64,000 nucleotides of DNA from Candidatus Babeliales bacterium (GTDB lineage: Bacteria > Babelota > Babeliae > Babelales > JANWKD01). This document shows, in pieces, positions 1 to 64,000 of this stretch; the stretch's first letter is position 1, and every line of letters begins with the position of its first letter. A program made the translations under genes and the position numbers. The stretch covers positions 800,001 to 864,000 of the forward strand of contig CAVRJM010000001.1 in the NCBI GenBank assembly GCA_963722075.1, in the 5' to 3' direction. Below the pieces are notes generated by a model. That model did not search any database and was not told the origin of the DNA. It worked only from the letters and a program-made list of their open reading frames with translations.

Positions 1-2
1 TC

Positions 3-974
3 GACTCCTTTGGGTTCCGGCAACGTTAAGCCTACCGGAGTAGTTATTAATTCCTGTAAATTATAGAATTTGAAAGTATTATGGTACCAATCTCCACTAA
101 CTTTATCTATTGCTGCCAATATAGAATTACCTAAAGCAATAAATCCAATATTAGGACTTTTTCTTTTAATAATCTCTATAATCTTATTTTCTTCTAAGGT
201 AAAGAGTTGTAACGTTTTATCAAATTCAGTTACTATATGCGACAACGTGGCACATCGCCAATTTGTTGAAGCATTAAAAACTACATTTTTCAAATCTAAT
301 ATTATTGTCGAAGTTTTCTTCACTTTCAATGAAGGATAAATAGCTCTTAAATAGGAAGATTCCAAACATAGGTAATCTACTAACAAATTAACTAGGGGAA
401 CTACAATTCCGGGCTTATCTTGAACCTGAATGAATAGAGTATTCATTTTTTCCCACTCATTATTCTGCGCCAATTGTATAAGCCGTTCCTTAAAAGCAGT
501 TATTAAGCTTTCTAGCCATTCCTTATTATCCAGGTAATCAAGTCCAAATAAAACATTAGCAATATGCTCTAATGGTGCTTGGTTAACATATGCCGATAGT
601 AATAATGTAAAATCCGCTCCCAGTGCCATTTTTTGATATATTTGTTTTATAATACTGATTGTTTCTTTAGGAACATTATCGGTGTAAAGCGTAATAGTAG
701 AAATACCTTCAGCGCCTTCTTCAAGCCCATAAAATGTTGAAAATCCTTGTAATATCGGAGACGCCTTTATAAAAGACCACGGTACTATCACTTCATCGAC
801 CAATATTTCATTATCATCTTCACCAACTTCCTTTAATTGAAGTAACGCTTTTTTTGATTCTTCTTCATAAAGTGAAGTCGGTCCCGGTTCTATTGGTAAC
901 TGTTCAGTTTCTTTTTGCTCCATTCCTCTCAATGTGGAAGTCAGCAGTAATAATATTACGATAAATCGCTTCAT
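3..974 (-). CDS. Secreted putative effector with N-terminal Skp1/BTB-like region (runs off the left edge; not in ORF track)
   Basis: Manual translation from ATG at 974: MKRFIVILLLLTSTLRG-MEQKE...VPWSFIKASPILQGF...NVPKETISIIKQIY...LFGLDYLDNKEWL; frame stays open to the window edge. Confidence 0.75.
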   Translation of the reverse strand, partial: MKRFIVILLLLTSTLRGMEQKETEQLPIEPGPTSLYEEESKKALLQLKEVGEDDNEILVDEVIVPWSFIKASPILQGFSTFYGLEEGAEGISTITLYTDNVPKETISIIKQIYQKMALGADFTLLLSAYVNQAPLEHIANVLFGLDYLDNKEWLESLITAFKERLIQLAQNNEWEKMNTLFIQVQDKPGIVVPLVNLLVDYLCLESSYLRAIYPSLKVKKTSTIILDLKNVVFNASTNWRCATLSHIVTEFDKTLQLFTLEENKIIEIIKRKSPNIGFIALGNSILAAIDKVSGDWYHNTFKFYNLQELITTPVGLTLPEPKGV

Positions 975-1173
975 CTTTTTCCTTAATCAAAAAGGGTGCC
1001 ACTCATTTTAACGCATAGAATACTGTATCACCTTTATAAAAATCAACGCTTATTAATGGTACCATTTGCATAGATTTACTTATCTATTATTATAAAAATG
1101 TTAGTATAGGATGATAATTTATTTTATTAATTATTCCTAATTGGATAATTAAGCATGATTAGTAAAGGAATGT

Positions 1174-2889
1174 ATGAAAAAAATTGCATTTTTATTTGTT
1201 ATATACTATTTATTTGGTAATAGTGGATTTTTATTATCAGAAACTTTCCTTGAAAACCAAGAAACATATCATTTACATACCGTTTTTTCTTCACCCCAAT
1301 TACAAAAAACATTTGGCTCTTTTTTGAGTCATGTACTCAAGCAAAACTCCCCAGAAGATTGCTATGCAATAATTAATCAGCTCATAGATAAACAGCACCC
1401 ACACCATGATCGCTCTTTGTATAATGCGTTATTGCAAAAAAGAAAGGATTTAAGACCACTTTTCTCTTTTTATACCCAATTAAAGACACTTTTTGAGCAA
1501 AAAGAACTATTAAGCAATCAAGCATCTACTCTTTTAGAATCATATAGTACGTTAGAAGGATGCGTAGAAATTGGAACACCGGGCACCTATGCAAGCGCTT
1601 TACAGAAAATTAAACCCTTTAAAGGACCTTTGTATGTAGTGAATGATAAAAAAAGCTGGCAAGATCCGTTACAGGCATTTTCCTATAATCTTTTTAAAGG
1701 GTGTACCGCATATGATTATTTTGTACCGCTTATTAATTATGAACCTCTTTGTGGTGAAATTCCTGATTCAAGCGTAGATATAGTGATATGTTTTATAGGG
1801 TTACATCATATCCCTTCAGAAAAAATAATTCCCTTCATTACTTCTATTCATCGCGTATTACGGCCAGGGGGCATATTGCTTCTACGGGAACATGATTGCT
1901 ACGATCAAACAATGGAGTCTATAATTTTCACCGCCCATAGCATGTATAACATTCTCATAAGCAATACTTCTTTAGAAGATGAACAGGCAGAAATTAGAAA
2001 TTTTCATCCATTAGATTATTGGATCTCATTACTTAAATCGCAGGGATTTAAGGCATCTTCAGAACGTTTAGTACAAGAAAATGATCCTACGGTAAATACC
2101 ATGGTTATATTTGTTAAAGAGACACAAACAGAAGATGAACAGTTACAAGCTATTTCCCGCCAGTTAAAAGATGATCCAAGTTACCAAATAGATGCGACGC
2201 AAACATATCTTACCTCACCTGAATGGGTTAACGTTGATGCTTCTCAAGAATATGCTTCCTTCATTGAACATACGCCATTTTATAAGTTTCCTTATCTAAA
2301 ACAAATAGATACTTATTGGCAAGTTTTTAAACATTCATGGAAAACGGCACGAAAAAAACAAAGCGCCTTTAAATTAGCAACCTCTTCTTATACCCTGATG
2401 AATCTTTTTGTTGGTATTTTTATGAGTATAGAATATGGGGCAAAAGCATTAATTTCATGGCCTATTGGCAATTTGTATCAGGATGGCAAACCAACTCCTA
2501 TCAAATTATTAGTAAAAGATCCGCGCAATCAGCTTGGCAATGTAGACTCTCGAATCACTATTGTTAAAGAATATCCTGAAAGCTCCTTTGTATTAATTGC
2601 GATGCCACGCAATAAAGAATTTCTGGCAATTATAGAAAAACTCAATAGTACTGATATCACCCTAGAAGAAATTGCTGGTCAAAAAGAAATTCAAATTAAA
2701 GTAAAGGGAACGCCTCAAGACATTTTATTTATAGATCAATCCGGATGTACAGTAGAATATAGTTGGCAGATTCCTACGGATCCAGCGTTTATGTATGCAG
2801 CACTTACCATAGAAATCCACCATCTTAAAGAAATCTTTAAGCAATTAGCAGCTCAAAATATTGCTATAGTTCATATTCATGATTTCTAA
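1174..2889 (+). CDS. Class I SAM-dependent methyltransferase domain protein with signal peptide
   Basis: VEIGTPG motif I-like; DSSVDIVICFIGLHHI and RVLRPGGILLLREHD motifs. Confidence 0.75.
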   Translation: MKKIAFLFVIYYLFGNSGFLLSETFLENQETYHLHTVFSSPQLQKTFGSFLSHVLKQNSPEDCYAIINQLIDKQHPHHDRSLYNALLQKRKDLRPLFSFYTQLKTLFEQKELLSNQASTLLESYSTLEGCVEIGTPGTYASALQKIKPFKGPLYVVNDKKSWQDPLQAFSYNLFKGCTAYDYFVPLINYEPLCGEIPDSSVDIVICFIGLHHIPSEKIIPFITSIHRVLRPGGILLLREHDCYDQTMESIIFTAHSMYNILISNTSLEDEQAEIRNFHPLDYWISLLKSQGFKASSERLVQENDPTVNTMVIFVKETQTEDEQLQAISRQLKDDPSYQIDATQTYLTSPEWVNVDASQEYASFIEHTPFYKFPYLKQIDTYWQVFKHSWKTARKKQSAFKLATSSYTLMNLFVGIFMSIEYGAKALISWPIGNLYQDGKPTPIKLLVKDPRNQLGNVDSRITIVKEYPESSFVLIAMPRNKEFLAIIEKLNSTDITLEEIAGQKEIQIKVKGTPQDILFIDQSGCTVEYSWQIPTDPAFMYAALTIEIHHLKEIFKQLAAQNIAIVHIHDF

Positions 2890-2909
2890 GCTGTTTTTTG
2901 TAATTAATT

Positions 2910-3470
2910 TCATTCAGGAAGTTCAAAATGCCACCATGAGCTTCCTTCAGGTTGTACAAAACCTGATTTAGTCATCGCCTCATATAATATGTTTCGATGC
3001 TGTTGTGCTGCTGCAGAAATATCAGTACATGATGCAAGTGATTTTATGGTAATACAATCAAAAGCTGTTGGCATTTCTACTTCTTGTAAGGTAGCATTGT
3101 CTACTAACGTAACATCAACAGCCATGCCACGGGTATGCGCATCTCCCCTATGGGGATCGGTAATATAACGAGCATCTGAAAGTAACCGCCAAATTTTTTC
3201 TAATTGTTCACGCGGTTGAAACGCATCCCATATTTTTAAACCAAAACCTTGCAATTGTAATTGATGCTGTGCTTTTTTTAATGCTTCTATCATGCGTGTA
3301 TCAGCACAGCAAACAAAATCAGCATCATAAATTGGTTCCTGAACAATATTATTTTTAGTGGCATATTGTAAATCAATTATAAGCGAGGGGATTGCTTGTG
3401 AAAGCGGTACCAGCTGAGCAGATAGTGAAGCGACTAATACGAAGGGGATAATTTTAATTAAGTAATTCAT
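2910..3470 (-). CDS. ddpX: D-Ala-D-Ala dipeptidase-like protein (VanX/DdpX, M15D) with altered catalytic residues
   Basis: DLQYATKNN, LKIWDAFQP, HTRGMAVDVTL, MPTAFD and WWHF motifs. Confidence 0.8.
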   Translation of the reverse strand: MNYLIKIIPFVLVASLSAQLVPLSQAIPSLIIDLQYATKNNIVQEPIYDADFVCCADTRMIEALKKAQHQLQLQGFGLKIWDAFQPREQLEKIWRLLSDARYITDPHRGDAHTRGMAVDVTLVDNATLQEVEMPTAFDCITIKSLASCTDISAAAQQHRNILYEAMTKSGFVQPEGSSWWHFELPE

Positions 3471-3770
3471 TTATTCTTCCTTTTTTAATTGTTGATTATA
3501 TTCCATTTCAAGTTTATGCCAAAGCTGTTCTGCATTTCCGCCATTTAAAACCGTATATTCCAAAAAGTCATCATCGAGCGATGTTGCAACAAATTCTTCT
3601 GCCTTAAATTCAAAAATACCGTTAACATTTTTTTTACCCGCTTTATGAAATGCATTTTCAATAGTATCAAATCCATCCTCATCGCTGTAACGACTAATAA
3701 GCAATAAATTTTCCATTGCCGACGTATATAAGGTGGAAAAAAGAATTATAAAAAGAAAAAGATACTTCAT
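3471..3770 (-). CDS. Small secreted hypothetical protein (signal + ME)
   Basis: MKYLFLFIILFSTLYTSA-MENLL; GGAG upstream of ATG 3770. Confidence 0.7.
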   Translation of the reverse strand: MKYLFLFIILFSTLYTSAMENLLLISRYSDEDGFDTIENAFHKAGKKNVNGIFEFKAEEFVATSLDDDFLEYTVLNGGNAEQLWHKLEMEYNQQLKKEE

Positions 3771-3888
3771 TGGGCAACTCCTTTTATAGAACAATTATGG
3801 TTACATAATGTAACTATAAAAAATGCATTACACAATGAATTAGATAAAAAGGTATGATTATTTTATTAGAATATTCTTTTATTTAAAA

Positions 3889-4242
3889 TTACCAACGCAT
3901 GTTTCGATAATAATAACCATCTTGAATCACGCTGCGAAAATAATTACGGTGACGATTAGTGAATGAACTGTAGGTAGGATGTATCGTTCTTTGAGTTGGT
4001 TGATATCCATAGGGAACAACTTGTTCATTATCAGGTATTTCTGAATAGCGTTCATATAAAAATGGTATATTGTATACATCTCTATTTTCCGTATCTATGC
4101 GAAGAGCACTTTTTCGCCATGCTGGATTATTATAATCTACAAAAGGATCTCCATCATGCCATTCATTGTCAACGGCATACATTGATGATAATGAGTGACT
4201 TAAGCATATTATGAGAATAAATATAGATATTTTTTTGAACAT
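3889..4242 (-). CDS. Small secreted hypothetical protein
   Basis: MFKKISIFILIICLSHSLSS-MYAVD; GAGG upstream of ATG 4242. Confidence 0.65.
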   Translation of the reverse strand: MFKKISIFILIICLSHSLSSMYAVDNEWHDGDPFVDYNNPAWRKSALRIDTENRDVYNIPFLYERYSEIPDNEQVVPYGYQPTQRTIHPTYSSFTNRHRNYFRSVIQDGYYYRNMRW

Positions 4243-4351
4243 TATAACCTCAATTATCAGAAATTTATGTAATGATCTCCAGGAGAAAATCATTCATTAT
4301 TATATATAATAGTAGCAAAAACAAGCTTTAAAACGCAATAGATTTGATTGG

Positions 4352-4679
4352 CAGGGCAAATGCATTTAAAATATCGAATTCAAAAGAGTTCAATAAAATG
4401 CTGGATTGCTTCGATCCGTCTTCGTTAAAACTACGCCGGACAGGCGTGCTATTCTTGACGGAATCCGGCGAAGCCCTGGCGAAGTCGGACGCACTCGCAA
4501 CGACGTTTTTTGCTTTAGGCTATCGTCGTCCCGATCCAGCCTTCGCCTATAGGCTTCGGCGGGACAAGGCGTCGTGGGGACCTGGGCGTCAAAGCTTTTA
4601 GCGTAGTCGCCTCCAGGCTAAATTAATATGATTTAATTTTTTTTAGCTTAAATACTTATCATTTGATGCATTTGCCCTG
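4352..4679. mobile_element. MITE-like composite element: 14-bp terminal inverted repeats enclosing two REP hairpins with nested inserts
   Basis: CAGGGCAAATGCAT (4352-4365) and ATGCATTTGCCCTG (4666-4679); REP units 4401-4505 and 4524-4616; right arm similar to 42690-42756. Confidence 0.7.
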
Positions 4680-4815
4680 TAGGTAGGACAAAGTACACCA
4701 ATTATTTACACTGTAGCTATTTTTGATGCTTTTGAAAACTTTGTAAAATTTATACTCGAAGTCTAAAACATAATAGTATATGAAGTGATCCAGACCTTTT
4801 AAATTCTGAAATATA

Positions 4816-5493
4816 TTAATCCTCAAATGCCAAATGGATGCCGAATTTAATCCATATAACCTTCCATGCTTCATTACCAAATTTTGTAATAAAATTTTTA
4901 AATTCGTCAGTCTCATTTAATGTTTCATAAATTTTTGAAATTACATTTGTATTTTTAAAAGTACTCAATATAGAATAGAGTTCATCTGCAATTTCATCCT
5001 GATCATCTTCAGTTAACGGAGCCGCTCTTTTCATGTTTTCAACTAATATTTCTTTAATTTGTTCTACCAAGGAAGGAACAATAATCTTATCTATTAACTG
5101 TTGTACATCATTATTAGCTTTCAATTTATCTGAAAGCTTATATTGATCTTCTACTGGTAATGTTGCCATACTTTCGATTATTTGATTCCAATCGTGTTGA
5201 TATTTTTTTGCTACTTCTTCTTTACTTTTTCCTTCTGAATAAACCTTGAGCAGTTCTCTTACCAAGTTTATAGCCTTATTATAAACTGCATCAACAGCTA
5301 ATTTTTTTTGCTGCGTTGAAGGGGGAAAAGGCCCCGGTCTTTTTACTTCTGAAGGTTTTTTTGGGCCTGTCAATTGAATATGCAATTGTTCAATTTTTCC
5401 TTTTAATGATTGTAAATCAGTAAATAGCTCAGCTTCAATAAAAGAGCTCATAAGTAGTACGGTAATTAAAATTTCATACTTCATCAATTTCAC
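4816..5493 (-). CDS. Secreted helical hypothetical protein, paralog of 5778-6656
   Basis: Signal peptide, leucine heptad after it, C-terminal EFKNFITKFGNEAWKVIW. Confidence 0.75.
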   Translation of the reverse strand: MKLMKYEILITVLLMSSFIEAELFTDLQSLKGKIEQLHIQLTGPKKPSEVKRPGPFPPSTQQKKLAVDAVYNKAINLVRELLKVYSEGKSKEEVAKKYQHDWNQIIESMATLPVEDQYKLSDKLKANNDVQQLIDKIIVPSLVEQIKEILVENMKRAAPLTEDDQDEIADELYSILSTFKNTNVISKIYETLNETDEFKNFITKFGNEAWKVIWIKFGIHLAFED

Positions 5494-5628
5494 CTTTCAA
5501 AATCTTTTCAAGCAAATTATTTTTATCGTAGTTATTTTACCTTATCCCGGTCAATAAATTTAGGTTTTGTTGAGTTTTATATCTTTAATTGCTTACTAAA
5601 TACTCAATTGATGTAAATTATTAAGGGA

Positions 5629-5710
5629 CGTCGTTGCGAGCTTGTCGAAGCAATCCAGGTTTTCTTGAAAATTTTAGCCTGGATCACCACGCCTTCGGCT
5701 CGTGACGACG
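5629..5710. repeat. Inverted pair of CGTC-type REP hairpins
   Basis: cgtcgttgcgagcttgtcgaagcaatccag (5629-5658) and ctggatcaccacgccttcggctcgtgacgacg (5679-5710). Confidence 0.9.
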
Positions 5711-5777
5711 GCTTTTTCCCAATATAATCATTTTTCAAAAGCACAACGGACCCTAGACTTCTCTAATTCTATTGAGC

Positions 5778-6656
5778 TTAATATAAACTTTTAACGGTTG
5801 CCCAGATTCTTTGCGCTTGCTCTCTAAACTTATACATAAAATTCTTATACTCTCTCGTATGTTCTATCGCCCTCATTATTTCATAAACAAGCTTAGTATC
5901 ATTCTTAGGCAGCTTTCCTTTTATTATGCTAATTATATTGTTAATCTGCACTTCACTAATAGGATATGCCACCTTTTGCAGAGAATTTAAATATTTTTTC
6001 AGGTCATTATAGGAATTAATCAGCTTATCAAATTTTTGCAGTTCTTTATTGGTACTACTTTTTTCACCAAACCGTTGCGTAAATTGTTGCATATCTTCTG
6101 CTGTAAATTGCCTCATTTTTGGTTTATAAGAATTTGTTATTTGTAAAGCGTCCTGCTTACTTATAACCTTAATTTCATCAAGGGTTAATTCATGGCTCCT
6201 AAATTGCGTCACTAAGCTTTTTGCAACTTCAGCCAATTCATTTACCATAGCATCAGCTATTTTTTCAATTGGTCCTTGCTGCTCTTCAAACGCTTTGGTT
6301 ACTAACGCAACTATTTTTTTTTGATCATTTTTATTAAAATGCATTTTAACGTAATTGGAATATCGGCGGTCCATTTCTTGTAACGCCTTGCTATATGCTT
6401 CTAAATCGATTGCAGCATGTGCATATTTTTCCTTTAATTTCTCAACTTTTTTTATCATTTTTTGAGAAATCATATCAGCAACCTGTTGAACTTCTATAAC
6501 ACTTTTATTGGGCAATCCTGATTTTGATACTGATATAAGTTTAGTTTCTAAATCCCGTAATGATTCCTTAAGCGATTCTAAATGAGCGCCTATATCAGCA
6601 TGGATTGAAAAAATAGTACCTAAAATTAAAATACCGTAGAGAAAATAAGACTTCAT
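5778..6656 (-). CDS. Secreted helical hypothetical protein, paralog of 4816-5493
   Basis: Signal peptide; C-terminal EYKNFMYKFREQAQRIW. Confidence 0.75.
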   Translation of the reverse strand: MKSYFLYGILILGTIFSIHADIGAHLESLKESLRDLETKLISVSKSGLPNKSVIEVQQVADMISQKMIKKVEKLKEKYAHAAIDLEAYSKALQEMDRRYSNYVKMHFNKNDQKKIVALVTKAFEEQQGPIEKIADAMVNELAEVAKSLVTQFRSHELTLDEIKVISKQDALQITNSYKPKMRQFTAEDMQQFTQRFGEKSSTNKELQKFDKLINSYNDLKKYLNSLQKVAYPISEVQINNIISIIKGKLPKNDTKLVYEIMRAIEHTREYKNFMYKFREQAQRIWATVKSLY

Positions 6657-6715
6657 ACATATCCCCTTTATATATAATGTTATATTACCGGGATATTATC
6701 TTGTTAGTAAAGTGT

Positions 6716-7741
6716 TTAATAACGTAGCTGCTCTAAAAGAGCTGCACCTTGCGCTGCTAAGTGCGAATCATGAGAAAGATTGTATTTTTGGTAAAAGGCA
6801 TGAACTATTACTTTATAAAGATGCGTGTCATGAATGTCATCTTTTAAATATGCTGAATGGCCTGAATTTTCTAAGGGCAATAAATATAAGTCACGTAGCC
6901 CGTTTTTCTTCAAGACATCACACAATTCACGCGTACGATCGATAGGAACTAATAAATCGCGGGAAGAACCGACAAAAAGAATTGGTATGTTATAGATGTT
7001 ACACATTGCTACAAATGCTTTGGCCACCGCTGGATGTAAGGGAGAAATGCCATTATATTTATAGAGCGTTCCTAACGAAATTAAAAAACTAAAATGAGTT
7101 AATTGATCAAGCGATCCATAACATCCCTCAAGCACTAGTGCTCTTACTTTTTTACAGCTTTTTTTAACATATTCTAACGCCATAAAGTTAATAAGTGTTA
7201 CCGCGCCGCGAGAGGTGCCAAATAATACTATATCTTCGGCATCCTCGTGATAATCGCAATATCGATCATATAGACTTGAAAAACGAACAACATCAGGTAA
7301 TTGACCAAAATTCATCTTAAATATATTTAATAGATACGGATCTAAAGTTAAGCCATTTTTTGGCTCGCCTTCAATTGAAATTTGATAGCGGTTATTACTT
7401 GTTGTGAGAATTGAATGGGCCGTTTTATAGATCTGATTTAATAGAAGTGCATACGGCATCCAAGATTTTTGTACATACAATAGCAATGCTAATTTTACTA
7501 ATGAAATTTCAGCAAAATTACACCCATGAGTATATGGCCCATTGATGAGTTCATTACCATGCTGAGTAACAATCTTTTGCCCGGTTGAAGCAGTATATTC
7601 TAAGCAGTATTTGCCTGCTTGATGCTCTGAAGAAATAATCCCTGGAGCAAAAAGATAGGTATTATATGGTTGTGTCCATTGGTTGGCAATCACCCCATTA
7701 TTCATTACTAGCAATCCCAACATTATTACAATGTTTAGCAA
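6716..7741 (-). CDS. Secreted alpha/beta hydrolase
   Basis: GTSRG nucleophile elbow, DLLVP Asp and SGHS His; signal peptide. Confidence 0.75.
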   Translation of the reverse strand: MLNIVIMLGLLVMNNGVIANQWTQPYNTYLFAPGIISSEHQAGKYCLEYTASTGQKIVTQHGNELINGPYTHGCNFAEISLVKLALLLYVQKSWMPYALLLNQIYKTAHSILTTSNNRYQISIEGEPKNGLTLDPYLLNIFKMNFGQLPDVVRFSSLYDRYCDYHEDAEDIVLFGTSRGAVTLINFMALEYVKKSCKKVRALVLEGCYGSLDQLTHFSFLISLGTLYKYNGISPLHPAVAKAFVAMCNIYNIPILFVGSSRDLLVPIDRTRELCDVLKKNGLRDLYLLPLENSGHSAYLKDDIHDTHLYKVIVHAFYQKYNLSHDSHLAAQGAALLEQLRY

Positions 7742-8352
7742 TTTTTAAATTTTCCCCAGAGACGTGTATAAATTCTCTCTGCTTTTTCCTTAAGTTCCGT
7801 TTTTTTATTCCATTTGTTATTACCAGTATTCCTAAAAGTATAGAAATCTGTTACTAAATTTATCAATTGCTGATCTTTAGTAAAGTATATTGTTTGACAT
7901 TTGTTGGCATGCTCCAGCGCGGCATCTTTACTATTTTGATCCTTTTTCTTAAGATCATCTTTAATTATATTATTAATTTTTCGACGTTCTTCACTCTGTG
8001 TATTCCACCAACATTTAAAATTTTTATTTAAGTAATAACCGCCAAAGAAGGCACCAATTAAAGCTGCTGCAGACCACCCTTGGCCATTATAAATCGCTTT
8101 ACCCATTTTACCTAACCCACTTATTGGTTTGATAGTAAATGTCACTTTATCATCAAGCCATTGCATCCAACCCATTCCTTGGGTATTAGTGTTAAAAGTT
8201 AACGAACTAAGCGGTACCGTTATTTTAGCCACTACGGAAGCACTAGTTGGTGACGGTAACGAATCAAACCAGGACATCCATACTGATGCCTGTAATGATA
8301 AACCACTCGTGCAAAATAATAAAAGAAAAGAAAGAGATTTGATAAATTTCAT
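7735..8352 (-). CDS. Hypothetical exported/membrane protein
   Basis: Signal peptide plus one internal hydrophobic segment; GGAGG upstream. Confidence 0.65.
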   Translation of the reverse strand: MKFIKSLSFLLLFCTSGLSLQASVWMSWFDSLPSPTSASVVAKITVPLSSLTFNTNTQGMGWMQWLDDKVTFTIKPISGLGKMGKAIYNGQGWSAAALIGAFFGGYYLNKNFKCWWNTQSEERRKINNIIKDDLKKKDQNSKDAALEHANKCQTIYFTKDQQLINLVTDFYTFRNTGNNKWNKKTELKEKAERIYTRLWGKFKNC

Positions 8353-8587
8353 GAAATCCTCCATTTAACGCGTAAGAACGCATATTCCATATATATTTTA
8401 TATTAAAATGTCTCAAGAAATTGTCAATCAATTTTACAGGTTTAATTCTATTAATTATTTTGAAAGAGATATACTAAATATATATTGCAAAATGAATTAA
8501 TTGCTTCCCCGAGCACATAATAGTGGGGAATATGCATAGGACGCCATAAACAGTAAAAAAATAACTATTTTTTCTTATAGTATTTAT

Positions 8588-8616
8588 TTGACAAAAGTTA
8601 CAATTTGTCTTATCTT
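8588..8616 (+). promoter_or_regulatory. Sigma70-like promoter upstream of deaD
   Basis: TTGACA-17 bp-TATCTT. Confidence 0.55.
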
Positions 8617-8806
8617 AGTAGTAAATCCTATGAAGGCGCACAGACGGTATGCCCTTCGGGGTATACAGTAAAAAGCGTTAAAAAACACCTTATGGACTTC
8701 TTTCAAGCTATCCGCCGTCACAGCGTGCATTTAGTTGGCAACATTCAATCTAAAAGCCTTGCTTTTAAGCTCGAAAACCATAAGCCTATTATAGGATATA
8801 TTTCTT

Positions 8807-10510
8807 ATGACATTCAGAAATCTTTCTTTAGCACCTAATATTGCTAAAGCCTTGGAAACCTTAGGTTTTGAAAAACCCACAGAAATTCAAAGCAAAGCCA
8901 TTCCTTTATTATTAACCGGTAAAAAGGTTGATTTTCATGGTCAGGCTCAAACAGGCACCGGTAAAACCTTAGCCTTTGGTATTCCTTTAATACAAACTAT
9001 TGATGAAACTAATAAAACAACCCAAGCGTTGATTGTGGCGCCTACCCGTGAACTTGTAGTACAGATTTGCCAAAGCCTAAAGAGCGTTGCCCAATTTACT
9101 TCTATTTCTATAGAAGCTATTTATGGTGGCGTTTCTATGGACGAACAAATTAGAAACCTTAGAAAAGGTGTTCATATTGTAGTTGGTACACCAGGTCGCC
9201 TTAATGATCATTTACGCCGTAAAACCTTAAATTTGAGCGGATTAAAAACGCTTGTGCTTGATGAAGCAGATATTATGCTTGATATGGGCTTTAAAGAAGA
9301 AGTGGATGAAATTTTAAAATTCGCTTCTAACGATCGCCAAATCTGGCTTTTCTCTGCAACGGTAAAAGCTGGTATTCATGATATTATGCACCAGCATATG
9401 AAGAATCCCATTTCAGTACGCGTAAGCCAACAAAATGTAGGAACATCAAATACTAAACAATTTTTCGCGGTAGTTCCTATGAAAGACCGCGTTGCTGGTT
9501 TAAGTAGATTTATTGACAGCGTACCAGAATTCTATGGTTTTATTTTCTGCCAAACAAAACTTTTAACGGCAGAAGTTGCTGAACATTTAATGCGACGCGG
9601 CTATAAAGCTAATGCATTGCATGGTGATATGAGCCAAGTACAGCGAAATCGCGTTATTAAGCGCTTCAAGCAAAAAGAGTTTACCATTTTAGTAGCAACT
9701 GACGTGGCAGCGCGTGGTATTGACGTTGCCGATTTAACCCACGTTATCAACTATTCATTACCTGATGATCAAGAAAGCTATGTACACCGTATTGGTAGAA
9801 CAGGCAGAGCAGGTAAGGAAGGGGTGGCAATTACTTTTGTAAACCAAAGTGAAGTGCGTCACGTTGCATCATTACAACGTAAATTTAAAGTTACCATTAA
9901 CCCGCTTGAAGTACCTACTGCTGAAACTATTGCGCACGTACGAATTACCCAAGCATCAGATTTTTTAAAGACAGCAATTAACCCTGAGCATAAATCTTCT
10001 TATTACGCACAGCTTATTGATCTGGTACAGAAGTACTCACATCATGAACTGGCCAACGCTATAACTTCTTTTTTAGATGAGAAGTTCCTCAAATACTTAC
10101 ATAATGATAATGAGATTGCTTTTAGCTCTGCTGCACAGGCTTTACAACGAAATAATAATAATTCCGATGTACAGGAAATTTATTTAAATGTAGGAACTGA
10201 TGATGGCCTTGAGAAACAAGATATTATTGCCTTCTTAACCAAGCAAGGTGGTATTCAAGAGAATCAATGTGAAAAAATCAAGGTTATTAAAAGACGTACC
10301 TTTATTGTGGTACCCGCTGAAATGGTCTATTCAATCAAATCTGCTTTAAATGGCCAATCATTGGGTGGAAGAAAAGTGCGCGTTGATATCGCTCATGATG
10401 ATTCATTTAATGGTGGTTCAAAAAAACGTGATTCATTTAGCAGAGGCAGACGCGATAGAAGATCTCGTGGTGGAAGATCCACACATAAAAAAGAATATTC
10501 ATACGCATAA
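8807..10510 (+). CDS. deaD: DEAD-box RNA helicase (DeaD/CsdA type, DbpA RNA-binding domain)
   Basis: AQTGTGKT, PTREL, TPGR, DEAD, SAT, ARGID, HRIGRTGRAG; Arg/Gly-rich tail. Confidence 0.95.
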   Translation: MTFRNLSLAPNIAKALETLGFEKPTEIQSKAIPLLLTGKKVDFHGQAQTGTGKTLAFGIPLIQTIDETNKTTQALIVAPTRELVVQICQSLKSVAQFTSISIEAIYGGVSMDEQIRNLRKGVHIVVGTPGRLNDHLRRKTLNLSGLKTLVLDEADIMLDMGFKEEVDEILKFASNDRQIWLFSATVKAGIHDIMHQHMKNPISVRVSQQNVGTSNTKQFFAVVPMKDRVAGLSRFIDSVPEFYGFIFCQTKLLTAEVAEHLMRRGYKANALHGDMSQVQRNRVIKRFKQKEFTILVATDVAARGIDVADLTHVINYSLPDDQESYVHRIGRTGRAGKEGVAITFVNQSEVRHVASLQRKFKVTINPLEVPTAETIAHVRITQASDFLKTAINPEHKSSYYAQLIDLVQKYSHHELANAITSFLDEKFLKYLHNDNEIAFSSAAQALQRNNNNSDVQEIYLNVGTDDGLEKQDIIAFLTKQGGIQENQCEKIKVIKRRTFIVVPAEMVYSIKSALNGQSLGGRKVRVDIAHDDSFNGGSKKRDSFSRGRRDRRSRGGRSTHKKEYSYA

Positions 10511-10539
10511 TTTGGTTACAATCTAAATGGGAGGATGAT

Positions 10540-11091
10540 ATGAGAAAGTTATCTTTATTATTATTGATGGGAATCTTTGCCAGTAATGTTACTGCGATGC
10601 AAACTCATCGGAATAAATCATGGGTACATTCCATACTGTCCTTGCCTATTTTTTATCCTGCTGCTTTTTCATTAGCAGGCATTGGGTACTGTTTATATAA
10701 GCCGGAAAGCGTTAAAGCGAGTTGGCATTATATAAAGGAAATTCCTTTTCCTATTACATGTGCTTTATTAACAGCTACAAGCTGCTTATTAATTGATCGA
10801 TTACTCCATAAAAAAAATTATGAAGTAGATATAAAAAGAATTAATGCTGAGTTTCAAAATCATAAAGATAAAAGAAAAATTGTCAGCAGACGAACAGAAG
10901 TAATTATTACTGAATTCGCAAATCAACTGGCACGCATGGAATCGCGGTTAAATAGACTTGATAAAACGGTGAGCGAACTTGACCAACTAAATAATCTCTA
11001 TAAAGATACTGCAAAAGCACACCCAGGACTCTTTGAAAACAATATGCAGCCAGGCTGGCAAGAAGCATTACAGACAATCACTCAAAATTAG
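10540..11091 (+). CDS. Secreted/membrane hypothetical protein (signal + MQ, two hydrophobic segments, coiled coil)
   Basis: MRKLSLLLLMGIFASNVTA-MQ; GGAGG RBS. Confidence 0.7.
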   Translation: MRKLSLLLLMGIFASNVTAMQTHRNKSWVHSILSLPIFYPAAFSLAGIGYCLYKPESVKASWHYIKEIPFPITCALLTATSCLLIDRLLHKKNYEVDIKRINAEFQNHKDKRKIVSRRTEVIITEFANQLARMESRLNRLDKTVSELDQLNNLYKDTAKAHPGLFENNMQPGWQEALQTITQN

Positions 11092-11115
11092 TAATAAGAT
11101 ATTTGATTCACTAAA

Positions 11116-11196
11116 CTGGATCACCACGTCGCTTCGCTCCTCGTGACGACGTGTGTCGAGAAAAAGCTGTCGTTGCGAGCTTGCGAAGCAATCCAG
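11116..11196. repeat. Pair of CGTC-type REP hairpins between convergent genes
   Basis: ctggatcaccacgtcgcttcgctcctcgtgacgacg (11116-11151) and gtcgttgcgagcttgcgaagcaatccag (11169-11196). Confidence 0.9.
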
Positions 11197-11254
11197 TAAT
11201 TAAAATATACTTACAAATATTATAGCCACTCACAATAACGATGGTAGTCACATA

Positions 11255-12520
11255 TCATACCTTTACCACCAATAATGAATCCCAATTAGTAGTATAAGCG
11301 CGCGAACGGTACACCCCTTCTTTTGTACCACGTTCATAACAACCTTGCGATGCGGGGCGCACCATATGATTGCCCCACGTACTATTTAATTCATCCATTA
11401 CCTGCATCACCCGAGAAAATCGTTTATTCTTTTCATTATCAGCAAACAAATCTTGTTGTACCTCAGCGGTGTCAATTAAACCTGAGAGTATCACTCCTGC
11501 CCGTTTATAATTATAGCCCTGCACATAGATCGCTTTTAAAAGTTGATCCATATAGTGCAATAATAAGGGTGTAGAATCAGTTGCGTAGGGAAGCTTTATT
11601 TCTCGATAAGGAGCGTAATACGTTTGCTCATCAAAGCGACCAGTAGCAATAAAAATAGTTACATAATAAGCACATGATTGCTGTTCACGTAATTTTTGTG
11701 CTGCACGCCCTACAAAAAGCGCTAACAATTGCTGCAGCAATTGTTTACTAGTCACGGGCGTTTTAAAGCTTCTGGTGCAGGCTATTGATTGTTTAGGTGG
11801 CGCATATTCTTGTAAATCAATACAAGGAATACCGCGCAATTCCCATACCGTTTTCAAAAATAAGGTATTATTTATTAATGATTTAATACGTTTATCATCA
11901 GCACGCGTAAGATCCAACGCTGTTTTAAAAGCGTATCGTTCTAAAGTACGCGCATAGCGATATCCAATCCCCCACACATCGTTAATGGGAACTTTAAGCA
12001 AGTCATCTGGATTAGCTAATTGTGTACTATCAAAAATGCCATTGTACTGTTGGTTTTTTTTTGCTTGTTTATTAGCGAGCTTAGCACGCGTTTTAGTAGT
12101 AGCAATACCAATTGAAACGGGAATGCCTACCCATTGGTAAATACGTTCTTTCAACATAACGGCAACTTCGTATGCGTTGGCACACACATCAAATTCTATA
12201 AATGCTTCATCAATGGAATAGATCTCAGTACTATATCCCAACCCTTTTATGACACTCATAATGCGATCAGAAATATCAGCATATAAGGTAAAATTAGCAG
12301 AGCAAGCAACACCATTTACTCGTTTAATGAGCGGTTCATACTGAAAATAGGGTGCTCCCATAGGAATACCAACTGCTTTTGCTTCTTGAGAACGCGCTAC
12401 TACACAGCCATCGTTATTTGAAAGCACCACAACCGGGCGCTTTTTGAGCACGGGATTAAAAAGCCGCTCGCACGATACATAAAAATTATTACAGTCAACA
12501 AGCGCAATCAGTTTATTCAT
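11255..12520 (-). CDS. umuC: Y-family DNA polymerase V subunit UmuC
   Basis: ALVDCNNFYVSCE, VVLSNNDGCVVARS, YSIDEAF, VWGIG, SRAYTTNW. Confidence 0.95.
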   Translation of the reverse strand: MNKLIALVDCNNFYVSCERLFNPVLKKRPVVVLSNNDGCVVARSQEAKAVGIPMGAPYFQYEPLIKRVNGVACSANFTLYADISDRIMSVIKGLGYSTEIYSIDEAFIEFDVCANAYEVAVMLKERIYQWVGIPVSIGIATTKTRAKLANKQAKKNQQYNGIFDSTQLANPDDLLKVPINDVWGIGYRYARTLERYAFKTALDLTRADDKRIKSLINNTLFLKTVWELRGIPCIDLQEYAPPKQSIACTRSFKTPVTSKQLLQQLLALFVGRAAQKLREQQSCAYYVTIFIATGRFDEQTYYAPYREIKLPYATDSTPLLLHYMDQLLKAIYVQGYNYKRAGVILSGLIDTAEVQQDLFADNEKNKRFSRVMQVMDELNSTWGNHMVRPASQGCYERGTKEGVYRSRAYTTNWDSLLVVKV

Positions 12521-12522
12521 AG

Positions 12523-13062
12523 TTAATTTAATAAGCATCCTTCACTAGGATTTTTATCATAATAAATTGCTTTTTCTGTACTCACCTTTTGCAACTCGTT
12601 CACTTGTTCCACCTTGTTCCTCACCATGGTTAATAAACCCAAACAATATATATGGTTAACCCAATTTTCTTCGGCCATTTTTTTAGCAGAAATATAACCG
12701 GCAAATTCATCACCAATGGTACACATTTTTTTCATAAATGCTTCAATATTATATACGCCTATTTTGCCCTCAGTATTAGGGGTTATTTGTATCCACGGAT
12801 ATTCTTTTTTGCCAGTAGAAATGCTAAGTACTGTTTCAAACTCTATTATTTGCCGATTAACAAATTTTTTTTCTTCTTCATTTAGTTGAGATGACTCAAC
12901 TATCTTTTTATTATTATCAATCACATCAGAAACAATTTGATCTATTTGCGGTACTAATTTCTCTATAAATGGATTAGAGGAAGTTATTCGTTTTTCTTCT
13001 TGCTGCATAGCAACACATGAAATATGAATACATATAAGTGCTATATAAATACGTAGCTTCAT
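12523..13062 (-). CDS. Secreted protein (signal + MQ) ending in CaaX-like CLLN; paralog of 13094-13534
   Basis: MKLRIYIALICIHISCVA-MQQEE...SEGCLLN*. Confidence 0.75.
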   Translation of the reverse strand: MKLRIYIALICIHISCVAMQQEEKRITSSNPFIEKLVPQIDQIVSDVIDNNKKIVESSQLNEEEKKFVNRQIIEFETVLSISTGKKEYPWIQITPNTEGKIGVYNIEAFMKKMCTIGDEFAGYISAKKMAEENWVNHIYCLGLLTMVRNKVEQVNELQKVSTEKAIYYDKNPSEGCLLN

Positions 13063-13093
13063 CGGGGTCTATTCCTTTTTCTAACCGTTAAAA

Positions 13094-13534
13094 TTACTCT
13101 TCTGACGCTAATTCATCAATTCTCTTTTTTAAGTCAACTAATACATCCATTGCTTCTTTGTGCTTCTTTAAGTAGCACCTATCAATAGTCCCACATTTTA
13201 CAAAAAAAACTAGCTTCGCTTCTATCTCAGTTGCCAGCTTCACAATAGTATCAATATCGTATATTCCAGCATTTCCACGGTTTGATAGCTCATCACCATT
13301 AAGCTTATGTTTTTTGCCCGTCGACCGGTTTAATACAAATTTGAATTGAGCTGCTTTCCAGTTGAAAAAATCTTTTTCCTCTTTAAATAAATTAGGTAAC
13401 TTAGCGATCAATGCAGTGTTACTCGCCATTTTTTGTATAATATCATCTATCGAATGTTCTTTCTTGGCAGTCATCCCCATGCTTTCTACCCCTATTGCAA
13501 CTACCAAAAATAACAACACTCTATAGAATCTCAT
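13094..13534 (-). CDS. Secreted protein (signal + MG); paralog of 12523-13062
   Basis: Shared EEK-F-N...F-VL-STGKK...G-G-Y-I pattern. Confidence 0.7.
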   Translation of the reverse strand: MRFYRVLLFLVVAIGVESMGMTAKKEHSIDDIIQKMASNTALIAKLPNLFKEEKDFFNWKAAQFKFVLNRSTGKKHKLNGDELSNRGNAGIYDIDTIVKLATEIEAKLVFFVKCGTIDRCYLKKHKEAMDVLVDLKKRIDELASEE

Positions 13535-13554
13535 GCATTACCCTTTTAAAAATA

Positions 13555-14007
13555 TTAAATCACTTTATGAATAACATAAGAAACTACGCCCCAAATTTCA
13601 ATATCCATATCAGGAGTTACTAATAGTGGCTTATATTTTGTATTTGCAGGCACTAAATAAAGACAATCGCCTTGCTGCTCGATACGTTTAACCGTAAATT
13701 CCCCTTGTATTTGCACCACCACTACAGATCCATTAACCACCGGTAATGCTCGATCTACAATTAACATATCGCCTGATTGTATACCAGCTTCTACCATAGA
13801 ATTGCCTTCTACTCGTACAAAAAAAGTAGCTGCAGGATGCTGTATCAAATAGGTATTAAGATCGAGCTTTTGCTCTACGTAATCATCTGCCGGCGAAGGA
13901 AAGCCAGCGGCAATATAGGTTGATAATAAAGGAATAGGAATTTTTATTGACCGATCATCAACATAATATATTTCTACGTTATTTATTTTTTTTATTTTCT
14001 GTTCCAT
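13555..14007 (-). CDS. umuD: DNA polymerase V subunit UmuD (S24 peptidase)
   Basis: AAGFPSPADDY cleavage site, VEGNSM, GEFTVKR. Confidence 0.95.
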   Translation of the reverse strand: MEQKIKKINNVEIYYVDDRSIKIPIPLLSTYIAAGFPSPADDYVEQKLDLNTYLIQHPAATFFVRVEGNSMVEAGIQSGDMLIVDRALPVVNGSVVVVQIQGEFTVKRIEQQGDCLYLVPANTKYKPLLVTPDMDIEIWGVVSYVIHKVI

Positions 14008-14104
14008 ATGAAATATAATAACAAATATTCACATCTCATCAATCTTTAATAAATTGCTTTTACTTACTTGTTTATTAGTATAATTTTTACCAAAGGAGAA
14101 TCTT

Positions 14105-14521
14105 ATGAATAGAATGAAAAAAATTTCTTTATTATTTCCAATCTTATGCAGTTTAAACTATGCTACTGCAATGGAAAAAAGCAAAAGAGAAAAACAGCAA
14201 TCAATACAATTGGATCAATCATGGAAAGGCCAGCAAGAGGCAGTAGTAAAATGTATGACTCAATCTGAAATTCGTAAACAAACTTACAAATTTTATGAGC
14301 ATGGAATATTAAAAGCAACTTTTAATGCCCAAAAAAAGTATGTAATAATTTATCCTACTGGCCAAAAAACAAAGAATAGTGATGAAAAAGAAAAATTAAA
14401 GATAAAATATAAATTCTTTCTCCAAATTATTACTGATATGGCATTAAGCAATGATGATAAAAAATGCCTTGAGGATCTTACTCAACTAAATGAAAAACGC
14501 CATTCTTGTTTAGTAAGTTGA
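14105..14521 (+). CDS. Secreted CaaX-family protein (W-x-G family) ending in CLVS
   Basis: MKKISLLFPILCSLNYATA-MEKS...QSWKGQQE...TFNAQ...KRHSCLVS*. Confidence 0.8.
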   Translation: MNRMKKISLLFPILCSLNYATAMEKSKREKQQSIQLDQSWKGQQEAVVKCMTQSEIRKQTYKFYEHGILKATFNAQKKYVIIYPTGQKTKNSDEKEKLKIKYKFFLQIITDMALSNDDKKCLEDLTQLNEKRHSCLVS

Positions 14522-14596
14522 ATTTAATTAAACCCTGTTATTCAACTTGAAATCTTCGAATGCAAAAAAAGTCTTGCTTAATTTATGTAAGTTTAC

Positions 14597-14839
14597 AAAA
14601 GCCGTCGTTGCGAGTTTACGAAGCAATCCAGGCTCAGTTATAAGTTTTTCGTTATACATAAATTTATTAATGTTCACAACCCAATTCCAATACAGATTTA
14701 TATAAATCTGATAAAATCATTAACTTTCTTATTCATCTATTGTTGAGCGATAAAACTTGTAACTGTTGTTTCTATAACCGTATATAATTTCATTTATTTT
14801 AACCTGGATTGCTTCGGCAAGCTCGCAACGACGGCTTTT
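14597..14839. repeat. Inverted REP pair about 170 bp apart (REPIN/MITE-like)
   Basis: aaaagccgtcgttgcgag...gaagcaatccagg at 14597-14632 and its near reverse complement at 14803-14839, with an AT-rich spacer. Confidence 0.85.
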
Positions 14840-14893
14840 TTAATGCATAATTTTTTAGGCTTTGAATATTAATTCATCGCGCTTTATAAAAAT

Positions 14894-17335
<2,442 letters not shown>

Positions 17336-17357
17336 AAAATTTTCACTAAAAATGTTA

Positions 17358-18314
17358 TTATTTTGCTTCGTGATTATAATATAATTTGTGTCCACCTTGA
17401 GCACAGCATGGTGCCAATGCGTATCGATTATTAGCTAATTCTTTAAAGCGCGGCAACAGACCTTGTACATATGTATAAAAACTGCCCATCGACATTCCTT
17501 CTGCCTCACGTTCTGCTTCTAATTCAATCCTACTTATCAAACAAAGACCCGAAGAATGTCGTTCAATGCTGCAGATTGCATTGGTAGTCTCATGAAGCAT
17601 CTGCACTGCTTTTTTATTTTTGGCTAGAATAGCAATTTCCATAGTATTGAAAGTAGAATCAGCAGGAATATTAGGGCAACATGCTCTATCACGCTGGATC
17701 CCTACTTTATAGCATTCCATCAATACAAACATTAGCTCAGTTGCCCCACTTGGCTTAGTGATTTGAGCAAGAATATGCAATAACGTTTCCCCTTTATTGC
17801 CTTGTTTATTTACGTCACTGATAAAGCCATGTTCAATAACATATTTTAATTTATGAAAATTACGTAAAGCGCATTTATTATTTTCACGAACGGTTTTTTG
17901 TATCGTTTGTATTCGTTCTCGATTAGAATCATTTTCCAGTTTATTGTGCTCAATATCTTCTAGTAAACCTTGGTCATGCTCATTTATAGCTGATTGCCGC
18001 GCGAAGATATGGGTGAGCGTATCTTTATCAGCATAGCAGTTACTTACCACTTCTTGTGCAACTGCTAAAGGAAGTTCGCTTAGAAAAGTAACTGGAATTC
18101 TATCTTCAAGTAACCAAAAACGTATGGTACCTACATTACCCGGCAGTCCTATTGTGCCATTTTCTATTGCAGCGCGAAGCGCTTTTAATTTGGCCTGCTC
18201 AGAAACTTCATGCATACCATATTCATCTACGGTATATTTTGCAGTAAAATCTGATTCCATAGTATAGAGAATACTGCTACTAAGAAATAAGATGCATAAT
18301 GAAAACAAATACAT
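17358..18314 (-). CDS. Secreted protein (signal + ME) with ankyrin-like repeat
   Basis: MYLFSLCILFLSSSILYT-MESDF; DVNKQGNKGETLLHILA. Confidence 0.7.
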   Translation of the reverse strand: MYLFSLCILFLSSSILYTMESDFTAKYTVDEYGMHEVSEQAKLKALRAAIENGTIGLPGNVGTIRFWLLEDRIPVTFLSELPLAVAQEVVSNCYADKDTLTHIFARQSAINEHDQGLLEDIEHNKLENDSNRERIQTIQKTVRENNKCALRNFHKLKYVIEHGFISDVNKQGNKGETLLHILAQITKPSGATELMFVLMECYKVGIQRDRACCPNIPADSTFNTMEIAILAKNKKAVQMLHETTNAICSIERHSSGLCLISRIELEAEREAEGMSMGSFYTYVQGLLPRFKELANNRYALAPCCAQGGHKLYYNHEAK

Positions 18315-18329
18315 AGTAACCCTTTTTAA

Positions 18330-19352
18330 TTAAATAATACCCACTAATTCTACCCAATTATGAATATCTTCGCTAATTCCATATTGAATGTCAGTAAGCA
18401 ATGTAAATAGCTTCTGAGTAAAAGGACCGGTCTGATTATTATTTACCGTGTACGTAGTGCCTTTATATCGTAAACTTCCTACTGGTGTTATAACCGCAGC
18501 CGTACCTGAGCCAAATATCTCAGTAACTGAGCCATTTTTAATACCCTCAACAACTTCATGAATAGTTATTCGCCGTTCTTGGCAGGCAATGCCATTGGCT
18601 TTACACAATTCAAGAACAGATAAGCGGGTAATACCGGGCAAAATTGAATCGGTTAATGAAGGAGTCACCACCACACCATCTATTACAAAGAAAATATTCA
18701 TGGCCCCGACTTCTTCAATATAGTTTCTCTCAATAGGATCGAGCCATAATACTTGCGCACAGCCAACAGCTTGCGCTTCTTTTTGTGCCCGCATACTAGC
18801 AGCATAATTACCACCAGCTTTTGCTTGCCCAACGCCACCTGCTGAAGCACGTGTATAATGTTCGCTCACTAAAATAGAAACCGGATTAAATCCTTGCTCA
18901 TATAACGCACCAACGGGCGATAGAATAATAAAAAATATAAAATCGGTAGAAGGCTTTAGATTAAGTGTTTTTTGAGTAGCAATCATCGTTGGTCGAATAT
19001 ACAGCGAAGTTCCCCTCTCAGTAGGCACCCATTGCTTATCCAGTTCAACAAGCTTTTTAAGCCATGAAAGAACTTCCTCAACATCAATTTCAGGCATACA
19101 CATAATACGCGCAGAATTATTCATACGTGTTAAGTTGTTACGCGGCCTAAATAGCACTATTCGATCATTAGTAGCAGCAAATGCTTTCATACCTTCAAAG
19201 ATTTCTTGCCCGTAATGCAAGCTTGCAACGGCAGGATCCAATTGAAAAGATTGATAAGGTTGAATACGCTTATTATACCACCCTTGCTCAGTATTCCATT
19301 CCATAACAAACATGTGATCAGTAAATTGCGATCCAAATGGTTTATTTTTCAT
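18330..19352 (-). CDS. ilvE: Branched-chain amino acid aminotransferase
   Basis: LHYGQEIFEGMKA, YIRP, KAGGNY, EVGAMNIF, ILPGITR, GTAAVI. Confidence 0.95.
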   Translation of the reverse strand: MKNKPFGSQFTDHMFVMEWNTEQGWYNKRIQPYQSFQLDPAVASLHYGQEIFEGMKAFAATNDRIVLFRPRNNLTRMNNSARIMCMPEIDVEEVLSWLKKLVELDKQWVPTERGTSLYIRPTMIATQKTLNLKPSTDFIFFIILSPVGALYEQGFNPVSILVSEHYTRASAGGVGQAKAGGNYAASMRAQKEAQAVGCAQVLWLDPIERNYIEEVGAMNIFFVIDGVVVTPSLTDSILPGITRLSVLELCKANGIACQERRITIHEVVEGIKNGSVTEIFGSGTAAVITPVGSLRYKGTTYTVNNNQTGPFTQKLFTLLTDIQYGISEDIHNWVELVGII

Positions 19353-19764
19353 GATAATTGCCCTTTATATTCCTTAGTTTGCACATACATTTGCCAATCA
19401 TACATACAATATTTTTACGAGTCGGAATACTTAAAACAGTAAAAACAGCTTGGTTAAAAATATTAGAAAAAATAAAAATGCCCATAAAAATGCGGCGAAT
19501 ATATAAAGGCCAATGAGCACGGCGTGCACTGCTGGTCATAAAAAACCCAAAGCCACCAATTATGATAAAAACCCCAATTACTATCTTAAGAAGATCCATC
19601 GTATATAGACCGAGTTCATATTCTATTTCACAAAGATCTTGCTCAATGCCCGCTTTTAATAATAAAGGGACAACGAGGCTGGCAATAATTAATAAGAGAC
19701 CTACCATTATCTGATTATTTTTTTTCATATAAATCCTTTGTAATTTATAATGAAGATTGCTCAT
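19342..19764 (-). CDS. Small membrane protein
   Basis: Three hydrophobic segments; start uncertain. Confidence 0.5.
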   Translation of the reverse strand: MSNLHYKLQRIYMKKNNQIMVGLLLIIASLVVPLLLKAGIEQDLCEIEYELGLYTMDLLKIVIGVFIIIGGFGFFMTSSARRAHWPLYIRRIFMGIFIFSNIFNQAVFTVLSIPTRKNIVCMIGKCMCKLRNIKGNYHEK

Positions 19765-20085
19765 TATTGAACAACCTTCATTATAACTTGTTGTTTACGC
19801 TTTATTAACCATTTTGCCAATAAAAGCAACCCGTTGCAGATAACGATCAACCTGTGCAATTGCTGGCAATTGTCCAACTGCGTTAAATGAATTAAAAATA
19901 ACGATAATAAAAAGAGGTAAAATAATAATAAGAATAAAAAAGATTAGCAGTAGAAGAAAGAAGAATGAGTTATAAGGTTAAAATTCTAATTAATAGTAAT
20001 AATAGCACAAAAAATGACTTTTTGTCAAAAAAAGCAAATTGCAGAACACTGGCCTAATCTTGATAGGTATAAGGCTTGATCTGGG

Positions 20086-20313
20086 CTATATACATTCAAA
20101 AGTTTTATCGTCAGCCTCAGACGCCCATTCACTTAATGTTTGATTTAATGCTTGCATATAAGCTTTATCAAAATTTTTAGTTTTCTTTATAACAATGTTA
20201 TTGTTATCCAGTATTTGAAAAGCAATCGAATCACCTGACTTTAGATCTAAAAAATCACGTATTTCTTTAGGTATGGTCGCTTGAAATTTTGTACTTAATT
20301 TTGAAAATTTCAT
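20086..20313 (-). CDS. AbrB/MazE-type antitoxin-like DNA-binding protein
   Basis: SKLSTKFQATIPKEIRDFLDLKSGDSIAF; acidic EWASEADD tail. Confidence 0.85.
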   Translation of the reverse strand: MKFSKLSTKFQATIPKEIRDFLDLKSGDSIAFQILDNNNIVIKKTKNFDKAYMQALNQTLSEWASEADDKTFECI

Positions 20314-20601
20314 ATGTTTTACCTTCTATATTAGATAGTATTTAAGTTTATTATATTAAAAGTAATAGCAATAATACAGGTATTACTATCCATCAAACGC
20401 CTACTAGGCTCTTTATTGTAGCTATTTTATTAAAAAAACTTTTGTAGCAATCCACTTTCATAATTTCTTACAAAAAGCATTTATATATGCTATTTTTTTA
20501 TGGGATTTATTAACATCTAGAAATAGCACAATATATAAAAAATAATCAAACTATTGCTATGCTAGAAGAAAAACTACGTAATAAAGAAAATAAAAAATCT
20601 C

Positions 20602-21423
20602 ATGATGCAACCAATAAGTAATAAATCGTCTTTCATTTATTTATTAGCAACCTGTGTATCAATTCTGCCCACGCTCTTTTCAATGGATAATATAAAACGA
20701 AAGCCTCGTTCTATATCAATGAGTGGATCAGTACTAGATCTTTTTGGCGCACTAGAAATAGATGATAGCCATGAATGTATAACTAAGATGCAAAGAACTA
20801 TACAACCGGATACTGACTTAAATTACCAATCTTCGCAAGGAACTCCCTTAGAGCGAGCTATTGATCTAGAAAAAATTGAAGCAGTTGATTTTCTAATAAG
20901 TAAGGGTAGTAACGCAAACCTTAAAAGCAATTGGTTTAAAGAAACACCACTTCATCGTGCGGCGCGAGCAGGAAATGTTGCGATTATTCAAAAACTTCTT
21001 TGCAAAGTAACAGATCTACAACCCCTTAATAGCGTAGATCAAACACCCCTTCATTTGGCCGTTATATGCTGCCATATAGATGCAGCACGTGAATTTATAA
21101 ATCAAGGGTTGAATGTAAATGCTACTACGAAAAACCTTATGACCCCATTGCATTATGCGTGCATGTTTTCACAAAAACATGCTGAAAGGCACCGGCTCAT
21201 TAATCTATTATTACAAAAGGGAGCATCACTAACTAGTCGTGAAGCACATTATTTTACCCCCTTTGATTTAGCAATCAATGCCGAAAATGTAGAAACAGTA
21301 ACATTTCTTCTGACTAAAATAACCGATCAATCCGTTTTAACAGATTCTTTAAAAATAGCTCAGCAAAAAGGCAACCAAGCCATAATACGCTTATTGCAAG
21401 AAGCTCTCAATAATAAATATTAA
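20602..21423 (+). CDS. Secreted ankyrin-repeat protein (signal + MD)
   Basis: TPLERA, TPLHRAA, TPLHLAV, TPLHYAC, TPFDLA repeats. Confidence 0.9.
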   Translation: MMQPISNKSSFIYLLATCVSILPTLFSMDNIKRKPRSISMSGSVLDLFGALEIDDSHECITKMQRTIQPDTDLNYQSSQGTPLERAIDLEKIEAVDFLISKGSNANLKSNWFKETPLHRAARAGNVAIIQKLLCKVTDLQPLNSVDQTPLHLAVICCHIDAAREFINQGLNVNATTKNLMTPLHYACMFSQKHAERHRLINLLLQKGASLTSREAHYFTPFDLAINAENVETVTFLLTKITDQSVLTDSLKIAQQKGNQAIIRLLQEALNNKY

Positions 21424-21673
21424 TTTTTGCGTTTTAATAATGGGTAAAACATTGTTTTAGAATAAAGCTTATACAGATATATTTTATTATATATATACTT
21501 TAATACCATCTTCATAATAAGCCCTCCTCTACTGTAATGTTTTCATTTCTTTAATTTAATAAAATTATAATTAAAAAATCTATGGCCTGTTCATTATTTC
21601 AAAGTGCTTAACTGTATACTTTTTTTACCAGTTCATGTTATCCCTAAATAATAATGGTTAAAAAGGAGAAAAA

Positions 21674-22054
21674 ATGGCTAAATTACTTGTTATTAATGCA
21701 TTACCAAAAAATTATTACGATGATTGCCATATTGTAGGATCAATTAGTGTTCCACTTGATAAGTTGGAAGCTTATGCACATACTTTAGATAAAAAAACAC
21801 CTATTGTTGTTTATTGCGCTTCATATAGTTGTCCTATTAGCCAAAAAGCATGGCGCATTTTTAATGCCTTAGGATTTACTTCCGTATGGGCTTATGAAGG
21901 GGGAATGGCGGAATGGAGCCAAAAAGATTTCCCCTGTGCCGGTGTATGCCAACAAGAATCTCTTAATCGGCAAGAAAAGCCTCAAAAGCGCGATACACAA
22001 ACCATCAGCGCAGAAGAGTTGCGCAAAAAAATGGAAAATGAGGGCCTTCTATAA
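21674..22054 (+). CDS. Rhodanese-like domain protein
   Basis: HIVGSISVP, IVVYCAS, YEGGMAEW. Confidence 0.85.
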   Translation: MAKLLVINALPKNYYDDCHIVGSISVPLDKLEAYAHTLDKKTPIVVYCASYSCPISQKAWRIFNALGFTSVWAYEGGMAEWSQKDFPCAGVCQQESLNRQEKPQKRDTQTISAEELRKKMENEGLL

Positions 22055-22150
22055 ACCACCCCCTCCTAAATGCCGTTGCACTTTATTTATAAAAAAAGCA
22101 GACTGATAGAATAAAAAACATAAAAGTAGAATTATAAGGATAGAAGAGCA

Positions 22151-22780
22151 ATGCAAATACAAAAACAAACTCCCATACTACAAAAAGAGCATGACGAATC
22201 AATTTTAGTAGTTAATAGAACTGAATTTTTTAAGCATGAATCAGCATGGACTGGCCTTAAACAAGTTGATTTTGATGCGTACTTAACGTTAATTCAAGAA
22301 AAAAAAGAGTTCTTACCGCGCCCAACAATGGAAACGGATACTAATTACAAACAAATTATTCCTTATTTAGTTTTTTCTCATGATGATCGTTACTTTTTAA
22401 TGCAACGAACTAACCAGCAAACTGAAAGCCGCTTAAGAAACAAATATTCATTGGGTATTGGCGGCCATATACGCAAAGAAGATTTAACCGATAATTCTAT
22501 TTTTTCATGGGCACAACGAGAATTTCATGAAGAAGTTAATTATAAAGACCATTTTACTATCACCCCGCTTGGTATTTTAAATGATGATTCTAATGCCGTA
22601 GGCCAGGTGCATGTTGGCTTTATATTTTTATTACAAGGAACCACTTCAGACATTTCTATAAAATCTGAGCTTAAAAGCGGGCAACTCGTTTCATTAGATG
22701 AATGCTCGTTCCATTTTAATGATATGGAAAGCTGGAGCCAAATTGTATACGAATTTTTAATGCAGCAAAAAAATCGTTAA
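22151..22780 (+). CDS. Predicted NUDIX-family phosphoesterase
   Basis: YKQIIPY, SLGIGGHI, REFHEEV, VGQVHVG, ESWS. Confidence 0.85.
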   Translation: MQIQKQTPILQKEHDESILVVNRTEFFKHESAWTGLKQVDFDAYLTLIQEKKEFLPRPTMETDTNYKQIIPYLVFSHDDRYFLMQRTNQQTESRLRNKYSLGIGGHIRKEDLTDNSIFSWAQREFHEEVNYKDHFTITPLGILNDDSNAVGQVHVGFIFLLQGTTSDISIKSELKSGQLVSLDECSFHFNDMESWSQIVYEFLMQQKNR

Positions 22781-22794
22781 AAAAATTCTAAGCA

Positions 22795-23013
22795 ATGTTT
22801 ATTATTATCGTTGGATCAAAGCAACGCAAGATCTTTAAAAAAGCTCTTGTTGATCGATTTTGCCCGATATGTAACCATCAAGGATTACTATTGTATTCTA
22901 TACAGCAATGGGCGACTTTATTTTTAGTTCCTATTTTCCCGGTGAGTAGAAAAAAATTGTATATCAAATGTCCTCATTGCAATAATGGCTATATTGCTTA
23001 CGATACACCGTAA
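22795..23013 (+). CDS. Zinc-ribbon domain protein
   Basis: CPIC...WATLFLVPIFP...CPHC. Confidence 0.75.
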   Translation: MFIIIVGSKQRKIFKKALVDRFCPICNHQGLLLYSIQQWATLFLVPIFPVSRKKLYIKCPHCNNGYIAYDTP

Positions 23014-24301
23014 CTTTTTAAAAAAGCGTACAGATTTTTAAATATAAAATAATCAATTGCTTCTTTAACTGTCTGCGCGCCATATTTTTTCTCTAACAAA
23101 TCTCGGTGCTTTAAAAACTCATTCACGATAGTAGGGCATGGCGTTTTTGGCCATTGTACTTTAGGTGGCTGCCCATGGGATTCCACCATATTTGAGACAA
23201 GATGCTCGCCAACTTTTTGTAGATCTTTAGCTGCTTTATTTATTTTTGCTATTTCTTGTTTACAATAATTAACAACATCTGTTTTCCCAGCTTTTTGCGC
23301 AGCTTTTGCTAACTTAGCAAATTCATCGGATGTTTTTCTTAGATGATCATATTTATTGGCGACTGTTTGGAAAAATTTATGATGCAGTACCATATCAATC
23401 GCACCATCAAGTAATACTTCAAGCATCTGTGGCCCCGTCAATTTAAAAAAATCGCCAAAATGCATAGAAATGCCAGCCAATGCAACGAGTGTCAATCCTT
23501 TATTAGCTATTTGAAAAAGCGGCATATTTTTGCAAGCAATACTCGCCATAAAACAAATAGCGGACATCATTTCTGGGCTATAGAGCTCGCTTAAATCAAC
23601 GCCATCGTCCAGTAACTCCTGCATCTTTTGCATGCGGAATTCAGGTTCTGTCGGTATTATTTCTTCCATGGTTAATTGCTCCCATGGCAGTCTAAAATTT
23701 CCTGCGGTTACGATGGAATTAAGTCTATTAACACCATCAATCAATAAGTGCGTATTATGTGCCAATGACTTTGCTGCAAATGAAAGGAAATGATCAGAAT
23801 ATATAAGCGCATTATTAAACTGTTCGTAAATATTTTGTGCTCTTCTATGAACTACATTACCTGCTGCTTGGGCATACTTTAAGAGCTCTCTTCCAAATTC
23901 AATATATTGCGATACAATCGTATTATCATTCTGTTGGGCATGGTTATAGGCAATTTCGCCATATAAGAATGCTGTGGCAGCCAATTCACGTGCTGCAGTT
24001 GTTTGGGCATCAGACCATTGCTCAAGCGCATCCGCACAGAAAGATTTAATAGCGCGGGTGTTTTCGTCACCATCATCAATTAATTGCTCATCAGCAGTTG
24101 ATTATAATGCAGTTCTAAATCAGCAATATGTACAATTGCACTTAAATTGGCAGATAGTGGAGATGCCTCTATCGAAAGAACAGCTGACAAGGAAGTAAGT
24201 TTTGCATGTAATTGGTTTAAAGAGTTTTCAAGTGCTTGGTTTGGATATACAAATTGGTTACATACCATTAAGAAGCTGATCATGTACCCTCTCATATTCA
24301 T
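22998..24301 (-). pseudogene. Secreted hypothetical protein with one frameshift near 24100
   Basis: Signal-bearing ORF 24080-24301 joins the frame of 22998-23984, which is open upstream to about 24102 (STADEQLIDDGDENTRAIKSF...). Confidence 0.6.
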
Positions 24302-24315
24302 ATCCTTTTTGTTAA

Positions 24316-24681
24316 TTAAAATAATATACAATTACTTCTAACGGTTTTTACACCCTTATGATAAAATAAGAGGGCATTAATATTGCATTTCATAATAGTT
24401 TCAAAGCATTCATAACTTAGTTCAATTGAACTTTTATTTTTAAAGAAAGTAGTAACGGTACGATGGGGATAATCAAATAAGGCGATTAATTCTGCATCAA
24501 TGGTCATAAAAGGTACCGCATCTGGAGAAACTTGTGCTGTTTTCATTAATCGATCAATAAATTGTTCTCTTTGTGCCCACCGTTTTTTTACTTTTTTTAT
24601 TTGTGATGAAGTAAGCGGTTCCATTGAATATGAAAAATTACCGTATATTATTAGAAATATAAAAATAGAAAATGATTTCAT
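24316..24681 (-). CDS. Secreted CaaX-family protein ending in CILF
   Basis: MKSFSIFIFLIIYGNFSYS-MEPL...VRSNCILF*. Confidence 0.8.
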   Translation of the reverse strand: MKSFSIFIFLIIYGNFSYSMEPLTSSQIKKVKKRWAQREQFIDRLMKTAQVSPDAVPFMTIDAELIALFDYPHRTVTTFFKNKSSIELSYECFETIMKCNINALLFYHKGVKTVRSNCILF

Positions 24682-24752
24682 TAAAATCCCCCTTTCTAAT
24701 GCTTATATAATACCCAATAATAACCATAAGACACAAGAAAACGGAAAAGCCC

Positions 24753-25196
24753 TTAATTAATAATGCATTCTGTTGCTTTGTCCTCATTTCTCACGCTAAC
24801 GTTGTATCTAATGCCTTTTGAATCAGGCAAAGATCGCATGCTTTCGTGGGTAAGAAGCGCTAATTCTTCTTGAGCGAGCGGTGAAGGAGAAATGGCTTTT
24901 AGAAAAATATCAAATTCTATCTCTCTAAAACTTGTTAATTCAGATCCAAAATAAAATATTACCTTGTTTTGAGATGCGTTAAAACATACCTCTAATTGCT
25001 CATTCTTATAATAAACTGGTAGCTTGGCTCGCTGAGCAGATTCCATACATTCCTTGGCAAGCTCCTGCTTACCATTCCAAAGTGCTAATTGATTCAAAAA
25101 AGATTTATCAATTTCTTCGGCATTCATTGAACGTAACGGTAAAAAACCCGTAAGAATCCCCAATAAGATAATAGTTTTAATATTCGTTGCTTGCAT
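24753..25196 (-). CDS. Secreted CaaX-family protein ending in CIIN
   Basis: Signal-MNAEE...WNGKQE...CFNAS...ATECIIN*. Confidence 0.8.
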   Translation of the reverse strand: MQATNIKTIILLGILTGFLPLRSMNAEEIDKSFLNQLALWNGKQELAKECMESAQRAKLPVYYKNEQLEVCFNASQNKVIFYFGSELTSFREIEFDIFLKAISPSPLAQEELALLTHESMRSLPDSKGIRYNVSVRNEDKATECIIN

Positions 25197-25232
25197 ATAC
25201 TTTTTCCTTTCTTTTTTTAGCTTACACAAAAG

Positions 25233-25808
25233 TTAGCTAATGAGACACGTTGCTGCTGCCATTACTGCACTTCCATCATTATATAACTTTTCTTTTGGAT
25301 GAGTATCTCCATTCATTAGATTATTAATTTTAGCTGCACAATCTATTTCAAATAATGCTTGATCTACATCTAACTTTAATGATGCAATCGAATTTATAAT
25401 ATCATCTGTTTCATTTGAAATAACATTTAAGAAAGTATTAAATGGTATTTTGTGATAATCTTCTTGATTATGAAGCGAAATAACATTTTCTTCCGCATTA
25501 AAACTAGCCACTAATTCGTTTGAATTATAGGTAAATGGTTCTCCAGTAGCGCGCGCAAAATCCATACAAAGAATAGCAAGTTTAGTTTTACCATTCCATA
25601 CAATTAACTGCTTTAATAAATATGTATCATGCATTATTGGTAAATCACCCATAGCCACAGCCGTTAATGCTGACGTATCCTCATCAGCCGTAACCATCAA
25701 TGATAACATATTCTCGTCTTTTTTTTCTTCCTGCTCCATAGAAAACAAATAGGAATAATTGAATGTACCACACAACACAATAACCATTCTAATCTTTTTA
25801 GCTGCCAT
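25233..25808 (-). CDS. Secreted CaaX-family protein ending in CLIS
   Basis: Signal-MEQEE...WNGKTK...SFNAE...AATCLIS*. Confidence 0.8.
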   Translation of the reverse strand: MAAKKIRMVIVLCGTFNYSYLFSMEQEEKKDENMLSLMVTADEDTSALTAVAMGDLPIMHDTYLLKQLIVWNGKTKLAILCMDFARATGEPFTYNSNELVASFNAEENVISLHNQEDYHKIPFNTFLNVISNETDDIINSIASLKLDVDQALFEIDCAAKINNLMNGDTHPKEKLYNDGSAVMAAATCLIS

Positions 25809-25834
25809 GCTAGTTCTTTTGCTATTCAAAGAAA

Positions 25835-26230
25835 TTAATATAAATTACAATTCCATCCGGTTCGTGCAGGCGCTTCAGATTTTTCTTCTTTTTTAGCTTC
25901 TTTCTTTCCAGAAATATCATCGAGAAATTTTAATAAAGACTCATAGCTCATTGTTTCATCACCTAAAGATGAATTTAATCTCACGCTATCTTTATCAAAA
26001 ATAGTTGTAAATTTTTCTTGTTGAAACTCAATGCGTTTACCTGTTTCAATAACCTGGTTGCGATAATCGAGAATAATATCTTGTTTACCTTTCCATGAAT
26101 CGAGTAAAAAAACTAATCGCAATGCCTCAAAATCTACTTGACTCGTACGCCCTTGCTCCTGTTCCATACCAAACATGGAAGCCACGAATAATATTCCCAA
26201 TAGATTTCCTAAAAATAATTTCTTTATCAT
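25835..26230 (-). CDS. Secreted CaaX-family protein ending in CNLY
   Basis: Signal-MEQEQ...SWKGKQD...IFDKD...GWNCNLY*. Confidence 0.8.
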   Translation of the reverse strand: MIKKLFLGNLLGILFVASMFGMEQEQGRTSQVDFEALRLVFLLDSWKGKQDIILDYRNQVIETGKRIEFQQEKFTTIFDKDSVRLNSSLGDETMSYESLLKFLDDISGKKEAKKEEKSEAPARTGWNCNLY

Positions 26231-26245
26231 ACAAACTCCTTTGTA

Positions 26246-27340
26246 TTATTGTATATATTTAATACGCCAACCGGCTTCCATATAGTTCTTAACTTCAGTA
26301 AATTTTTCTTTAAATGCGGCATCTAATTCAGTTAATCTAAATGTTCCCTGCGCCGTTCTAATCCACGGATCAATGCCACGGAATTTATTTTTAGCGAGCA
26401 TATCATAATCAGCAGAATCAACACAGTTAATCAATTCTTTAATATGTAATGCTTTTTGTAGATTTTTTTGCAAGAGTTCATCATCTGAATTAATTAATTT
26501 TTCCCATACCATTTCATCAACTGAAAAATGAATCTCATCGCTAGTGATTAAACCAATTGCCAATGCTTGTTTTAAAACAGCTGCCATAATCTCATTGGCA
26601 ACAAAACTATTATAATTATTCCATCCATTTTCATTTTGCATAAAATAGAATGGAATTAAAGCAAATTTTCGCGCATATTCAATGTCAGTAAATATCCACG
26701 CACCTTGTTCTACAATCAAATGATCCAATATATTCTTAATATCTTCTTCAGTAAGCAACTGCTCTACCAAGGCACCTTGCAAATTATATTCTAAACGATC
26801 GGCGCATAATTCAGGCAATTTTTGCTCTAACAATATAAACCCGTCATTCTTATGTAAAATATCATTCACCTTAATATCGTGTTTTTTTAGTAACGCAGGG
26901 ATCGAAGTATTATTAATAAAATGTAAATGATTATGATCTTGATAAGAATCACCCATTTGAGAAACATTAAATAAAAAATCGCCACCATGAGAAAATACCG
27001 TATGAGAAACATCATGTAATAAACCAGCGATTTGTTCATGTAACGAGGCACCGTATTTGCGCAACAACACAAAAACGCCTATTGAATGGTCAAAACGATT
27101 GTAATCTATTTTTTTAATAGTGTAATAATTGGTACCATATTGGCGTATTTTTTTAAGCCGTTGTACATAGGAATCGTTAATCAACTCAATTAATACCGGC
27201 TCATTAATTAAAAAATCACCGTAAATAGTTTCTAGTAATAACGATGGCTTTTGTTCATGTTCGTACGAAGCTTTTATTAAAATACCCATCACAAAAAATA
27301 AACCCATTATGAATAGTATTCGTGAACTTTTTCTTATCAT
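26246..27340 (-). CDS. HD-domain phosphohydrolase with N-terminal signal/anchor
   Basis: RLKKIRQYG, NRFDHSIGV, LLHDVSHTVFSH, LCADRLEY. Confidence 0.85.
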   Translation of the reverse strand: MIRKSSRILFIMGLFFVMGILIKASYEHEQKPSLLLETIYGDFLINEPVLIELINDSYVQRLKKIRQYGTNYYTIKKIDYNRFDHSIGVFVLLRKYGASLHEQIAGLLHDVSHTVFSHGGDFLFNVSQMGDSYQDHNHLHFINNTSIPALLKKHDIKVNDILHKNDGFILLEQKLPELCADRLEYNLQGALVEQLLTEEDIKNILDHLIVEQGAWIFTDIEYARKFALIPFYFMQNENGWNNYNSFVANEIMAAVLKQALAIGLITSDEIHFSVDEMVWEKLINSDDELLQKNLQKALHIKELINCVDSADYDMLAKNKFRGIDPWIRTAQGTFRLTELDAAFKEKFTEVKNYMEAGWRIKYIQ

Positions 27341-27503
27341 AGCTGTTTCCTTTACGATAATATGATTTATTTCTATTAAAAATGAATAGTATAATAAACA
27401 AAAGCGATTCATACAAATTTCTTGTATTATTGCATAAAACTATTTTTATTATGGTATATATAAGAAATATAGTTACCATCTTTATTTTAGTAGAGAAATT
27501 ATT

Positions 27504-28157
27504 ATGAAACTATTTTTAGATACGGCAGATATTGAACAGATTAAACAGTGGGATTATTTGATCGATGGAATAACTACCAATCCTTCTCATTTAACAAAAG
27601 CAGCAAAAAACCCCACGGATCAAATTAAGAAAATAATTGCGCTTCTACCCGATAAAGATATCAGTGTAGAAATAACCAAAAAAAATCCCGCTGATGTTTA
27701 TAAGCAAGCGCACGAAATTGCAGCACTTGCTGAAAATATTGTGGTGAAAATTCCCTGTTATCGTGATTACTATCCAATTATAAACAAACTGGTCCAAGAA
27801 AAAATCAACATTAATATCACCCTTGTTTTTACCTTGGTGCAATCATTACTTATGTGCAAAATGGGCGTGCGTTACATTTCTCCTTTTGTTGGCCGTTGGG
27901 ATGATATTGATGTTGAAGGCGCTGATGTATTATATGAAATACGAGAAATGGTCGATCGCTATGGTTTTGAAACTCAGATTTTAGCCGCTTCATTGCGTCA
28001 TGTTCGCCATGTACATCAGGCTATTGAAGCAGGTGCTGATGTTGCAACGGTACCCCCAAAGGTACTAGAACAAATGTCGGAACATATTTTAACTGATAAG
28101 GGAATGGCAATTTTTGACGCGGATTGGAAAAAGTTATCTATTAACACTTTTCCGTAA
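27504..28157 (+). CDS. tal: Transaldolase / fructose-6-phosphate aldolase family
   Basis: FLDTA, GITTNPS, VVKIP, NITLVF, YISPFVGR, LAASLR. Confidence 0.92.
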   Translation: MKLFLDTADIEQIKQWDYLIDGITTNPSHLTKAAKNPTDQIKKIIALLPDKDISVEITKKNPADVYKQAHEIAALAENIVVKIPCYRDYYPIINKLVQEKININITLVFTLVQSLLMCKMGVRYISPFVGRWDDIDVEGADVLYEIREMVDRYGFETQILAASLRHVRHVHQAIEAGADVATVPPKVLEQMSEHILTDKGMAIFDADWKKLSINTFP

Positions 28158-28160
28158 TCT

Positions 28161-29307
28161 ATGAATTTCAAAAAACTATCCATCGTTTTTGTGACTAATA
28201 ATTATACGCCGTACCAAGGAGGTGTTGTAAGCTCCATTAAACAGCATATACAAGCGCTGCAAGAATTAGGACATACCGTTCATCTTATTACTCTTGATTT
28301 TGTACCTAATATGCAAGATGAACCCCACGTCACTCGTCTTTTTTGTCCTATTCGATTTAACTATAAAACAAATCCCATGGCGGTCCCCTTGCTCCCTAAT
28401 TATTCCGTGCAGAAAATAATTGAACAAATCAATCCTGATATTATTCATGCCCATCATCCTTTTTTACTGGGTAGCGCGGCATTGAAAGCAGCAAAAAAAT
28501 CTACTATTCCTATTGTATTTACGTACCATACGCTCTACCATCATTACCTTCACTATATTCCGCTGCCTCAACCACTCAGTAAAACGTTAGTAGAAAAACA
28601 TGTTGCCTTTTTTTGCAAACAAGTAAATGGCATTATAGCACCCAGCAATGCGGTCAAACAATTAATACAAAAAAAATGTACAACGCCCATACAAGTAATT
28701 CCCAGCGCTATTGCACCATTATTCTTCAATAAAAAAGTTGCCTCAGGTTTAGAAAAATCCTATCAATTTATTAACAGTCAGCAGATTTACCAAAGAAAAA
28801 AATCTTTATTTTTTACTTGATGTTATTGCCCTGCTTAAATCACAACAATTTGTTTTAACATTAGTCGGCTATGGCGCAGAGTATGCTGCTTTAAAAGAAT
28901 ATGCTTATGGGGTAAAAAAACTAAATCCAAACACAGTACGTTTTATTGAACGTCCTTCCACGCATGCATTAGCACAGGCTTATCAACAAGCGGATCTGTT
29001 TCTTTTTTCTTCAACTACTGACACCCAAGGCATTGTTCTTGGTGAGGCAATGGCTTCTGGAACTCCCGTCATTGCACTGGATGGCCCCGGGCAACGCGAT
29101 ATCATTCTTGATGGTATTAATGGTTTTTTAGTTACTAATAAAGAAGAAATGGTGGAAAAAATTAACTCTATAAGCGCTAACCCCTCCTTATTTGGCCAGT
29201 TACAACACCATGCGCATATAACAGCTCAACAATTTCTACCTGAATCTATTATAAATCAGCTCTGTTGCTTCTATCAAAATACGTTAGAAAAAATACCCAT
29301 CCATTGA
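28161..29307 (+). pseudogene. GT4 glycosyltransferase with one frameshift near 28730-28760
   Basis: N-half PYQGGV, DIIHAHHPF, TYHTLY; C-half in another frame LLTVSRFTKEKN...TDTQGIVLGEAMASGTPV. Confidence 0.8.
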
Positions 29308-29365
29308 CAATTTGCAATTTTTACTTAAACTATACTAATATAATCAGAAAAAAAATGAGGTATTT

Positions 29366-31126
29366 ATGTTTTTCTATAGAAAAGTAAGTTTATGCTTATT
29401 ATCAATTATGGTAATTGGTACTTCCTTCCCTATGATGGAAGGAATAAAAAGTTTTAATCCTATTCAATTATTACAAGACAATAAAACTGCTGCATTACTC
29501 ACCGGATTAGGGGTATTGGGTACTAGTATATTTGGCTATACTACGTATAAATTATGGCAACAAAATAAGCAATTAAATCATACTCTTGCGATCAATAATC
29601 AAAGAGCTCAAGCTTTTACCTTTAATTCAAACTTTGTAACCCACAGCAATGAAATGCGCCAACTAAATAGGCAACGTAATCAAGAAATTAACTACTATCA
29701 ACAATTATTACAAAACGGAAACGAAGAAAAGCGAAAGCTAATGGAAGAGATAGAACGTTTACGAATACTCCAGGCGAATCCATTAACCACATCACCTCAA
29801 CCATCTCCTAAAGCTAAGGGAAAGAAAGATAAGGGGAAAGAAAAAGTTGATGACTCAGCGGATGATGCCCTACCAATCATTGATGATGAACCAACAAGCA
29901 ATATTCCTTTTAGCCATTACATTGAACGTGAAAAAGATAAATTAGAACAAGAATTCGTAGAACTTGATGGCGATTATACCGTAAAACAAGAAAACAATAA
30001 TGCAGTTTCGAGTTCAAATAACGTAGATATGTCCGCTTCTTTAAATATAGAATCCTTACTACCCCAGAAAGCTCAAACAAATTATTTTAAAAATTATGAA
30101 TTATCGGGTACAAAAATAATAAATAATCGCATTAATACAGATAAAACAATTGCATTAATTATCATCCATGGAACATTTGTAAACTCTGATGAATATGGCA
30201 AAATAGAAGACTTTGCAATTTCGCAATCATTATTAGAATTTGCTAAAAAATTGGCCCGTGATCAAGAATGCCATGTTGCTTTTACTACATTTAATTGGTC
30301 AGGAGAGCTTAATAGTGCCCACCGTAAAGACGCCGGTTCAGTATTAGCTCAATTTATTAGAGATCATGGTAGTAAAGATCAAGATATTTGGACTATCGAA
30401 CACAGCCATGGTGCAAACGTATTATATCACACATCTGAAGAATTGAGATCATGGGGACCTATTAAATACGCCATTAATATTGCTTCGCCCTTAATTGATT
30501 GCGCAGAGTCTTCTGACCCGATAAAAACAACCCCACGAACTGTTAAAAATGCAGCTAACACGTTGAATATTGAAAATCTCATAAATATATATTCTACCGG
30601 TGACTTAACACAACTTATTGCCTCATGTCAAACCGCATTATTTAAAGGTTCTTATAGCAGTGAACGGCGTGCCCCTTTTATTATGAACACAAATCGTAAA
30701 GTGTGGAATATTCGGTTGCAAGATAATGGCCATGAACTCAATCATCTTTCTATAATAATACCTGCTATCAGGGTATTACCCAAATTATTACCGGTTATTA
30801 AAAGACAATTTGCCCATATCCATGATTTAGATGTAAATAATGATCATCAGCGGCAAGAGCCACAGGTAGTAATTAGGAATCTTATTAGATCTGAAGGCTG
30901 CACCCATGAAGAAATTATTAAAAGTTTAGAATATAGCGATGAAAGCGCACTACAATTTGAAGAAACATATAACAGAAATATTCGTGATAAAGTACAATAC
31001 ACCGTCGTCAAAGTTGTATCGGAAACCAAGGATGCCCTAGCATGTTTAACAGGAAAATTCTGCAGATTGCCATCGGTTAAAGCACTTCTTAGCTATTTCT
31101 CAGAAGAGACTCAGGTGAATAGTTGA
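29366..31126 (+). CDS. Secreted/anchored alpha/beta hydrolase-fold (lipase-like) putative effector
   Basis: Signal-MME, hydrophobic segment, coiled coil, IIHGT, FNWSG, HSHGAN. Confidence 0.75.
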   Translation: MFFYRKVSLCLLSIMVIGTSFPMMEGIKSFNPIQLLQDNKTAALLTGLGVLGTSIFGYTTYKLWQQNKQLNHTLAINNQRAQAFTFNSNFVTHSNEMRQLNRQRNQEINYYQQLLQNGNEEKRKLMEEIERLRILQANPLTTSPQPSPKAKGKKDKGKEKVDDSADDALPIIDDEPTSNIPFSHYIEREKDKLEQEFVELDGDYTVKQENNNAVSSSNNVDMSASLNIESLLPQKAQTNYFKNYELSGTKIINNRINTDKTIALIIIHGTFVNSDEYGKIEDFAISQSLLEFAKKLARDQECHVAFTTFNWSGELNSAHRKDAGSVLAQFIRDHGSKDQDIWTIEHSHGANVLYHTSEELRSWGPIKYAINIASPLIDCAESSDPIKTTPRTVKNAANTLNIENLINIYSTGDLTQLIASCQTALFKGSYSSERRAPFIMNTNRKVWNIRLQDNGHELNHLSIIIPAIRVLPKLLPVIKRQFAHIHDLDVNNDHQRQEPQVVIRNLIRSEGCTHEEIIKSLEYSDESALQFEETYNRNIRDKVQYTVVKVVSETKDALACLTGKFCRLPSVKALLSYFSEETQVNS

Positions 31127-31189
31127 CAAATAGTCCTTATATGATAAAATAATTTATATTTGAATTATAGAAGTATATGGGGGTTATAA

Positions 31190-31780
31190 ATGAACAGTCT
31201 TTTTAAAAAATCATTAATTCTTCTGAGCCTTATTGGTGCTATCAGCAACCTTCAGGCCCATTGGTTTAGTACGATAACTGACACTATTAGAGAAAATAAG
31301 CTTGCTACCTTAATGACAGTTTCTACGGTAGTTTTTGGCATAACAGCTCTTAAATTATGGCAAAATAATAAAAAGTTAAATTGCACTTGGTTACGACAAG
31401 AAAATAATCGCTTACAGAACAATTTGCATCGAATCTCTAGTCTTAATAAAAAACAAGAATCACTTATAAAAGTGCAAGATGCCCTTATAAAAGAAAAAGA
31501 TGCCTCATTGCAAGATTATAAAATTTTTTACAATGAACAAGAAAGAATAATTAAACAGAAAAAATTAAGAATTAAAGCAGAACGAGAGAAAGTTTTTTCG
31601 ATTATTAATGATATTATGCACAATGAAGGGGATCGCCGTCGAAGATTTATTCAAGCAATGACTGGCCAAGAAGCCTCTGTTGATATTATGTCTGATGAAT
31701 TAATGCCTAATATCCCCAAATCAAAATATCATAATGTAATTGGCAGCAAACGCCTACAAAACCTTTTCAATAAACATTAA
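31190..31780 (+). CDS. Secreted coiled-coil protein sharing its N-terminal module with 29366
   Basis: ENKLATL...FGITALKLWQNNKKLN versus DNKTAAL...FGYTTYKLWQQNKQLN. Confidence 0.75.
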   Translation: MNSLFKKSLILLSLIGAISNLQAHWFSTITDTIRENKLATLMTVSTVVFGITALKLWQNNKKLNCTWLRQENNRLQNNLHRISSLNKKQESLIKVQDALIKEKDASLQDYKIFYNEQERIIKQKKLRIKAEREKVFSIINDIMHNEGDRRRRFIQAMTGQEASVDIMSDELMPNIPKSKYHNVIGSKRLQNLFNKH

Positions 31781-31783
31781 TAT

Positions 31784-31808
31784 AACCCTCCTCACGGAGG
31801 GTTTTTAT
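31784..31808 (+). terminator. Intrinsic terminator
   Basis: aaccctcc-tcac-ggagggtt followed by a T run, just after the stop at 31780. Confidence 0.75.
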
Positions 31809-31832
31809 CCTTTTATATGGTATATTATGAGT

Positions 31833-33812
31833 ATGATGAAGAATAATAAAAATAAGATTTTTAAATTACATACGCCATTTGAACCTGCTGGTAGTCAGCC
31901 AGCAGCTATTGAGCAATTAACCAAAGGAAGGCCGGGAAAATCGACTTTAGTGGGCGTTACTGGATCGGGTAAGACCTTTACCCTAGCAAATGTAATTGCT
32001 AATCAAAATAAGCCGGTATTGATACTTTCCCCAAATAAAACATTAGCAGCACAGCTGTATGAGGAATTTTCCCTCTTTTTCCCTGAAAATAAGGTGTGTT
32101 ATTTTGTAAGTTATTATGATTATTATCAGCCAGAATCTTATTTGCCAGCGCAAGATATTTACGTACCCAAAGAAACAAAAGTAAATAGCGAAATTGAACG
32201 ATTACGGGTAGAAGCTGCCGCATCTATTATCAATCGCAAAGATACCATCGTTATCGCTTCGGTATCTGCTATTTATTCACTTGGTAACCCTGCGGATTAT
32301 CGCCATTTAACCTTGCCATTAAAAGTAGGTCAGACCATTTCACGCGCTGATCTTATTCATAAATTAATTTTCATTCAATACAAACGAAATGATTTTGAAA
32401 AAATGTCGGGTACCTTTTCGGTAATTGGCAATACCATTGAAATTAATTTGCCGTATCAAAAAGAAAAATTACGCATCGAACTATTTGGCGACATGATTGA
32501 ATCATTACAGTGGATTAACAAACAAAATAATGATGTATTAATGAATTTAGATAATACCCTTATTTTTCCTGCAAAACATTTTGTAACAACTGAAGAAAAA
32601 AAAGAAGCGGCTATTAGAAGCATTGAACAAGAAGTTGAAACCTGGGCTCCCAAACTTCCTAATCCATTATATCAAGAACGTATACGCCAACGCGTAGCGC
32701 ATGATATTGAAATGTTACATGAAGTAGGCTATTGCTCAGGCATTGAAAATTATTCAATTCATTTTGATGGGCGCTTACCCGGTCAAACACCGTATTCATT
32801 ATTTGATTATTTTAATGATGAATTTTTACTTATCCTTGATGAATCGCATATCGCGCTTCCGCAATTACGTGGCATGTATGCCGGGGATAAAGCACGAAAA
32901 CAATCGTTAATAGATTTTGGGTTTCGGTTGCCGAGCGCTGCCGATAACCGCCCGTTACAATTTGAAGAAATAGAAAAAAACTTTAATGATGTGATTTTTG
33001 TTTCAGCAACGCCAAGCCCCTATGAATTGCAAAACTCAGATCAGATAGTAGAACAGCTAATCCGCCCCACCGGCCTTGTTGATCCATTAATTGAAATTCA
33101 TCCGCGCACTAATCAAATTGAACACCTCATTAAACAAATAACAGAAACCAAAGAAAAAGGATTCCGATCACTAGTAATGGTGCTAACCAAAAAATTAGCT
33201 GAAGAATTAGCCCATTATCTTGAAGAGCGGCAGATTAAAGTTTGCTATTTGCATAGTGAAATTAAAACACCACAACGCAGTGAGCTGCTGCATAAACTTA
33301 GATTGGGTATTTTTGATGTGCTTGTGGGGGTAAACTTACTTCGTGAAGGGATTGATTTACCTGAAGTTGCATTGGTTGCCATAATGGATGGTGATGTAGA
33401 AAGCTTTTTACGGGATAAGCGGTCACTCATTCAGATCATTGGGCGTGCAGCGCGTAATAGCCAATCACAAGTTATTATCTATGCTGATAAAATGACCCAA
33501 TCATTGAAAAATACTATTGAAGAAACGCATCGGCGTCGCGAAATACAACAAGCATATAATCAAGAACATGGCATAACGCCAGCTACCGTAAAACGAGATG
33601 TCACTAAAAGTATTTCTAAGTTGCAAGAAGCAATCGCTTTAGCTTCAAAAGGTAATAAAACAGGTAAAACAAAAATTGTTACCATTGAAAATGCTTTAAA
33701 ACGGATAGAAGAGCTAGAAAAAGCTATGCATGAAGCTGCTGAGGAATTCAACTTTGAAAAAGCTATTGCCTTGCGCCAAGAATGGTTTGATTTGAAGAAA
33801 TTAGTGAAGTAA
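31833..33812 (+). CDS. uvrB: Excinuclease ABC subunit B
   Basis: GVTGSGKT, FVSYYDYYQPE, DESH, GFRLPSA, NLLREGIDLPEV, GRAARN, C-terminal UVR domain; exact start among nearby ATGs uncertain. Confidence 0.97.
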   Translation: MMKNNKNKIFKLHTPFEPAGSQPAAIEQLTKGRPGKSTLVGVTGSGKTFTLANVIANQNKPVLILSPNKTLAAQLYEEFSLFFPENKVCYFVSYYDYYQPESYLPAQDIYVPKETKVNSEIERLRVEAAASIINRKDTIVIASVSAIYSLGNPADYRHLTLPLKVGQTISRADLIHKLIFIQYKRNDFEKMSGTFSVIGNTIEINLPYQKEKLRIELFGDMIESLQWINKQNNDVLMNLDNTLIFPAKHFVTTEEKKEAAIRSIEQEVETWAPKLPNPLYQERIRQRVAHDIEMLHEVGYCSGIENYSIHFDGRLPGQTPYSLFDYFNDEFLLILDESHIALPQLRGMYAGDKARKQSLIDFGFRLPSAADNRPLQFEEIEKNFNDVIFVSATPSPYELQNSDQIVEQLIRPTGLVDPLIEIHPRTNQIEHLIKQITETKEKGFRSLVMVLTKKLAEELAHYLEERQIKVCYLHSEIKTPQRSELLHKLRLGIFDVLVGVNLLREGIDLPEVALVAIMDGDVESFLRDKRSLIQIIGRAARNSQSQVIIYADKMTQSLKNTIEETHRRREIQQAYNQEHGITPATVKRDVTKSISKLQEAIALASKGNKTGKTKIVTIENALKRIEELEKAMHEAAEEFNFEKAIALRQEWFDLKKLVK

Positions 33813-33813
33813 T

Positions 33814-34266
33814 TTATTCAGATGCTGCTAGTTCTTTGGCAAGTAATATAGATAGATTTTCATCTAACTCTTTATCATATTCTTTCCGTTTTTCAGTTAA
33901 CAACTCTCTTAATTTCATCAGTTCGTCCATTGTAATAGTTTTAAAATGTCCTTCCAATTTTCTACCAACAATCATATGCAATAGCAATTCTATTACGACA
34001 TCACTAAGCTTTTCATTTTGTTCTAATGGATTAAAAAAAGTGGTCTTTTTATAGTGCCTCAAAAAGTATTTTAAATGGCTTGAGGGACGGGCAGGATGAG
34101 ATCCCCCATAAGTCACATTATTGAGATCTTTTTTAATATCCGGCTCTAACCCCTCCAATTCACTTTTTTTCTTTAATGCGCCCTCGGTTAATGGCTTTTC
34201 CATTGTTTTTATTAAAGCAATAGAACCCAAAATAAACAGAAAGGCTATTTTTAACTTACTTTTCAT
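33814..34266 (-). CDS. Secreted hypothetical protein (signal + ME)
   Basis: MKSKLKIAFLFILGSIALIKT-MEKPL; GGAGG RBS. Confidence 0.7.
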   Translation of the reverse strand: MKSKLKIAFLFILGSIALIKTMEKPLTEGALKKKSELEGLEPDIKKDLNNVTYGGSHPARPSSHLKYFLRHYKKTTFFNPLEQNEKLSDVVIELLLHMIVGRKLEGHFKTITMDELMKLRELLTEKRKEYDKELDENLSILLAKELAASE

Positions 34267-34488
34267 TTTTCCTCCCTTTAAAGCAGGAATATTTTTCATT
34301 TCTATTTATTATCAGTATAACATTTCTATTTGTCAAAAAACCACAAATTTACCTACGTTTAGGTTAAAAACACTTAAAGCCGCAAAATTATCCCTATTTG
34401 ATAGTTGATTTTTATAAATTATTATTGACAATTTGAAAAATTAATATAAATTAATAGTATAATAACCTATTTTAAAAAAGAAGATATT

Positions 34489-36987
34489 ATGAAAAAAACC
34501 CTATTTTACTTACCAATTTTATTACTTTCAATAGCCTCAATCAAGGCTATGAAACACCCTCAAGAGACTATCAAACCCGATTACTTTTTTACCCTTGAAT
34601 TTTCTAATAATGAACAAGCAAAGTTCGCGCTTGATGTTTTAAGAACGTCAAAAACCTTTGAAACTTATTATCAAGAAGCGCTTAAACAAGGAGAAACTTC
34701 TATTCCTTTTAGGGAAATCAAAAAAAAAGATTTTATGGGCTTTATTTTTCCAATAATGGCAGCTCATTATAGTGATAGTGAAATCAAACTTAATAGAAAA
34801 ATCTTGAACGTACAAAAAATCCGACTCATTGATCGAAAACGTTTTAAGTGTATTAAACATGCGATTCGTTTTTTAGATTTCGGTGTCACCATTGCAATAC
34901 CAAAACAAGCACCTCAACCAATTGCACCGGTACAACGTCCACAAGAAAATAAAATAAAAAGAGTATATGATGCCTTACCCATACGTAAAGTAAAAACGCT
35001 TATCAATCTTGCAGCTAAGGTCGCGTTTTCTCATTGGCTAAAAACAGACCATCCAAAAAAACAACTTAGTATTTTACCAAGAGAATTAATTGCAAAATAT
35101 ATCGATAGGCCCCTCGATCCTACAAAACGTACTCCCATTTACTATGCAAAGGATATAGAAAAATTAGATCAATTAATACAGCTGGGAGCTGATTATCGTA
35201 CAGTTCACGATATCATTGACCATGATACCCCTACTAATTTTGCCGTTAAATTTATTCAATCAATAGCACCAACCTTAATTAATAAATTGAAAGAGCCTTT
35301 ACCTTCTGGCCAACCAGCACCAATAGATCAACCAGATCTCGCAGGAAATAATTATATAGACAATATTAGATTGCTTAGTAATTCATCTGTTCATACCAGT
35401 GCTCAGCGTAATGTAGATGGCAGGAATAAATTCTTTCTTAATTTTGAGAATCAAGACTTAAAAACCATTATTGCGCAATACAAAAAAGAAGGCTTAAATA
35501 TTAATCAACAAGATATATGGGGTAATACACCGCTTATCTTCGCATTAAAATGTTTACGTCCTACCGCTGCTCAAGAACTTATTTGTGCTGGCGCACAAGT
35601 TGATGCCATTGACAAAAATCAAAGAACGGCACTTATGTATGCGATCATGCTCAGATACAATTCATTAATGCCATTGTTAATGCCATCTAAGCTGTCAAAA
35701 CGTGAATCATATTTGTTACTAGTAAAAAGAGATAACACCAACAAAAATATTTTAGACCTTGCCCTTGAATATAATATTGATGCATTAGCTTATCTTTTTA
35801 CACACTATAATTTTCCTCCTGAATTTTTAAATATCATTTTTAGAAAAGCTATTAAATATAATCAAAAAGCAGTCAATTTTTTAATTGAATCAGGCGCAGA
35901 TATTAATACCAAAACGTGCTATAGAAAAACAAGTCGCACCTATGCAAATAACGGTAAAACACCGCTTATAATAGCAGCATCAAGCGGGAATGCAGATCCG
36001 GAACTAATAAAAAAATTACTTAACGAAGGTGCTAACCCTAATATAGTGTATGAAAACGCAAGAAAACAACACACAGCGCTTAGTTTTGCTATCACTGCCG
36101 AAAATAACCATATTATTCCAACATTAATTGAAGGCGGAGCTAATATTAATCAACGCTTGCCTAACGGTGATTATATAATACATTTTGCCGCATGCTTTAA
36201 CCCAAGCGCTCTAGAACATTTACTTAACTCGCAAAATCAATCATTAAATATTAATGTACAATCACCAACCGGCTTTACCGCATTAATGTTTTTAATCGAT
36301 TTCCATACCGGTGATATAGAAATATTAAAACAGCTATTAAAAGCGGGTCCTAATTTAGAATTAAAAAACTCTTCAGGCGAAACTGCTCTTAATATGGCAG
36401 CAAGCAGATATATAACATCAACTAATAAATCACATGCTAACAGTAGTTATTTAACATTTCTGTTGAAAGCTGGTGCTGAATGTAATACTCAGGATAATTC
36501 TGGTAATACACCACTTATGAATCTATGTACTATATTTAGCACTAATCCAAATATCCATCCTGCTTACCAATATGATAGTGAAAGTACTATTGATGCCATG
36601 AAGTTGTTAATTCAAGCTGAAGCTGCTATTAATACGCTCAATAATAAACAAGAAACTGTATTACATCTGGCATTAGCTTTTGCCCAACCACGTATTATTG
36701 AATTTCTTTTAAGCAATAAGATCGATTGTAATCGGCAAAATGATGATGGTAATACTGCATTAATGCGCGCATTACAGAAATATATAAATCCTTTACCAGA
36801 ACATCTTAAACATCTTTCTCATATACATGAAAAACCAGTTGACCAAGTAGTTCAAGATTTACAACAGCAATACAAAGAGATTGTAAAATTGCTATGGCAC
36901 CAAACTGATCGCTCACTTATTAATAATGATAATGAAACAGCTGAAGATCTAGCACGAAGAGCACAGCTTAATCCTGCTGATTTTTAA
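34489..36987 (+). CDS. Secreted ankyrin-repeat protein with Skp1-like and SOCS-box-like N-terminal modules
   Basis: About 10 or more ankyrin repeats (GNTPLIFA, GKTPLIIAA, GETALNMA, GNTALMRA); KTLINLAAKV...LSILPRELIAKYI. Confidence 0.88.
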   Translation: MKKTLFYLPILLLSIASIKAMKHPQETIKPDYFFTLEFSNNEQAKFALDVLRTSKTFETYYQEALKQGETSIPFREIKKKDFMGFIFPIMAAHYSDSEIKLNRKILNVQKIRLIDRKRFKCIKHAIRFLDFGVTIAIPKQAPQPIAPVQRPQENKIKRVYDALPIRKVKTLINLAAKVAFSHWLKTDHPKKQLSILPRELIAKYIDRPLDPTKRTPIYYAKDIEKLDQLIQLGADYRTVHDIIDHDTPTNFAVKFIQSIAPTLINKLKEPLPSGQPAPIDQPDLAGNNYIDNIRLLSNSSVHTSAQRNVDGRNKFFLNFENQDLKTIIAQYKKEGLNINQQDIWGNTPLIFALKCLRPTAAQELICAGAQVDAIDKNQRTALMYAIMLRYNSLMPLLMPSKLSKRESYLLLVKRDNTNKNILDLALEYNIDALAYLFTHYNFPPEFLNIIFRKAIKYNQKAVNFLIESGADINTKTCYRKTSRTYANNGKTPLIIAASSGNADPELIKKLLNEGANPNIVYENARKQHTALSFAITAENNHIIPTLIEGGANINQRLPNGDYIIHFAACFNPSALEHLLNSQNQSLNINVQSPTGFTALMFLIDFHTGDIEILKQLLKAGPNLELKNSSGETALNMAASRYITSTNKSHANSSYLTFLLKAGAECNTQDNSGNTPLMNLCTIFSTNPNIHPAYQYDSESTIDAMKLLIQAEAAINTLNNKQETVLHLALAFAQPRIIEFLLSNKIDCNRQNDDGNTALMRALQKYINPLPEHLKHLSHIHEKPVDQVVQDLQQQYKEIVKLLWHQTDRSLINNDNETAEDLARRAQLNPADF

Positions 36988-37191
36988 GATAAGGAAGTTA
37001 AAATGAATTTTATAAGAATCAGTTGGACAAGTTGCCTTATATTACTTGTGAATAATAGTATTTTTGCCATCAGGAAAAACAACGAATTAAACAAATTGTT
37101 GCATTATTATATGGGATAAAACTGACAGTACATTAGTCAATAACGCAGACCAAACAATGGAACAATTGCTGCAAGCAAAAAATATTACAAT

Positions 37192-37542
37192 TTAATGAAC
37201 ATTTTGTAATTGAGAAAGTTCTTGATTTAAGAAATATGTAAGAATCGTGCGAATAATTACCAATGCACCAAGCATACCAATATCATAAAAGTTAGGGGCT
37301 ATAATTGTTTTAATGATGTCAGCAGCCAGTAAAAACTCTACTGATAATACAATATAACGTCCTAAATCTAAGCGCATTTGATCGATTCCCACTAACGAAG
37401 ATCTATGAATGATACCAAGGCTATAACGAACTATTGCATGAACCACGCCGATAACAATAATACAAACACCAATAAGATCGAGAATATTCATGATGTTTTT
37501 TAATAACCAAAGGATCGAAACATTTGAAATGAGATCGTACAT
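37192..37542 (-). CDS. DUF1622 family membrane protein
   Basis: RLDLGRYIVLSVEFLLAADIIKTI...IIRTILTYFLNQE. Confidence 0.85.
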   Translation of the reverse strand: MYDLISNVSILWLLKNIMNILDLIGVCIIVIGVVHAIVRYSLGIIHRSSLVGIDQMRLDLGRYIVLSVEFLLAADIIKTIIAPNFYDIGMLGALVIIRTILTYFLNQELSQLQNVH

Positions 37543-37572
37543 AACTATTTTCCTTAATTTTCATAAAATTCT

Positions 37573-37665
37573 GTCATCCAGAGCGAAGCGTCGGGATCCA
37601 GTAAATAAATAAGAAGTCTTTATTTTTATAACTGGATTCTTACCGCCTAAAGGCCTCAGAATGAC
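37573..37665. repeat. Inverted REP pair with conserved AT-rich spacer (empty version of 50942-51101)
   Basis: gtcatccagag...cgggatccag, spacer taaataaataagaagtctttatttttataa, ctggattctt...ctcagaatgac. Confidence 0.85.
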
Positions 37666-37818
37666 ATTTGAATCAATACAACAATAGGTATCAAATCCAT
37701 GCTGATTAAAGTGTACTGAGCTTATTCGTTACTTATCAACAATTTGAAACCCAATCCCAAACACATGTACTAGAATTTAGGAATAAAATGAGTTATTCTG
37801 CATGGATTAATTTTATTA

Positions 37819-37984
37819 ATGGATGGCCATCCGTTTTCGTTAATCCAGCTATCGCTAAAAAAGCTATGGCGGAGTAAACAACTACGCCGGGAAGAGCGCA
37901 TGGCCGCCTTAGCCCTTGGGCGGCGGCGGATTGCCATGACCATTTTGTTTTCGATTGCCATCCCGAGTTTACGTGGGGATCCAT
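37819..37984. repeat. REP pair; first unit carries level-2 and level-3 nested inserts
   Basis: atggatggcc[atccgttttcgttaa[36 bp]aactacgccgg...ggcggcggat]tgccatgac, then gccatcccgagtttacgtggggatccat. Confidence 0.8.
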
Positions 37985-38042
37985 TAGTTAATAACTCCTT
38001 TATTAATTTTTAAGAACTATATTTTCGGCAACTATATCCCAT

Positions 38043-38071
38043 TTGACAAAATATCGGCATTACTATAGACT
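38043..38071 (+). promoter_or_regulatory. Sigma70-like promoter
   Basis: TTGACA-17 bp-TAGACT upstream of 38118. Confidence 0.55.
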
Positions 38072-38117
38072 ATTAATAATTCAAATTGAATAAAATAAGG
38101 TTATAAAGGAATACTCA

Positions 38118-38537
38118 ATGCGCATATATATTGCTATCATAACATTTTTAATCCCAGCATTTTTAAATGCTTCTCCAATACATCACCCCAAAGTTACCCA
38201 TTTTGAATGGGGCAAAATAGTTGTTGATTCAACTACATATAAAGATTGCAGATTATGGCCAAACCATCATGAAGCATGGAATTGGGATAAAACTAATACG
38301 CGTCATGTGCCAGGAATTCAAATAGCAGATCTTTCTGATTTTGTTAATGAAATAGATATTATCATTCTTTCTCAAGGCGTTGACGGAATTCTGAAAATAA
38401 AACCTGAAACTATTGAATATCTTAAAAAGCAAAATAAAGAAATTCATATTGCACGAACACCACAAGCAATTGAATTATATAATAAACTATCAACAGAAAA
38501 TAAACGGGTCGGAGCTTTATTGCATTCAACTTGTTAA
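38118..38537 (+). CDS. Mth938-like (DUF498/AAMDC) protein with signal peptide
   Basis: WNWDKTNTRHVPGIQ, TPQAIELYN, LLHSTC C-terminus. Confidence 0.85.
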   Translation: MRIYIAIITFLIPAFLNASPIHHPKVTHFEWGKIVVDSTTYKDCRLWPNHHEAWNWDKTNTRHVPGIQIADLSDFVNEIDIIILSQGVDGILKIKPETIEYLKKQNKEIHIARTPQAIELYNKLSTENKRVGALLHSTC

Positions 38538-38643
38538 AATTAATAGGCCATGAAATTTAATCAAAAAATACGCTACGCTCAGCATGATATTTGTCAGTAA
38601 TTTTCAAAGATATTGATATATTAACCATTAAAGGAAAAAATTA

Positions 38644-40731
38644 ATGAATCCGAGTAAAATGGGCATTATTAGTGCTTTAACTCTTGTTCCGGTATTATTA
38701 TTATGCACGTATTTAAAATCACCTAAAAAAGAAGATTTTATTATGATAAAAACCGTTACTTCACTTAATGAATTAAAAAAATTATTCCCGACCACTCCTA
38801 GCCAGCTGGTTTCATTAGCACAACATGCAATTAAAGAAGCGCATCAGAATGTAGATACTATTATGGCAATCCCTTTGGAACAGCGCACCTTTGATAATAC
38901 CATAGCTGCTTATGATAAAACTGTAACTATTTTCAGCCAAGCGCGCGCATTAATAGAATTATTTACCTTAGTACATCCTGATGAACAAATGCGAACTATC
39001 GGTCAAGAACAATTAATCAGTTTACAAAATGAAGCGGTCGACCTTTTTGCTCAAAACAAAAATTTGTATACCATGCTTAATGATTATAACATCCATAATG
39101 CTCCGCAAGAAAATTTAAGCAAAAAACAAAAATACTTCTTAGAAGAAACATTAAAAGATTATGAACGATATGGGTTAAATCGTGATAACCAAACTCGCAA
39201 TAAAATAGCAGCACTCCGCAAAGAGCTCTCGGAATTTGAATTGGCTTTTGATAAAAATATCTATAGCGATAATCGTACCGTTGCCGTCCATAAAGATGAA
39301 TTAACTGATTTAGATGATGATTTTATTGCGCAATTAAAACAAAATGAAGAAGGATTATACCTTCTAGGCGTTGATTATCCCACCTATCATAAGGTTATGG
39401 ATTTCTGTTCTAATAACCACACCCGTAAAAAATTATACGATGCTTTTAATAAACGTGCATACCCAGCAAATTGTTCAGTGCTTTCTACGGTAATTGAAAA
39501 ACGCCATAAATTGGCTGAGCTTCTTGGGTTTAATAGCTTTGCCCATTTAGCGTTACAAGACCAAATGGTTAAAAATCCTGAACGCGTTGAAGAATTTCTT
39601 ACTAATCTCGTTGAAAAAACAGTTGCAAAAGAACAACTAGAGTTCGAGCGGTTAATTAAAAATCTGCCCGCATCAGTTCGACTTTCTCCCGAAGGCAAAT
39701 TGTATCCATGGGATCGATCATATGTAGTGCAACACTATAAAAAAAATAATTTTAACATCGACGAAAATAAGATCAGCCATTATTTTCCAATGGATAATAC
39801 TATTAAAGAATTGCTTGCCATTTATGAGCAGTTTCTTGATCTTGAATTTAAAGAAGAAGCAATCGATAGCCTATGGCATCCTGAAGTAAAATTAATCACG
39901 GTGTACCAAAATAAACAATTACAAGGGTACTTATTATTAGATCTTCATCCACGTGCACATAAATATAATCATGCATGTCATACCACTATTATTCCGGCAC
40001 TTAAAACCAACGAAGGAATCCGTCCTGCTGTTTCAGTAGTGATAGCAAACTTCCCGCACGCTATTGCAGGTCAACCGGCATTATTAAAACGAGATGACGT
40101 AAATACCTTCTTCCATGAATTTGGCCATGCCCTTCATGCATTATTGGGCGCAACTAAGCTTGGATCTTTTTCTGGAACTCGGGTAAAAACAGATTTTGTT
40201 GAGATGCCTTCTCAAATGCTTGAAGAATGGTTATGGGACCCTGCTATCTTAAAACAAATCAGCAAACATTATAAAACGGGTGAGCAGTTACCTGATGAAA
40301 CAATTAATACGTTAATTGAACTAAAAAATCTTACCAGCGCTGGCGACATACAACGCCAATTAGTATTTGCCTTAGTTTCACTTAATTATTTTAAAGAAGG
40401 TGCGCAAAAAGATATTTATGCCATCTTCAAGAAATTTTATGAACAAATTAGAAAGAATGATCTGTTTTATGATGATTGCCATTTCTATACGGCATTCGGT
40501 CATTTAATGGGCTACGATGCAAAATATTATAGTTATTTATGGTCAAAAGTATTTGCCTTAGATCTTTTTGAACATATTAAATCATTCGGGCTTTTAAATA
40601 CTGATATTGGTACTCGTTATAAAAATACTATTCTTGCAAAAGGTGGCAGCAAAGATCCTGATGAACTCCTGTATGATTTCTTAGGACGCGCACCTACCAC
40701 TGATGCTTTTATGAGAAGCCTTGGATTGTGA
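38644..40731 (+). CDS. M3 family metallopeptidase (thimet oligopeptidase/PrlC-like)
   Basis: FHEFGHALH, DFVEMPSQMLEEW, GYDAKYYSYLWS. Confidence 0.93.
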   Translation: MNPSKMGIISALTLVPVLLLCTYLKSPKKEDFIMIKTVTSLNELKKLFPTTPSQLVSLAQHAIKEAHQNVDTIMAIPLEQRTFDNTIAAYDKTVTIFSQARALIELFTLVHPDEQMRTIGQEQLISLQNEAVDLFAQNKNLYTMLNDYNIHNAPQENLSKKQKYFLEETLKDYERYGLNRDNQTRNKIAALRKELSEFELAFDKNIYSDNRTVAVHKDELTDLDDDFIAQLKQNEEGLYLLGVDYPTYHKVMDFCSNNHTRKKLYDAFNKRAYPANCSVLSTVIEKRHKLAELLGFNSFAHLALQDQMVKNPERVEEFLTNLVEKTVAKEQLEFERLIKNLPASVRLSPEGKLYPWDRSYVVQHYKKNNFNIDENKISHYFPMDNTIKELLAIYEQFLDLEFKEEAIDSLWHPEVKLITVYQNKQLQGYLLLDLHPRAHKYNHACHTTIIPALKTNEGIRPAVSVVIANFPHAIAGQPALLKRDDVNTFFHEFGHALHALLGATKLGSFSGTRVKTDFVEMPSQMLEEWLWDPAILKQISKHYKTGEQLPDETINTLIELKNLTSAGDIQRQLVFALVSLNYFKEGAQKDIYAIFKKFYEQIRKNDLFYDDCHFYTAFGHLMGYDAKYYSYLWSKVFALDLFEHIKSFGLLNTDIGTRYKNTILAKGGSKDPDELLYDFLGRAPTTDAFMRSLGL

Positions 40732-40737
40732 CGGATA

Positions 40738-40871
40738 CGTCATCACGATCCGCCGCCGCCAAGGCTATGGCGGGATTTCGTCAACTTAACAAGCCTGTCC
40801 CGTCGAAGTTATTTACTCCGCCGTAGTTTTTTTAACCAATGCTGGATTAACGAAGACGGATGGTGATCCAG
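40738..40871. repeat. REP hairpin with level-2 and level-3 nested inserts (reverse orientation)
   Basis: cgtcatcacga[...gaagtt[atttactccgcc...gctgga]ttaacgaagacgga]tggtgatccag. Confidence 0.85.
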
Positions 40872-40890
40872 TCATAAAATGACATAAGTT

Positions 40891-40930
40891 AAAAGGGGCA
40901 TTATGAGAAAAACTCATAATGCCCCTTTTT
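40891..40930. terminator. Bidirectional intrinsic terminator
   Basis: Perfect 17-bp inverted repeat aaaaggggcattatgag-aaaaa-ctcataatgcccctttt between convergent genes. Confidence 0.9.
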
Positions 40931-40934
40931 CATT

Positions 40935-41339
40935 TTATAATGCTTGTGGTCCTGATGCCTGAGGGGCACCTGCTGTTGGAGCGCCTTCAGGGAGTATGCC
41001 CAATCTATGTTGTAAACGCAACACCATTTCTGCTAATTGATTAAGTACTCTACCTTGTACTTGCGCAATTTCAAGTAACGTATTGATTTCTTGTACACTA
41101 CCAATAGGCACTTGATTAATTCGTTGCAATTCTCGTTCCATTGCTCCTAATTCAACGCCATTAGTTGCTGCTCCACCTGCCTGTTTTTGAAGCATGTATA
41201 CTTTTTCTGTTAATGTTTTAAGCGCTTGCCCTTGCGAAGTAATATCATCACGTATCGCTTGCAATCTGCTCGCATCGGCAGCATACACCGATGATACAGT
41301 AGCAATCATTAAAACTAGTATATATTTTATTAACTTCAT
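40935..41339 (-). CDS. Secreted coiled-coil protein
   Basis: Signal ending VYA; two heptad segments. Confidence 0.75.
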   Translation of the reverse strand: MKLIKYILVLMIATVSSVYAADASRLQAIRDDITSQGQALKTLTEKVYMLQKQAGGAATNGVELGAMERELQRINQVPIGSVQEINTLLEIAQVQGRVLNQLAEMVLRLQHRLGILPEGAPTAGAPQASGPQAL

Positions 41340-41352
41340 AATTCTTCTCCTT

Positions 41353-42450
41353 TTAAGCAGCTGCCGCTGGAATTACTACCGGAACTGCTGGAGCTGCCGG
41401 AACTGCTGAAACAGCAGATAATCTATCTTCAATTAACTTAACTTGATCCGCAAGTGAAATAATTGCATCAGCACTACGCTTTTCCCCTTGCTCAAGTTCA
41501 TCAAGACGCGTATCGTATTCTGCCGTTTTAATATACACTGGCTGTTCTACATACGTAGGAACTTCTTCATATATCGGTTCAGGAGTTGCTAACGGCGCTA
41601 AGTTTTCAAAGAACCATGGATCATATACACCTAAAGCTGTTGATATTCCCCACCATGGACCAACACCTAAGCCCCAATACCACCACGGACTCAAGAATGG
41701 ATCAAATAATCCCCACCAGCCAAAGAAGCCAAATCCGCCGCCCCACCAGAAGCTATTAAAATTATTAAATCGCCCAGCGTGGCCTGCCTCATGTCCTATA
41801 TGGTTTAACCCATTAGCATGCGCTAAGCTTCCTTTAGTACCGCTGGCACCAAGCATTTCTCTCCCAGCACCGGCTTTAGCGGCAGTTGCGCCTCTTGCTG
41901 CGCCACCGCCTATACCTTTCCCCGCTCCAGCCAATCCGGCACCTGAAATTCCTCTACCTGGGCCACTTATGCCTTTACCAGCCGTAGGACCGCTTATTCC
42001 TTTACCAGTTGCTCCTGATAATTGCCCATGACCAATTTGTCCAATTCTACTACGCTGCGCTGACGTCATGCCATGCGTACCAGAAATACCTCTACCAGCC
42101 CCACCAGCTACACCTCTACCTGCAAATCCTGTTGCGCCACGGCCAGCAGCATATCCAGGCCCGCTTGAATAGGCACGACCCGCACCGCCTCGTGATACCA
42201 TTACAGTACGTCCTCCTCCAGCATAGCCACCACGGTATCCACCGCCGCGATAACCACCGTATCCACCGCCACGGTATCCGCCACCACCAAATCCACCTCC
42301 ACGGTATCCACCGCCGCCGCCTCTAAAGCCGCCGCCGCCACCATGGCCACCACCGCCATGACCGCCGCCGCCACCGCGGCTAAAAACAGTATCGGAATTG
42401 ATAAGGGCTAGAGAAAGAAGGCCTGCCCATAATAATCTTTTTTTATTCAT
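41353..42450 (-). CDS. Secreted Gly/Arg-rich low-complexity protein
   Basis: YRGGG and G(K/R)GISG repeats, Trp/Gly-rich segment, C-terminal coiled coil. Confidence 0.8.
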   Translation of the reverse strand: MNKKRLLWAGLLSLALINSDTVFSRGGGGGHGGGGHGGGGGFRGGGGGYRGGGFGGGGYRGGGYGGYRGGGYRGGYAGGGRTVMVSRGGAGRAYSSGPGYAAGRGATGFAGRGVAGGAGRGISGTHGMTSAQRSRIGQIGHGQLSGATGKGISGPTAGKGISGPGRGISGAGLAGAGKGIGGGAARGATAAKAGAGREMLGASGTKGSLAHANGLNHIGHEAGHAGRFNNFNSFWWGGGFGFFGWWGLFDPFLSPWWYWGLGVGPWWGISTALGVYDPWFFENLAPLATPEPIYEEVPTYVEQPVYIKTAEYDTRLDELEQGEKRSADAIISLADQVKLIEDRLSAVSAVPAAPAVPVVIPAAAA

Positions 42451-42689
42451 TACTATCTCCACTTTTTATACAATAAACAAGAAAGATTTTTCCTTTATAA
42501 TTATACTAAATGAATAGCAAGGTTTTCAATATTTTTATAATTTATTCATATTGAAAATTTATGGATTATCACTAGAATAATAGTGTAAATAGAGGGTGAT
42601 CTTGCTATGATTAAGGGGATTGGTTTGTTAAGTAGTAAAGGCTGCAGTAAATCTCAAAGCATTAAAAAAGCCGTTGTCGACAATTTGTA

Positions 42690-42829
42690 CAGGGCAAACG
42701 CATCAAATAATAAGTATTTAAGCCAAAAATTAAAAGGATATTAACTTTGGCCTGGATCCCCACGCCTTTGGCTCGGGACGACGATGGTTGAAAAAAAGAA
42801 CGTCGTTGCGAGCTTGCGAAGCAATCCAG
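42690..42829. repeat. REP pair with MITE-like arm homologous to 4612-4679
   Basis: cagggcaaacgcatcaaataataagtatttaagc..., ctggatccccacgcctttggctcgggacgacg (42752-42783), cgtcgttgcgagcttgcgaagcaatccag (42801-42829). Confidence 0.85.
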
Positions 42830-42926
42830 ATTAAAAATGAAATTGTATACAATTTGTACAGGTTCTATTGCATATATTTGAAATCGAATGGTAAAAAATT
42901 CATTCAATCAAGCTTAATTACTATCA

Positions 42927-43538
42927 ATGTCATACATAAAAAATCATAATGGTTATACACTCATGCAAAAACATGTAGGAATTTTATTAAGAAAATATAC
43001 GCAAACAAAAGAGAAAAGTTCTATTTTTGATGCATACATAGGTCGCCTTGAAGCAATTATACAAAGCCCCCATGTGCATTTATTACATCACGGAACGGTT
43101 TTTTCTTATTACCCTACCCCAAAATATAATAATATATATCTTCTTACTGAAATTGAGATTATTCATACACCCTTTCATTTAGCACGAGAAAATATTAATT
43201 TTTTGCATCACCTGCTTGAATTGTGTTACTACTTTTTACCGCTCCATAGCGAACATGCTGCTGTATTTGAATTAGTGGAAAAAACACTATCACGTCCTAT
43301 AGAAAATAAATTACTACTGTTGTTTCGATTTTTTACTTTAGTAGGTTTTTATCCTGAAAATGTACCTTTTGAGAAAAGTTATTTTCTTCGTTTACTTTCT
43401 TATCCACTTGAAACTATACTAAAAGAAAAACTTGACGATGAGCAGCTTAAGATGCTTGAATCTTGGTTATTACAATGTGTAGAGCTGCATCCGGAAAAAA
43501 AACGTTTTAAAACTATTTATATAGATAAAAAAATATGA
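42927..43538 (+). CDS. recO: Probable DNA repair protein RecO (divergent)
   Basis: GILLRK...IFDAYIGRLEAI N-terminal OB-fold-like pattern and LLELCYYFLP helical part; similarity is weak. Confidence 0.5.
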   Translation: MSYIKNHNGYTLMQKHVGILLRKYTQTKEKSSIFDAYIGRLEAIIQSPHVHLLHHGTVFSYYPTPKYNNIYLLTEIEIIHTPFHLARENINFLHHLLELCYYFLPLHSEHAAVFELVEKTLSRPIENKLLLLFRFFTLVGFYPENVPFEKSYFLRLLSYPLETILKEKLDDEQLKMLESWLLQCVELHPEKKRFKTIYIDKKI

Positions 43539-46500
43539 ACGCTTATAAAAATATAATTACCTTTTTTCTCCTGCTGATAGCAAGCTTTTATTGCAATGCA
43601 GGACTTCTTGATTATTTTACCACCAGCGCACCATCAGAAAATCAACAAGCAAAGATTCGATTGCCGCTGGGCATTAATGAAAGAAAAAATCAACTAGAGC
43701 ATCTGAAATTAGAATTAAAAGAGTTACATGCCACTGCCAAAGATTTTGCTCACACAATACAACTAAATCTGGATCAAACATCCAATGAAATTAAAGAAAC
43801 AAAAGCAAAATTAGCTCAAGCTTCAGCAAAAGATGTTTCATTTTTAAATAAAGTATTATCAATATTAAATGAAACCTATCAAACACTCTTTAATTTACAA
43901 TTTTATCGCAAAGAACTTGTATCTATTATTGAACAACATACTGCTCTTCTAGAAAATTTCTTAAAAGATCCCGATTTCAAGTCATTACATTTAAAAGAAC
44001 AATCTTTTTATACCTTTGATGATTTGCAAGAATTTAATAAAAAAGTTGCTATACAGGAAACAAAAATTAATCACTTAACTGAACAAAAGAATGACGGGAT
44101 TATTGCACTTGAAAATGCAAAGAGAAAATTAATCACTATCAGTAAAGATTATGAAGATAAAAAGAAAAAACAGGCAGAATTTAATGTTAAAACACAAACC
44201 CCAGCCGATGGGCAAGCTTCAGCTGAATTTGATTTTAAAGAATTAGGAAGAATAACTGATCTTGAAAAAAACTTAGCTTTATTTGAAAAACAACTTACTG
44301 AATTAAAGATACAAGAATTAACCAAAAAAAATGCTTTCTTAGAAACTTCTATTGCACTTGAAAATGATAAATTAAAAATTATTAAATCAAATGTAGCCCA
44401 CATTAAAGATGCATTGCGTATAGAACCAAAAGATCTTCAAAAGACTAAAGAAAGGCTAGAAACTGATAAAAAAGAATCGCTTGCATTACGCGATACTTAT
44501 TATTCTACTATTAAAGAGCTTTCATCCCAGCGCGAAAATGCTTTAAAAGAACTAGAGCAATTAAAAAAACGATATAACGTCACTGATATAACCGCTATAG
44601 GTGCTACCGATTGGAGCGTTGTACCACATACCAGTCAAGAATGGGTACGATTATGCGAACTAGGATTGAAAGATAATCAAAGCGCGATGCTTGAAAGTAA
44701 AATAGACACCTTGCGCGCTACCATTGATCTAGAAATAAGTAAATTTAAACGCAAAGAAATCGATGTAGAAATCTTCAATACTTGGTATAAAATTACGCGG
44801 CGTCAGTTTAAATCAAATGAAGAAATTTTAAGCACGCTCAAGCATTATCAATCATTATTGGCCGAGCTTACTCGTGAAGAAAATTCAATAAAAGACAAAC
44901 GAAATAGCCTCACCAATCTTATTAATATTCGTAATAAAAACCTGGTGAATCTTAAAACATTAATAGATGAGCTAAAAAAACAACAAAGTACCATCTTCAA
45001 AACAGCAGAAGGGAGATTTAACACTTGTTTAAGCAAGCTTAATCAAACAGAAAAAATCATTGAAGAACAATTAGAAAACAATAATCAGCTCTTAAAATAT
45101 GATAGTGACCTTATAACCCTTATTAGTAACACTATTCAAGGGCTTCATAGCATCATTAATGAGCTTGAAACTAAGAGTATTTGGCAACGTTCAGAATATG
45201 CCATATCCCTCAATGGTATAAACAATATCGGCTCTGATTTAAAATATTTTACTAAAGACATACAAAAGCTTGGGTCTCATTTCTTTTCAAACATCTATGT
45301 CACCATACGGTCTTTATTAAACCAAATTATTTATCATCCCTTTAATTTTATTATTTTTATTTTAAAAGTTCTTTTAATTATTCTCTGTTACCGCTTTTTA
45401 AGAAAACGTTTATATAAATTCATTGCTTATATCAGAAATAAAAAAACTGAAAGCACGAGTATTTTTGTTTTTATAAAAACATTAGAAGTGGTCACCTCTT
45501 TCATCGCACAATACTTTTTAAGAATATACACATGGATGGTTCTTTTTGCGCTTATATATTTTGATTATATTTCTGATAGCTTTTTAAAAGTACTCTTCTA
45601 TTTAGGTTCTATTATTTTTTTCTGCTATATTACCTATCGCTTTATCCAATACGTTATCAAATTTAATAAAGATAATAATTTCATATTTTTTAGCCCCCCA
45701 TTTCAAAAACGTTTTGTATTTGTTTTTGGACTTTTTGCTTATGTAAATATTATTTTATTGCTTTTTAGAGAAGGATATATTGCTGCTACCTATCATGCTT
45801 CAGAATTTCCAATTATACTTCTTGCGCTTTATTCAGTTCTTATTAGAACACTTATTATTTTTTCCATCGGCAAAGAGGAAATATTAAACCTCATTCCAAA
45901 CAGAGGTGCTGGCTGGAAAGCCGTTGCTGAATTTATAGATCGTTATTATTACCTATTATTAAGTATTATTATCGTCTTGATGATTATCAGTGATCCGTAT
46001 ATTGGCGGCTATGGCAACCTCGTTTCCTTCGTATTATGGGGCACCATTGGTACCATACTGCTCATAAAAGTTCTGTTATTTATTCAAGATTATATCAAAG
46101 TAAAATCTTCCGTACTCTTTTTTAAAACCGATGAAGAAACGGTTAAAGAACGATTTATGTATGCCAAAACCTGGTACGGGTTATTTGTCGTTGCGCTCTT
46201 TATCATTTTTGTTTTTCTGGGGATTTTATTAAGCTTCAAAATTTGGGGCAAAACATTCACGCTTAAAGATTTTAGTTCAATTCTTAATTATGGATTATTT
46301 AGTACCGGCTTAGATATCACCACCGGACAACATATTTGGCTTACTCCATTTAAAATTTTAGTTATCTTAGGATTTATATGTGCAGGATTCTTACTTGCCT
46401 TTATGATCAATCGTTTTGTATTACATCGTATTTTTCAATTGTTACCAGTTGATATCGGCATTCAAAATACTGTTTCTAGTTTAACGCGCTATTTAATTAT

Positions 46501-47152
46501 TGTGGCAGCGATTTTTTTAGGGTTTAATTGGGCAAACTTAGGGAACTTATTATTTGTTATCGGTGTAGTAATAGGTAGTATTGGGTATATCGTTAAAGAA
46601 CCAATTGCTGACTTTATTTCTTATTTTATCATTTTAGTACAACGGCCACTTAAAATTGGTGATCTCATTAAAATTAATGATACGTTAGGCTTTGTACGTC
46701 ATATCACCCCGCGTTCAGTAATCTTAAGAACAAAGAATAGTTATACCGTTATCATGCCCAATGCTATGATTATTAATCAGCCAGTTATTAACTGGAACTA
46801 TTCTCGTGGTTTTATTGCATTTGACGATATTTCATTCACTATCCCCTACAGCATTGATCCGCTTAGAGTAAAACAGATCATCGCTGAAGTATTAGATGCT
46901 AATACTGATATTCTCAAAAGCCCTAAACCAATTATTCGGCTTGAGAATTTTGGAGAAAATGGGTATGAATTTATGCTTCGTGGATTTTTAAGTAGCAATA
47001 AAACACTGGAAATTTGGGATATTGCCAGCGAAATACGTTTTGCATTGGTACAAGCGCTGCAAAAACATAATATTAGCATTGCCGTACCAACGCGCGTGAT
47101 ATTCACTAAGCCACATAAAGCATTAGAAGCAGAACCAATTAAAGAGTTGTGA
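43535..47152 (+). CDS. Large MscS-family mechanosensitive channel (MscK-like)
   Basis: Long periplasmic coiled coil, many TM segments, IADFISYFIILVQRPLKIGDLI, IMPNA. Confidence 0.9.
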   Translation: MNAYKNIITFFLLLIASFYCNAGLLDYFTTSAPSENQQAKIRLPLGINERKNQLEHLKLELKELHATAKDFAHTIQLNLDQTSNEIKETKAKLAQASAKDVSFLNKVLSILNETYQTLFNLQFYRKELVSIIEQHTALLENFLKDPDFKSLHLKEQSFYTFDDLQEFNKKVAIQETKINHLTEQKNDGIIALENAKRKLITISKDYEDKKKKQAEFNVKTQTPADGQASAEFDFKELGRITDLEKNLALFEKQLTELKIQELTKKNAFLETSIALENDKLKIIKSNVAHIKDALRIEPKDLQKTKERLETDKKESLALRDTYYSTIKELSSQRENALKELEQLKKRYNVTDITAIGATDWSVVPHTSQEWVRLCELGLKDNQSAMLESKIDTLRATIDLEISKFKRKEIDVEIFNTWYKITRRQFKSNEEILSTLKHYQSLLAELTREENSIKDKRNSLTNLINIRNKNLVNLKTLIDELKKQQSTIFKTAEGRFNTCLSKLNQTEKIIEEQLENNNQLLKYDSDLITLISNTIQGLHSIINELETKSIWQRSEYAISLNGINNIGSDLKYFTKDIQKLGSHFFSNIYVTIRSLLNQIIYHPFNFIIFILKVLLIILCYRFLRKRLYKFIAYIRNKKTESTSIFVFIKTLEVVTSFIAQYFLRIYTWMVLFALIYFDYISDSFLKVLFYLGSIIFFCYITYRFIQYVIKFNKDNNFIFFSPPFQKRFVFVFGLFAYVNIILLLFREGYIAATYHASEFPIILLALYSVLIRTLIIFSIGKEEILNLIPNRGAGWKAVAEFIDRYYYLLLSIIIVLMIISDPYIGGYGNLVSFVLWGTIGTILLIKVLLFIQDYIKVKSSVLFFKTDEETVKERFMYAKTWYGLFVVALFIIFVFLGILLSFKIWGKTFTLKDFSSILNYGLFSTGLDITTGQHIWLTPFKILVILGFICAGFLLAFMINRFVLHRIFQLLPVDIGIQNTVSSLTRYLIIVAAIFLGFNWANLGNLLFVIGVVIGSIGYIVKEPIADFISYFIILVQRPLKIGDLIKINDTLGFVRHITPRSVILRTKNSYTVIMPNAMIINQPVINWNYSRGFIAFDDISFTIPYSIDPLRVKQIIAEVLDANTDILKSPKPIIRLENFGENGYEFMLRGFLSSNKTLEIWDIASEIRFALVQALQKHNISIAVPTRVIFTKPHKALEAEPIKEL

Positions 47153-47155
47153 GAG

Positions 47156-47374
47156 TTATTTTTGTACTTTGGAAATTAAGCGGCGAATATATTCAAAACC
47201 GCCGATTTTTACAAAGCCATATACAATTAATCCTACGGCACCAAGAATAACTAACGTATTAAGCCAGCGTTCAAAAAAATTAAAAGCATACATTAAAATA
47301 AGCACGCCAACCACCATGTATACGATAGCTTTTTGGTCTTCAGTTAAATGAAATTTTTTTATCATAACAATCAT
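47156..47374 (-). CDS. Small two-TM membrane protein
   Basis: Two hydrophobic helices. Confidence 0.6.
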   Translation of the reverse strand: MIVMIKKFHLTEDQKAIVYMVVGVLILMYAFNFFERWLNTLVILGAVGLIVYGFVKIGGFEYIRRLISKVQK

Positions 47375-47494
47375 CCTTTTTTTTTATTCATCTGGACAAA
47401 AATATACAGATTCTTTTATTAGCTTTGCAATATTCTTTTATTTTTTTTAATTAACAAGAACCTGCCCTGCAGGTGAAGTCATTTTGAATTCAAT

Positions 47495-48043
47495 CTAATT
47501 ATTAGATAAAAAGCCATGAATAGGCCATGGATTTGAAAAATCTAGATGGTAATCAACTAATGGCTTATGATGCACCAATAACTGTATCCATTGAATTTTT
47601 ACCCCATTATCGCGAATTGTTTTAAATAATCCCTCAGTCCACAGTAATTTTTCATAGGTGCTTTGCTTTTTATCAAAGGGATTGCGGTCAAACGAGATAA
47701 AAATTTCTTGCCCACACGCGGATAAAACAACTGCTTGAATTGAAACTTTTTTCTCCATTACTTTTTCTTCATCAAGAACAATAAGCCAACTAGAAATAAG
47801 TTGTTTAACATTTTCTGCCGTATCAGAAGACCATAATAATTCATCTTCTTCACTATTCCAATGATCATGCTTCCAAAAGATTTTTTTTATGGTTTTTTTA
47901 ATAATACCCTGATTATTTTCTCGAGTATTTACTTGCTTTTTAGCTGGTAAACAAATAATAACCCATTGTTGGTTATACGAAAAATATATAAAGGCAATCA
48001 TACTTGAAAGAATGCATAATAAAATATAATGCCATCTGATCAT
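47495..48043 (-). CDS. Hypothetical membrane-anchored protein (possibly GerMN-like)
   Basis: N-terminal TM; overlaps the amidase stop codon. Confidence 0.6.
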   Translation of the reverse strand: MIRWHYILLCILSSMIAFIYFSYNQQWVIICLPAKKQVNTRENNQGIIKKTIKKIFWKHDHWNSEEDELLWSSDTAENVKQLISSWLIVLDEEKVMEKKVSIQAVVLSACGQEIFISFDRNPFDKKQSTYEKLLWTEGLFKTIRDNGVKIQWIQLLVHHKPLVDYHLDFSNPWPIHGFLSNN

Positions 48044-48711
48044 ATATTTTTAAGATAATTAAGTATGTTAATAATGCTATTTTTTAGCGGTATTAGATAA
48101 TGCTTATAATGATCTTTTTTGGGTAAGCTCAATTCAAGAGCAACCGCCGGGCTCGAAATCCCAATTAACGGTTTAAAGGGAATTCCTAAAATACCTTTTA
48201 CTTCCAGTAGTGGATTATATTGTTTTTCATCAAGCCCTGTTTTTATGATTTCGGCACATTTTTTAGCAGTTTTCACTTGCTGTATATGCGCTTTATCATA
48301 ATATTGAAGATGAAGATTGTTTGTTTTTTGCTGCCATTCATCAGTGCTATTAGATAAAAAATAAAATAAATGGCATTGAGATTTTATATCCGATTCTTGA
48401 TAACAATGAATACTTATATAAAAATCAACTTCTAATCGATTAGCAAAATGAGCATTTTGCAATGGTTCTAGAAATTCACCGGGAAAGCGCGTTAAAATAA
48501 CACGGACATTAAGCTGTTCTTGCTCAATAAGCTGCTTCAATTTTTCTGCAACTTGTAAGGTAACGCCACGTTCAAAAGAATCCTCAATAATTCTACCGGC
48601 ATGCTTTGCATCGCCAGCAGGATCAATCATAACGGTAAGTATGTTATTATGGGCTTTTATGCATACACTATTTAGTAAAAATAGAAGGACTATTAATTTA
48701 ATTAACGGCAT
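48040..48711 (-). CDS. N-acetylmuramoyl-L-alanine amidase (Amidase_3), divergent
   Basis: VMIDPAG, ERGVTLQVA, VILTR, FYISIH, PAVALEL; start MPLIKL at 48711. Confidence 0.8.
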   Translation of the reverse strand: MPLIKLIVLLFLLNSVCIKAHNNILTVMIDPAGDAKHAGRIIEDSFERGVTLQVAEKLKQLIEQEQLNVRVILTRFPGEFLEPLQNAHFANRLEVDFYISIHCYQESDIKSQCHLFYFLSNSTDEWQQKTNNLHLQYYDKAHIQQVKTAKKCAEIIKTGLDEKQYNPLLEVKGILGIPFKPLIGISSPAVALELSLPKKDHYKHYLIPLKNSIINILNYLKNI

Positions 48712-50885
48712 TGTAAATCCGAAGTTAAGTATTCTTTTAAGAAGGTAATTCGCTTGACTGATTTGTTGTTTTTTATTCCTAATGCAACTGCTTTTGGTTG
48801 CCCAATAAAAATACATAATTTTTTTGCGCGCGTTATAGCGGTATATAATAGATTCCTTTGTAATAACATAAAATGTTGCATGAATAAGGGGACAATAACA
48901 CACGCATATTCTGATCCTTGGCTTTTATGAATCGATAATGCATATGCTAACACCAGCTCATTTAATTCATCAAATTCATATTCTACTATTCTATCCAAAA
49001 AAGTGATGACCATGGTACGATCTTCCAGATTGATATCTTCGATAAAGCCCGTATCGCCATTAAACACTGCTTTATCATAATTATTACGAATCTGCATAAC
49101 TTTATCCCCTACCTTAAATAAGGTACCTCCCCATTGTATCGATTTTTGTGCTATTGCTCCATTTAATAATGTTTGCAAATCTTGATTTAATTTTATGGTT
49201 CCTGCAATTCCCCGATTCATAGGAACTAAAACAGCAGTATCATCAATTTTTATCGAGAAATTTTTTAAGGTATGATTAAATATTTTATCCAGATGATTAA
49301 TGACCAATGAAGGATCTTCTTCTTTTATAAAAAAATAATCTTTACGGCTCCCTTCCATAAAGCCTACGGGAAATTCACCGCTATTGATACGATGGGCATT
49401 TAATATAATCAAACTATCTTGCGCTTGCCGAAAAATATGAGTAAGTCGAATAACCGGAATTATGCCGCTTGCCATCATATCATTAAGAAAATTACCAGGA
49501 CCTACCGAAGGAAGCTGATCACAATCGCCAATAAAAATAAGATGCGTATGCTGTGGAATTGCCTTTAAAAGTGCATATCCCAAAAATGCATCAATCATTG
49601 ATGATTCATCGATAATTAAAAAATCTAAAGAAAGCGCATTTTGTTCATTATGCACAAAATTCATAGTTCCGGGGTCAAATTCCAAAAGGCGATGTATCGT
49701 AACGGCCTGTTTACCGGTACCTTCTATAATTCGTTTTGCGGCTCTGCCGGTGGGTGCAGCCAATTTAAAAGAGCAACCGTTTCCTGCTAAAATAGAAATT
49801 AATTGTTTAATTAAGGTTGTCTTACCCGTACCGGGGCCACCCGTAATAATCGTAATTTTATGTTGCAAACAGTTCATGATACCATGAATCTGATCTTCAT
49901 TAAGCGCAATAGAGTTGCCGGAATTCATACACAGCTGCTTATATAAAGCAGTTAAATCAAATTGATGCTTTGATGACGCTGCCAACAGCTTTTTTATTTT
50001 TTGTGCAATGCCTTTTTCAATGTAATAATATTGGCTAACGGTGAGATAATGCTGCTGATCGATTGAAATTAATTTTATTTTTTCCTGTTGATATAGTTCC
50101 TGTAAAGCATTTCTCAGTAAGGGTAATGCATGTTGCTGATCTAATTGCAATAGCTGTATAGTATCTTGTTTTAATTGATCTACTAAACAGTATAAATGTC
50201 CATTAGTTGATGCCTCGGTAATAACAAACAGTAACGCAGATTTCAATCGCTTAATAGAATCTACCGCTATTCCTAATTTAAGTGCAATTTGATCGGCGGT
50301 TTTAAAACCAATACCCCAAATATCTTCTGATAATCGATAGGGATTTTCGGTAACCAGAGCGATCGATGCTTTTCCATATTTTTTATATATTTTTAAGGCA
50401 TGGCTAGTACCAACCCCTTTTTCTTGTAAAAAAACCATAAGATGAGAAATTTCTTTTTGATCTTGCCAGGCTACAATAATTTGTTCAACTCGCCGTTGCC
50501 CAATGCCATCAACCTCTTGTAAACGCGCTGGCTCTTTATCAATAATTTCAAGAACCTGGGTTCCAAAATGATCAACAAGCTTTTGTGCATATACTTTACC
50601 GACCCCTTTAATAAGGCCTGACCCTAAATATTTTTTGAGACCCTCAATAGTTTCTGGCATCAAAGTACTACTATGTTCGATAGCAAACTGCCTTCCAAAG
50701 GAGGCATGCATCACCCATGCTCCTTTAAGGCAGATCCGTTGCCCTGGCTGAATACCGGCAACATAGCCTTTAGCTACTATTGAATTTTTATAGGCAATGG
50801 TTAAAGAAATAATTGCAAAGCCATTTTCTTCATTTTTGAAAAGAATTTTATCAACCGTACCAACTATTTCTTCTACGTTATTCAT
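48702..50885 (-). CDS. recD2: ATP-dependent RecD-like DNA helicase
   Basis: YLGSGLIKGVG, ENPYRL, GGPGTGKT, APTGRAAKR, SIHKSQGSE, LYTAITRA. Confidence 0.95.
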   Translation of the reverse strand: MNNVEEIVGTVDKILFKNEENGFAIISLTIAYKNSIVAKGYVAGIQPGQRICLKGAWVMHASFGRQFAIEHSSTLMPETIEGLKKYLGSGLIKGVGKVYAQKLVDHFGTQVLEIIDKEPARLQEVDGIGQRRVEQIIVAWQDQKEISHLMVFLQEKGVGTSHALKIYKKYGKASIALVTENPYRLSEDIWGIGFKTADQIALKLGIAVDSIKRLKSALLFVITEASTNGHLYCLVDQLKQDTIQLLQLDQQHALPLLRNALQELYQQEKIKLISIDQQHYLTVSQYYYIEKGIAQKIKKLLAASSKHQFDLTALYKQLCMNSGNSIALNEDQIHGIMNCLQHKITIITGGPGTGKTTLIKQLISILAGNGCSFKLAAPTGRAAKRIIEGTGKQAVTIHRLLEFDPGTMNFVHNEQNALSLDFLIIDESSMIDAFLGYALLKAIPQHTHLIFIGDCDQLPSVGPGNFLNDMMASGIIPVIRLTHIFRQAQDSLIILNAHRINSGEFPVGFMEGSRKDYFFIKEEDPSLVINHLDKIFNHTLKNFSIKIDDTAVLVPMNRGIAGTIKLNQDLQTLLNGAIAQKSIQWGGTLFKVGDKVMQIRNNYDKAVFNGDTGFIEDINLEDRTMVITFLDRIVEYEFDELNELVLAYALSIHKSQGSEYACVIVPLFMQHFMLLQRNLLYTAITRAKKLCIFIGQPKAVALGIKNNKSVKRITFLKEYLTSDLQCR

Positions 50886-50941
50886 GCACACTCAATAATT
50901 CGATTTTATTTTCGACGATTTTTACTTCTTAGGTCAAGCCC

Positions 50942-51101
50942 GTCATCCCGAGCTTGCGTGGGGATCCAGTAGATAAATAAAAAGTCTTTATATTTTATAA
51001 CTGGATTCTTATCCATCTTCGTTAAAACTTCGCCGGACAAGCGATCTATTTATGACGTAATCCGGCGTAGCCGTGGCGAAGTCGGACGATCTCAGAATGA
51101 C
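50942..51101. repeat. REP pair like 37573-37665 but with a 77-bp level-2 insert
   Basis: gtcatcccgagcttgcgtggggatccag, near-identical spacer, ctggattctt[51011-51087]gatctcagaatgac. Confidence 0.88.
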
Positions 51102-51236
51102 ATGTTTAGAACCTTAAATGAAATTCACGTTCAAAGTATTGTTTTAAGATACCATATATTTTTAAACTATACAGCGAACAGCATTAATTATTTTATGTTT
51201 TTTTCTATATGAATTAAATCAAGAAGGAAAAATAAA

Positions 51237-51563
51237 ATGCTCGCTAAAAAATATTCATTCTGTTTGATTTTAATAATCTATCGCCTATTTCCTATGGGGC
51301 AAGCTCCATATCACAATATCTATAGTAATACTGCCGTTCCACTCTCTTACCCCCACCATCAACAAACCTATCAAGCAGGACAACCATCACCGCGAACGCC
51401 ACGCCAATTATTATATCGCGAAAATGAAGACGTAAGCCGTCCACTCAGTTGTAAAGAGCTTATGCTGCTTCTTTACCAACAAACACGCTATAATTGCTGC
51501 GAGTGTCTTAACTGTCTTTTTTGTTGCTGTTTCCCTGAACGCGATTATGATGATGTTGAATAA
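51237..51563 (+). CDS. Small secreted Pro/Gln/Tyr-rich protein with Cys-rich C-terminus (CYSTM-like)
   Basis: Signal-MGQAPY...CCECLNCLFCCCFP. Confidence 0.65.
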   Translation: MLAKKYSFCLILIIYRLFPMGQAPYHNIYSNTAVPLSYPHHQQTYQAGQPSPRTPRQLLYRENEDVSRPLSCKELMLLLYQQTRYNCCECLNCLFCCCFPERDYDDVE

Positions 51564-51567
51564 CGTG

Positions 51568-52533
51568 CTATTTTTTACCTGATTGCATTTTTTCTTTTTG
51601 TTTTGTCTCAAATTCTGCACGTGCTTTATCACAGCTATAATAAAGAGCTTCAAGGAAATCGACTAAATCGGTAATAAACTCATGAAATACGCGGCAACTG
51701 CCAATATGACGCTCAAAGATAACTGGTTCTTGGCCTGCATCAACGCCCGCCCATTCAAGTAAAAAGCTATACGGACGTTTGTATTTCAAACAAAACTCTG
51801 CAATCAATTTTAAAACCAGCTTTTTAGTCCCTTCATCCATTTTAGTAGAAAACGGTGCATTTGCTTTAATAAAATCCATTTTAGCTGCTAAGAGGCACGG
51901 TGCAAATGCTTGTAATGCTTCTTTATATTTTAATTGTAATAGTTCAAGCTCTTCTTTATATTCCTCTTTATTGCTGATATGTTTAGTAACAACTTCCTCT
52001 TTTCTATCACCAATATCCTGTTGATGCTCCTTTTGCAGTTCACGTTTTAATCTCAATGATTCATAACAACGTTCTTCCGTATCTTTTATCGAGCGATGCA
52101 ATGTTTCTTCCAATTCTTGAATGTGCTGTTCGTGCTCTTCTTCTAATAAAAGCTGTTCAGCATTCCAATCAGTGTTATATTGTTGTTCATCAACTACATA
52201 TTTTTTTTCTAAAATAGCCTTTTGCGATAAATATGCTTGCTCTAATTCTTGCTCATATTGCGCTAACCATTGCAAACTGCGATACTTGCCATCAAAAAGA
52301 TAATACCCTTTAACTTCTTTAGTAGTAGGATCCTGAATCCCATATTGTATTTTTCTTAAACCACGTCGCACATGCAAAATGTCGCCCATAGTGGCGCAAT
52401 CAAGTGCAAATGGTTTATTATCTAACCATTTAATAATAGAATTAGTGAGTTTTGGTTTATTACATTCAGATGCGTACGCAATCAGCGAAAATCCTACCAA
52501 TATACCACAAGACTTTTTTATAATCTTTTTCAT
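51568..52533 (-). CDS. Secreted coiled-coil hypothetical protein
   Basis: Signal ending AYA; Glu/Lys-rich helical core. Confidence 0.75.
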   Translation of the reverse strand: MKKIIKKSCGILVGFSLIAYASECNKPKLTNSIIKWLDNKPFALDCATMGDILHVRRGLRKIQYGIQDPTTKEVKGYYLFDGKYRSLQWLAQYEQELEQAYLSQKAILEKKYVVDEQQYNTDWNAEQLLLEEEHEQHIQELEETLHRSIKDTEERCYESLRLKRELQKEHQQDIGDRKEEVVTKHISNKEEYKEELELLQLKYKEALQAFAPCLLAAKMDFIKANAPFSTKMDEGTKKLVLKLIAEFCLKYKRPYSFLLEWAGVDAGQEPVIFERHIGSCRVFHEFITDLVDFLEALYYSCDKARAEFETKQKEKMQSGKK

Positions 52534-52560
52534 AGCACTCCTTTATCAACTATCTACTTA

Positions 52561-54153
52561 TTAAATATCGACGGTAAATCGAACCGATACAGTAAAATCT
52601 TTTCCGATGCCACTATTTAAAACCGTATAATCGCCATAACCGGTTAAATACCAATCAAACCAACGCCCGTGCTTATAATAATTTACTGAACTAAACAATT
52701 TATTTTGAAATGCACCAGGTCTGGTTGCAATATCAGTTCGTATATTAGCAATTACCAAAGGATCGGCCTTAATTCTGCCTAACTGTTCTTTATCTTGCCA
52801 CCATAAATCATATCCCAGACCAAATTGCCATGTATCACCAAAATTACCAATAATTTCAGTACAAAATTTTACTATGAACCCCGGGTAAACATCAGTTGAA
52901 AACACCATAGGAATAAAGGTATTAATTAACTGTTCATTTAAAAAAGCAAGCTTGGCAGGTGCTTGAGCCGGATCTGCTCCTTCAGCAGTTGTATACGGCT
53001 CAAAAGCATTAAATTGTTGCGCAAATTTTTTCGTTATATAAAAACGCTTTTCATATGCTGGAAACAAATATTCTACCGCACCGCGCGTTACTATTTCAAA
53101 ACGATCATTAAGGGGTAAATAATTTTCAAAAAATGGCGCTAATCCTACATGTCCGCTATTGCCCATATGAACTTGAATCAAATTTGCCGACAGTTTATCA
53201 ATGACTGAAGAAACAAAAGCAATCGACATTTCTTTAACCGCCTCTAAATCAGGCGGTGTACCAAAGGCAAGTTGAAAGAGTTCTAATAAATCAAAGGGTG
53301 CCGCAATTGAATTAGCAGGGAAATTACTTCCTCTTAACCCTCGTACAAAAGCAACGCCGGTAGGCAAGGTCATGTCTAAACCGATATTGAGCTGAAAATT
53401 CTCTTGATCAATTACAAATAAACCAGCTGATAGCCGCGTATCGCCTAAACCAATAGCGTCGCTAATAAAATGCTGATCAATTTCGTCTTGATCGGTACTG
53501 CCTGAATTATCTTCATCAAAAAGAATCGAATTTTCCAACATCTCTTTTTCTTCGGGAGTTAAAAAAAAGTTCCGTTCATTATAATACAAGGGGGTTCTAA
53601 TCTCCAGATTCCATCCATCAATACCGGCATAAAAAGCATCAAACATAAAACCAGTTCGCCGTTCTTGCATCCGTAACATACTAAATAGCTGAATTGCATC
53701 AGGAAGTTGTATGCCAAAATCAGTAAGATCAATATCACCAATAATATTATCGGTAGATAAATTCCAGTATGAAGATAAAAATTTACCTTCTTTAGTATAG
53801 TAATCCTCAGAAGTTTGGTTATAAAAAAACCAACTAGTAACCTCTAAACCCCAACAAGGCAACGTATAATCATGTAAAAAATTAAATGGATAATCGAGCA
53901 AGGATCGTCTTCGCCGATTACCAGGGAACGTAAACATATACAAATCATTTTGCAGGCGATCCTGCAATAAAAGTGGTGGGGACGCAATAAGATCAAGTAC
54001 ATCTTGAGGAGTTATACTCGCCGCATTTCTTTCAATAAAATGCCAATCATCATTATCAGCTAATGCATCTAATTCATCAAATTCAAATCCAGATAGAGGT
54101 AACGTAATAATAAAAACAATAAGGTAAATAAGGGGATATGTAATATTCTTCAT
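52561..54153 (-). CDS. Secreted hypothetical protein, possible outer-membrane beta-barrel
   Basis: Signal peptide; alternating aromatic strands; C-terminal FTVSVRFTVDI. Confidence 0.6.
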   Translation of the reverse strand: MKNITYPLIYLIVFIITLPLSGFEFDELDALADNDDWHFIERNAASITPQDVLDLIASPPLLLQDRLQNDLYMFTFPGNRRRRSLLDYPFNFLHDYTLPCWGLEVTSWFFYNQTSEDYYTKEGKFLSSYWNLSTDNIIGDIDLTDFGIQLPDAIQLFSMLRMQERRTGFMFDAFYAGIDGWNLEIRTPLYYNERNFFLTPEEKEMLENSILFDEDNSGSTDQDEIDQHFISDAIGLGDTRLSAGLFVIDQENFQLNIGLDMTLPTGVAFVRGLRGSNFPANSIAAPFDLLELFQLAFGTPPDLEAVKEMSIAFVSSVIDKLSANLIQVHMGNSGHVGLAPFFENYLPLNDRFEIVTRGAVEYLFPAYEKRFYITKKFAQQFNAFEPYTTAEGADPAQAPAKLAFLNEQLINTFIPMVFSTDVYPGFIVKFCTEIIGNFGDTWQFGLGYDLWWQDKEQLGRIKADPLVIANIRTDIATRPGAFQNKLFSSVNYYKHGRWFDWYLTGYGDYTVLNSGIGKDFTVSVRFTVDI

Positions 54154-54336
54154 TATACTTATAATAGTAGGCTCTCATTAATCTTTTTTAAAAACAGACT
54201 CATCCTACCCTAAATTTTTTAAGCTGACAAAGCCTTTTAAGCAATGTTTTACCATTAGCTTTTTTAAAATAAACTCATTAAACTTAAAAAAACCTTATGG
54301 GATAAAAGATTTTTTACTATTGGAGTAACCCCTTGT

Positions 54337-55059
54337 ATGCACAATCAAACAAAAAAATATCGTCGTATTATTGTTGAAGGAAATGTAGGGGCAGGTAAAT
54401 CTACCTTTTTACGGTTATTACAAAACACCTTCTGGGCTCATTTTATTCTTGAACCGCATGAAGAATGGCAAAATGTAGGCGGTCATAACCTTCTTCAAGA
54501 ATTTTATACCAATCAAACGCGCTGGGCTTATACCTTTCAATCATATGCTTTCATAACTCGTATGCGCGCCGAAGAAGAAAATATAAGGAATAACCCTCAT
54601 GAGACTTATATCCTAGAACGATCGGTATTTTCAGATCGTTATTGCTTTGCCAAAAACTGTTTTGAGATGGGTGTTATTAGTTCGCTGGAATGGCGTTTAT
54701 ATCAGGAATGGTTTTCTTGGCTCATTGAAAGCCAATATTACCTACCCGATGGTTTTATTTACTTACAAACTGATCCAGAGGTATGTTATCAACGAATGAT
54801 TAAAAGAAATCGTTGTGAGGAATCAGCGGTAAGCTTGGAATATCTTACTATGCTCCACCAAAAACATGAAAACTGGCTTGTTAACAAAAAAGATATTCAA
54901 CCTGCTTTAAAAGAGGTCCCCGTCTTAACATTAACGTGCAATGAGGATTTTGAACATAATGCGCAACAACGGGATTACCTTTTTTCAACCATTAGGGAAT
55001 TCTTTAATATCCCTTTATTAGGTGAAAAAAAAGAGATCTTAATGCAACGTACCTTGTAA
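54337..55059 (+). CDS. Deoxynucleoside kinase
   Basis: VEGNVGAGKST, EPHEEW, LERSVFSDRYCF, IYLQTDP. Confidence 0.92.
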   Translation: MHNQTKKYRRIIVEGNVGAGKSTFLRLLQNTFWAHFILEPHEEWQNVGGHNLLQEFYTNQTRWAYTFQSYAFITRMRAEEENIRNNPHETYILERSVFSDRYCFAKNCFEMGVISSLEWRLYQEWFSWLIESQYYLPDGFIYLQTDPEVCYQRMIKRNRCEESAVSLEYLTMLHQKHENWLVNKKDIQPALKEVPVLTLTCNEDFEHNAQQRDYLFSTIREFFNIPLLGEKKEILMQRTL

Positions 55060-55136
55060 AAAGAAAGAAAAGAGAGTTACAATAAGCTTTAAGAGTTATT
55101 TTGATTGCTAAAATTGCTAAAGATTAAAGGAACGTT

Positions 55137-55382
55137 ATGGAAGGTATTTATATAGCAAAAGCAGCAGCAGTATTAGGGGCAGCATTTGTGGTAGGTATTG
55201 GCTGTATTGCTCCAGCATATGGTCAGGGTTTGGTAGGATCAGAGGCATGCAAAAATATCGGTAAGTACCCGCAAAGCTCAAAAGATATTCGTGCTACGAT
55301 GATTTTGGCTATGGGTATTATTGAATCTTCTGCCGTTTATGCCTTACTTATTGCGTTATTATTATTGTTTTTAAGATCGTAA
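55137..55382 (+). CDS. atpE: ATP synthase F0 subunit c
   Basis: GIGCIAPAYGQG, IGKYP loop, carboxylate in IESSAVY. Confidence 0.9.
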   Translation: MEGIYIAKAAAVLGAAFVVGIGCIAPAYGQGLVGSEACKNIGKYPQSSKDIRATMILAMGIIESSAVYALLIALLLLFLRS

Positions 55383-55404
55383 GTGTTTATATAATGGTCG
55401 GTTA

Positions 55405-55764
55405 ATGAATCCTAATCTTACCTTTTTTGTACAAATAATACATTTTATAATTGCTTATATTATAATAGAGAAATTTTTCCTCAGACCACTGCTACAGCTC
55501 ATTAATAAAGAAAAGCATTATTATGATGAACTTATTAATACAATTCATAAACACCAACAATTACTAAAAGCTAAAGAAGAGTTAAAAATTACTGAGTGGC
55601 GCAATATAAAACATTTCTTTGCTACTATAATCCCTAAACGGATTGCGAAACTTTTTCCTCCTTATAAACAACTAGAAATTCCTCCTATGAATGAAAAGGA
55701 AATGCAGAAAACAGTTCAAGAATTAAAAACATTTTTAATCAAAAGGTTAAGCAATGTTTCCTAA
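55405..55764 (+). CDS. ATP synthase subunit b'-like
   Basis: NLTFFVQIIHF...FFLRPL N-terminal TM; position in operon. Confidence 0.7.
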   Translation: MNPNLTFFVQIIHFIIAYIIIEKFFLRPLLQLINKEKHYYDELINTIHKHQQLLKAKEELKITEWRNIKHFFATIIPKRIAKLFPPYKQLEIPPMNEKEMQKTVQELKTFLIKRLSNVS

Positions 55765-56242
55765 CGCATCGGCCATTTTTTTTCAGCTCTTAAATTTTGC
55801 ATCGTTTACTCTTTTTATTGGCTTTTTATTTAAAAAGTATGCATTGCCTTCAATCAGACAACATATCAAAGAAAAAAAGATGCTTATTCATACGCTGGAA
55901 CAGCAAAAACAGGATATTAAATATTTACAAAATAATTTAGAAAGCGCGCTTGAACAACAACACTATATAGCACAAGAATTAACCAAGAAAATCTATTTTT
56001 GGCAATCGCATGTACACCATTGCCAAGAAGAAATACAAAAACAACAGAGGCATATACAAGAACAGATGGCACATAAAAAACATACACAACAACAAGAACT
56101 TCTTTTATACTATTTTAATCTACATGCTATACCACCAATGATTACCGGCGTTGAGGAAGCATTAAAGCAAGAGTTTTCTTCCGTTGACGTTCATACAGAC
56201 TTTTTAAAAAAAATTACTACTTTTATAAAAGAGCACAATTAA
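55754..56242 (+). CDS. atpF: ATP synthase subunit b
   Basis: QLLNF...KKYALP TM followed by coiled coil. Confidence 0.7.
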   Translation: MFPNASAIFFQLLNFASFTLFIGFLFKKYALPSIRQHIKEKKMLIHTLEQQKQDIKYLQNNLESALEQQHYIAQELTKKIYFWQSHVHHCQEEIQKQQRHIQEQMAHKKHTQQQELLLYYFNLHAIPPMITGVEEALKQEFSSVDVHTDFLKKITTFIKEHN

Positions 56243-56788
56243 ATGAATGGTGTAGAAAATATTCTTGCAAAAAAATATGCAACAGCTTTTTTAAATCTTC
56301 ATATCGATACCATTGATACCAAGCACTATCAGGCATTTAAAAAGGTAAGTTTATATGGCAAAAAAAATGATCGCTTCTTTTTTTTATTACAAACCCCAAC
56401 TATTCCTTTTGAATACAAGCAAAAAGTTTTAAACGCTTTTGTAGAGCAATCTTCGTTACCACCGATTCTTGTTCAGCTTATTGCCTTATTGTTACGGCAA
56501 CAACGCATTATTTTATTACCGCTGATTTTTGAACAAATCGTGAAGCTCTATGAATACCGAAAAAAAATAATGCCATTTACTTTTTTTACCTCATATGCCT
56601 TAACCGAAGATGAACTCACGGCGATCACAATGTTTCTTGAAAAACAGACGCATAATCATATTATTAGTCATCAACAGCTACAACCTTCCTTAATAGCTGG
56701 CATACGTTTGCAAAGTGACTTTTTTTTATGGGAATATTCTATTGCAAAACAAATACGTACGTTACGCAATCAAGTAATAAAAAGGTAA
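56243..56788 (+). CDS. atpH: ATP synthase subunit delta
   Basis: LAKKYATAF, PSLIAGIRLQ, YSIAKQI. Confidence 0.85.
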   Translation: MNGVENILAKKYATAFLNLHIDTIDTKHYQAFKKVSLYGKKNDRFFFLLQTPTIPFEYKQKVLNAFVEQSSLPPILVQLIALLLRQQRIILLPLIFEQIVKLYEYRKKIMPFTFFTSYALTEDELTAITMFLEKQTHNHIISHQQLQPSLIAGIRLQSDFFLWEYSIAKQIRTLRNQVIKR

Positions 56789-56794
56789 AAAGAC

Positions 56795-58303
56795 ATGGAA
56801 TTAAAAAGCTCAGATCTTATATCGCTCTTTGAAAAATCATTAATTAATTTATCGCAAGAGAAGCTAGAAGAAACCGGTATTGTCATTCAAGTTGGTGATA
56901 ATATTTGTAAAGTATATGGATTAACTAATGCTATATATGGCGAACTCATTGAATTTGAAAGAGGCAATAAAGGCATTATATTTAGCCTTGAAGAAGATTA
57001 TGTAGCCGTTTTTTTACTGTATACCACCATTGGCGTTGTAGAATTAGAAGTAGCCAAAAGAACAGGTAGTACTTTCCAAGCACCCGTCGGTATGAATCTA
57101 CTAGGGCGCGCTCTGAATGCTATCGGTCAACCTATCGATGCACTCGGTGAGTTAAAACCAGAACAATATAAACCTATTGAGGAATTAATTCCCGGTATTA
57201 TTGAACGCAGCCCTATCGATGAACCGTTACAAACGGGTATTTTAGTTATTGATTCATTAGTGCCAATTGGTAAGGGACAACGAGAACTTATTATTGGTAA
57301 TAGAAATACGGGCAAAACCGCCATAGTAATTGACACTATCCTTAATCAAAAAGGTAAAAACGTTTATTGTGTTTATGTTTCTATTGGCCAACGACAAGCA
57401 AATCTGGCACGTATTATTGCAACCCTTGAAGAACATAATGCATTAGAATACAGTATTATCGTAAGTGCTGATGCCAGCGAATCTTCTCTCAATCAATATT
57501 TAGCTCCCTATGTAGGATGCACGATTGCTGAATATTTCCGTGATCAAGGGAAAGATGCCCTAATTATTTATGATGACTTAAGTAATCATGCTATTGCTTA
57601 TCGAGAAATGTCATTATTACTCCGACGCCCACCAGGGCGTGAAGCATATCCTGGCGACGTGTTCTTTTTACATTCACGCCTTTTGGAACGTGCTGGAAAA
57701 CTTACTAACGGCGGTTCTTTAACAGCACTACCAATTGTGCAAATTCAAAGTGATGATATTACCGCTTATATTCCAACCAATCTCATTTCTATCACTGATG
57801 GCCAAATTTTTTTAGATACGCAACTTTTTAATCAAGGTATACGACCTGCCGTAAACGTAGAGCTTTCTGTTTCACGAGTGGGCAGTGCAGCACAAACAAA
57901 AGCAGTTAAAAAAGTTACTAAGTCATTACGATTAGAAATTGCACAATACAATGAACTGTTAGATTTTTCACAATTTGGTACCGAGCTTGATCTTATTGCT
58001 CAAAAAAGACTTTCACGTGGCGCACTTGCCCAAGAGATTTTGAAACAACCACAGTTCGCTCATTACTCATTTGTGGATGAAACCATCATCCTCTTTTTAT
58101 TAAAAGAAAATTTTCTACATGATATTTCGCCCAAAGATGTACATGAATTTATTACGCAATGCATCAGTTATATACGCAGCGTTTATTCAGATCTTTATGA
58201 TGCTATTACCCAGTCAACTGACCTTAGTGAGCAAAGTAGTAAAAATTTATTTGACGCCGCACAGGAATTTAAGAAGATTTTTGTGCCTTCTGAAGGTAAA
58301 TAA
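56795..58303 (+). CDS. atpA: ATP synthase F1 subunit alpha
   Basis: GQRELIIGNRNTGKT, RRPPGREAYPGDVF, SITDGQIFL, SVSRVG. Confidence 0.97.
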   Translation: MELKSSDLISLFEKSLINLSQEKLEETGIVIQVGDNICKVYGLTNAIYGELIEFERGNKGIIFSLEEDYVAVFLLYTTIGVVELEVAKRTGSTFQAPVGMNLLGRALNAIGQPIDALGELKPEQYKPIEELIPGIIERSPIDEPLQTGILVIDSLVPIGKGQRELIIGNRNTGKTAIVIDTILNQKGKNVYCVYVSIGQRQANLARIIATLEEHNALEYSIIVSADASESSLNQYLAPYVGCTIAEYFRDQGKDALIIYDDLSNHAIAYREMSLLLRRPPGREAYPGDVFFLHSRLLERAGKLTNGGSLTALPIVQIQSDDITAYIPTNLISITDGQIFLDTQLFNQGIRPAVNVELSVSRVGSAAQTKAVKKVTKSLRLEIAQYNELLDFSQFGTELDLIAQKRLSRGALAQEILKQPQFAHYSFVDETIILFLLKENFLHDISPKDVHEFITQCISYIRSVYSDLYDAITQSTDLSEQSSKNLFDAAQEFKKIFVPSEGK

Positions 58304-58327
58304 ATTATAAGGAATCAATATTCTTAA

Positions 58328-58399
58328 TGGACCTTACGCTAACGCTCAGGATGACATACGATTTGTCATCATGAGAAGTGAAACGACGTAATGATCCAG
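58328..58399. repeat. Degenerate REP pair between convergent genes
   Basis: tggaccttacgctaacgctcaggatgac and gtcatcatgag...cgtaatgatccag, followed by ttataaaataaagtc (resembles the reverse complement of the 37573/50942 spacer end). Confidence 0.7.
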
Positions 58400-58434
58400 T
58401 TATAAAATAAAGTCAAATTTCTATAAATAACTTA

Positions 58435-59307
58435 TCATTCTAAATACGTTGCCAGTCGCTTCTTCCATCCAGGCCAAAATTTCTCTTCTTGTCGCTCTTG
58501 GGGAGCATTTTCAATACGGCGTTTGAGCACCAATTCTGCTGCCTGAACAAAATCTTGAATTGCAGTATCAGCGTCGCTCCCCTCCATCTCTTGTAGCACA
58601 TCTGATAATCCCCAGCCATAATTTCCATATTCTTCTTGTGGTCCCCCAATTCCTTTAAATGAAGTGTAATCCATTACAATTGATAAACCTGTTGGTAATT
58701 GCATAAGTCGTTGAAACTGAGTACAAAACTGTTCATGGTCATCACCCGCTAATCCCTTACCTTTTTGTCTCACCGCATAAGAAAATTCTTTAACAATAAA
58801 ACATAATTGCAAATCGATAGTATCTTTCAGAAAGGCGCGTAATGTTTCCATACGTTCTTTATGAAAATCCTCATAAAAAGCCTCCCGTTTATCCCAGGGG
58901 CATATCTCTTTATCAAATCTAAGAACGTCATCTATTTTTTTCTTATATTTTTTTTCTAAGAACTGTAAAAGAAGCGGAAAGCGTTGATGGGTAAATGAAA
59001 GTGATACATGTTGAGGAAACCAAATAAAATGGCCAATGCCCATTGATGGAAATTCTTCTTTTGCATTCCAAAAGGTCAAATTCTCATACTTACCGCCACA
59101 TTCATTGTGCCACAACCGTGCTGCTAATGCTTTTATATGATCAACGGTAATAGTACCCGTCATATTTTGAATGCGACATATTTGCTTATATGTTTTTAAA
59201 AAAGTATCGATCTGATCAGTCTGAAATATGAGTTCTTCCACTCGTTCACATGAATATATATTGTTACCAAATACTAGTAAAACAATAATGATTAAACTCT
59301 TCTTCAT
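58435..59307 (-). CDS. Secreted conserved-looking hypothetical protein
   Basis: Signal peptide; WHNECGG, FWNAKEEFPSMGIGHFIWFP, DYTSFKG, GWKKRLATY. Confidence 0.75.
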   Translation of the reverse strand: MKKSLIIIVLLVFGNNIYSCERVEELIFQTDQIDTFLKTYKQICRIQNMTGTITVDHIKALAARLWHNECGGKYENLTFWNAKEEFPSMGIGHFIWFPQHVSLSFTHQRFPLLLQFLEKKYKKKIDDVLRFDKEICPWDKREAFYEDFHKERMETLRAFLKDTIDLQLCFIVKEFSYAVRQKGKGLAGDDHEQFCTQFQRLMQLPTGLSIVMDYTSFKGIGGPQEEYGNYGWGLSDVLQEMEGSDADTAIQDFVQAAELVLKRRIENAPQERQEEKFWPGWKKRLATYLE

Positions 59308-59441
59308 AGATTTCCTTCACTTTTTGATTTACAACAAGCAACAATATAATAAAGTATTTCATTAAAAACTCAGTAAAAAATATTGAAAAAAAACAATAAT
59401 GATCATTAATCTTTAATAACCACACCCGATATAAAATTAGT

Positions 59442-61154
59442 ATGGAGATCCGTATGCTCAGAAAAATAGTAATTCTTTTTTCTATGATGACTCTTTACGC
59501 AACCAAGCCACCGTTCTTAGAACAGAGCAGTAAATGGGCTCAACAAACAATCGAGTCAATGACGCTTGAACAAAAGATAGGACAATTATTTATAGTTGCA
59601 GCTGCTTCTAATGATGAACAACCCAATGAAAGTTTAGCATCTGCTTTTATCAATTCCCCGTATAACATGGACCCAGAACATGTTATACAGTTAATTAAAG
59701 AATATCATGTCGGCGGCGTTATTTTTCTTTTTAAAAGTGATCCAGAGCGGCAAAATGCCTTATTAACACAGTTTAAAGAAATTGCCTCTATACCATTGCT
59801 TATTGCACAAGATTGCGAATGGGGCCTCAGCATGCGCCTTGATAATGATCCGAGCAAAGTGGTACGTTATCCGCGCAACATGACATTGGGGGCTATAGCA
59901 AATCAAAACCTTATCTATAGACTTGGTAATGAAATTGGTAAACAATGTGCTGCGCTTGGTATACACCTTAATCTGGCTCCTGTCGCCGATGTTAATAATA
60001 ATCCTAAAAATCCAGTAATTCATGACCGATCTTTTGGTGATGACCCACAACGCGTTGCTCAATTAGCAGCACTTTTTGCACAAGGATTACAAGATGCCGG
60101 CATTTTAGCATGTGCTAAACATTTTCCGGGACATGGCGATACCGCTGTTGATTCTCATCTGAGCCTTCCGGTGATACCGCATGATAAAAAAAGGCTCGAG
60201 GAAGTCGAATTACCTCCTTTTAAACAACTTATTAATAAGGGAATCAGTGCTGTTATGACCGGGCATTTATCGGTACCTGCTTTTGATGATACCGTACATC
60301 AATCGGCCACCATGTCATCTGCACTTATTAATCAACAACTCAAAGCGGTGTTAGGATTTAAAGGATTAGTGATCACCGATGGATTAGGCATGCAGGCCAT
60401 TACTGATCATTATAAACCCGGAGAAATTGAGCTAAAAGCACTACGAGCAGGCAATGATATATTATTATGCCCCGTAGATGTGCCACAAGCATTTAAACAC
60501 ATCCTTAATGCAGTACACAATGGAGCTATTACTGAAAGTGATATTAACCAACGGGTATTAAAAATTCTTCAAGCAAAAGAATGGGTACTTAATCAGCACT
60601 CTCAAGATATCACTGATGCCTTATCATATATTGTGCGCCCGCAAGCATACGCATTACAAAAAAAATTATTTAGAAAAGCAATTACCGTAACCAACCATAA
60701 ATTAATACCGCTCCAAGAATCACCTGATTCAACCACGCTTATTCAAATTGGTACGTTACCAGAGGGTTCTTTCATCAAACAATGTACCCACTATGGCAGG
60801 TCCGTTTTTGCCACCTCTCATTCTTTATCAGAGGATAATGAATTAGAGAATTGTTTACTTCAGGCATCCAATGCTGATGTTGCAGTGCTCAGTATTGGCC
60901 AAATGAACAAATTTGTTGATAAAAATTATGGCATTGCAAGCAATGTGCAACTGCTTATTAATAAACTTAAAGATGCGCACAAAAAGGTTGCGGTTATTCT
61001 TTTTGGCACGCCTTACAGCATCAATGTACTTGATAACGTTGATGAATTTATGGTTGTCTATGAAGACGCATCCCCTGCACAAGAGGCCGCTGTTGATATT
61101 TTATTTGGCAACAAAAAGGCACAAGGAATATTACCCATTACCTTAAATAAGTAG
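59442..61154 (+). CDS. nagZ: GH3 beta-N-acetylglucosaminidase
   Basis: APVADVN, RSFGDD, KHFPGHGDTAVDSH, VITDGLGM. Confidence 0.9.
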   Translation: MEIRMLRKIVILFSMMTLYATKPPFLEQSSKWAQQTIESMTLEQKIGQLFIVAAASNDEQPNESLASAFINSPYNMDPEHVIQLIKEYHVGGVIFLFKSDPERQNALLTQFKEIASIPLLIAQDCEWGLSMRLDNDPSKVVRYPRNMTLGAIANQNLIYRLGNEIGKQCAALGIHLNLAPVADVNNNPKNPVIHDRSFGDDPQRVAQLAALFAQGLQDAGILACAKHFPGHGDTAVDSHLSLPVIPHDKKRLEEVELPPFKQLINKGISAVMTGHLSVPAFDDTVHQSATMSSALINQQLKAVLGFKGLVITDGLGMQAITDHYKPGEIELKALRAGNDILLCPVDVPQAFKHILNAVHNGAITESDINQRVLKILQAKEWVLNQHSQDITDALSYIVRPQAYALQKKLFRKAITVTNHKLIPLQESPDSTTLIQIGTLPEGSFIKQCTHYGRSVFATSHSLSEDNELENCLLQASNADVAVLSIGQMNKFVDKNYGIASNVQLLINKLKDAHKKVAVILFGTPYSINVLDNVDEFMVVYEDASPAQEAAVDILFGNKKAQGILPITLNK

Positions 61155-62696
61155 TTGATAATGAAAAATCTTGGCAGAGATGTTAGTACCTTTTCGACGT
61201 TAATAACTAATAATTATGTGTATGTCGATAAAACAGAACATATTTATAATTTATTTGCCACGGGCGATCGCTACCATTTTATTTCACGGCCCCGTAGATT
61301 TGGCAAATCCTTACTTATTTCCACCTTACGAGAACTTTTTTTAGGTAACAAAGAACTTTTTAATAATTTATGGATAGGTTCCAGTGATTATCCCTGGAAC
61401 TGCTATCCAGTTATTCATCTTGATTTTTCTGGCATTGCTCATGCCACACCGCAGGATTTACAACGAAATCTTAATCACCACCTTTTGGTTACTGCTCAGC
61501 AATACGGTATTACGTTAGATGAAACAGAACGAGCTCCTGAAGAAAAATTTGAAGAACTTATTATTAAGTTGAGTAGCACTAATAAAGTAGTAGTATTAAT
61601 TGATGAATACAATTATCCACTCATTTCGCATCTGGGATCAATTCACTTAGCTCAAGAATATGAAACAATATTGAAAAATTTTTATGGCATTCTTAAAGGA
61701 TTAGATTTTTATTTGCATGCAGTTTTCATCGTCGGCGTGAGTAAATTTTCTAAATCATCAATTTTTTCTGGGATTAACAATATTGTTGATATCGGAATGA
61801 GTCCCATTGCAAGCACCTTGCTGGGATTCACCCAAGAAGAAATCAAATATTATTTTAATGAACATATTAAACAATTTGCTACTCAAAAAAATAAAACAGA
61901 AACTGAAATTTTGCATGATATGAAATTGTATAATGGCTATCAATTTAGCGCTACCAAAACGCATTTATATAACCCCTATGCAGTGCTTTATTATCTTAAA
62001 GAGCAAGAACTACGTAACTACTGGTATGAATCTGGCGTACCGCTTTTACTGGTTAATCTTTTATACAAACAACTTGAATCACTCGATGCTATTGGTAAAA
62101 TCGAATTTGACGCGCAAACGCTTGATGTATTTGATAGCAACAATATTCCGCTTATTACGCTCTTGTTTCAAACGGGGTATTTAACAATAAAAAATTATAA
62201 CGCTCAAACAAATAAGTTTATTCTTAATTACCCCAATGACTATATTGCGCATGCATTTAAACAAAATGTTATTGAAGCGCTTGCGCACACCAATGCTATT
62301 ATTGTTGAACAAGCATTAGTACTTATAAAAAAAAGTTTTATTAACAATGATTTAAATCAGTTATGCCAAGCTTTGCAAACCCTATTTGCATATATCCCTC
62401 TGAAACTGCCTACCGATCCGGTATCATATTTCTATTTTATTTTTAAAAACCTTTTTAGTTTACTGAGTGCTGATATTAAGAATGTGGTGTCACATGAAAA
62501 AAATTACATTTCATGCGCTATCGAAACGTATCATTTTTTATATAATGCAAAAGTTTTTTTTAATACGAAGGCACCATTAGATGCATCTTTGAGACCATCT
62601 AAACCTTTTTGCGATTCAAAGAAAGAAATTATTTTCATATTACTATGCACACAAACAGCAGAAGGTATTAAAGTAGAATATAAGATACATACATAA
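61155..62696 (+). CDS. AAA-ATPase-like protein of the AAA + PD-(D/E)XK class; nuclease part degenerate
   Basis: YVDKT, SRPRRFGKSL, LIDEYN, GVSKFSK, YNGYQF, LFQTGYLTI, YPN. Confidence 0.85.
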   Translation: MIMKNLGRDVSTFSTLITNNYVYVDKTEHIYNLFATGDRYHFISRPRRFGKSLLISTLRELFLGNKELFNNLWIGSSDYPWNCYPVIHLDFSGIAHATPQDLQRNLNHHLLVTAQQYGITLDETERAPEEKFEELIIKLSSTNKVVVLIDEYNYPLISHLGSIHLAQEYETILKNFYGILKGLDFYLHAVFIVGVSKFSKSSIFSGINNIVDIGMSPIASTLLGFTQEEIKYYFNEHIKQFATQKNKTETEILHDMKLYNGYQFSATKTHLYNPYAVLYYLKEQELRNYWYESGVPLLLVNLLYKQLESLDAIGKIEFDAQTLDVFDSNNIPLITLLFQTGYLTIKNYNAQTNKFILNYPNDYIAHAFKQNVIEALAHTNAIIVEQALVLIKKSFINNDLNQLCQALQTLFAYIPLKLPTDPVSYFYFIFKNLFSLLSADIKNVVSHEKNYISCAIETYHFLYNAKVFFNTKAPLDASLRPSKPFCDSKKEIIFILLCTQTAEGIKVEYKIHT

Positions 62697-62779
62697 GTTG
62701 CTTTTATAATTTTCTATTTTTTTGAAAGTATATAAAATATTGCTTAAATATCTTGTATTTTAGTGATAGAAAGTACTTT

Positions 62780-63793
62780 ATGCTACATACATTTTTTGCC
62801 ATAGTCTTGTTCGGTTATTTGCCCCTCTTACTAAGTATGGAGGCGCCCCGAGAAATTGCAGAATCCAGACCATTAGCTATTGGTGACTTATGCGATCAGA
62901 TTGATTATGTCAACAAAATTATTACATATAGAGCATTACCCTACGGCAACGTACCAGTTAGAAATTTAAAACAAATTAAATTAAATAGTTTATCAAACTT
63001 ACACAAGCAAGAAGACGCGAAAAAAGCTCCTGATTATAATCAGCCTTCAACCATCATACATTCTAGGTTTAGCTTTTGTCTTGATTTTTCTCATTTAAAT
63101 ATTGCGTCACTTAATGGTCTGAAAAAAATTAAAAAAAAACTAAGTAATTTAAGCAGCGACAGTGATTTTAAGTACTTCGATCTAGCTGAAGTTACTGCTC
63201 TTAAATTAAACGGTAATTGCTTAGAACGTGTAGATCTTGATAAAATTTTTAAATTATTTCCAAACGTTCGCACTATTGGGCTAAAAAACAATCAACTATC
63301 TGCTATTAAACATACAAATCCAGTAGAAAATTATATGGCCTTATATTTAACAAAAAATAACTTTACTCAACTACCAGTATTAAAAACTACCGTATCTTAT
63401 ATCAGACTACTAAACAATCCTTTATGCGCATCAGCACGGTTTAAAGCTCGTTTTCCATTTTTGAAACCGGCCTTACTAGATAGTATTTTAAGTTTAATTT
63501 TTGGAATTACCTGCAGTTTATTAGCACATACGGCTTTTAATTTCATAGAGCAAAAAATTCCAATCTCATATGAAAATACAAAAATATTTCTTTCTTATAT
63601 CCCCGTAAAAACGCTTTGTTTATTAAATAGTTGTATACCTATATATCAGCGATTTAAATGCAAAGAAGATATTATTTGTATAAGTAAAAATAAAACATAT
63701 ACACAGTCTTTGGCTGAGTTAGCAGTTTCTCTGCAATTTATTAACAAAAATTATTTTTGGCTTATTAGTAGTATCGTAAACAAACATGGTTAA
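62780..63793 (+). CDS. Secreted leucine-rich-repeat protein (signal + ME) with C-terminal hydrophobic segments
   Basis: LDFSHLNIASL, LKLNGNCL, LKNNQLSAI, LTKNNFTQLP, LLNNPL. Confidence 0.8.
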   Translation: MLHTFFAIVLFGYLPLLLSMEAPREIAESRPLAIGDLCDQIDYVNKIITYRALPYGNVPVRNLKQIKLNSLSNLHKQEDAKKAPDYNQPSTIIHSRFSFCLDFSHLNIASLNGLKKIKKKLSNLSSDSDFKYFDLAEVTALKLNGNCLERVDLDKIFKLFPNVRTIGLKNNQLSAIKHTNPVENYMALYLTKNNFTQLPVLKTTVSYIRLLNNPLCASARFKARFPFLKPALLDSILSLIFGITCSLLAHTAFNFIEQKIPISYENTKIFLSYIPVKTLCLLNSCIPIYQRFKCKEDIICISKNKTYTQSLAELAVSLQFINKNYFWLISSIVNKHG

Positions 63794-64000
63794 TCCAGAA
63801 GATATGCTAAGAATCATTGATATTAACAATGCAAGCATGGATTCATTTAGCTGCACCATTTTTAAAACATTTTTCCCTAAATGATACTCAAATCAATACA
63901 ATAACTGATCGGCTTTCTACTATTCTTGGATTAACACCTCTAGCCCTTGGTTTCATGAGCACCTTGATCAAGACATGGCACCATTGTAAATATAATCGCC

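Follow-up and report, generated by a model that had tools for sequence, protein, structure and literature searches.

Hairpins within hairpins in a Candidatus Babeliales genome: a repeat family inserted in CGTC-type REPs and its candidate GIY-YIG nuclease

What kind of DNA lies inside the hairpins of other repeats, and which enzyme could have put it there? This question is raised by a 64,000-nucleotide stretch of a Candidatus Babeliales genome (the window: contig CAVRJM010000001.1, positions 800,001 to 864,000). In it a sequence-only reading had seen three nested levels of palindromes: a CGTC-type REP (level 1), a 77-bp double-hairpin cassette in the REP loop (level 2) and a 36-bp hairpin in the cassette (level 3).

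Two hairpin families in the window

The nesting is real and all its coordinates were verified (Table 1). The cassettes at 4414-4490 and 51011-51087 align without gaps and with 10 mismatches in 77, as had been counted by hand, and the excision of 37844-37879 or 40811-40846 from the site CGTTAA^AACT leaves the loop as the other two copies have it, unfilled. Likewise, the related unit noticed directly in a level-1 REP at around 4535 is present, spanning 4535-4568 at the site GA^GC. However, the levels are not three distinct ones: a single profile picks up the 4535 unit, level 3 and each half of level 2. Levels 2 and 3 belong to the same family of 30-36-nt hairpins, here called X, and the 77-bp cassette is two X units placed tail to tail. 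Actually, only the level-2 copies at 4414 and 51011 are the same two-unit cassette, whereas in those at 37829 and 40748 the left unit has another partner on its right. A further X unit, which had been overlooked, shares the REP of the 4535 unit and occupies 4581-4611 on the minus strand; its paralog at C1:1258334 carries a level-3 unit.

An assembly artefact is unlikely to be behind the nested structures. Contigs of the public run X1 span the filled form at 40630-41142 (1 other letter) and at 50980-51598 (0 other letters, 1 gap); whether this run is the source sample or a different one, close strains carry the filled form. The public-run contigs, whose cover was patchy and whose check lay outside the 4414/4535 region, showed only filled forms and no joint skipping an insert. 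The public runs listed with this DNA are 7 DNA runs and no RNA run. Rfam gave no match in the window at the gathering level and none in 7 loci at E<=1.

Regarding level 1, we found 226 empty copies genome-wide. The GTC used as search seed is preceded by C or T (tag CGTC/TGTC) in 218 of the 226 short copies, and a 3-nt tail fitting CCA, which was partly built into the search, is present in 222. The tag, the AT-led stem and the CCA tail resemble those of the CGTC-tagged REPs of Di Nocera et al. 2013 (PMC3733652); the shape found here (5-bp outer stem, internal loop, variable inner stem) was compared with their 8-9 bp stem and 4-5 nt loop. In the parts of that paper drawn on here, a few REP families are inserted within other palindromes and small hairpins occur in dimer spacers, while no mobiliser is named for CGTC REPs and no hairpin family is described inside them. 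Among the X units detected, none had a REP inserted within it.

Table 1. REPs and X units in the window (window positions; C1 coordinates where given)
Feature	Position	Strand	Evidence
CGTC-type REP host, GTTGC:GCAAT stem, two X units inside	4402..4504	-	REP scan; 83 empty copies with same stem type genome-wide
X unit type c, left half of level 2, loop CGTTAAAACT unfilled	4415..4444	+	sister of filled copy C1:704081, 100% support
X unit type e, right half of level 2, tail to tail with type c	4458..4489	-	inner end +/- 1-2 nt
CGTC-type REP host, GTCCC stem, two X insertions	4524..4616	+	sequence; junction pattern match at C1:804525
X unit type a at REP GA^GC	4535..4568	+	sequence and junction pattern
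X-like unit at REP GGA^TCC	4581..4611	-	core C1:804588-804606 from motif search; ends read by eye
Empty REP pair	5630-5657 and 5680-5709	+ and -	REP scan
Empty REP pair	11117-11150 and 11169-11195	- and +	REP scan
Empty REP pair	14604-14630 and 14805-14832	+ and -	REP scan
Empty REP	37633..37665	-	REP scan
CGTC-type REP host, ATGGC:GCCAT stem	37820..37941	-	sequence; peeled site
X unit type c, filled by level 3	37830..37894	+	
Level 3, X unit type f, 36 nt, tail GTAAAC, at host loop edge A^AACT	37844..37879	+	
X unit at REP GA^ site, TCCGCCGCCGCC variant, differs from type-e unit of 77-bp cassette	37899..37930	-	
CGTC-type REP host, ATCAC:GTGAT stem	40739..40870	+	REP scan
X unit at REP GA^ site	40749..40780	+	
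X unit type c, filled by level 3	40794..40860	-	
Level 3, X unit type f	40811..40846	-	spanned by contig X1 record 3
Empty REP pair	42753-42782 and 42802-42828	- and +	REP scan
Empty REP, partner of filled REP at 51002	50942..50968	+	REP scan
CGTC-type REP host, ATTCT:AGAAT stem	51002..51101	-	REP scan; spanned by contig X1 record 8
X unit type c, unfilled	51012..51041	+	
X unit type e	51056..51086	-	
Empty REP	58365..58398	+	REP scan

Insertion sites of family X

The strict X motif has 111 matches in the genome versus 13-27 in five local shuffles. The inner stem covaries: the 140 units parsed (of 147) show Watson-Crick pairing of 0.83 and 0.82 versus 0.52 and 0.51 when shuffled; nearest-neighbour folding of the composites was at best marginally better than that of shuffles (z 0.3 to -2.0). 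When X was peeled out by script, a REP was restored in 55 of 95 junction groups but at only 8 of 150 random non-coding positions. Read by eye, the 95 sites comprise 70 in REPs, 10 at tRNA/tmRNA CCA ends, 6 in leaders downstream of tRNAs, 3 in other X units and 2 in another hairpin, and 91 of them could be placed. The idea of tiny non-autonomous units sitting almost only in other hairpins is supported; many of the insertions lie in internal loops or at the foot of a stem and not in terminal loops. X follows the CCA in 12 of the 37 tRNA/tmRNA genes, and a related hairpin, Z, does so in 16.

There are at least seven distinct and precise site classes in this one genome, and the X sub-type is closely bound to the site class, which fits a few founding insertions followed by copying of composites. 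Type-e units are paired with type c in 20 of 21 cases, while types a, f and t have no recurring inverted doublet. All the X pairs read by eye are tail to tail; doubles other than e + c enclose an arm of the host REP itself and are therefore two insertions. The distance to the tag is 2-3 nt in 92 of 110 units, a value partly built into the peel patterns. No target duplication is seen at the REP GA^GC, type-c and level-3 junctions, a 3-nt repeat being present only at the tRNA CCA and the REP GGA^TCC. X does not fit a MITE, which would combine terminal inverted repeats with a target-site duplication. No orthologous filled/empty pair was found, as even the nearest genome, with 67% identity in DNA, is too far removed.

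In all 16 of its copies in the genome, level 3 sits directly 5' of A[AG]CT in a host X, always on the same edge of the loop, and it has three different left contexts. Its tail is GTAAA[CT]-like whether the target is AACT or AGCT, and thus it is not a target duplication. About 10 nt of flanking loop sequence are common to 13 of the 16 sites; level 3 also follows W units and occupies a GCTAAA loop, neither of which has the shared left flank. We counted 22 unfilled X loops (23 rows, one dropped as not X). On a tree of 34 hosts, 13 of them filled, whose model is imperfect and whose composites are mosaic, the filled state changes 10 times (10.7 when shuffled), at least 4 changes are forced by starred branches, and monophyly of the filled hosts is rejected (p-AU 6.6e-57). 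Descent from one ancestral composite is thus rejected, the filled hosts being scattered among empty ones, and the repeated gain (or loss) of level 3 is supported. Nevertheless, the different REP subtypes of the hosts, which had been read as a sign of independent insertions, do not prove them: empty loops also cross stem types and cassette variants track the host loop type, so whole composites are copied too.

Outside this genome, X-in-REP nesting with a closing REP arm was found in 8 of 66 metagenome hits (52 of the 66 distinct), the other 58 having no closing arm by script and many of them probably being chance adjacency. Unrelated contigs of 42-67% GC show the same GA^GC site and the tail-to-tail double X. 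The exact junction patterns were present in 1 of the 251 genomes of the phylum, and a scan of viral contigs with them gave 0 matches.

Two clades of small GIY-YIG nucleases

The sequence-only reading had pointed to a mobiliser encoded elsewhere, of HUH/RAYT or another nuclease type. A nuclease encoded elsewhere is supported, of the GIY-YIG type that this reading had named among its checks. REPs flank ssnA-like GIY-YIG genes on both sides at all three such loci of the genome, and X tracks a second small clade. Among 29 X-type loci of other genomes, 22 have a tRNA or tmRNA within 400 nt, 18 have X within 300 nt and 1 has a REP; the corresponding counts for 29 Ssn-type loci are 0, 3 and 14. The X-type gene is present in 157 of the 251 genomes of the phylum and also in other phyla. 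The X pattern is found in 114 of these 157 genomes versus 13 of the 94 without the gene, a link that is partly trivial, as X lies in the leader of the gene and kin are not independent.

The two groups lie on the two sides of one branch (SH-aLRT 90; 44 vs 31 rows). The X-type protein P0001 (C1:371244, 79 aa) has 33% identity over 55 aa with an Ssn-type protein; its membership of the Ssn-type group was ruled out by its position on the opposite side of the tree from the REP-flanked group. The X-type group lacks the C-terminal LIE..NP.W.DL segment, and its consensus conserves the Tyr, Arg, His and Glu positions; the candidate gene has an intact copy in the genome. No NCBIfam family exceeded the cut-off, a PDB search gave weak matches to UPF0213 BH0048 and SLX1, and the Atlas clusters for P0002 were generic GIY-YIG only.

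Among the closest known systems is that of the Ssn nucleases with NTS/SRM hairpins (Chenal et al. 2025, PMC11893778), in which a small single-domain GIY-YIG gene likewise goes with a hairpin repeat of 30 nt bearing a tag and a CCA-like tail; level 1 resembles it in flanking three ssnA-like genes on both sides. P0002 (Ssn-type, C1:1398471 region, 96 aa) fits a single-domain GIY-YIG protein of about 95 aa with a hairpin on both sides, and judging from these sequences level 1 and P0002 would work like an Ssn/SRM pair. We did not file level 1 as SRM because none of the 226 REPs matches the published degenerate pattern, even when GTCG is allowed; none of 160 X units matches it on either strand. Unlike in the Ssn system, the X-type genes are a group apart that lies behind tRNA genes, and other hairpins are the insertion sites of X; the word 'tRNA' is absent from the main text of that paper.

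How X may move

We infer that a nuclease drives the insertion of X, and on balance we expect X (30-36 nt) to be copied into folded single-stranded targets by a dedicated GIY-YIG nuclease of ~80 aa encoded behind tRNA genes. Its products would be the fixed junctions that X makes with CGTC REPs, with other X units and with the CCA ends of tRNA/tmRNA genes. The enzyme would bind the reverse strand of X, with its TGTC tag, stem and purine-rich internal loops, like the REP strand bound by SsnA, and would nick 2-3 nt 5' of the tag, setting the tail junction of X. It would then be left to host repair or template switching to attach the hairpin where unpaired and paired DNA meet in another hairpin. 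For SsnA the cut lies 3 nt 5' of CGTC and extended loops are tolerated, mobility being put forward only as a hypothesis in the paper (PMC11893778). A filled REP, retaining the CGTC tag and CCA tail, may be copied whole by the machinery of the REP, and X would be a hyperparasite carried on it. GIY-YIG enzymes are not known to perform a strand-transfer step.

A serious, though rather unlikely, alternative is that a few rare enzyme-independent template switches put X in REPs, that composite copying and gene conversion between near-identical loops spread it, and that the GIY gene is tied to X only at tRNA ends. The bond between sub-type and site class agrees with this, as do the movement of empty loops among stem types and the flank shared at 13 of 16 level-3 sites, which is enough for conversion. 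The GC clusters of yeast mitochondria, GC42 for example (Wu and Hao 2015, PMC4478555), give a parallel: like X they are tiny GC-rich palindromes in AT-rich spacers that merge, they show co-conversion and endonuclease help has been proposed for them, but they are organellar, have an AG target duplication and lack a dedicated adjacent nuclease. However, the number of precise site classes, the level-3 copies without the shared left flank, the use of the same REP sites in unrelated contigs and the tail-to-tail arrangement of every pair read argue against template switching. It is improbable that the Ssn-type nuclease, itself flanked by REPs, also mobilises X. Although about 70 of the 95 X sites are in REPs, the genome has three ssnA-like loci and, where the X-type gene is missing, the X pattern occurs in 6 of 17 genomes with Ssn versus 7 of 77 without, X lies near 3 of 29 Ssn-type loci against 18 of 29 in the other clade, it is present in 77 of the 110 Ssn-negative genomes having the X-type gene, and SsnA cuts outside its hairpin, not within it (PMC11893778).

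An HUH transposase (RAYT or IS200/IS605 TnpA), as had been suggested at first, is largely refuted and very improbable. Such enzymes act on single-stranded hairpins without target duplication, and the e + c cassette resembles a REPIN (Bertels and Rainey 2011, PMC3116915) as a non-autonomous inverted doublet with a spacer, served by an enzyme in trans; but no RAYT was found in the genome, single X units insert cleanly alone, and X has no GTAG tag. The only Y1_Tnp gene has its own end hairpins, each occurring once in the genome, and adjoins neither X nor REP. We give hardly any credit to a spread through RNA, by reverse transcription of tRNA trailers into nicked targets: X or Z follows the CCA in 28 of 37 tRNA/tmRNA genes and is probably transcribed there, but the genome has no RVT_1 match and inserts are found on both REP strands. 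The IS110 family had 0 matches in the genome.

Cyanobacterial small dispersed repeats, in the work of Elhai and colleagues from 2008, are reportedly mobile units of 21-27 nt with specific targets. Our literature search, which covered few subscription papers and whose scope left aside the Ssn supplements (which may annotate the clade), found no description of X, of the nesting or of a link between tRNA-end hairpins and GIY-YIG genes. Returning to the dedicated X-type nuclease, we raise tentatively the wider possibility of a widespread class of mobile DNA: hairpins of 21-36 nt moved by an 80-aa GIY-YIG ssDNA nuclease that recognises its targets, whether tRNA acceptor ends, internal loops of REPs or the hairpins' own loops, by their shape, stacked as hyperparasites on Ssn-type REPs. 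This would be transposition without transposase, recombinase or reverse transcriptase.

How tiny palindromic repeats spread without a transposase was raised as a question for CGTC REPs in 2013, and for Ssn there was no more than a guess in 2025. The present genome shows, to the base, how filled and empty junctions look in several types of target; it also names a candidate enzyme and predicts which strand is cut and where, and therefore the question becomes directly testable. If the proposal is true, hairpin-directed ssDNA nucleases would gain a second family, present in other phyla as well as in 157 of the 251 genomes of this one, and it would account for the hairpins after most tRNA genes, which can be mistaken for terminators.

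Hairpin units nested in REPs

The second and third of the three levels distinguished by the sequence-only reading (a 77-bp cassette and a 36-bp hairpin, inside a CGTC-type REP) are one hairpin family, here called X, since a single profile finds both. Built from seven window units and run on the genome (1.47 Mb, 34.7% GC), it gave 94 matches, including both cassette halves, the 36-bp hairpin and the unit at 4535. X consists of TCC, outer stem, 3-nt internal loop, GYY, loop, RRC, TWY, outer stem and a 4-6-nt tail, and its inner stem shows covariation above shuffles. All coordinates of that reading agreed with the sequence. Between the two 77-nt segments there are 10 differences, and excising either 36-bp hairpin leaves the loop as in unfilled copies. 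The nested repeats of the window are all intergenic. Assembly error is unlikely, because contigs from a public run read through two filled sites with hardly a letter changed.

Stepwise removal of inserted units (peeling) gave 160 units: 16 of the 36-bp type (type f), 21 of type e, 10 at tRNA/tmRNA ends and 13 of W, which is 21 nt long. The script partly mixed up the labels of the other 100, and several further decayed units escaped peeling. In the cassette a type-c and a type-e unit stand tail to tail. A type-c partner accompanies 20 of the 21 type-e units, so the pair spread as a unit or within copied composites. The other X doubles must be two insertions, since the host REP's own 3' arm is enclosed between the units. 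The window regions at 37829 and 40748, taken before for diverged cassettes, carry a different second unit.

A genome scan with the pattern GTC-stem...stem-ATCC found 275 REP candidates of 13 stem types, 226 of them short and empty; 11 empty REPs lie in the window. The CGTC REPs of Di Nocera et al. (PMC3733652) agree with ours in tag and tail. None of our 226 matched the published SRM pattern, and therefore we regard them as SRM-like in how they work but do not class them as SRMs. Identical empty loops are shared by several stem types, which weakens the earlier argument that four different host subtypes indicate independent insertions.

The units fall into 95 junction groups, and by script removal restored a REP in 55 of these, compared with 8 among 150 non-coding positions drawn at random; some peels recovered the exact empty REP. 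Inspected by eye, the groups were REP (70), CCA ends (10), tRNA-downstream leader (6), another X (3), the foot of a different hairpin (2) and no evident host (4). Within REPs, the sites sort into classes: forward-strand sites following GA; loop-edge sites preceding GCGTG; type-e sites following GCG; type-c sites, which are on the reverse strand in the 3' internal loop; and GGA^TCC.

Coordinates of features (window positions, or positions on contig C1 of the studied genome, where the window is C1:800001-864000)
Feature	Location	Remark
77-nt segments	window 4414-4490, 51011-51087
36-bp hairpins	window 37844-37879, 40811-40846
UmuC-like IMS gene (427 aa) and adjacent 179-aa ORF	window 11255-13062	beside REP pair
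285-aa ORF	window 15058-15915	match confined to the C-terminal part of a class I tRNA synthetase; ORF perhaps split or truncated
GC-rich 15-nt periodic repeat	window 42214-42378	in 369-aa ORF 41353-42462; consistent with a glycine-rich coding tract
Exact empty REP after peeling	C1:200064, 945742	examples
X at 3' foot of perfect hairpin CCACCA-TGC-TGGTGG	C1:200249, 270012
~110-nt composite, three copies	C1:209774, 270335, 1365567	two tandem X in shared non-REP flank
W at the loop-edge site of X	C1:200122, 270026, 587176, 749923, 1113163	among 13 places
Intact X-type GIY-YIG gene (P0001)	C1:371244
Z hairpin at tRNA genes	C1:283793, 328278, 749246, 868259	examples
Z hairpin at non-tRNA sites	C1:871928, 881823	two more copies
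Host ending CTATGTG(A/G)CA^CCA, with Z or X	C1:871800-871960, 881700-881850	non-tRNA
X near tRNA-Ser, tRNA-Thr	C1:190690, 749720, 972915 regions	a further unit inserted in the loop, 25-30 nt
Single IS200-like Y1 transposase	C1:156495-156854	end hairpins unique

GIY-YIG genes and tRNA ends

REPs bracket three small GIY-YIG genes, an arrangement equal to the NTS-ssnA-NTS layout of Chenal et al. (PMC11893778); this level-1 REP and its nuclease type are already known. The genome has four more small GIY-YIG genes. In three cases the gene follows a tRNA gene whose CCA end carries X or a related hairpin, Z; the fourth, a remnant on C4, is without a tRNA. P0001 is intact, one is an open frame without ATG and two are broken. 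As a check, the sequence-only reading had named RAYT/IS200-like and GIY-YIG genes flanked by the repeats; genes of the second kind are associated with REP and X, and searches of the genome for a RAYT-like layout, IS110 and reverse transcriptase were negative.

After the CCA of 37 tRNA/tmRNA genes we found X in 12 and Z in 16, usually followed by a second CCA. Z has 27 nt, starts with CCAG, has a second CCA behind it and carries its core in either orientation. The non-tRNA host ending CTATGTG(A/G)CA^CCA gave no Rfam match, occurs also upstream of a GIY gene in a relative (genome G003, locus L059) and is possibly the end of an unknown RNA gene.

In other genomes of the phylum, taking the best-scoring locus per genome and not a random draw, we found that of 29 X-type loci 22 lay downstream of a tRNA/tmRNA, 18 were close to a strict X motif and 1 to a REP; for 29 Ssn-type loci (the REP-flanked, ssnA-like group) the counts were 0, 3 and 14. 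The two protein types form separate groups on a tree. Of 157 genomes with an X-type gene, 114 show an X pattern, and of 94 without it, 13 do, although X sits in the gene's own leader and kin are non-independent. At homologs from several other phyla, tRNA and X-like leaders are frequent, but not present at all 16 loci.

Origin and spread of the nesting

Each of the 16 type-f copies is immediately followed by A[AG]CT of its host X; the copies occur in three left contexts and keep their tail whichever sequence the target has. W occupies the same loop-edge site, sometimes with type f in tandem behind it, in stacks of up to four units. In a tree built from 34 hosts after excision of type f, the 13 filled ones are scattered (10 changes of state versus a shuffled mean of 10.7), and a p-AU of 6.6e-57 rejects monophyly for them, so that they do not trace to one ancestral composite; the type-c copy at window 4415 is the empty sister of the filled C1:704081.

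This tree is blind to gain versus loss and to insertion versus conversion. Rare enzyme-free template switching with conversion is the main rival explanation, which we consider rather improbable. We lean, by a modest degree, to copying initiated by a nick of the candidate tRNA-adjacent nuclease. By analogy, the reverse strand of X, with its TGTC tag, stem and GWA/GAA internal loops, would mirror the REP strand bound by SsnA. The X tail junction lies 2-3 nt from the tag, a partly circular measurement, and resembles the SsnA cut 3 nt before CGTC described in PMC11893778. A literature search, with most subscription papers outside its coverage, found no paper on X, its nuclease clade or the nesting.

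A looser pattern gave 66 matches in metagenomes. The REP stem was closed around X in 8 of them (GC 42-67%; 1-2 expected by chance, as a rough estimate), several having two X tail to tail and insertion at GA^GC. The exact junctions of the studied genome occurred in 1 of 251 genomes of the phylum, and thus these composites are lineage-specific. Under nick-initiated copying, X would have been copied into folded single-stranded DNA, and the filled REPs would afterwards have been copied as wholes.

Follow-up and report, generated by a model that had tools for sequence, protein, structure and literature searches.

The gene at 14105-14521 raises two questions: whether it marks an independent locus of a protein family encoded in a nearby array, and whether the CaaX end of this family is a substrate for host prenylation. 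The window, i.e., the whole stretch of 64,000 nucleotides that was analyzed, covers positions 800001-864000 of contig C1 of a Babeliales genome (G000, 1.47 Mb, 99% complete), whose 1326 called ORFs served as the comparison set. Coordinates are window positions unless a contig (C1, C3) or a locus (L) is named. The features are listed in Table 1.

Table 1. Features of the window around gene 14105
Feature	Position	Strand	Remark
Family member P0001, 138 aa	14105..14521	+	likely displaced leuS-proximal gene of the array
Signal-peptide-like region, aa 1-22	14105..14170	+	basic start, hydrophobic stretch, ...YATA ahead of MEK
Core domain, ~aa 37-113	14213..14443	+	helix, four strands, helix; conserved W40, F73, Y-x-x-F
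CaaX box C135-L-V-S and stop codon	14507..14521	+	sequence, short-read contig, yeast FTase screen scores
Inverted REP-like pair	14593..14843	.	arms 14593-14632 and 14803-14843; between gene 14105 and leuS
Inferred inverted segment versus G001, G003, G004 and other Babeliales	14048..24300	.	left end ~14048; right end between 24090 and 24316
Class I aminoacyl-tRNA synthetase (leuS)	14890..17328	-	frameshifted in the assembly; synteny anchor convergent with 14105
Array member P0002, end CILF	24316..24681	-	
Array member P0003, end CIIN	24753..25196	-	closest in-genome relative of P0001
Array member P0004, end CLIS	25233..25808	-	
Array member P0005, end CNLY	25835..26230	-	
HD-domain gene	26246..27412	-	head of array, synteny anchor; PF01966 E=1.7e-5

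The ORF is preceded by AGGAG at 14094-14098, and its product ends KRHSCLVS. CLVS and the stop codon were confirmed by a short-read contig (X1 14358-14547, 0 differences; the X1 run possibly stems from the source sample). A sixth copy, P0006 on contig C3, is 94% identical to P0001 and has retained CLVS and the stop, while the two genes differ synonymously in 9 codons and non-synonymously in 8. The signal peptide was called by a heuristic rather than by SignalP, and its cleavage site was placed by eye. In the test for bacterial lipoproteins, a lipobox (N-terminal Cys) was absent from P0001, and the pattern matched only 1 of 87 family proteins. A promoter scan at the gene was uninformative (7 sites versus 6.1 expected), and it gave no terminator-like site. 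The REP pair that had been reported directly downstream is real (arms 90% complementary), but it is generic: 39 arm matches were found at 31 intergenic loci of the genome, none of the 39 inside called ORFs, and three shuffles gave 0 matches. Because the C3 copy is followed by a different repeat, the pair is not part of the P0001 unit.

The first-pass annotation had described P0001 as a fifth member of the CaaX family, and this was borne out. All core peptides that it had quoted are present in P0001 and in P0003, the protein encoded at 24753, and the feature set of the array family is complete in P0001: signal-like N-terminus, W..F..Y-x-x-F core and Cys at position -4. The core is similar also without signal and tail. 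In a leave-one-out HMM comparison, in which the array cores had been stripped of their signal regions and last 8 aa and the four were run against the 1326 ORFs, P0001 was found with a significant E=1.2e-6, versus 0.011 for the best non-family ORF. In the same test P0003 was recovered at 1.8e-8 and P0004 at 5.1e-11, and P0002 and P0005 were missed (E about 0.5). With a 76-row core profile, which contains P0002 and P0005, all five members had E<=1e-11, and apart from these and the C3 copy nothing in the genome fell below 0.039. BLASTP aligned 83 aa of P0001 and P0003 at 27% identity (pairwise E=1e-7), and phmmer with the mature cores against the 1326 ORFs linked P0001 to P0003 with E=1.9e-5. Matches in a word-indexed protein search were confined to proteins of the source genome.

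The distance of about 10 kb to the array and the opposite orientation had been given correctly (9.8 kb). The status of an independent locus was not upheld, since the gene lies in the same HD-leuS slot as the array once one inversion is undone. The labels HD, talA, umuC/D, rhodanese and class I synthetase are supported by Pfam, and NUDIX-like, DEAD, ilvE and leuS are presumptive labels assigned from motifs. In G004 the order is NUDIX-like(-), rhodanese(-), leuS(+), three family genes(-), HD(-), talA(+), and G003 has the same order minus the rhodanese gene. In G001, which belongs to the same genus as the source genome, the left part reads DEAD(+), umuC(-), umuD(-), ..., NUDIX-like(-), rhodanese(-), ..., ilvE(+), leuS(+), followed by a short gene(-) whose signal-type product ends CWLF, then a small ORF, HD(-) and talA(+). 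The source genome has umuD(-), 14105(+), leuS(-), ilvE(-), ..., rhodanese(+), NUDIX-like(+), array(-), HD(-), talA(+). Flipping ~14048-24300 makes both flanks agree with G001 and the HD side with G003 and G004. The order talA/HD-leuS-NUDIX was present at 8 of 20 loci around the NUDIX-like gene, two of which (L060 and L062, carrying the same arrays) duplicate G003 and G004, and DEAD lies downstream of NUDIX at 2 of the 20, as the unflipped order predicts. Because the leuS slot is continuous with the HD array in G001, G003 and G004 and inverted in the source genome, 14105 is likely the displaced leuS-end gene of a five-gene array, moved by an inversion of about 10 kb.

The short-read contig X1 23845-24441 reads across the right junction of the inversion and agrees with the assembly throughout (0 differences), and at the left junction the short-read contig overlap is 21 nt only. 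A repeat was looked for at the inversion ends and was not found. In a tree from 77 columns, in which most forks were open, the leuS-proximal genes of G003 and G004 paired together (97/88) and P0001 stood apart from them. P0001 is thus tied to the leuS slot by position and not by orthology. Alternatively, 14105 might be an independently dispersed copy inserted beside leuS, or the apparent inversion might be a misassembly. A separate truncated ORF (24080-24331) follows 24316, so that adjacency to 14105 is not necessary, the gene upstream of the C3 copy is unrelated, and the leuS region of C1 is rich in errors (26 gap positions versus C3). Nevertheless, both readings are improbable in view of the single flip that restores both flanks and the HD side, the order shared by the 8 loci and the right junction that was read through. 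With a misassembly, moreover, 14105 would still be an array member.

Several further observations concern the assembly of this region. Contig C3 (21.5 kb) parallels window 14048-24090 in pieces (~83-96%), with other flanks and extra genes, and is probably from a related strain or species binned with the source genome. At the inferred right breakpoint, 22998-24331 (-) contains the 3' part left over from a signal-type protein of 1193 aa, which is whole on C3 (674-4255), together with a truncated 83-aa ORF. The leuS gene is broken into several frameshifted pieces, while the C3 copy, 86.7% identical, is intact; the frameshifts are likely consensus errors, because indels occur in short-read contigs too at several of these positions. 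A glycosyltransferase-like gene at 28161-29307 (+) is in two parts, versus a single gene in G003 (387 aa) and G001 (381 aa), and the split is possibly an assembly indel.

Retention at an independent locus had been taken to strengthen the prenylation hypothesis. This argument fails, and 14105 is not evidence for the hypothesis; the conclusion survives because truly dispersed copies in relatives keep the motif, and it is supported by far wider evidence. A search of 1.84 billion representatives with a 14-row profile gave 88 matches. After removal of the training rows, of 10 rows at least 60% identical to them and of one false match, 74 held-out homologues remained, 48 of which have Cys at -4, with I, L, V or M at a2 in 42; these counts overstate the certainty, because the profile held signal and tail columns, which favors CaaX-bearing matches, and because kin are not independent. 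Rescoring with the core only, a partial control, left Cys at -4 in 28 of 50 held-out homologues with at least 30 bits. The background in the source genome is 25 of 1326 ORFs, and the family effect is about 30-fold. Before near-duplicates were removed, Cys was found in 49 of 78 rows at -4, versus 16 at -5, 20 at -6 and 7 at -3. Position X of the 48 is Q in 17, S in 13, Y in 6, M, I, N and H in 2 each, and V, F, L and K in 1 each.

The tails of Ras and Rho proteins carry, beside the CaaX box, a second signal that is polybasic or palmitoylable; in H-Ras it consists of palmitoylated cysteines. Upstream of the CaaX box, 26 of the 48 homologues have at least three K/R and 17 an extra Cys, so that 33 resemble Ras/Rho tails in one or the other respect, while the family differs from these proteins in having no GTPase domain. 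P0001 itself is a poor example. The basic patch that had been reported consists of K131 and R132 after E130, i.e., two residues only, and is weak (the ten residues preceding the Cys have a net charge of +1). The terminal Cys is a lone one, with no other Cys within 13 residues of C135. The likening of its CaaX to CVLS of H-Ras therefore fits for the tetrapeptide, but not for a second signal.

The 76-row profile matched 12 of 261 whole genomes. On inspection, real holders were G000, G001, G003 and G004, all multi-copy, together with G247, G248, G062, G072 and G257. The members of G001, G003 and G004 that are outside the 14-row alignment end CxxX in 8 of 8 cases, and these eight are the truly dispersed copies: seven are spread over five loci outside the leuS region, and the eighth occupies a sixth locus. 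The members of G247 and G248, which belong to another taxon of family rank, end CSIQ, CTIL and CAIL. The matches of G002, G168, G076 and most other genome matches with E>1e-4 were rejected as weak and driven by the signal region; P0054 (SpaA repeats) and L073 (DUF5122 propeller) were false matches. A heuristic filter for a signal plus xM[E/D/Q..] was passed by 55 of 82 homologues, and M23 is the only nearly invariant column in the 76 rows.

Cys at -4 is lacking in 26 of the 74 held-out homologues. A net charge of at least +4 is enriched among these non-CaaX members (8/26 versus 15/192 controls), and at least three Cys in the last 12 residues were seen in 3/26 versus 2/192. An amphipathic helix in place of the CaaX box was unsupported (hydrophobic moment, p=0.51). 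In G062, G072 and G257 the core domain occurs without CaaX, which indicates that it can work without prenylation. At L054:7465-10036 of G072 it forms five and four tandem repeats in signal-type, CaaX-free proteins, with a single-domain copy alongside.

The prediction of farnesylation was followed with an all-CXXX screen of the yeast FTase (rows from Files S1, S2 and S4 of PMC10320760). CLVS scored 4.88 as Ydj1_HM, above the cutoff of 3, and 10.2 as Ras_HM (File S4); the Ydj1 score discriminates poorly, because most CXXX pass, and the enzyme is that of yeast and not of a protist. The array tails gave Ydj1_HM/Ras_HM values of 5.03/16.4 (CIIN), 4.64/18.0 (CLIS), 5.46/7.07 (CILF) and 4.43/2.88 (CNLY), and the references 4.63/8.37 (CVLS of H-Ras), 3.66/19.4 (CVIM) and 0.62/0.42 (CDDE). 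According to the same source, L, F, M or I at X favors GGTase-I, and thus CILF of P0002 is a possible geranylgeranyl substrate. By these values and by the a2/X pattern of its family, the box of P0001 is, at the level of sequence, acceptable to a eukaryotic FTase or GGTase-I. As judged from the sequences, a2 mostly L, I or V with X mostly Q or S is the pattern expected of farnesyltransferase substrates, and the bias towards Q and S predicts farnesylation. We consider it highly probable that the CaaX of the P0001 family is prenylated by the host.

The core of about 75 aa had no Pfam or NCBIfam match and no clear fold match in the structure libraries. AlphaFold2, with 14 as well as with 76 rows, predicted two helices, one at 44-57 and one starting at 102, and between them four strands (61-65, 68-74, 79-82, 98-101); pLDDT is 92-98 in the core blocks 41-80 and 101-110. 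YkuJ-like and PUR/PC4-like folds were the candidates compared, and Bacillus subtilis YkuJ (2ffg) resembles the model at the level of a common arrangement only (7% identity), which gives no hint of a function. The conservation is mostly hydrophobic (W40, F73, Y-x-x-F), none of these positions is invariant, there is no invariant polar residue in the 76 rows, and the cores diverge to about 20% identity. The domain is found singly, in tandem repeats and once, in P0056, in front of a C-terminal MYND zinc finger of eukaryotic type (PF01753, E=2.8e-9). We infer that the core is a binding module rather than an enzyme.

The CaaX ends were also compared with secretion, with the heuristic filter defining the signal-type class in all counts. 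In the source genome an end of the type Cx[ILVM]X is found in 7 of 162 signal-type proteins, versus 0.61 expected, and in 5 of 791 non-signal proteins, versus 3.0; minus the five family genes the signal-type count is 2 of 157 (p=0.12). Among non-family proteins at the loci of relatives, the counts are 3 of 70 signal-type proteins versus 0.22 expected and 1 of 375 non-signal proteins versus 1.53. By these sequence counts, the CaaX tag appears to track secretion. For export beyond Sec, the source genome has type II secretion system (T2SS) parts, i.e., two secretins, a GspE-type ATPase, GspG and three further N-methyl pseudopilins, with two T2SSE-family ATPases over the cut-off, and two Omp85 proteins. 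Injection systems were represented by a single marker each for type IV and type III: VirB4 (PF03135) and FlhB/YscU (PF01312) gave no match in the 99%-complete genome, while 1/14 and 4/14 controls were positive. A T2SS releases proteins only to the outside of the bacterium. In a lineage confined to a vacuole the protein would therefore not meet the cytosolic FTase. Cultured Dependentiae/Babeliales are described as protist parasites (PMC6561590, PMC4776705), and Chromulinavorax as replicating in the host cytoplasm, with signal peptides in 44% of its CDS (PMC6561590). The TM6 genomes compared in PMC4776705 share T2SS components, with gspD in two copies.

Together, we regard it as probable that the proteins are exported by Sec, released by the T2SS into the protist cytosol and farnesylated by the host, so that their cores are displayed on host membranes, where they bind proteins. 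For P0001, the signal would be cleaved after about A22, and the protein exported by Sec would then pass through the T2SS into the cytosol of the host. There, C135 would be farnesylated by the host enzyme, followed by removal of aaX and methylation, also by the host. Anchoring would be expected at endomembranes near the replicating bacteria rather than as tight binding to the plasma membrane, because the second signal (K131 R132) is weak. The small alpha/beta domain would then act as a probable protein-binding, non-catalytic adaptor.

Alternatively, the proteins might be decoys, whose prenylated Ras/Rho-like tails compete for prenyltransferases, prenyl-binding chaperones or membrane sites, while the core is just a stable carrier. 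Tails such as KRKRKCCCILN, KKSKKKRCIIS and KVLKKKCSIQ are like the hypervariable regions of small GTPases, the number of copies per genome would fit, and so would the divergent cores devoid of an invariant polar residue. However, a core that occurs without CaaX, as four to five tandem repeats and fused to a MYND finger argues for a function of its own, and the tail of P0001 is only weakly basic, so that we hold decoys to be unlikely. It is distinctly unlikely that the Cys serves S-acylation, a disulphide or metal binding instead of prenylation. The extra upstream Cys of 17 CaaX members and the Cys-rich ends among the non-CaaX members would agree with such a role, but the sharp peak at -4, the aliphatic a2 and Q/S at X are predicted by prenyltransferase specificity alone, and P0001 has a single terminal Cys.

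Use of the terminal Cys by the bacterium itself, whose own Rce1-like (CPBP) protease would anchor the protein in the envelope as in MYXO-CTERM-type sorting, is very improbable: there, too, signal-peptide proteins of prokaryotes have a C-terminal Cys that is conserved, and PF02517 is present twice in the source genome and in all four other genomes of its family, but it is much more widespread than the P0001 family (30/41 relatives, 11/14 controls), the sorting signals described consist of a motif, a transmembrane helix and an Arg cluster (10.1101/2023.06.07.544157), whereas the P0001 family ends three residues after the Cys, and the a2/X preference follows eukaryotic FTase. A scan for the tripartite pattern hit 1 of 1326 ORFs, which is not a family member. 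The prenyltransferase families PF00432 and PF01239 had no match in the source genome, a weak result, as the controls were also below the cut-off. One of the two PF02517 proteins (contig C1, 732227-735598, -) is a multi-pass protein of 1123 aa, and open frames of similar length with the PF02517 domain are found in about a dozen other Babeliales genomes.

Host prenylation of bacterial proteins is already known from Legionella and Salmonella. Legionella pneumophila AnkB and PelA/C/D/E/H/I/K are described as host-prenylated effectors (PMC13081727, PMC4951486, PMC2916131). Common to both cases are several proteins per genome with a C-terminal CaaX, for which host prenylation and the resulting membrane anchoring are established in Legionella and predicted here; like Legionella, the source bacterium probably infects protists. 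The Legionella effectors, according to these sources, have varied domains, are delivered by Dot/Icm (type IV) and reside on the vacuole, whereas the P0001 family is one paralogous family with a small domain and Sec-type signals, whose genome encodes T2SS parts and gave no match to VirB4. SifA and GtgE of Salmonella are host-prenylated at a C-terminal CaaX as well, and SifA is S-acylated at a nearby Cys, reminiscent of the multi-Cys tails of many P0001 homologues (PMC4951486, PMC13423502). As described there, these effectors come from animal pathogens, are delivered by type III secretion and have known targets, and SifA is geranylgeranylated, in contrast to the farnesylation that Q/S at X predicts. 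Since the markers of type III and IV delivery gave no match and no sequence link to the Legionella effectors was found, we do not place the P0001 family among the Pel, AnkB or SifA proteins, although it would act in a similar way.

We tentatively propose a wider scheme, in which Sec and T2SS would deliver, needle-free, a dedicated family of small proteins with an uncatalogued domain and tails like those of Ras/Rho to the cytosol of the protist, for attachment to membranes by host FTase, and in which unrelated secreted WD40, ankyrin and orphan proteins may bear the same tag. A literature search, with subscription papers largely outside its reach, gave nothing that links Dependentiae or Babela with CaaX or prenylation, and neither "prenyl" nor "CaaX" nor "farnes" appears in the main text of PMC6561590 or of PMC4776705. 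If true, the scheme would extend host prenylation to a new phylum and a new delivery route, and it would offer a first lead, at the level of sequence, to the remodeling of host membranes by these parasites. Signal-peptide orphans make up a large share of Dependentiae/Babelota genomes. A CaaX is useful only where eukaryotic prenyltransferases are, i.e., in the cytosol, and the family is thus indirect evidence for cytosolic delivery by Sec/T2SS. Gene 14105 alone, likely an array member shifted by an inversion, adds little to this.

CaaX-like ends were also seen outside the family. In the window, 12523-13062 (-) and 13094-13534 (-) are paralogous signal-type orphans (E=3.3e-6 mutually) that separate umuD from umuC, two genes that are direct neighbors in G001. 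The protein of 12523-13062 ends SEGCLLN and is thus a second CaaX protein, unrelated to the P0001 family; as a query it had no match in 260 other genomes. Elsewhere on contig C1, signal-type proteins with such ends are a WD40 protein (CLLS, 980472-982682), an orphan (CILY, 1056081-1057202) and an ankyrin protein (CGIN, 343516-344121). In G001, a CPT/AAA-like kinase ending CCIY adjoins a family gene (L079:1996-2829), and a short CWLF protein faces leuS (L020:18499-18816). Two further non-family examples are an orphan ending CIIS (L067:866-1498) and an ankyrin protein ending CEVM (L033:529-1842).

What the first reader, a model, noticed from the sequence alone, without database searches (positions are those of the whole stretch)
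24316..26230. Tandem array of four secreted paralogs, each ending in a CaaX prenylation-type motif
Seen: four co-oriented small genes share a signal peptide, then Met-Glu/Asn, then a common core of about 70 aa (W-[NK]-G-K or WAQR ... F-[ND] ... [YF]-x-x-[FL]), then Cys exactly four residues from the stop (CILF, CIIN, CLIS, CNLY). The linkers between core and tail are unalignable and differ in length, yet Cys(-4) is kept, which implies selection on its position. Established: CaaX prenyltransferases are eukaryotic, and Legionella AnkB and Salmonella SifA use host prenylation for membrane anchoring. Inference: an apparently undescribed family of Sec-exported, host-prenylated effectors whose varied X residue (F, N, S, Y) could diversify farnesyl versus geranylgeranyl usage. 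CNLY and CIIN are non-canonical.
Basis: partly seen in the sequence, partly recalled or inferred. Interest (0 to 1): 0.9.

Follow-up and report, generated by a model that had tools for sequence, protein, structure and literature searches.

The report
Secreted Dependentiae proteins with host-lipidation tails
Four neighbouring genes of a likely protist-parasitic bacterium encode small, distantly related proteins that carry a predicted export signal and end in the four-residue tag eukaryotic cells use to attach a membrane-anchoring lipid, so the host's own enzymes likely tether them to host membranes, which would show that this little-known phylum's secreted proteins reach the host cytosol.

Summary
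Confirmed. Four minus-strand genes (121, 147, 191, 131 aa) have a signal-peptide-like start, a shared ~70-aa core and Cys four residues from the stop (CILF, CIIN, CLIS, CNLY). A fifth paralog (CLVS) lies at 14105-14521.

The family was found only in Dependentiae genomes and unnamed records, and matches nothing in Pfam, NCBIfam or PDB. 35 of 51 non-redundant members end in Cys(-4), against 1.3% background. All 35 have a hydrophobic a2 and none ends in K/R/P, as eukaryotic prenyltransferases require. Many add K-Ras-like basic runs or extra cysteines.

Unrelated signal-peptide proteins (ankyrin, WD40) across ten sampled genomes show the same signature, unlike cytoplasmic proteins. Plain Cys(-4) alone is not enriched.

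No bacterial prenyltransferase, type III, VirB4 or type VI marker was found. Twin secretins are nearly universal in the phylum.

Best reading: Sec-exported, probably type II-like-secreted effectors that host farnesyl- or geranylgeranyl-transferases lipidate, with the core as a non-enzymatic binding module. Prenylation, export route and function are untested. This is a new variant of host-prenylated effectors.

The parts
25835..26230 (-). Paralog 4, 131 aa: signal-peptide-like N-terminus, Met-Glu, core domain, 22-aa linker, CNLY
   Evidence: E 3.6e-6 with window-free HMM; groups with G109/G110 CSLQ/CSFQ homologues at 91/93 support
25233..25808 (-). Paralog 3, 191 aa: signal-peptide-like N-terminus, Met-Glu, acidic insert, core, 55-aa linker, CLIS
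   Evidence: E 6e-6
24753..25196 (-). Paralog 2, 147 aa: signal-peptide-like N-terminus, Met-Asn, core, 39-aa linker, CIIN
   Evidence: E 3.7e-9; AF2 model pLDDT 79.6
24316..24681 (-). Paralog 1, 121 aa: signal-peptide-like N-terminus, Met-Glu, core, 18-aa linker, CILF
   Evidence: E 4.5e-19; AF2 model pLDDT 86
24319..24330 (-). CaaX box CILF (geranylgeranyl-type X)
   Evidence: yeast GGTase-I screen E-score 0.071 at 37 C, in the <0.2 class with the Rho/Ras boxes
24756..24767 (-). CaaX box CIIN
   Evidence: Ydj1_HM 5.03, Ras_HM 16.4
25236..25247 (-). CaaX box CLIS (farnesyl-type X)
   Evidence: Ydj1_HM 4.64, Ras_HM 18.0
25838..25849 (-). CXXX box CNLY (non-canonical a1)
   Evidence: Ydj1_HM 4.43, Ras_HM 2.9
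14105..14521 (+).
   Evidence: E 2.1e-10; variant copy on contig C3
26246..27412 (-). HD-domain gene directly upstream of the array; syntenic marker (G110 has three family genes between an HD gene and LeuRS)
12523..13062 (-). Unrelated signal-peptide + Met protein, 179 aa, ending CLLN: same tail type on a different body
   Evidence: no core-HMM hit; no Pfam hit

Best explanation
These four genes encode members of a Dependentiae protein family with a shared ~70-residue alpha-beta core and a C-terminal CaaX box, which are likely exported by Sec and probably a type II-like secretin, and likely lipidated by the protist host's farnesyl- or geranylgeranyl-transferase so that they would sit on host membranes as binding modules. 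Steps: (1) genes, core and tails are shown. (2) Signal-peptidase cleavage before the Met is predicted. (3) Passage through the outer membrane by one of two secretin systems is inferred, because no type III, VirB4 or type VI marker was found; about 0.6 by itself. (4) Arrival in the host cytosol is inferred from the tail itself, because CaaX prenyltransferases are cytosolic eukaryotic enzymes (established knowledge). (5) Prenylation is inferred: CILF geranylgeranyl; CLIS, CIIN, CLVS farnesyl with normal trimming; CNLY probably farnesyl only. (6) The core most likely acts as a non-catalytic protein-interaction module at the cytosolic face of the bacterium-containing compartment or other host membranes; inferred, about 0.4 by itself.
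For: Family tail: 35 of 51 members (<60% identity clusters) end in Cys(-4), 30 of 46 outside this genome. a2 is L/I/V/F/M in 35 of 35 (background 28%) and X is never K/R/P (background 22%). This matches the yeast FTase rules: no D/E/K/R at a2, no K/P/R at X (PMC10320760 section 20). In the least biased set, 12 of 22 non-window library hits end in Cys(-4) although their matched stretch stopped before the tail. Second signals: three or more K/R in positions -9..-5 in 10 of 35 versus 39 of 1,251 other signal-peptide proteins, and extra Cys near the box in 9 of 35 versus 60 of 1,251; example tails KKSKKKRCIIS, KKKCSIQ, KRCAIL, KCTIL. CTIL and CAIL are the boxes of yeast Rsr1 and Cdc42, and CIIS that of Ras2. 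Cys(-4) persists over branches near one change per site, and the window's paralogs do not form one recent clade. Beyond the family: C[ILV][ILV]x at -4 occurs in 10 sequence clusters of signal-peptide proteins versus 0.65 per other offset (Poisson p 2e-9), with no excess in the cytoplasmic (3 vs 1.0) or membrane class. 11 of 16 such proteins scanned carry ankyrin or WD40/beta-propeller matches. No own prenyltransferase: PPTA over cut-off in 1 of 261 genomes and absent from G000. Route: secretin in 258 of 261 genomes, two in G000; two GspF-type genes and Omp85 in 5 of 5; FHIPEP, VirB4 and VipB in 0 of 5 with ringing controls. Babela's type II system was its only detected secretion system (PMC4378268 passages). 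Core: two AF2 models give the same helix-helix-four-strand-helix fold. The only near-invariant residue is a Trp. The domain also occurs as 4-5 tandem repeats and fused to zf-MYND.
Against: No experiment shows prenylation or host delivery. Plain Cys(-4) is not enriched in signal-peptide versus cytoplasmic proteins (p=0.41; p=0.25). Strict CaaX outside G000 and outside the family is 7 of 809 versus 4 of 936 (p=0.36), partly because my classifier put some signal-peptide or ankyrin proteins in the cytoplasmic class. 16 of 51 family members lack the box, so it is not needed for whatever the core does. The four window tails have few basic residues (2, 2, 0, 1 K/R in -12..-5), so they lack the second membrane signal many homologues have. 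Three of nine sampled relatives had no Cx[ILV]x signal-peptide protein in 200 kb. The yeast Ydj1 cut-off passes most CXXX sequences, HM scores are smoothed averages, and yeast is not the host. Babela grows inside a vacuole, and a type II system alone would release proteins into the vacuole lumen, not the cytosol. G000 has two Rce1-like (PF02517) proteins.
Confidence: 0.75

Rival explanations
1. The tail is read by the bacterium itself: an Rce1-like (CPBP) membrane protease or an unknown periplasmic enzyme cleaves or lipidates at the Cys to sort the proteins to the bacterial surface, as myxosortase does for MYXO-CTERM proteins.
For: G000, G108, G109 and G110 carry PF02517 proteins, one of about 1,130 aa conserved in all four. 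The proteins pass the periplasm if the signal peptides are real.
Against: G246 (94% complete) has CTIL, CAIL and CTIQ family members but no PF02517 match. PF02517 rings in 11 of 14 control genomes, so it is unremarkable. The tails have no transmembrane helix. The a2/X rules, basic runs and extra Cys copy eukaryotic Ras/Rho tails. PPTA is absent; PF00432 gave 0 of 5, but its control rang nowhere, so that blank is weak.
Confidence: 0.07
2. The proteins are host-directed, but the tail works as another eukaryotic C-terminal signal (S-palmitoylation of Cys clusters, or a hydrophobic C-terminal docking motif), or it is prenylated only after host lysis and has little function.
For: Cys runs before the box in several homologues (CCC, CWC, WWC); one ends CCCCFSCW without Cys(-4). 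CNLY has a low Ras-reporter score of 2.9.
Against: Cys sits at -4 in 35 members against at most 7 at any other of the last 15 positions; palmitoylation does not need a fixed distance from the end (established knowledge). X is mostly Q or S (21 of 35), typical farnesyl-type ends.
Confidence: 0.1
3. The Cys is a periplasmic disulfide, metal or redox residue of ordinary exported proteins, and the likeness to CaaX is incidental.
For: Several members have further cysteines in the core; the tail is low-confidence in both models (pLDDT under 50-65), so its role cannot be read from structure.
Against: It explains neither the fixed distance from the stop over unalignable linkers of 18-55 aa, nor the 35 of 35 hydrophobic a2, the excluded X residues, the basic runs, or the same motif on unrelated ankyrin and WD40 proteins.
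Confidence: 0.05
4. Chance or recent duplication: the four tails share a Cys only by descent from one recent ancestor.
For: The genes are tandem paralogs; plain Cys(-4) is not enriched genome-wide.
Against: Paralogs are 20-35% identical with unalignable tails and fall in different parts of the tree with homologues from other genomes; 30 of 46 members from other sources keep the box.
Confidence: 0.02

Closest known systems
Legionella pneumophila prenylated effectors (AnkB and the seven Pel proteins)
   Same: [quoted passage not shown] Dependentiae ankyrin proteins with CaaX tails parallel AnkB.
   Different: Those are injected by the Dot/Icm type IV system. These carry N-terminal signal peptides in genomes whose detected outer-membrane export system is type II-like. 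No sequence or fold match was found. Here one small domain family is expanded (3-8 copies seen per genome in G000, G108, G109, G110, G246), often with K-Ras-like basic runs.
Salmonella GtgE and SifA (type III effectors with host-prenylated tails)
   Same: Bacterial protein, host lipid anchor through a C-terminal Cys motif (GtgE: PMC13423502, search listing only; SifA recalled).
   Different: Type III delivery, animal host, known activities; single genes rather than paralog arrays.
Eukaryotic Ras/Rho tails (K-Ras4B polybasic + CaaX; yeast Rsr1 CTIL, Cdc42 CAIL, Ras2 CIIS)
   Same: Identical boxes occur in family members; basic runs or extra Cys precede the box.
   Different: The body is not a GTPase; the gene is bacterial and has a signal peptide.
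Signal-peptide ankyrin proteins of Babela massiliensis and Chromulinavorax destructans
   Same: Same phylum and same proposed Sec/type II export to the host (passages of PMC4378268 and PMC6561590).
   Different: The main texts of those papers contain neither 'CaaX' nor 'prenyl', and host-cytosol delivery was assumed there rather than supported by a host-enzyme signature.
B. subtilis YkuJ and streptococcal type VII secretion chaperones SIR_0168 / SIR_0178 (fold neighbours)
   Same: Top structural rows for both models: Z 6.3 (rmsd 4.9, 81 aligned), Z 5.9 (3.2, 75), Z 5.7 (3.0, 64).
   Different: Below the tool's trust level of about 8, 6-13% identity; Gram-positive proteins with no such tail recalled. 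Probably a common arrangement.

Membership tests
CaaX substrates of eukaryotic FTase/GGTase-I | Cys four residues from the C-terminus | tested here: met
   All four genes and the fifth paralog; 35 of 51 family members
CaaX substrates of eukaryotic FTase/GGTase-I | a2 uncharged (usually aliphatic) and X not K/P/R | tested here: met
   35 of 35 and 35 of 35; rule from PMC10320760 section 20; all five window boxes score above the Ydj1_HM cut-off of 3, a lenient test
CaaX substrates of eukaryotic FTase/GGTase-I | Second membrane signal (basic run or palmitoylatable Cys) upstream; common, not obligatory | tested here: inconclusive
   Enriched in the family but weak in the four window tails
CaaX substrates of eukaryotic FTase/GGTase-I | Access to the eukaryotic cytosol and covalent prenyl attachment | not testable with these tools
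   Needs labelling or mass spectrometry
Host-prenylated injected effectors (Legionella Pel/AnkB, Salmonella GtgE/SifA type) | Delivery by a type III or type IVA injection system | tested here: not met
   FHIPEP and VirB4 families 0 of 5 genomes including G000, controls ringing
Host-prenylated injected effectors (Legionella Pel/AnkB, Salmonella GtgE/SifA type) | Delivery by a Dot/Icm (type IVB) system | not tested
   No Dot/Icm family was searched; PMC4378268 found only a type II system in Babela
Host-prenylated injected effectors (Legionella Pel/AnkB, Salmonella GtgE/SifA type) | Homology to a described effector family | tested here: inconclusive
   No core match among 55 members in Pfam or NCBIfam and no PDB sequence hit; no clear fold match
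Type II secretion substrates | Sec signal peptide, and a type II apparatus in the genome | tested here: met
   Heuristic signal peptides; two secretins, two GspF-type genes and Omp85 in G000; these families also cover type IV pili
Type II secretion substrates | Secretion depends on the secretin | not testable with these tools
   Needs a cultured strain
MYXO-CTERM / sortase-like bacterial C-terminal sorting tags | Cys motif followed by a transmembrane helix and basic cluster (Cys motif from the abstract start; the rest recalled) | tested here: not met
   Only three residues follow the Cys; no transmembrane segment in the mature proteins by hydropathy
YkuJ / type VII chaperone fold | Significant structural similarity | tested here: inconclusive
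   Best Z 6.3 and 5.7; Foldseek E 0.29-0.54

The most novel reading that the evidence does not exclude
Dependentiae deliver signal-peptide proteins into the protist cytosol through their phylum-wide twin-secretin system, and have shaped both ends of the mature proteins for host processing: an N-terminal Met-Glu/Gln/Asn/Asp (the eukaryotic NatB acetylation pattern, recalled) left after signal cleavage, and a CaaX tail with Ras-like second signals. The array would be one module of a host-addressed secretome of hundreds of proteins delivered without type III, IV or VI injection.
Probability: 0.3. Interest if true: 0.85.

Novelty: new variant of a known kind. Interest (0 to 1): 0.63.

Why it matters
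Dependentiae (Babelota) are a whole phylum of obligate protist parasites. In one cultured member 44% of proteins carry signal peptides (PMC6561590), yet no injection system is known and it is open whether those proteins reach the host cytosol. A tail that only cytosolic eukaryotic enzymes are known to read, kept under selection on signal-peptide proteins, is a sequence-level argument that they do. It gives a direct test: prenyl-probe labelling of infected amoebae would report cytosolic delivery without bacterial genetics. It would also extend host-prenylated effectors from type III/IV pathogens to Sec/type II-like export, and adds an undescribed domain family.

Tried and rejected
- Plain Cys(-4), signal-peptide versus cytoplasmic: not significant. 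Signal-peptide+Met class versus cytoplasmic gives p=0.015 in G000, but p=0.75 once the family is removed.
- Pfam, NCBIfam and PDB sequence searches: nothing for the core.
- Foldseek against PDB and viral structures: no E<=0.001. VIA-align best Z 6.3 and 5.7. Pur-alpha, WWE and polymerase rows were rejected as common arrangements.
- Word-index protein search: only 6 hits, all family members; the longer-protein search found none, which is weak evidence.
- DNA-pattern scans with single proteins found no relatives in viral, metagenome or genome contigs.
- The protein atlas gave no result, so that comparison is missing.
- No RNA holder listed.
- Weak phylum hits (E 2e-4 to 1e-2), mostly over the signal peptide only, were not counted. 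Those I read were unrelated signal-peptide proteins.
- An internal start at the post-signal Met was rejected: no Shine-Dalgarno-like sequence there.
- Own prenyltransferase: PPTA absent; PF00432 blank with a silent control.
- Relatives were only sampled (400 kb each of G108, G109, G245; 200 kb each of six others). The families holding G122 and G163 were not sampled.
- Earlier-findings look-ups by place, sequence and Dependentiae words returned nothing.
Full report
OBSERVATION. The four genes are as described: minus strand, 24316-24681 (CILF), 24753-25196 (CIIN), 25233-25808 (CLIS) and 25835-26230 (CNLY), closely spaced behind an HD-domain gene. Each starts with a basic-hydrophobic stretch followed by Met-Glu or Met-Asn. 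The upstream ATG, not the internal Met, has a Shine-Dalgarno-like sequence in three of four. Signal peptides were called by my own heuristic, and genes by my own dicodon model (1,362 genes). A profile of the core built without any window protein finds all four, plus a fifth paralog at 14105-14521 ending CLVS and its variant on contig C3. Pairwise identities are 20-35% and linkers 18-55 residues. Soil-run contigs cover all four tails without a difference there; they may be the source sample.

ORGANISM. The genome (1.47 Mb, 99% complete) lies in a phylum of 261 genomes. A family member encoded by G246, in the same order, is labelled 'Candidatus Dependentiae bacterium'. Cultured members are intracellular parasites of amoebae and flagellates (passages of PMC4378268 and PMC6561590). 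The host of this genome is unknown.

THE FAMILY. Two phylum searches matched 17 and 18 of 261 genomes. Convincing members lie in nine (G000, G108, G109, G110, G023, G033, G245, G246, G256; three families); the weak remainder was not counted. The 1.84-billion-protein library gave 27 hits, 22 not from the window. Pooling all loci and proteins held (7,510 sequences) gave 62 hits and 51 clusters below 60% identity.
- 35 clusters end in Cys(-4), 30 of 46 outside G000; no other of the last 15 positions has more than 7.
- a2 is L16, I11, V5, F2, M1. X is Q15, S6, L4, N4, Y4, F1, I1.
- Backgrounds in signal-peptide proteins are 1.3% Cys, 28% hydrophobic at -2 and 22% K/R/P at -1.
- The search profiles contained the tail column, so some bias is possible. 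In the library hits, whose matched stretches ended before the tail, 12 of 22 have the box.
- Basic runs (10 of 35 versus 39 of 1,251) and extra cysteines (9 of 35 versus 60 of 1,251) precede the box, giving tails such as KKSKKKRCIIS, RKRKRKCCCILN and KKKCSIQ. The four window tails are poor in these.
- Sixteen members lack the box, among them 4- and 5-repeat forms in G033 and a zf-MYND fusion.
- On a 53-row, 76-column tree with many open forks, the label changes 9 times and the window paralogs do not group together, so the duplications are old.
G110 has three members between the same HD gene and LeuRS. The fifth paralog abuts LeuRS here, so the five probably once formed one cluster (inferred).

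GENOME-WIDE TESTS. In G000, C[ILV][ILV]x ends 9 of 175 signal-peptide+Met proteins, 0 of 307 other signal-peptide proteins, 0 of 581 cytoplasmic and 1 of 299 membrane proteins. Without the family it is 4 of 169 versus 0 of 581 (p=0.0025). I added 2.4 Mb from nine relatives and excluded the family:
- Plain Cys(-4): 34 of 1,285 versus 30 of 1,517 (p=0.25).
- Strict CaaX: 11 versus 4 (p=0.038); outside G000, 7 of 809 versus 4 of 936 (p=0.36). Several of the cytoplasmic hits are visibly misclassified signal-peptide or ankyrin proteins.
- Positional control: C-x-[ILV] occurs 21 times at -4 in signal-peptide proteins and at most 6 times at 27 other offsets.
- After clustering, strict CaaX is 10 clusters versus a mean of 0.65 (p 2e-9), with no excess in the cytoplasmic or membrane class.
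Of 16 such proteins scanned, 8 match ankyrin and 3 WD40/beta-propeller families. Use is patchy: G029, G042 and G098 had none in the signal-peptide class in 200 kb. Kin are not independent, so p-values overstate.

WOULD HOST ENZYMES ACCEPT THE BOXES? From supplement rows of two yeast screens of all 8,000 CXXX sequences (sections 18 part 1 and 20 of PMC10320760, passages of PMC11304957):
- Ydj1 heat-map scores are 5.46 (CILF), 5.03 (CIIN), 4.64 (CLIS), 4.43 (CNLY) and 4.88 (CLVS), all above the authors' cut-off of 3, which most sequences pass.
- Ras-reporter scores are 7.1, 16.4, 18.0, 2.9 and 10.2 (CASQ 4.9).
- In the FTase-null strain CILF scores 0.071 at 37 C, inside the 137-sequence class under 0.2 that holds the Rho/Ras geranylgeranyl boxes; the others score 0.8-1.3.
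So CILF reads as geranylgeranyl-type, CIIN, CLIS and CLVS as farnesyl-type, and CNLY as at most farnesyl without trimming. These are reporter scores in yeast, not tests of these proteins.

ROUTE. Secretins occur in 258 of 261 genomes, usually two or three copies. GspF-type genes and Omp85 occur in 5 of 5; FHIPEP, VirB4 and VipB in 0 of 5. Dot/Icm was not searched. PMC4776705 lists type II components and two gspD copies as core genes (passages). How a type II substrate would cross a vacuole membrane is unexplained: Babela grows in a vacuole, whereas Chromulinavorax bodies lie in the cytoplasm and shed vesicles. PPTA is absent from G000 and passes the cut-off in 1 of 261 genomes, on a 1-kb contig. 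Rce1-like proteins occur in 4 of 5 genomes tested but not in G246.

CORE DOMAIN. Models of paralogs 1 and 2 (55-row alignments; pLDDT 86 and 80) share two helices, four strands and a helix, followed by a low-confidence tail, which suits an exposed CaaX. There is no Pfam, NCBIfam or PDB sequence match and no trustworthy fold match. Conserved positions are mostly aromatic with no invariant polar residue. With the tandem-repeat and zf-MYND forms, this points to a binding module rather than an enzyme (inferred).

MECHANISM. Shown: genes, shared core, selected CaaX tail, absence of the injection markers tested. Predicted: signal cleavage leaving Met. Inferred: secretin-dependent exit, cytosolic access, host prenylation, membrane tethering, adaptor role. 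Confidence 0.75 for host prenylation, about 0.6 for the type II-like route and about 0.4 for the adaptor role. Rivals: bacterial sorting 0.07, another host signal or idle tail 0.10, disulfide or metal Cys 0.05, chance 0.02.

NOVELTY. It works like the Legionella AnkB and Pel proteins (PMC2916131 passages, PMC13081727 abstract), but it is not shown to belong to any known effector family and differs in phylum, export signal and domain. Searches for prior report: Dependentiae + prenylation gave 0 papers. TM6 + CaaX gave 121, and none of the 20 listed concerned the phylum. None of the 10 listed of 7,160 contained 'Dependentiae'. 'CaaX' and 'prenyl' are absent from the main texts of four Dependentiae papers. 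Their supplements and most subscription journals were not searched, so an earlier mention is possible. Verdict: real, a new variant of a known kind, interest 0.63.

Noticed in passing
genome-wide; e.g. window 24316-26230, 12523-13062, 14105-14521, 20602-21423: About half of the signal-peptide proteins have a Met right after the predicted cleavage site ([L/I/S/A/V]-x-[A/S/G]-Met). In G000 the next residue is D/E/N/Q in 143 of 233 versus 494 of 2,133 for internal Met. This equals the eukaryotic NatB pattern (recalled), but acidic residues are also common after bacterial cleavage sites. Seen in most sampled relatives, hardly in G042.
   Followed up: partly
window 15058-17328 (-): The LeuRS gene is split into several ORFs here, while contig C3 holds an intact 838-aa copy. 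C3 is an 84-97% identical variant of parts of window 14048-24090, so it may be a second strain or the C1 copy may have assembly errors.
   Followed up: partly
window 22998-24090 (-); G000:C3:755-6368: The 328-aa ORF just downstream of the array matches part of a 1,193-aa ORF on C3 that is followed by two similar ~118-aa ORFs and short repeats of its C-terminal part, a polymorphic-toxin-like layout by arrangement only. The C1 copy is shorter and the match ends near 24090.
   Followed up: no
window 26246-27412: The ORF listing shows the HD-domain gene on +; the sequence, my script and a stop-free minus-strand translation show it is on -.
   Followed up: yes
L205 (G000:C1:732551-735853): A multi-pass membrane protein with an open frame of about 1,130 aa and an internal Rce1-like (PF02517) domain, conserved in G000, G108, G109 and G110.
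   Followed up: partly
L134 (G200:C42:444-527): The only PPTA (prenyltransferase alpha repeat) match over the cut-off in the phylum lies on a contig of about 1 kb; contamination or a transferred eukaryotic gene.
   Followed up: no
P0019, P0014, P0006, P0007: Family members without CaaX: one fused to a zf-MYND finger, one ending KSEL (resembles an ER-retention signal, recalled), two made of 5 and 4 tandem core repeats.
   Followed up: partly
L174-L176 (G061), L078 (G108), L200 and L202 (G120): Ankyrin and WD40 proteins, most with signal peptides, ending CIIS, CTIS, CSIS, CLIS, CHIM, CVIC: AnkB-like architecture in several Dependentiae families.
   Followed up: partly
window 11255-14007 (-): A umuD/umuC pair is interrupted by two signal-peptide+Met genes, one of them the CLLN-ending protein.
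   Followed up: no
phylum-wide: Two or three secretin genes in almost every genome (258 of 261 with at least one), many in frames of 800-1,000 aa; two GspF-type genes in each of 5 genomes tested.
   Followed up: partly
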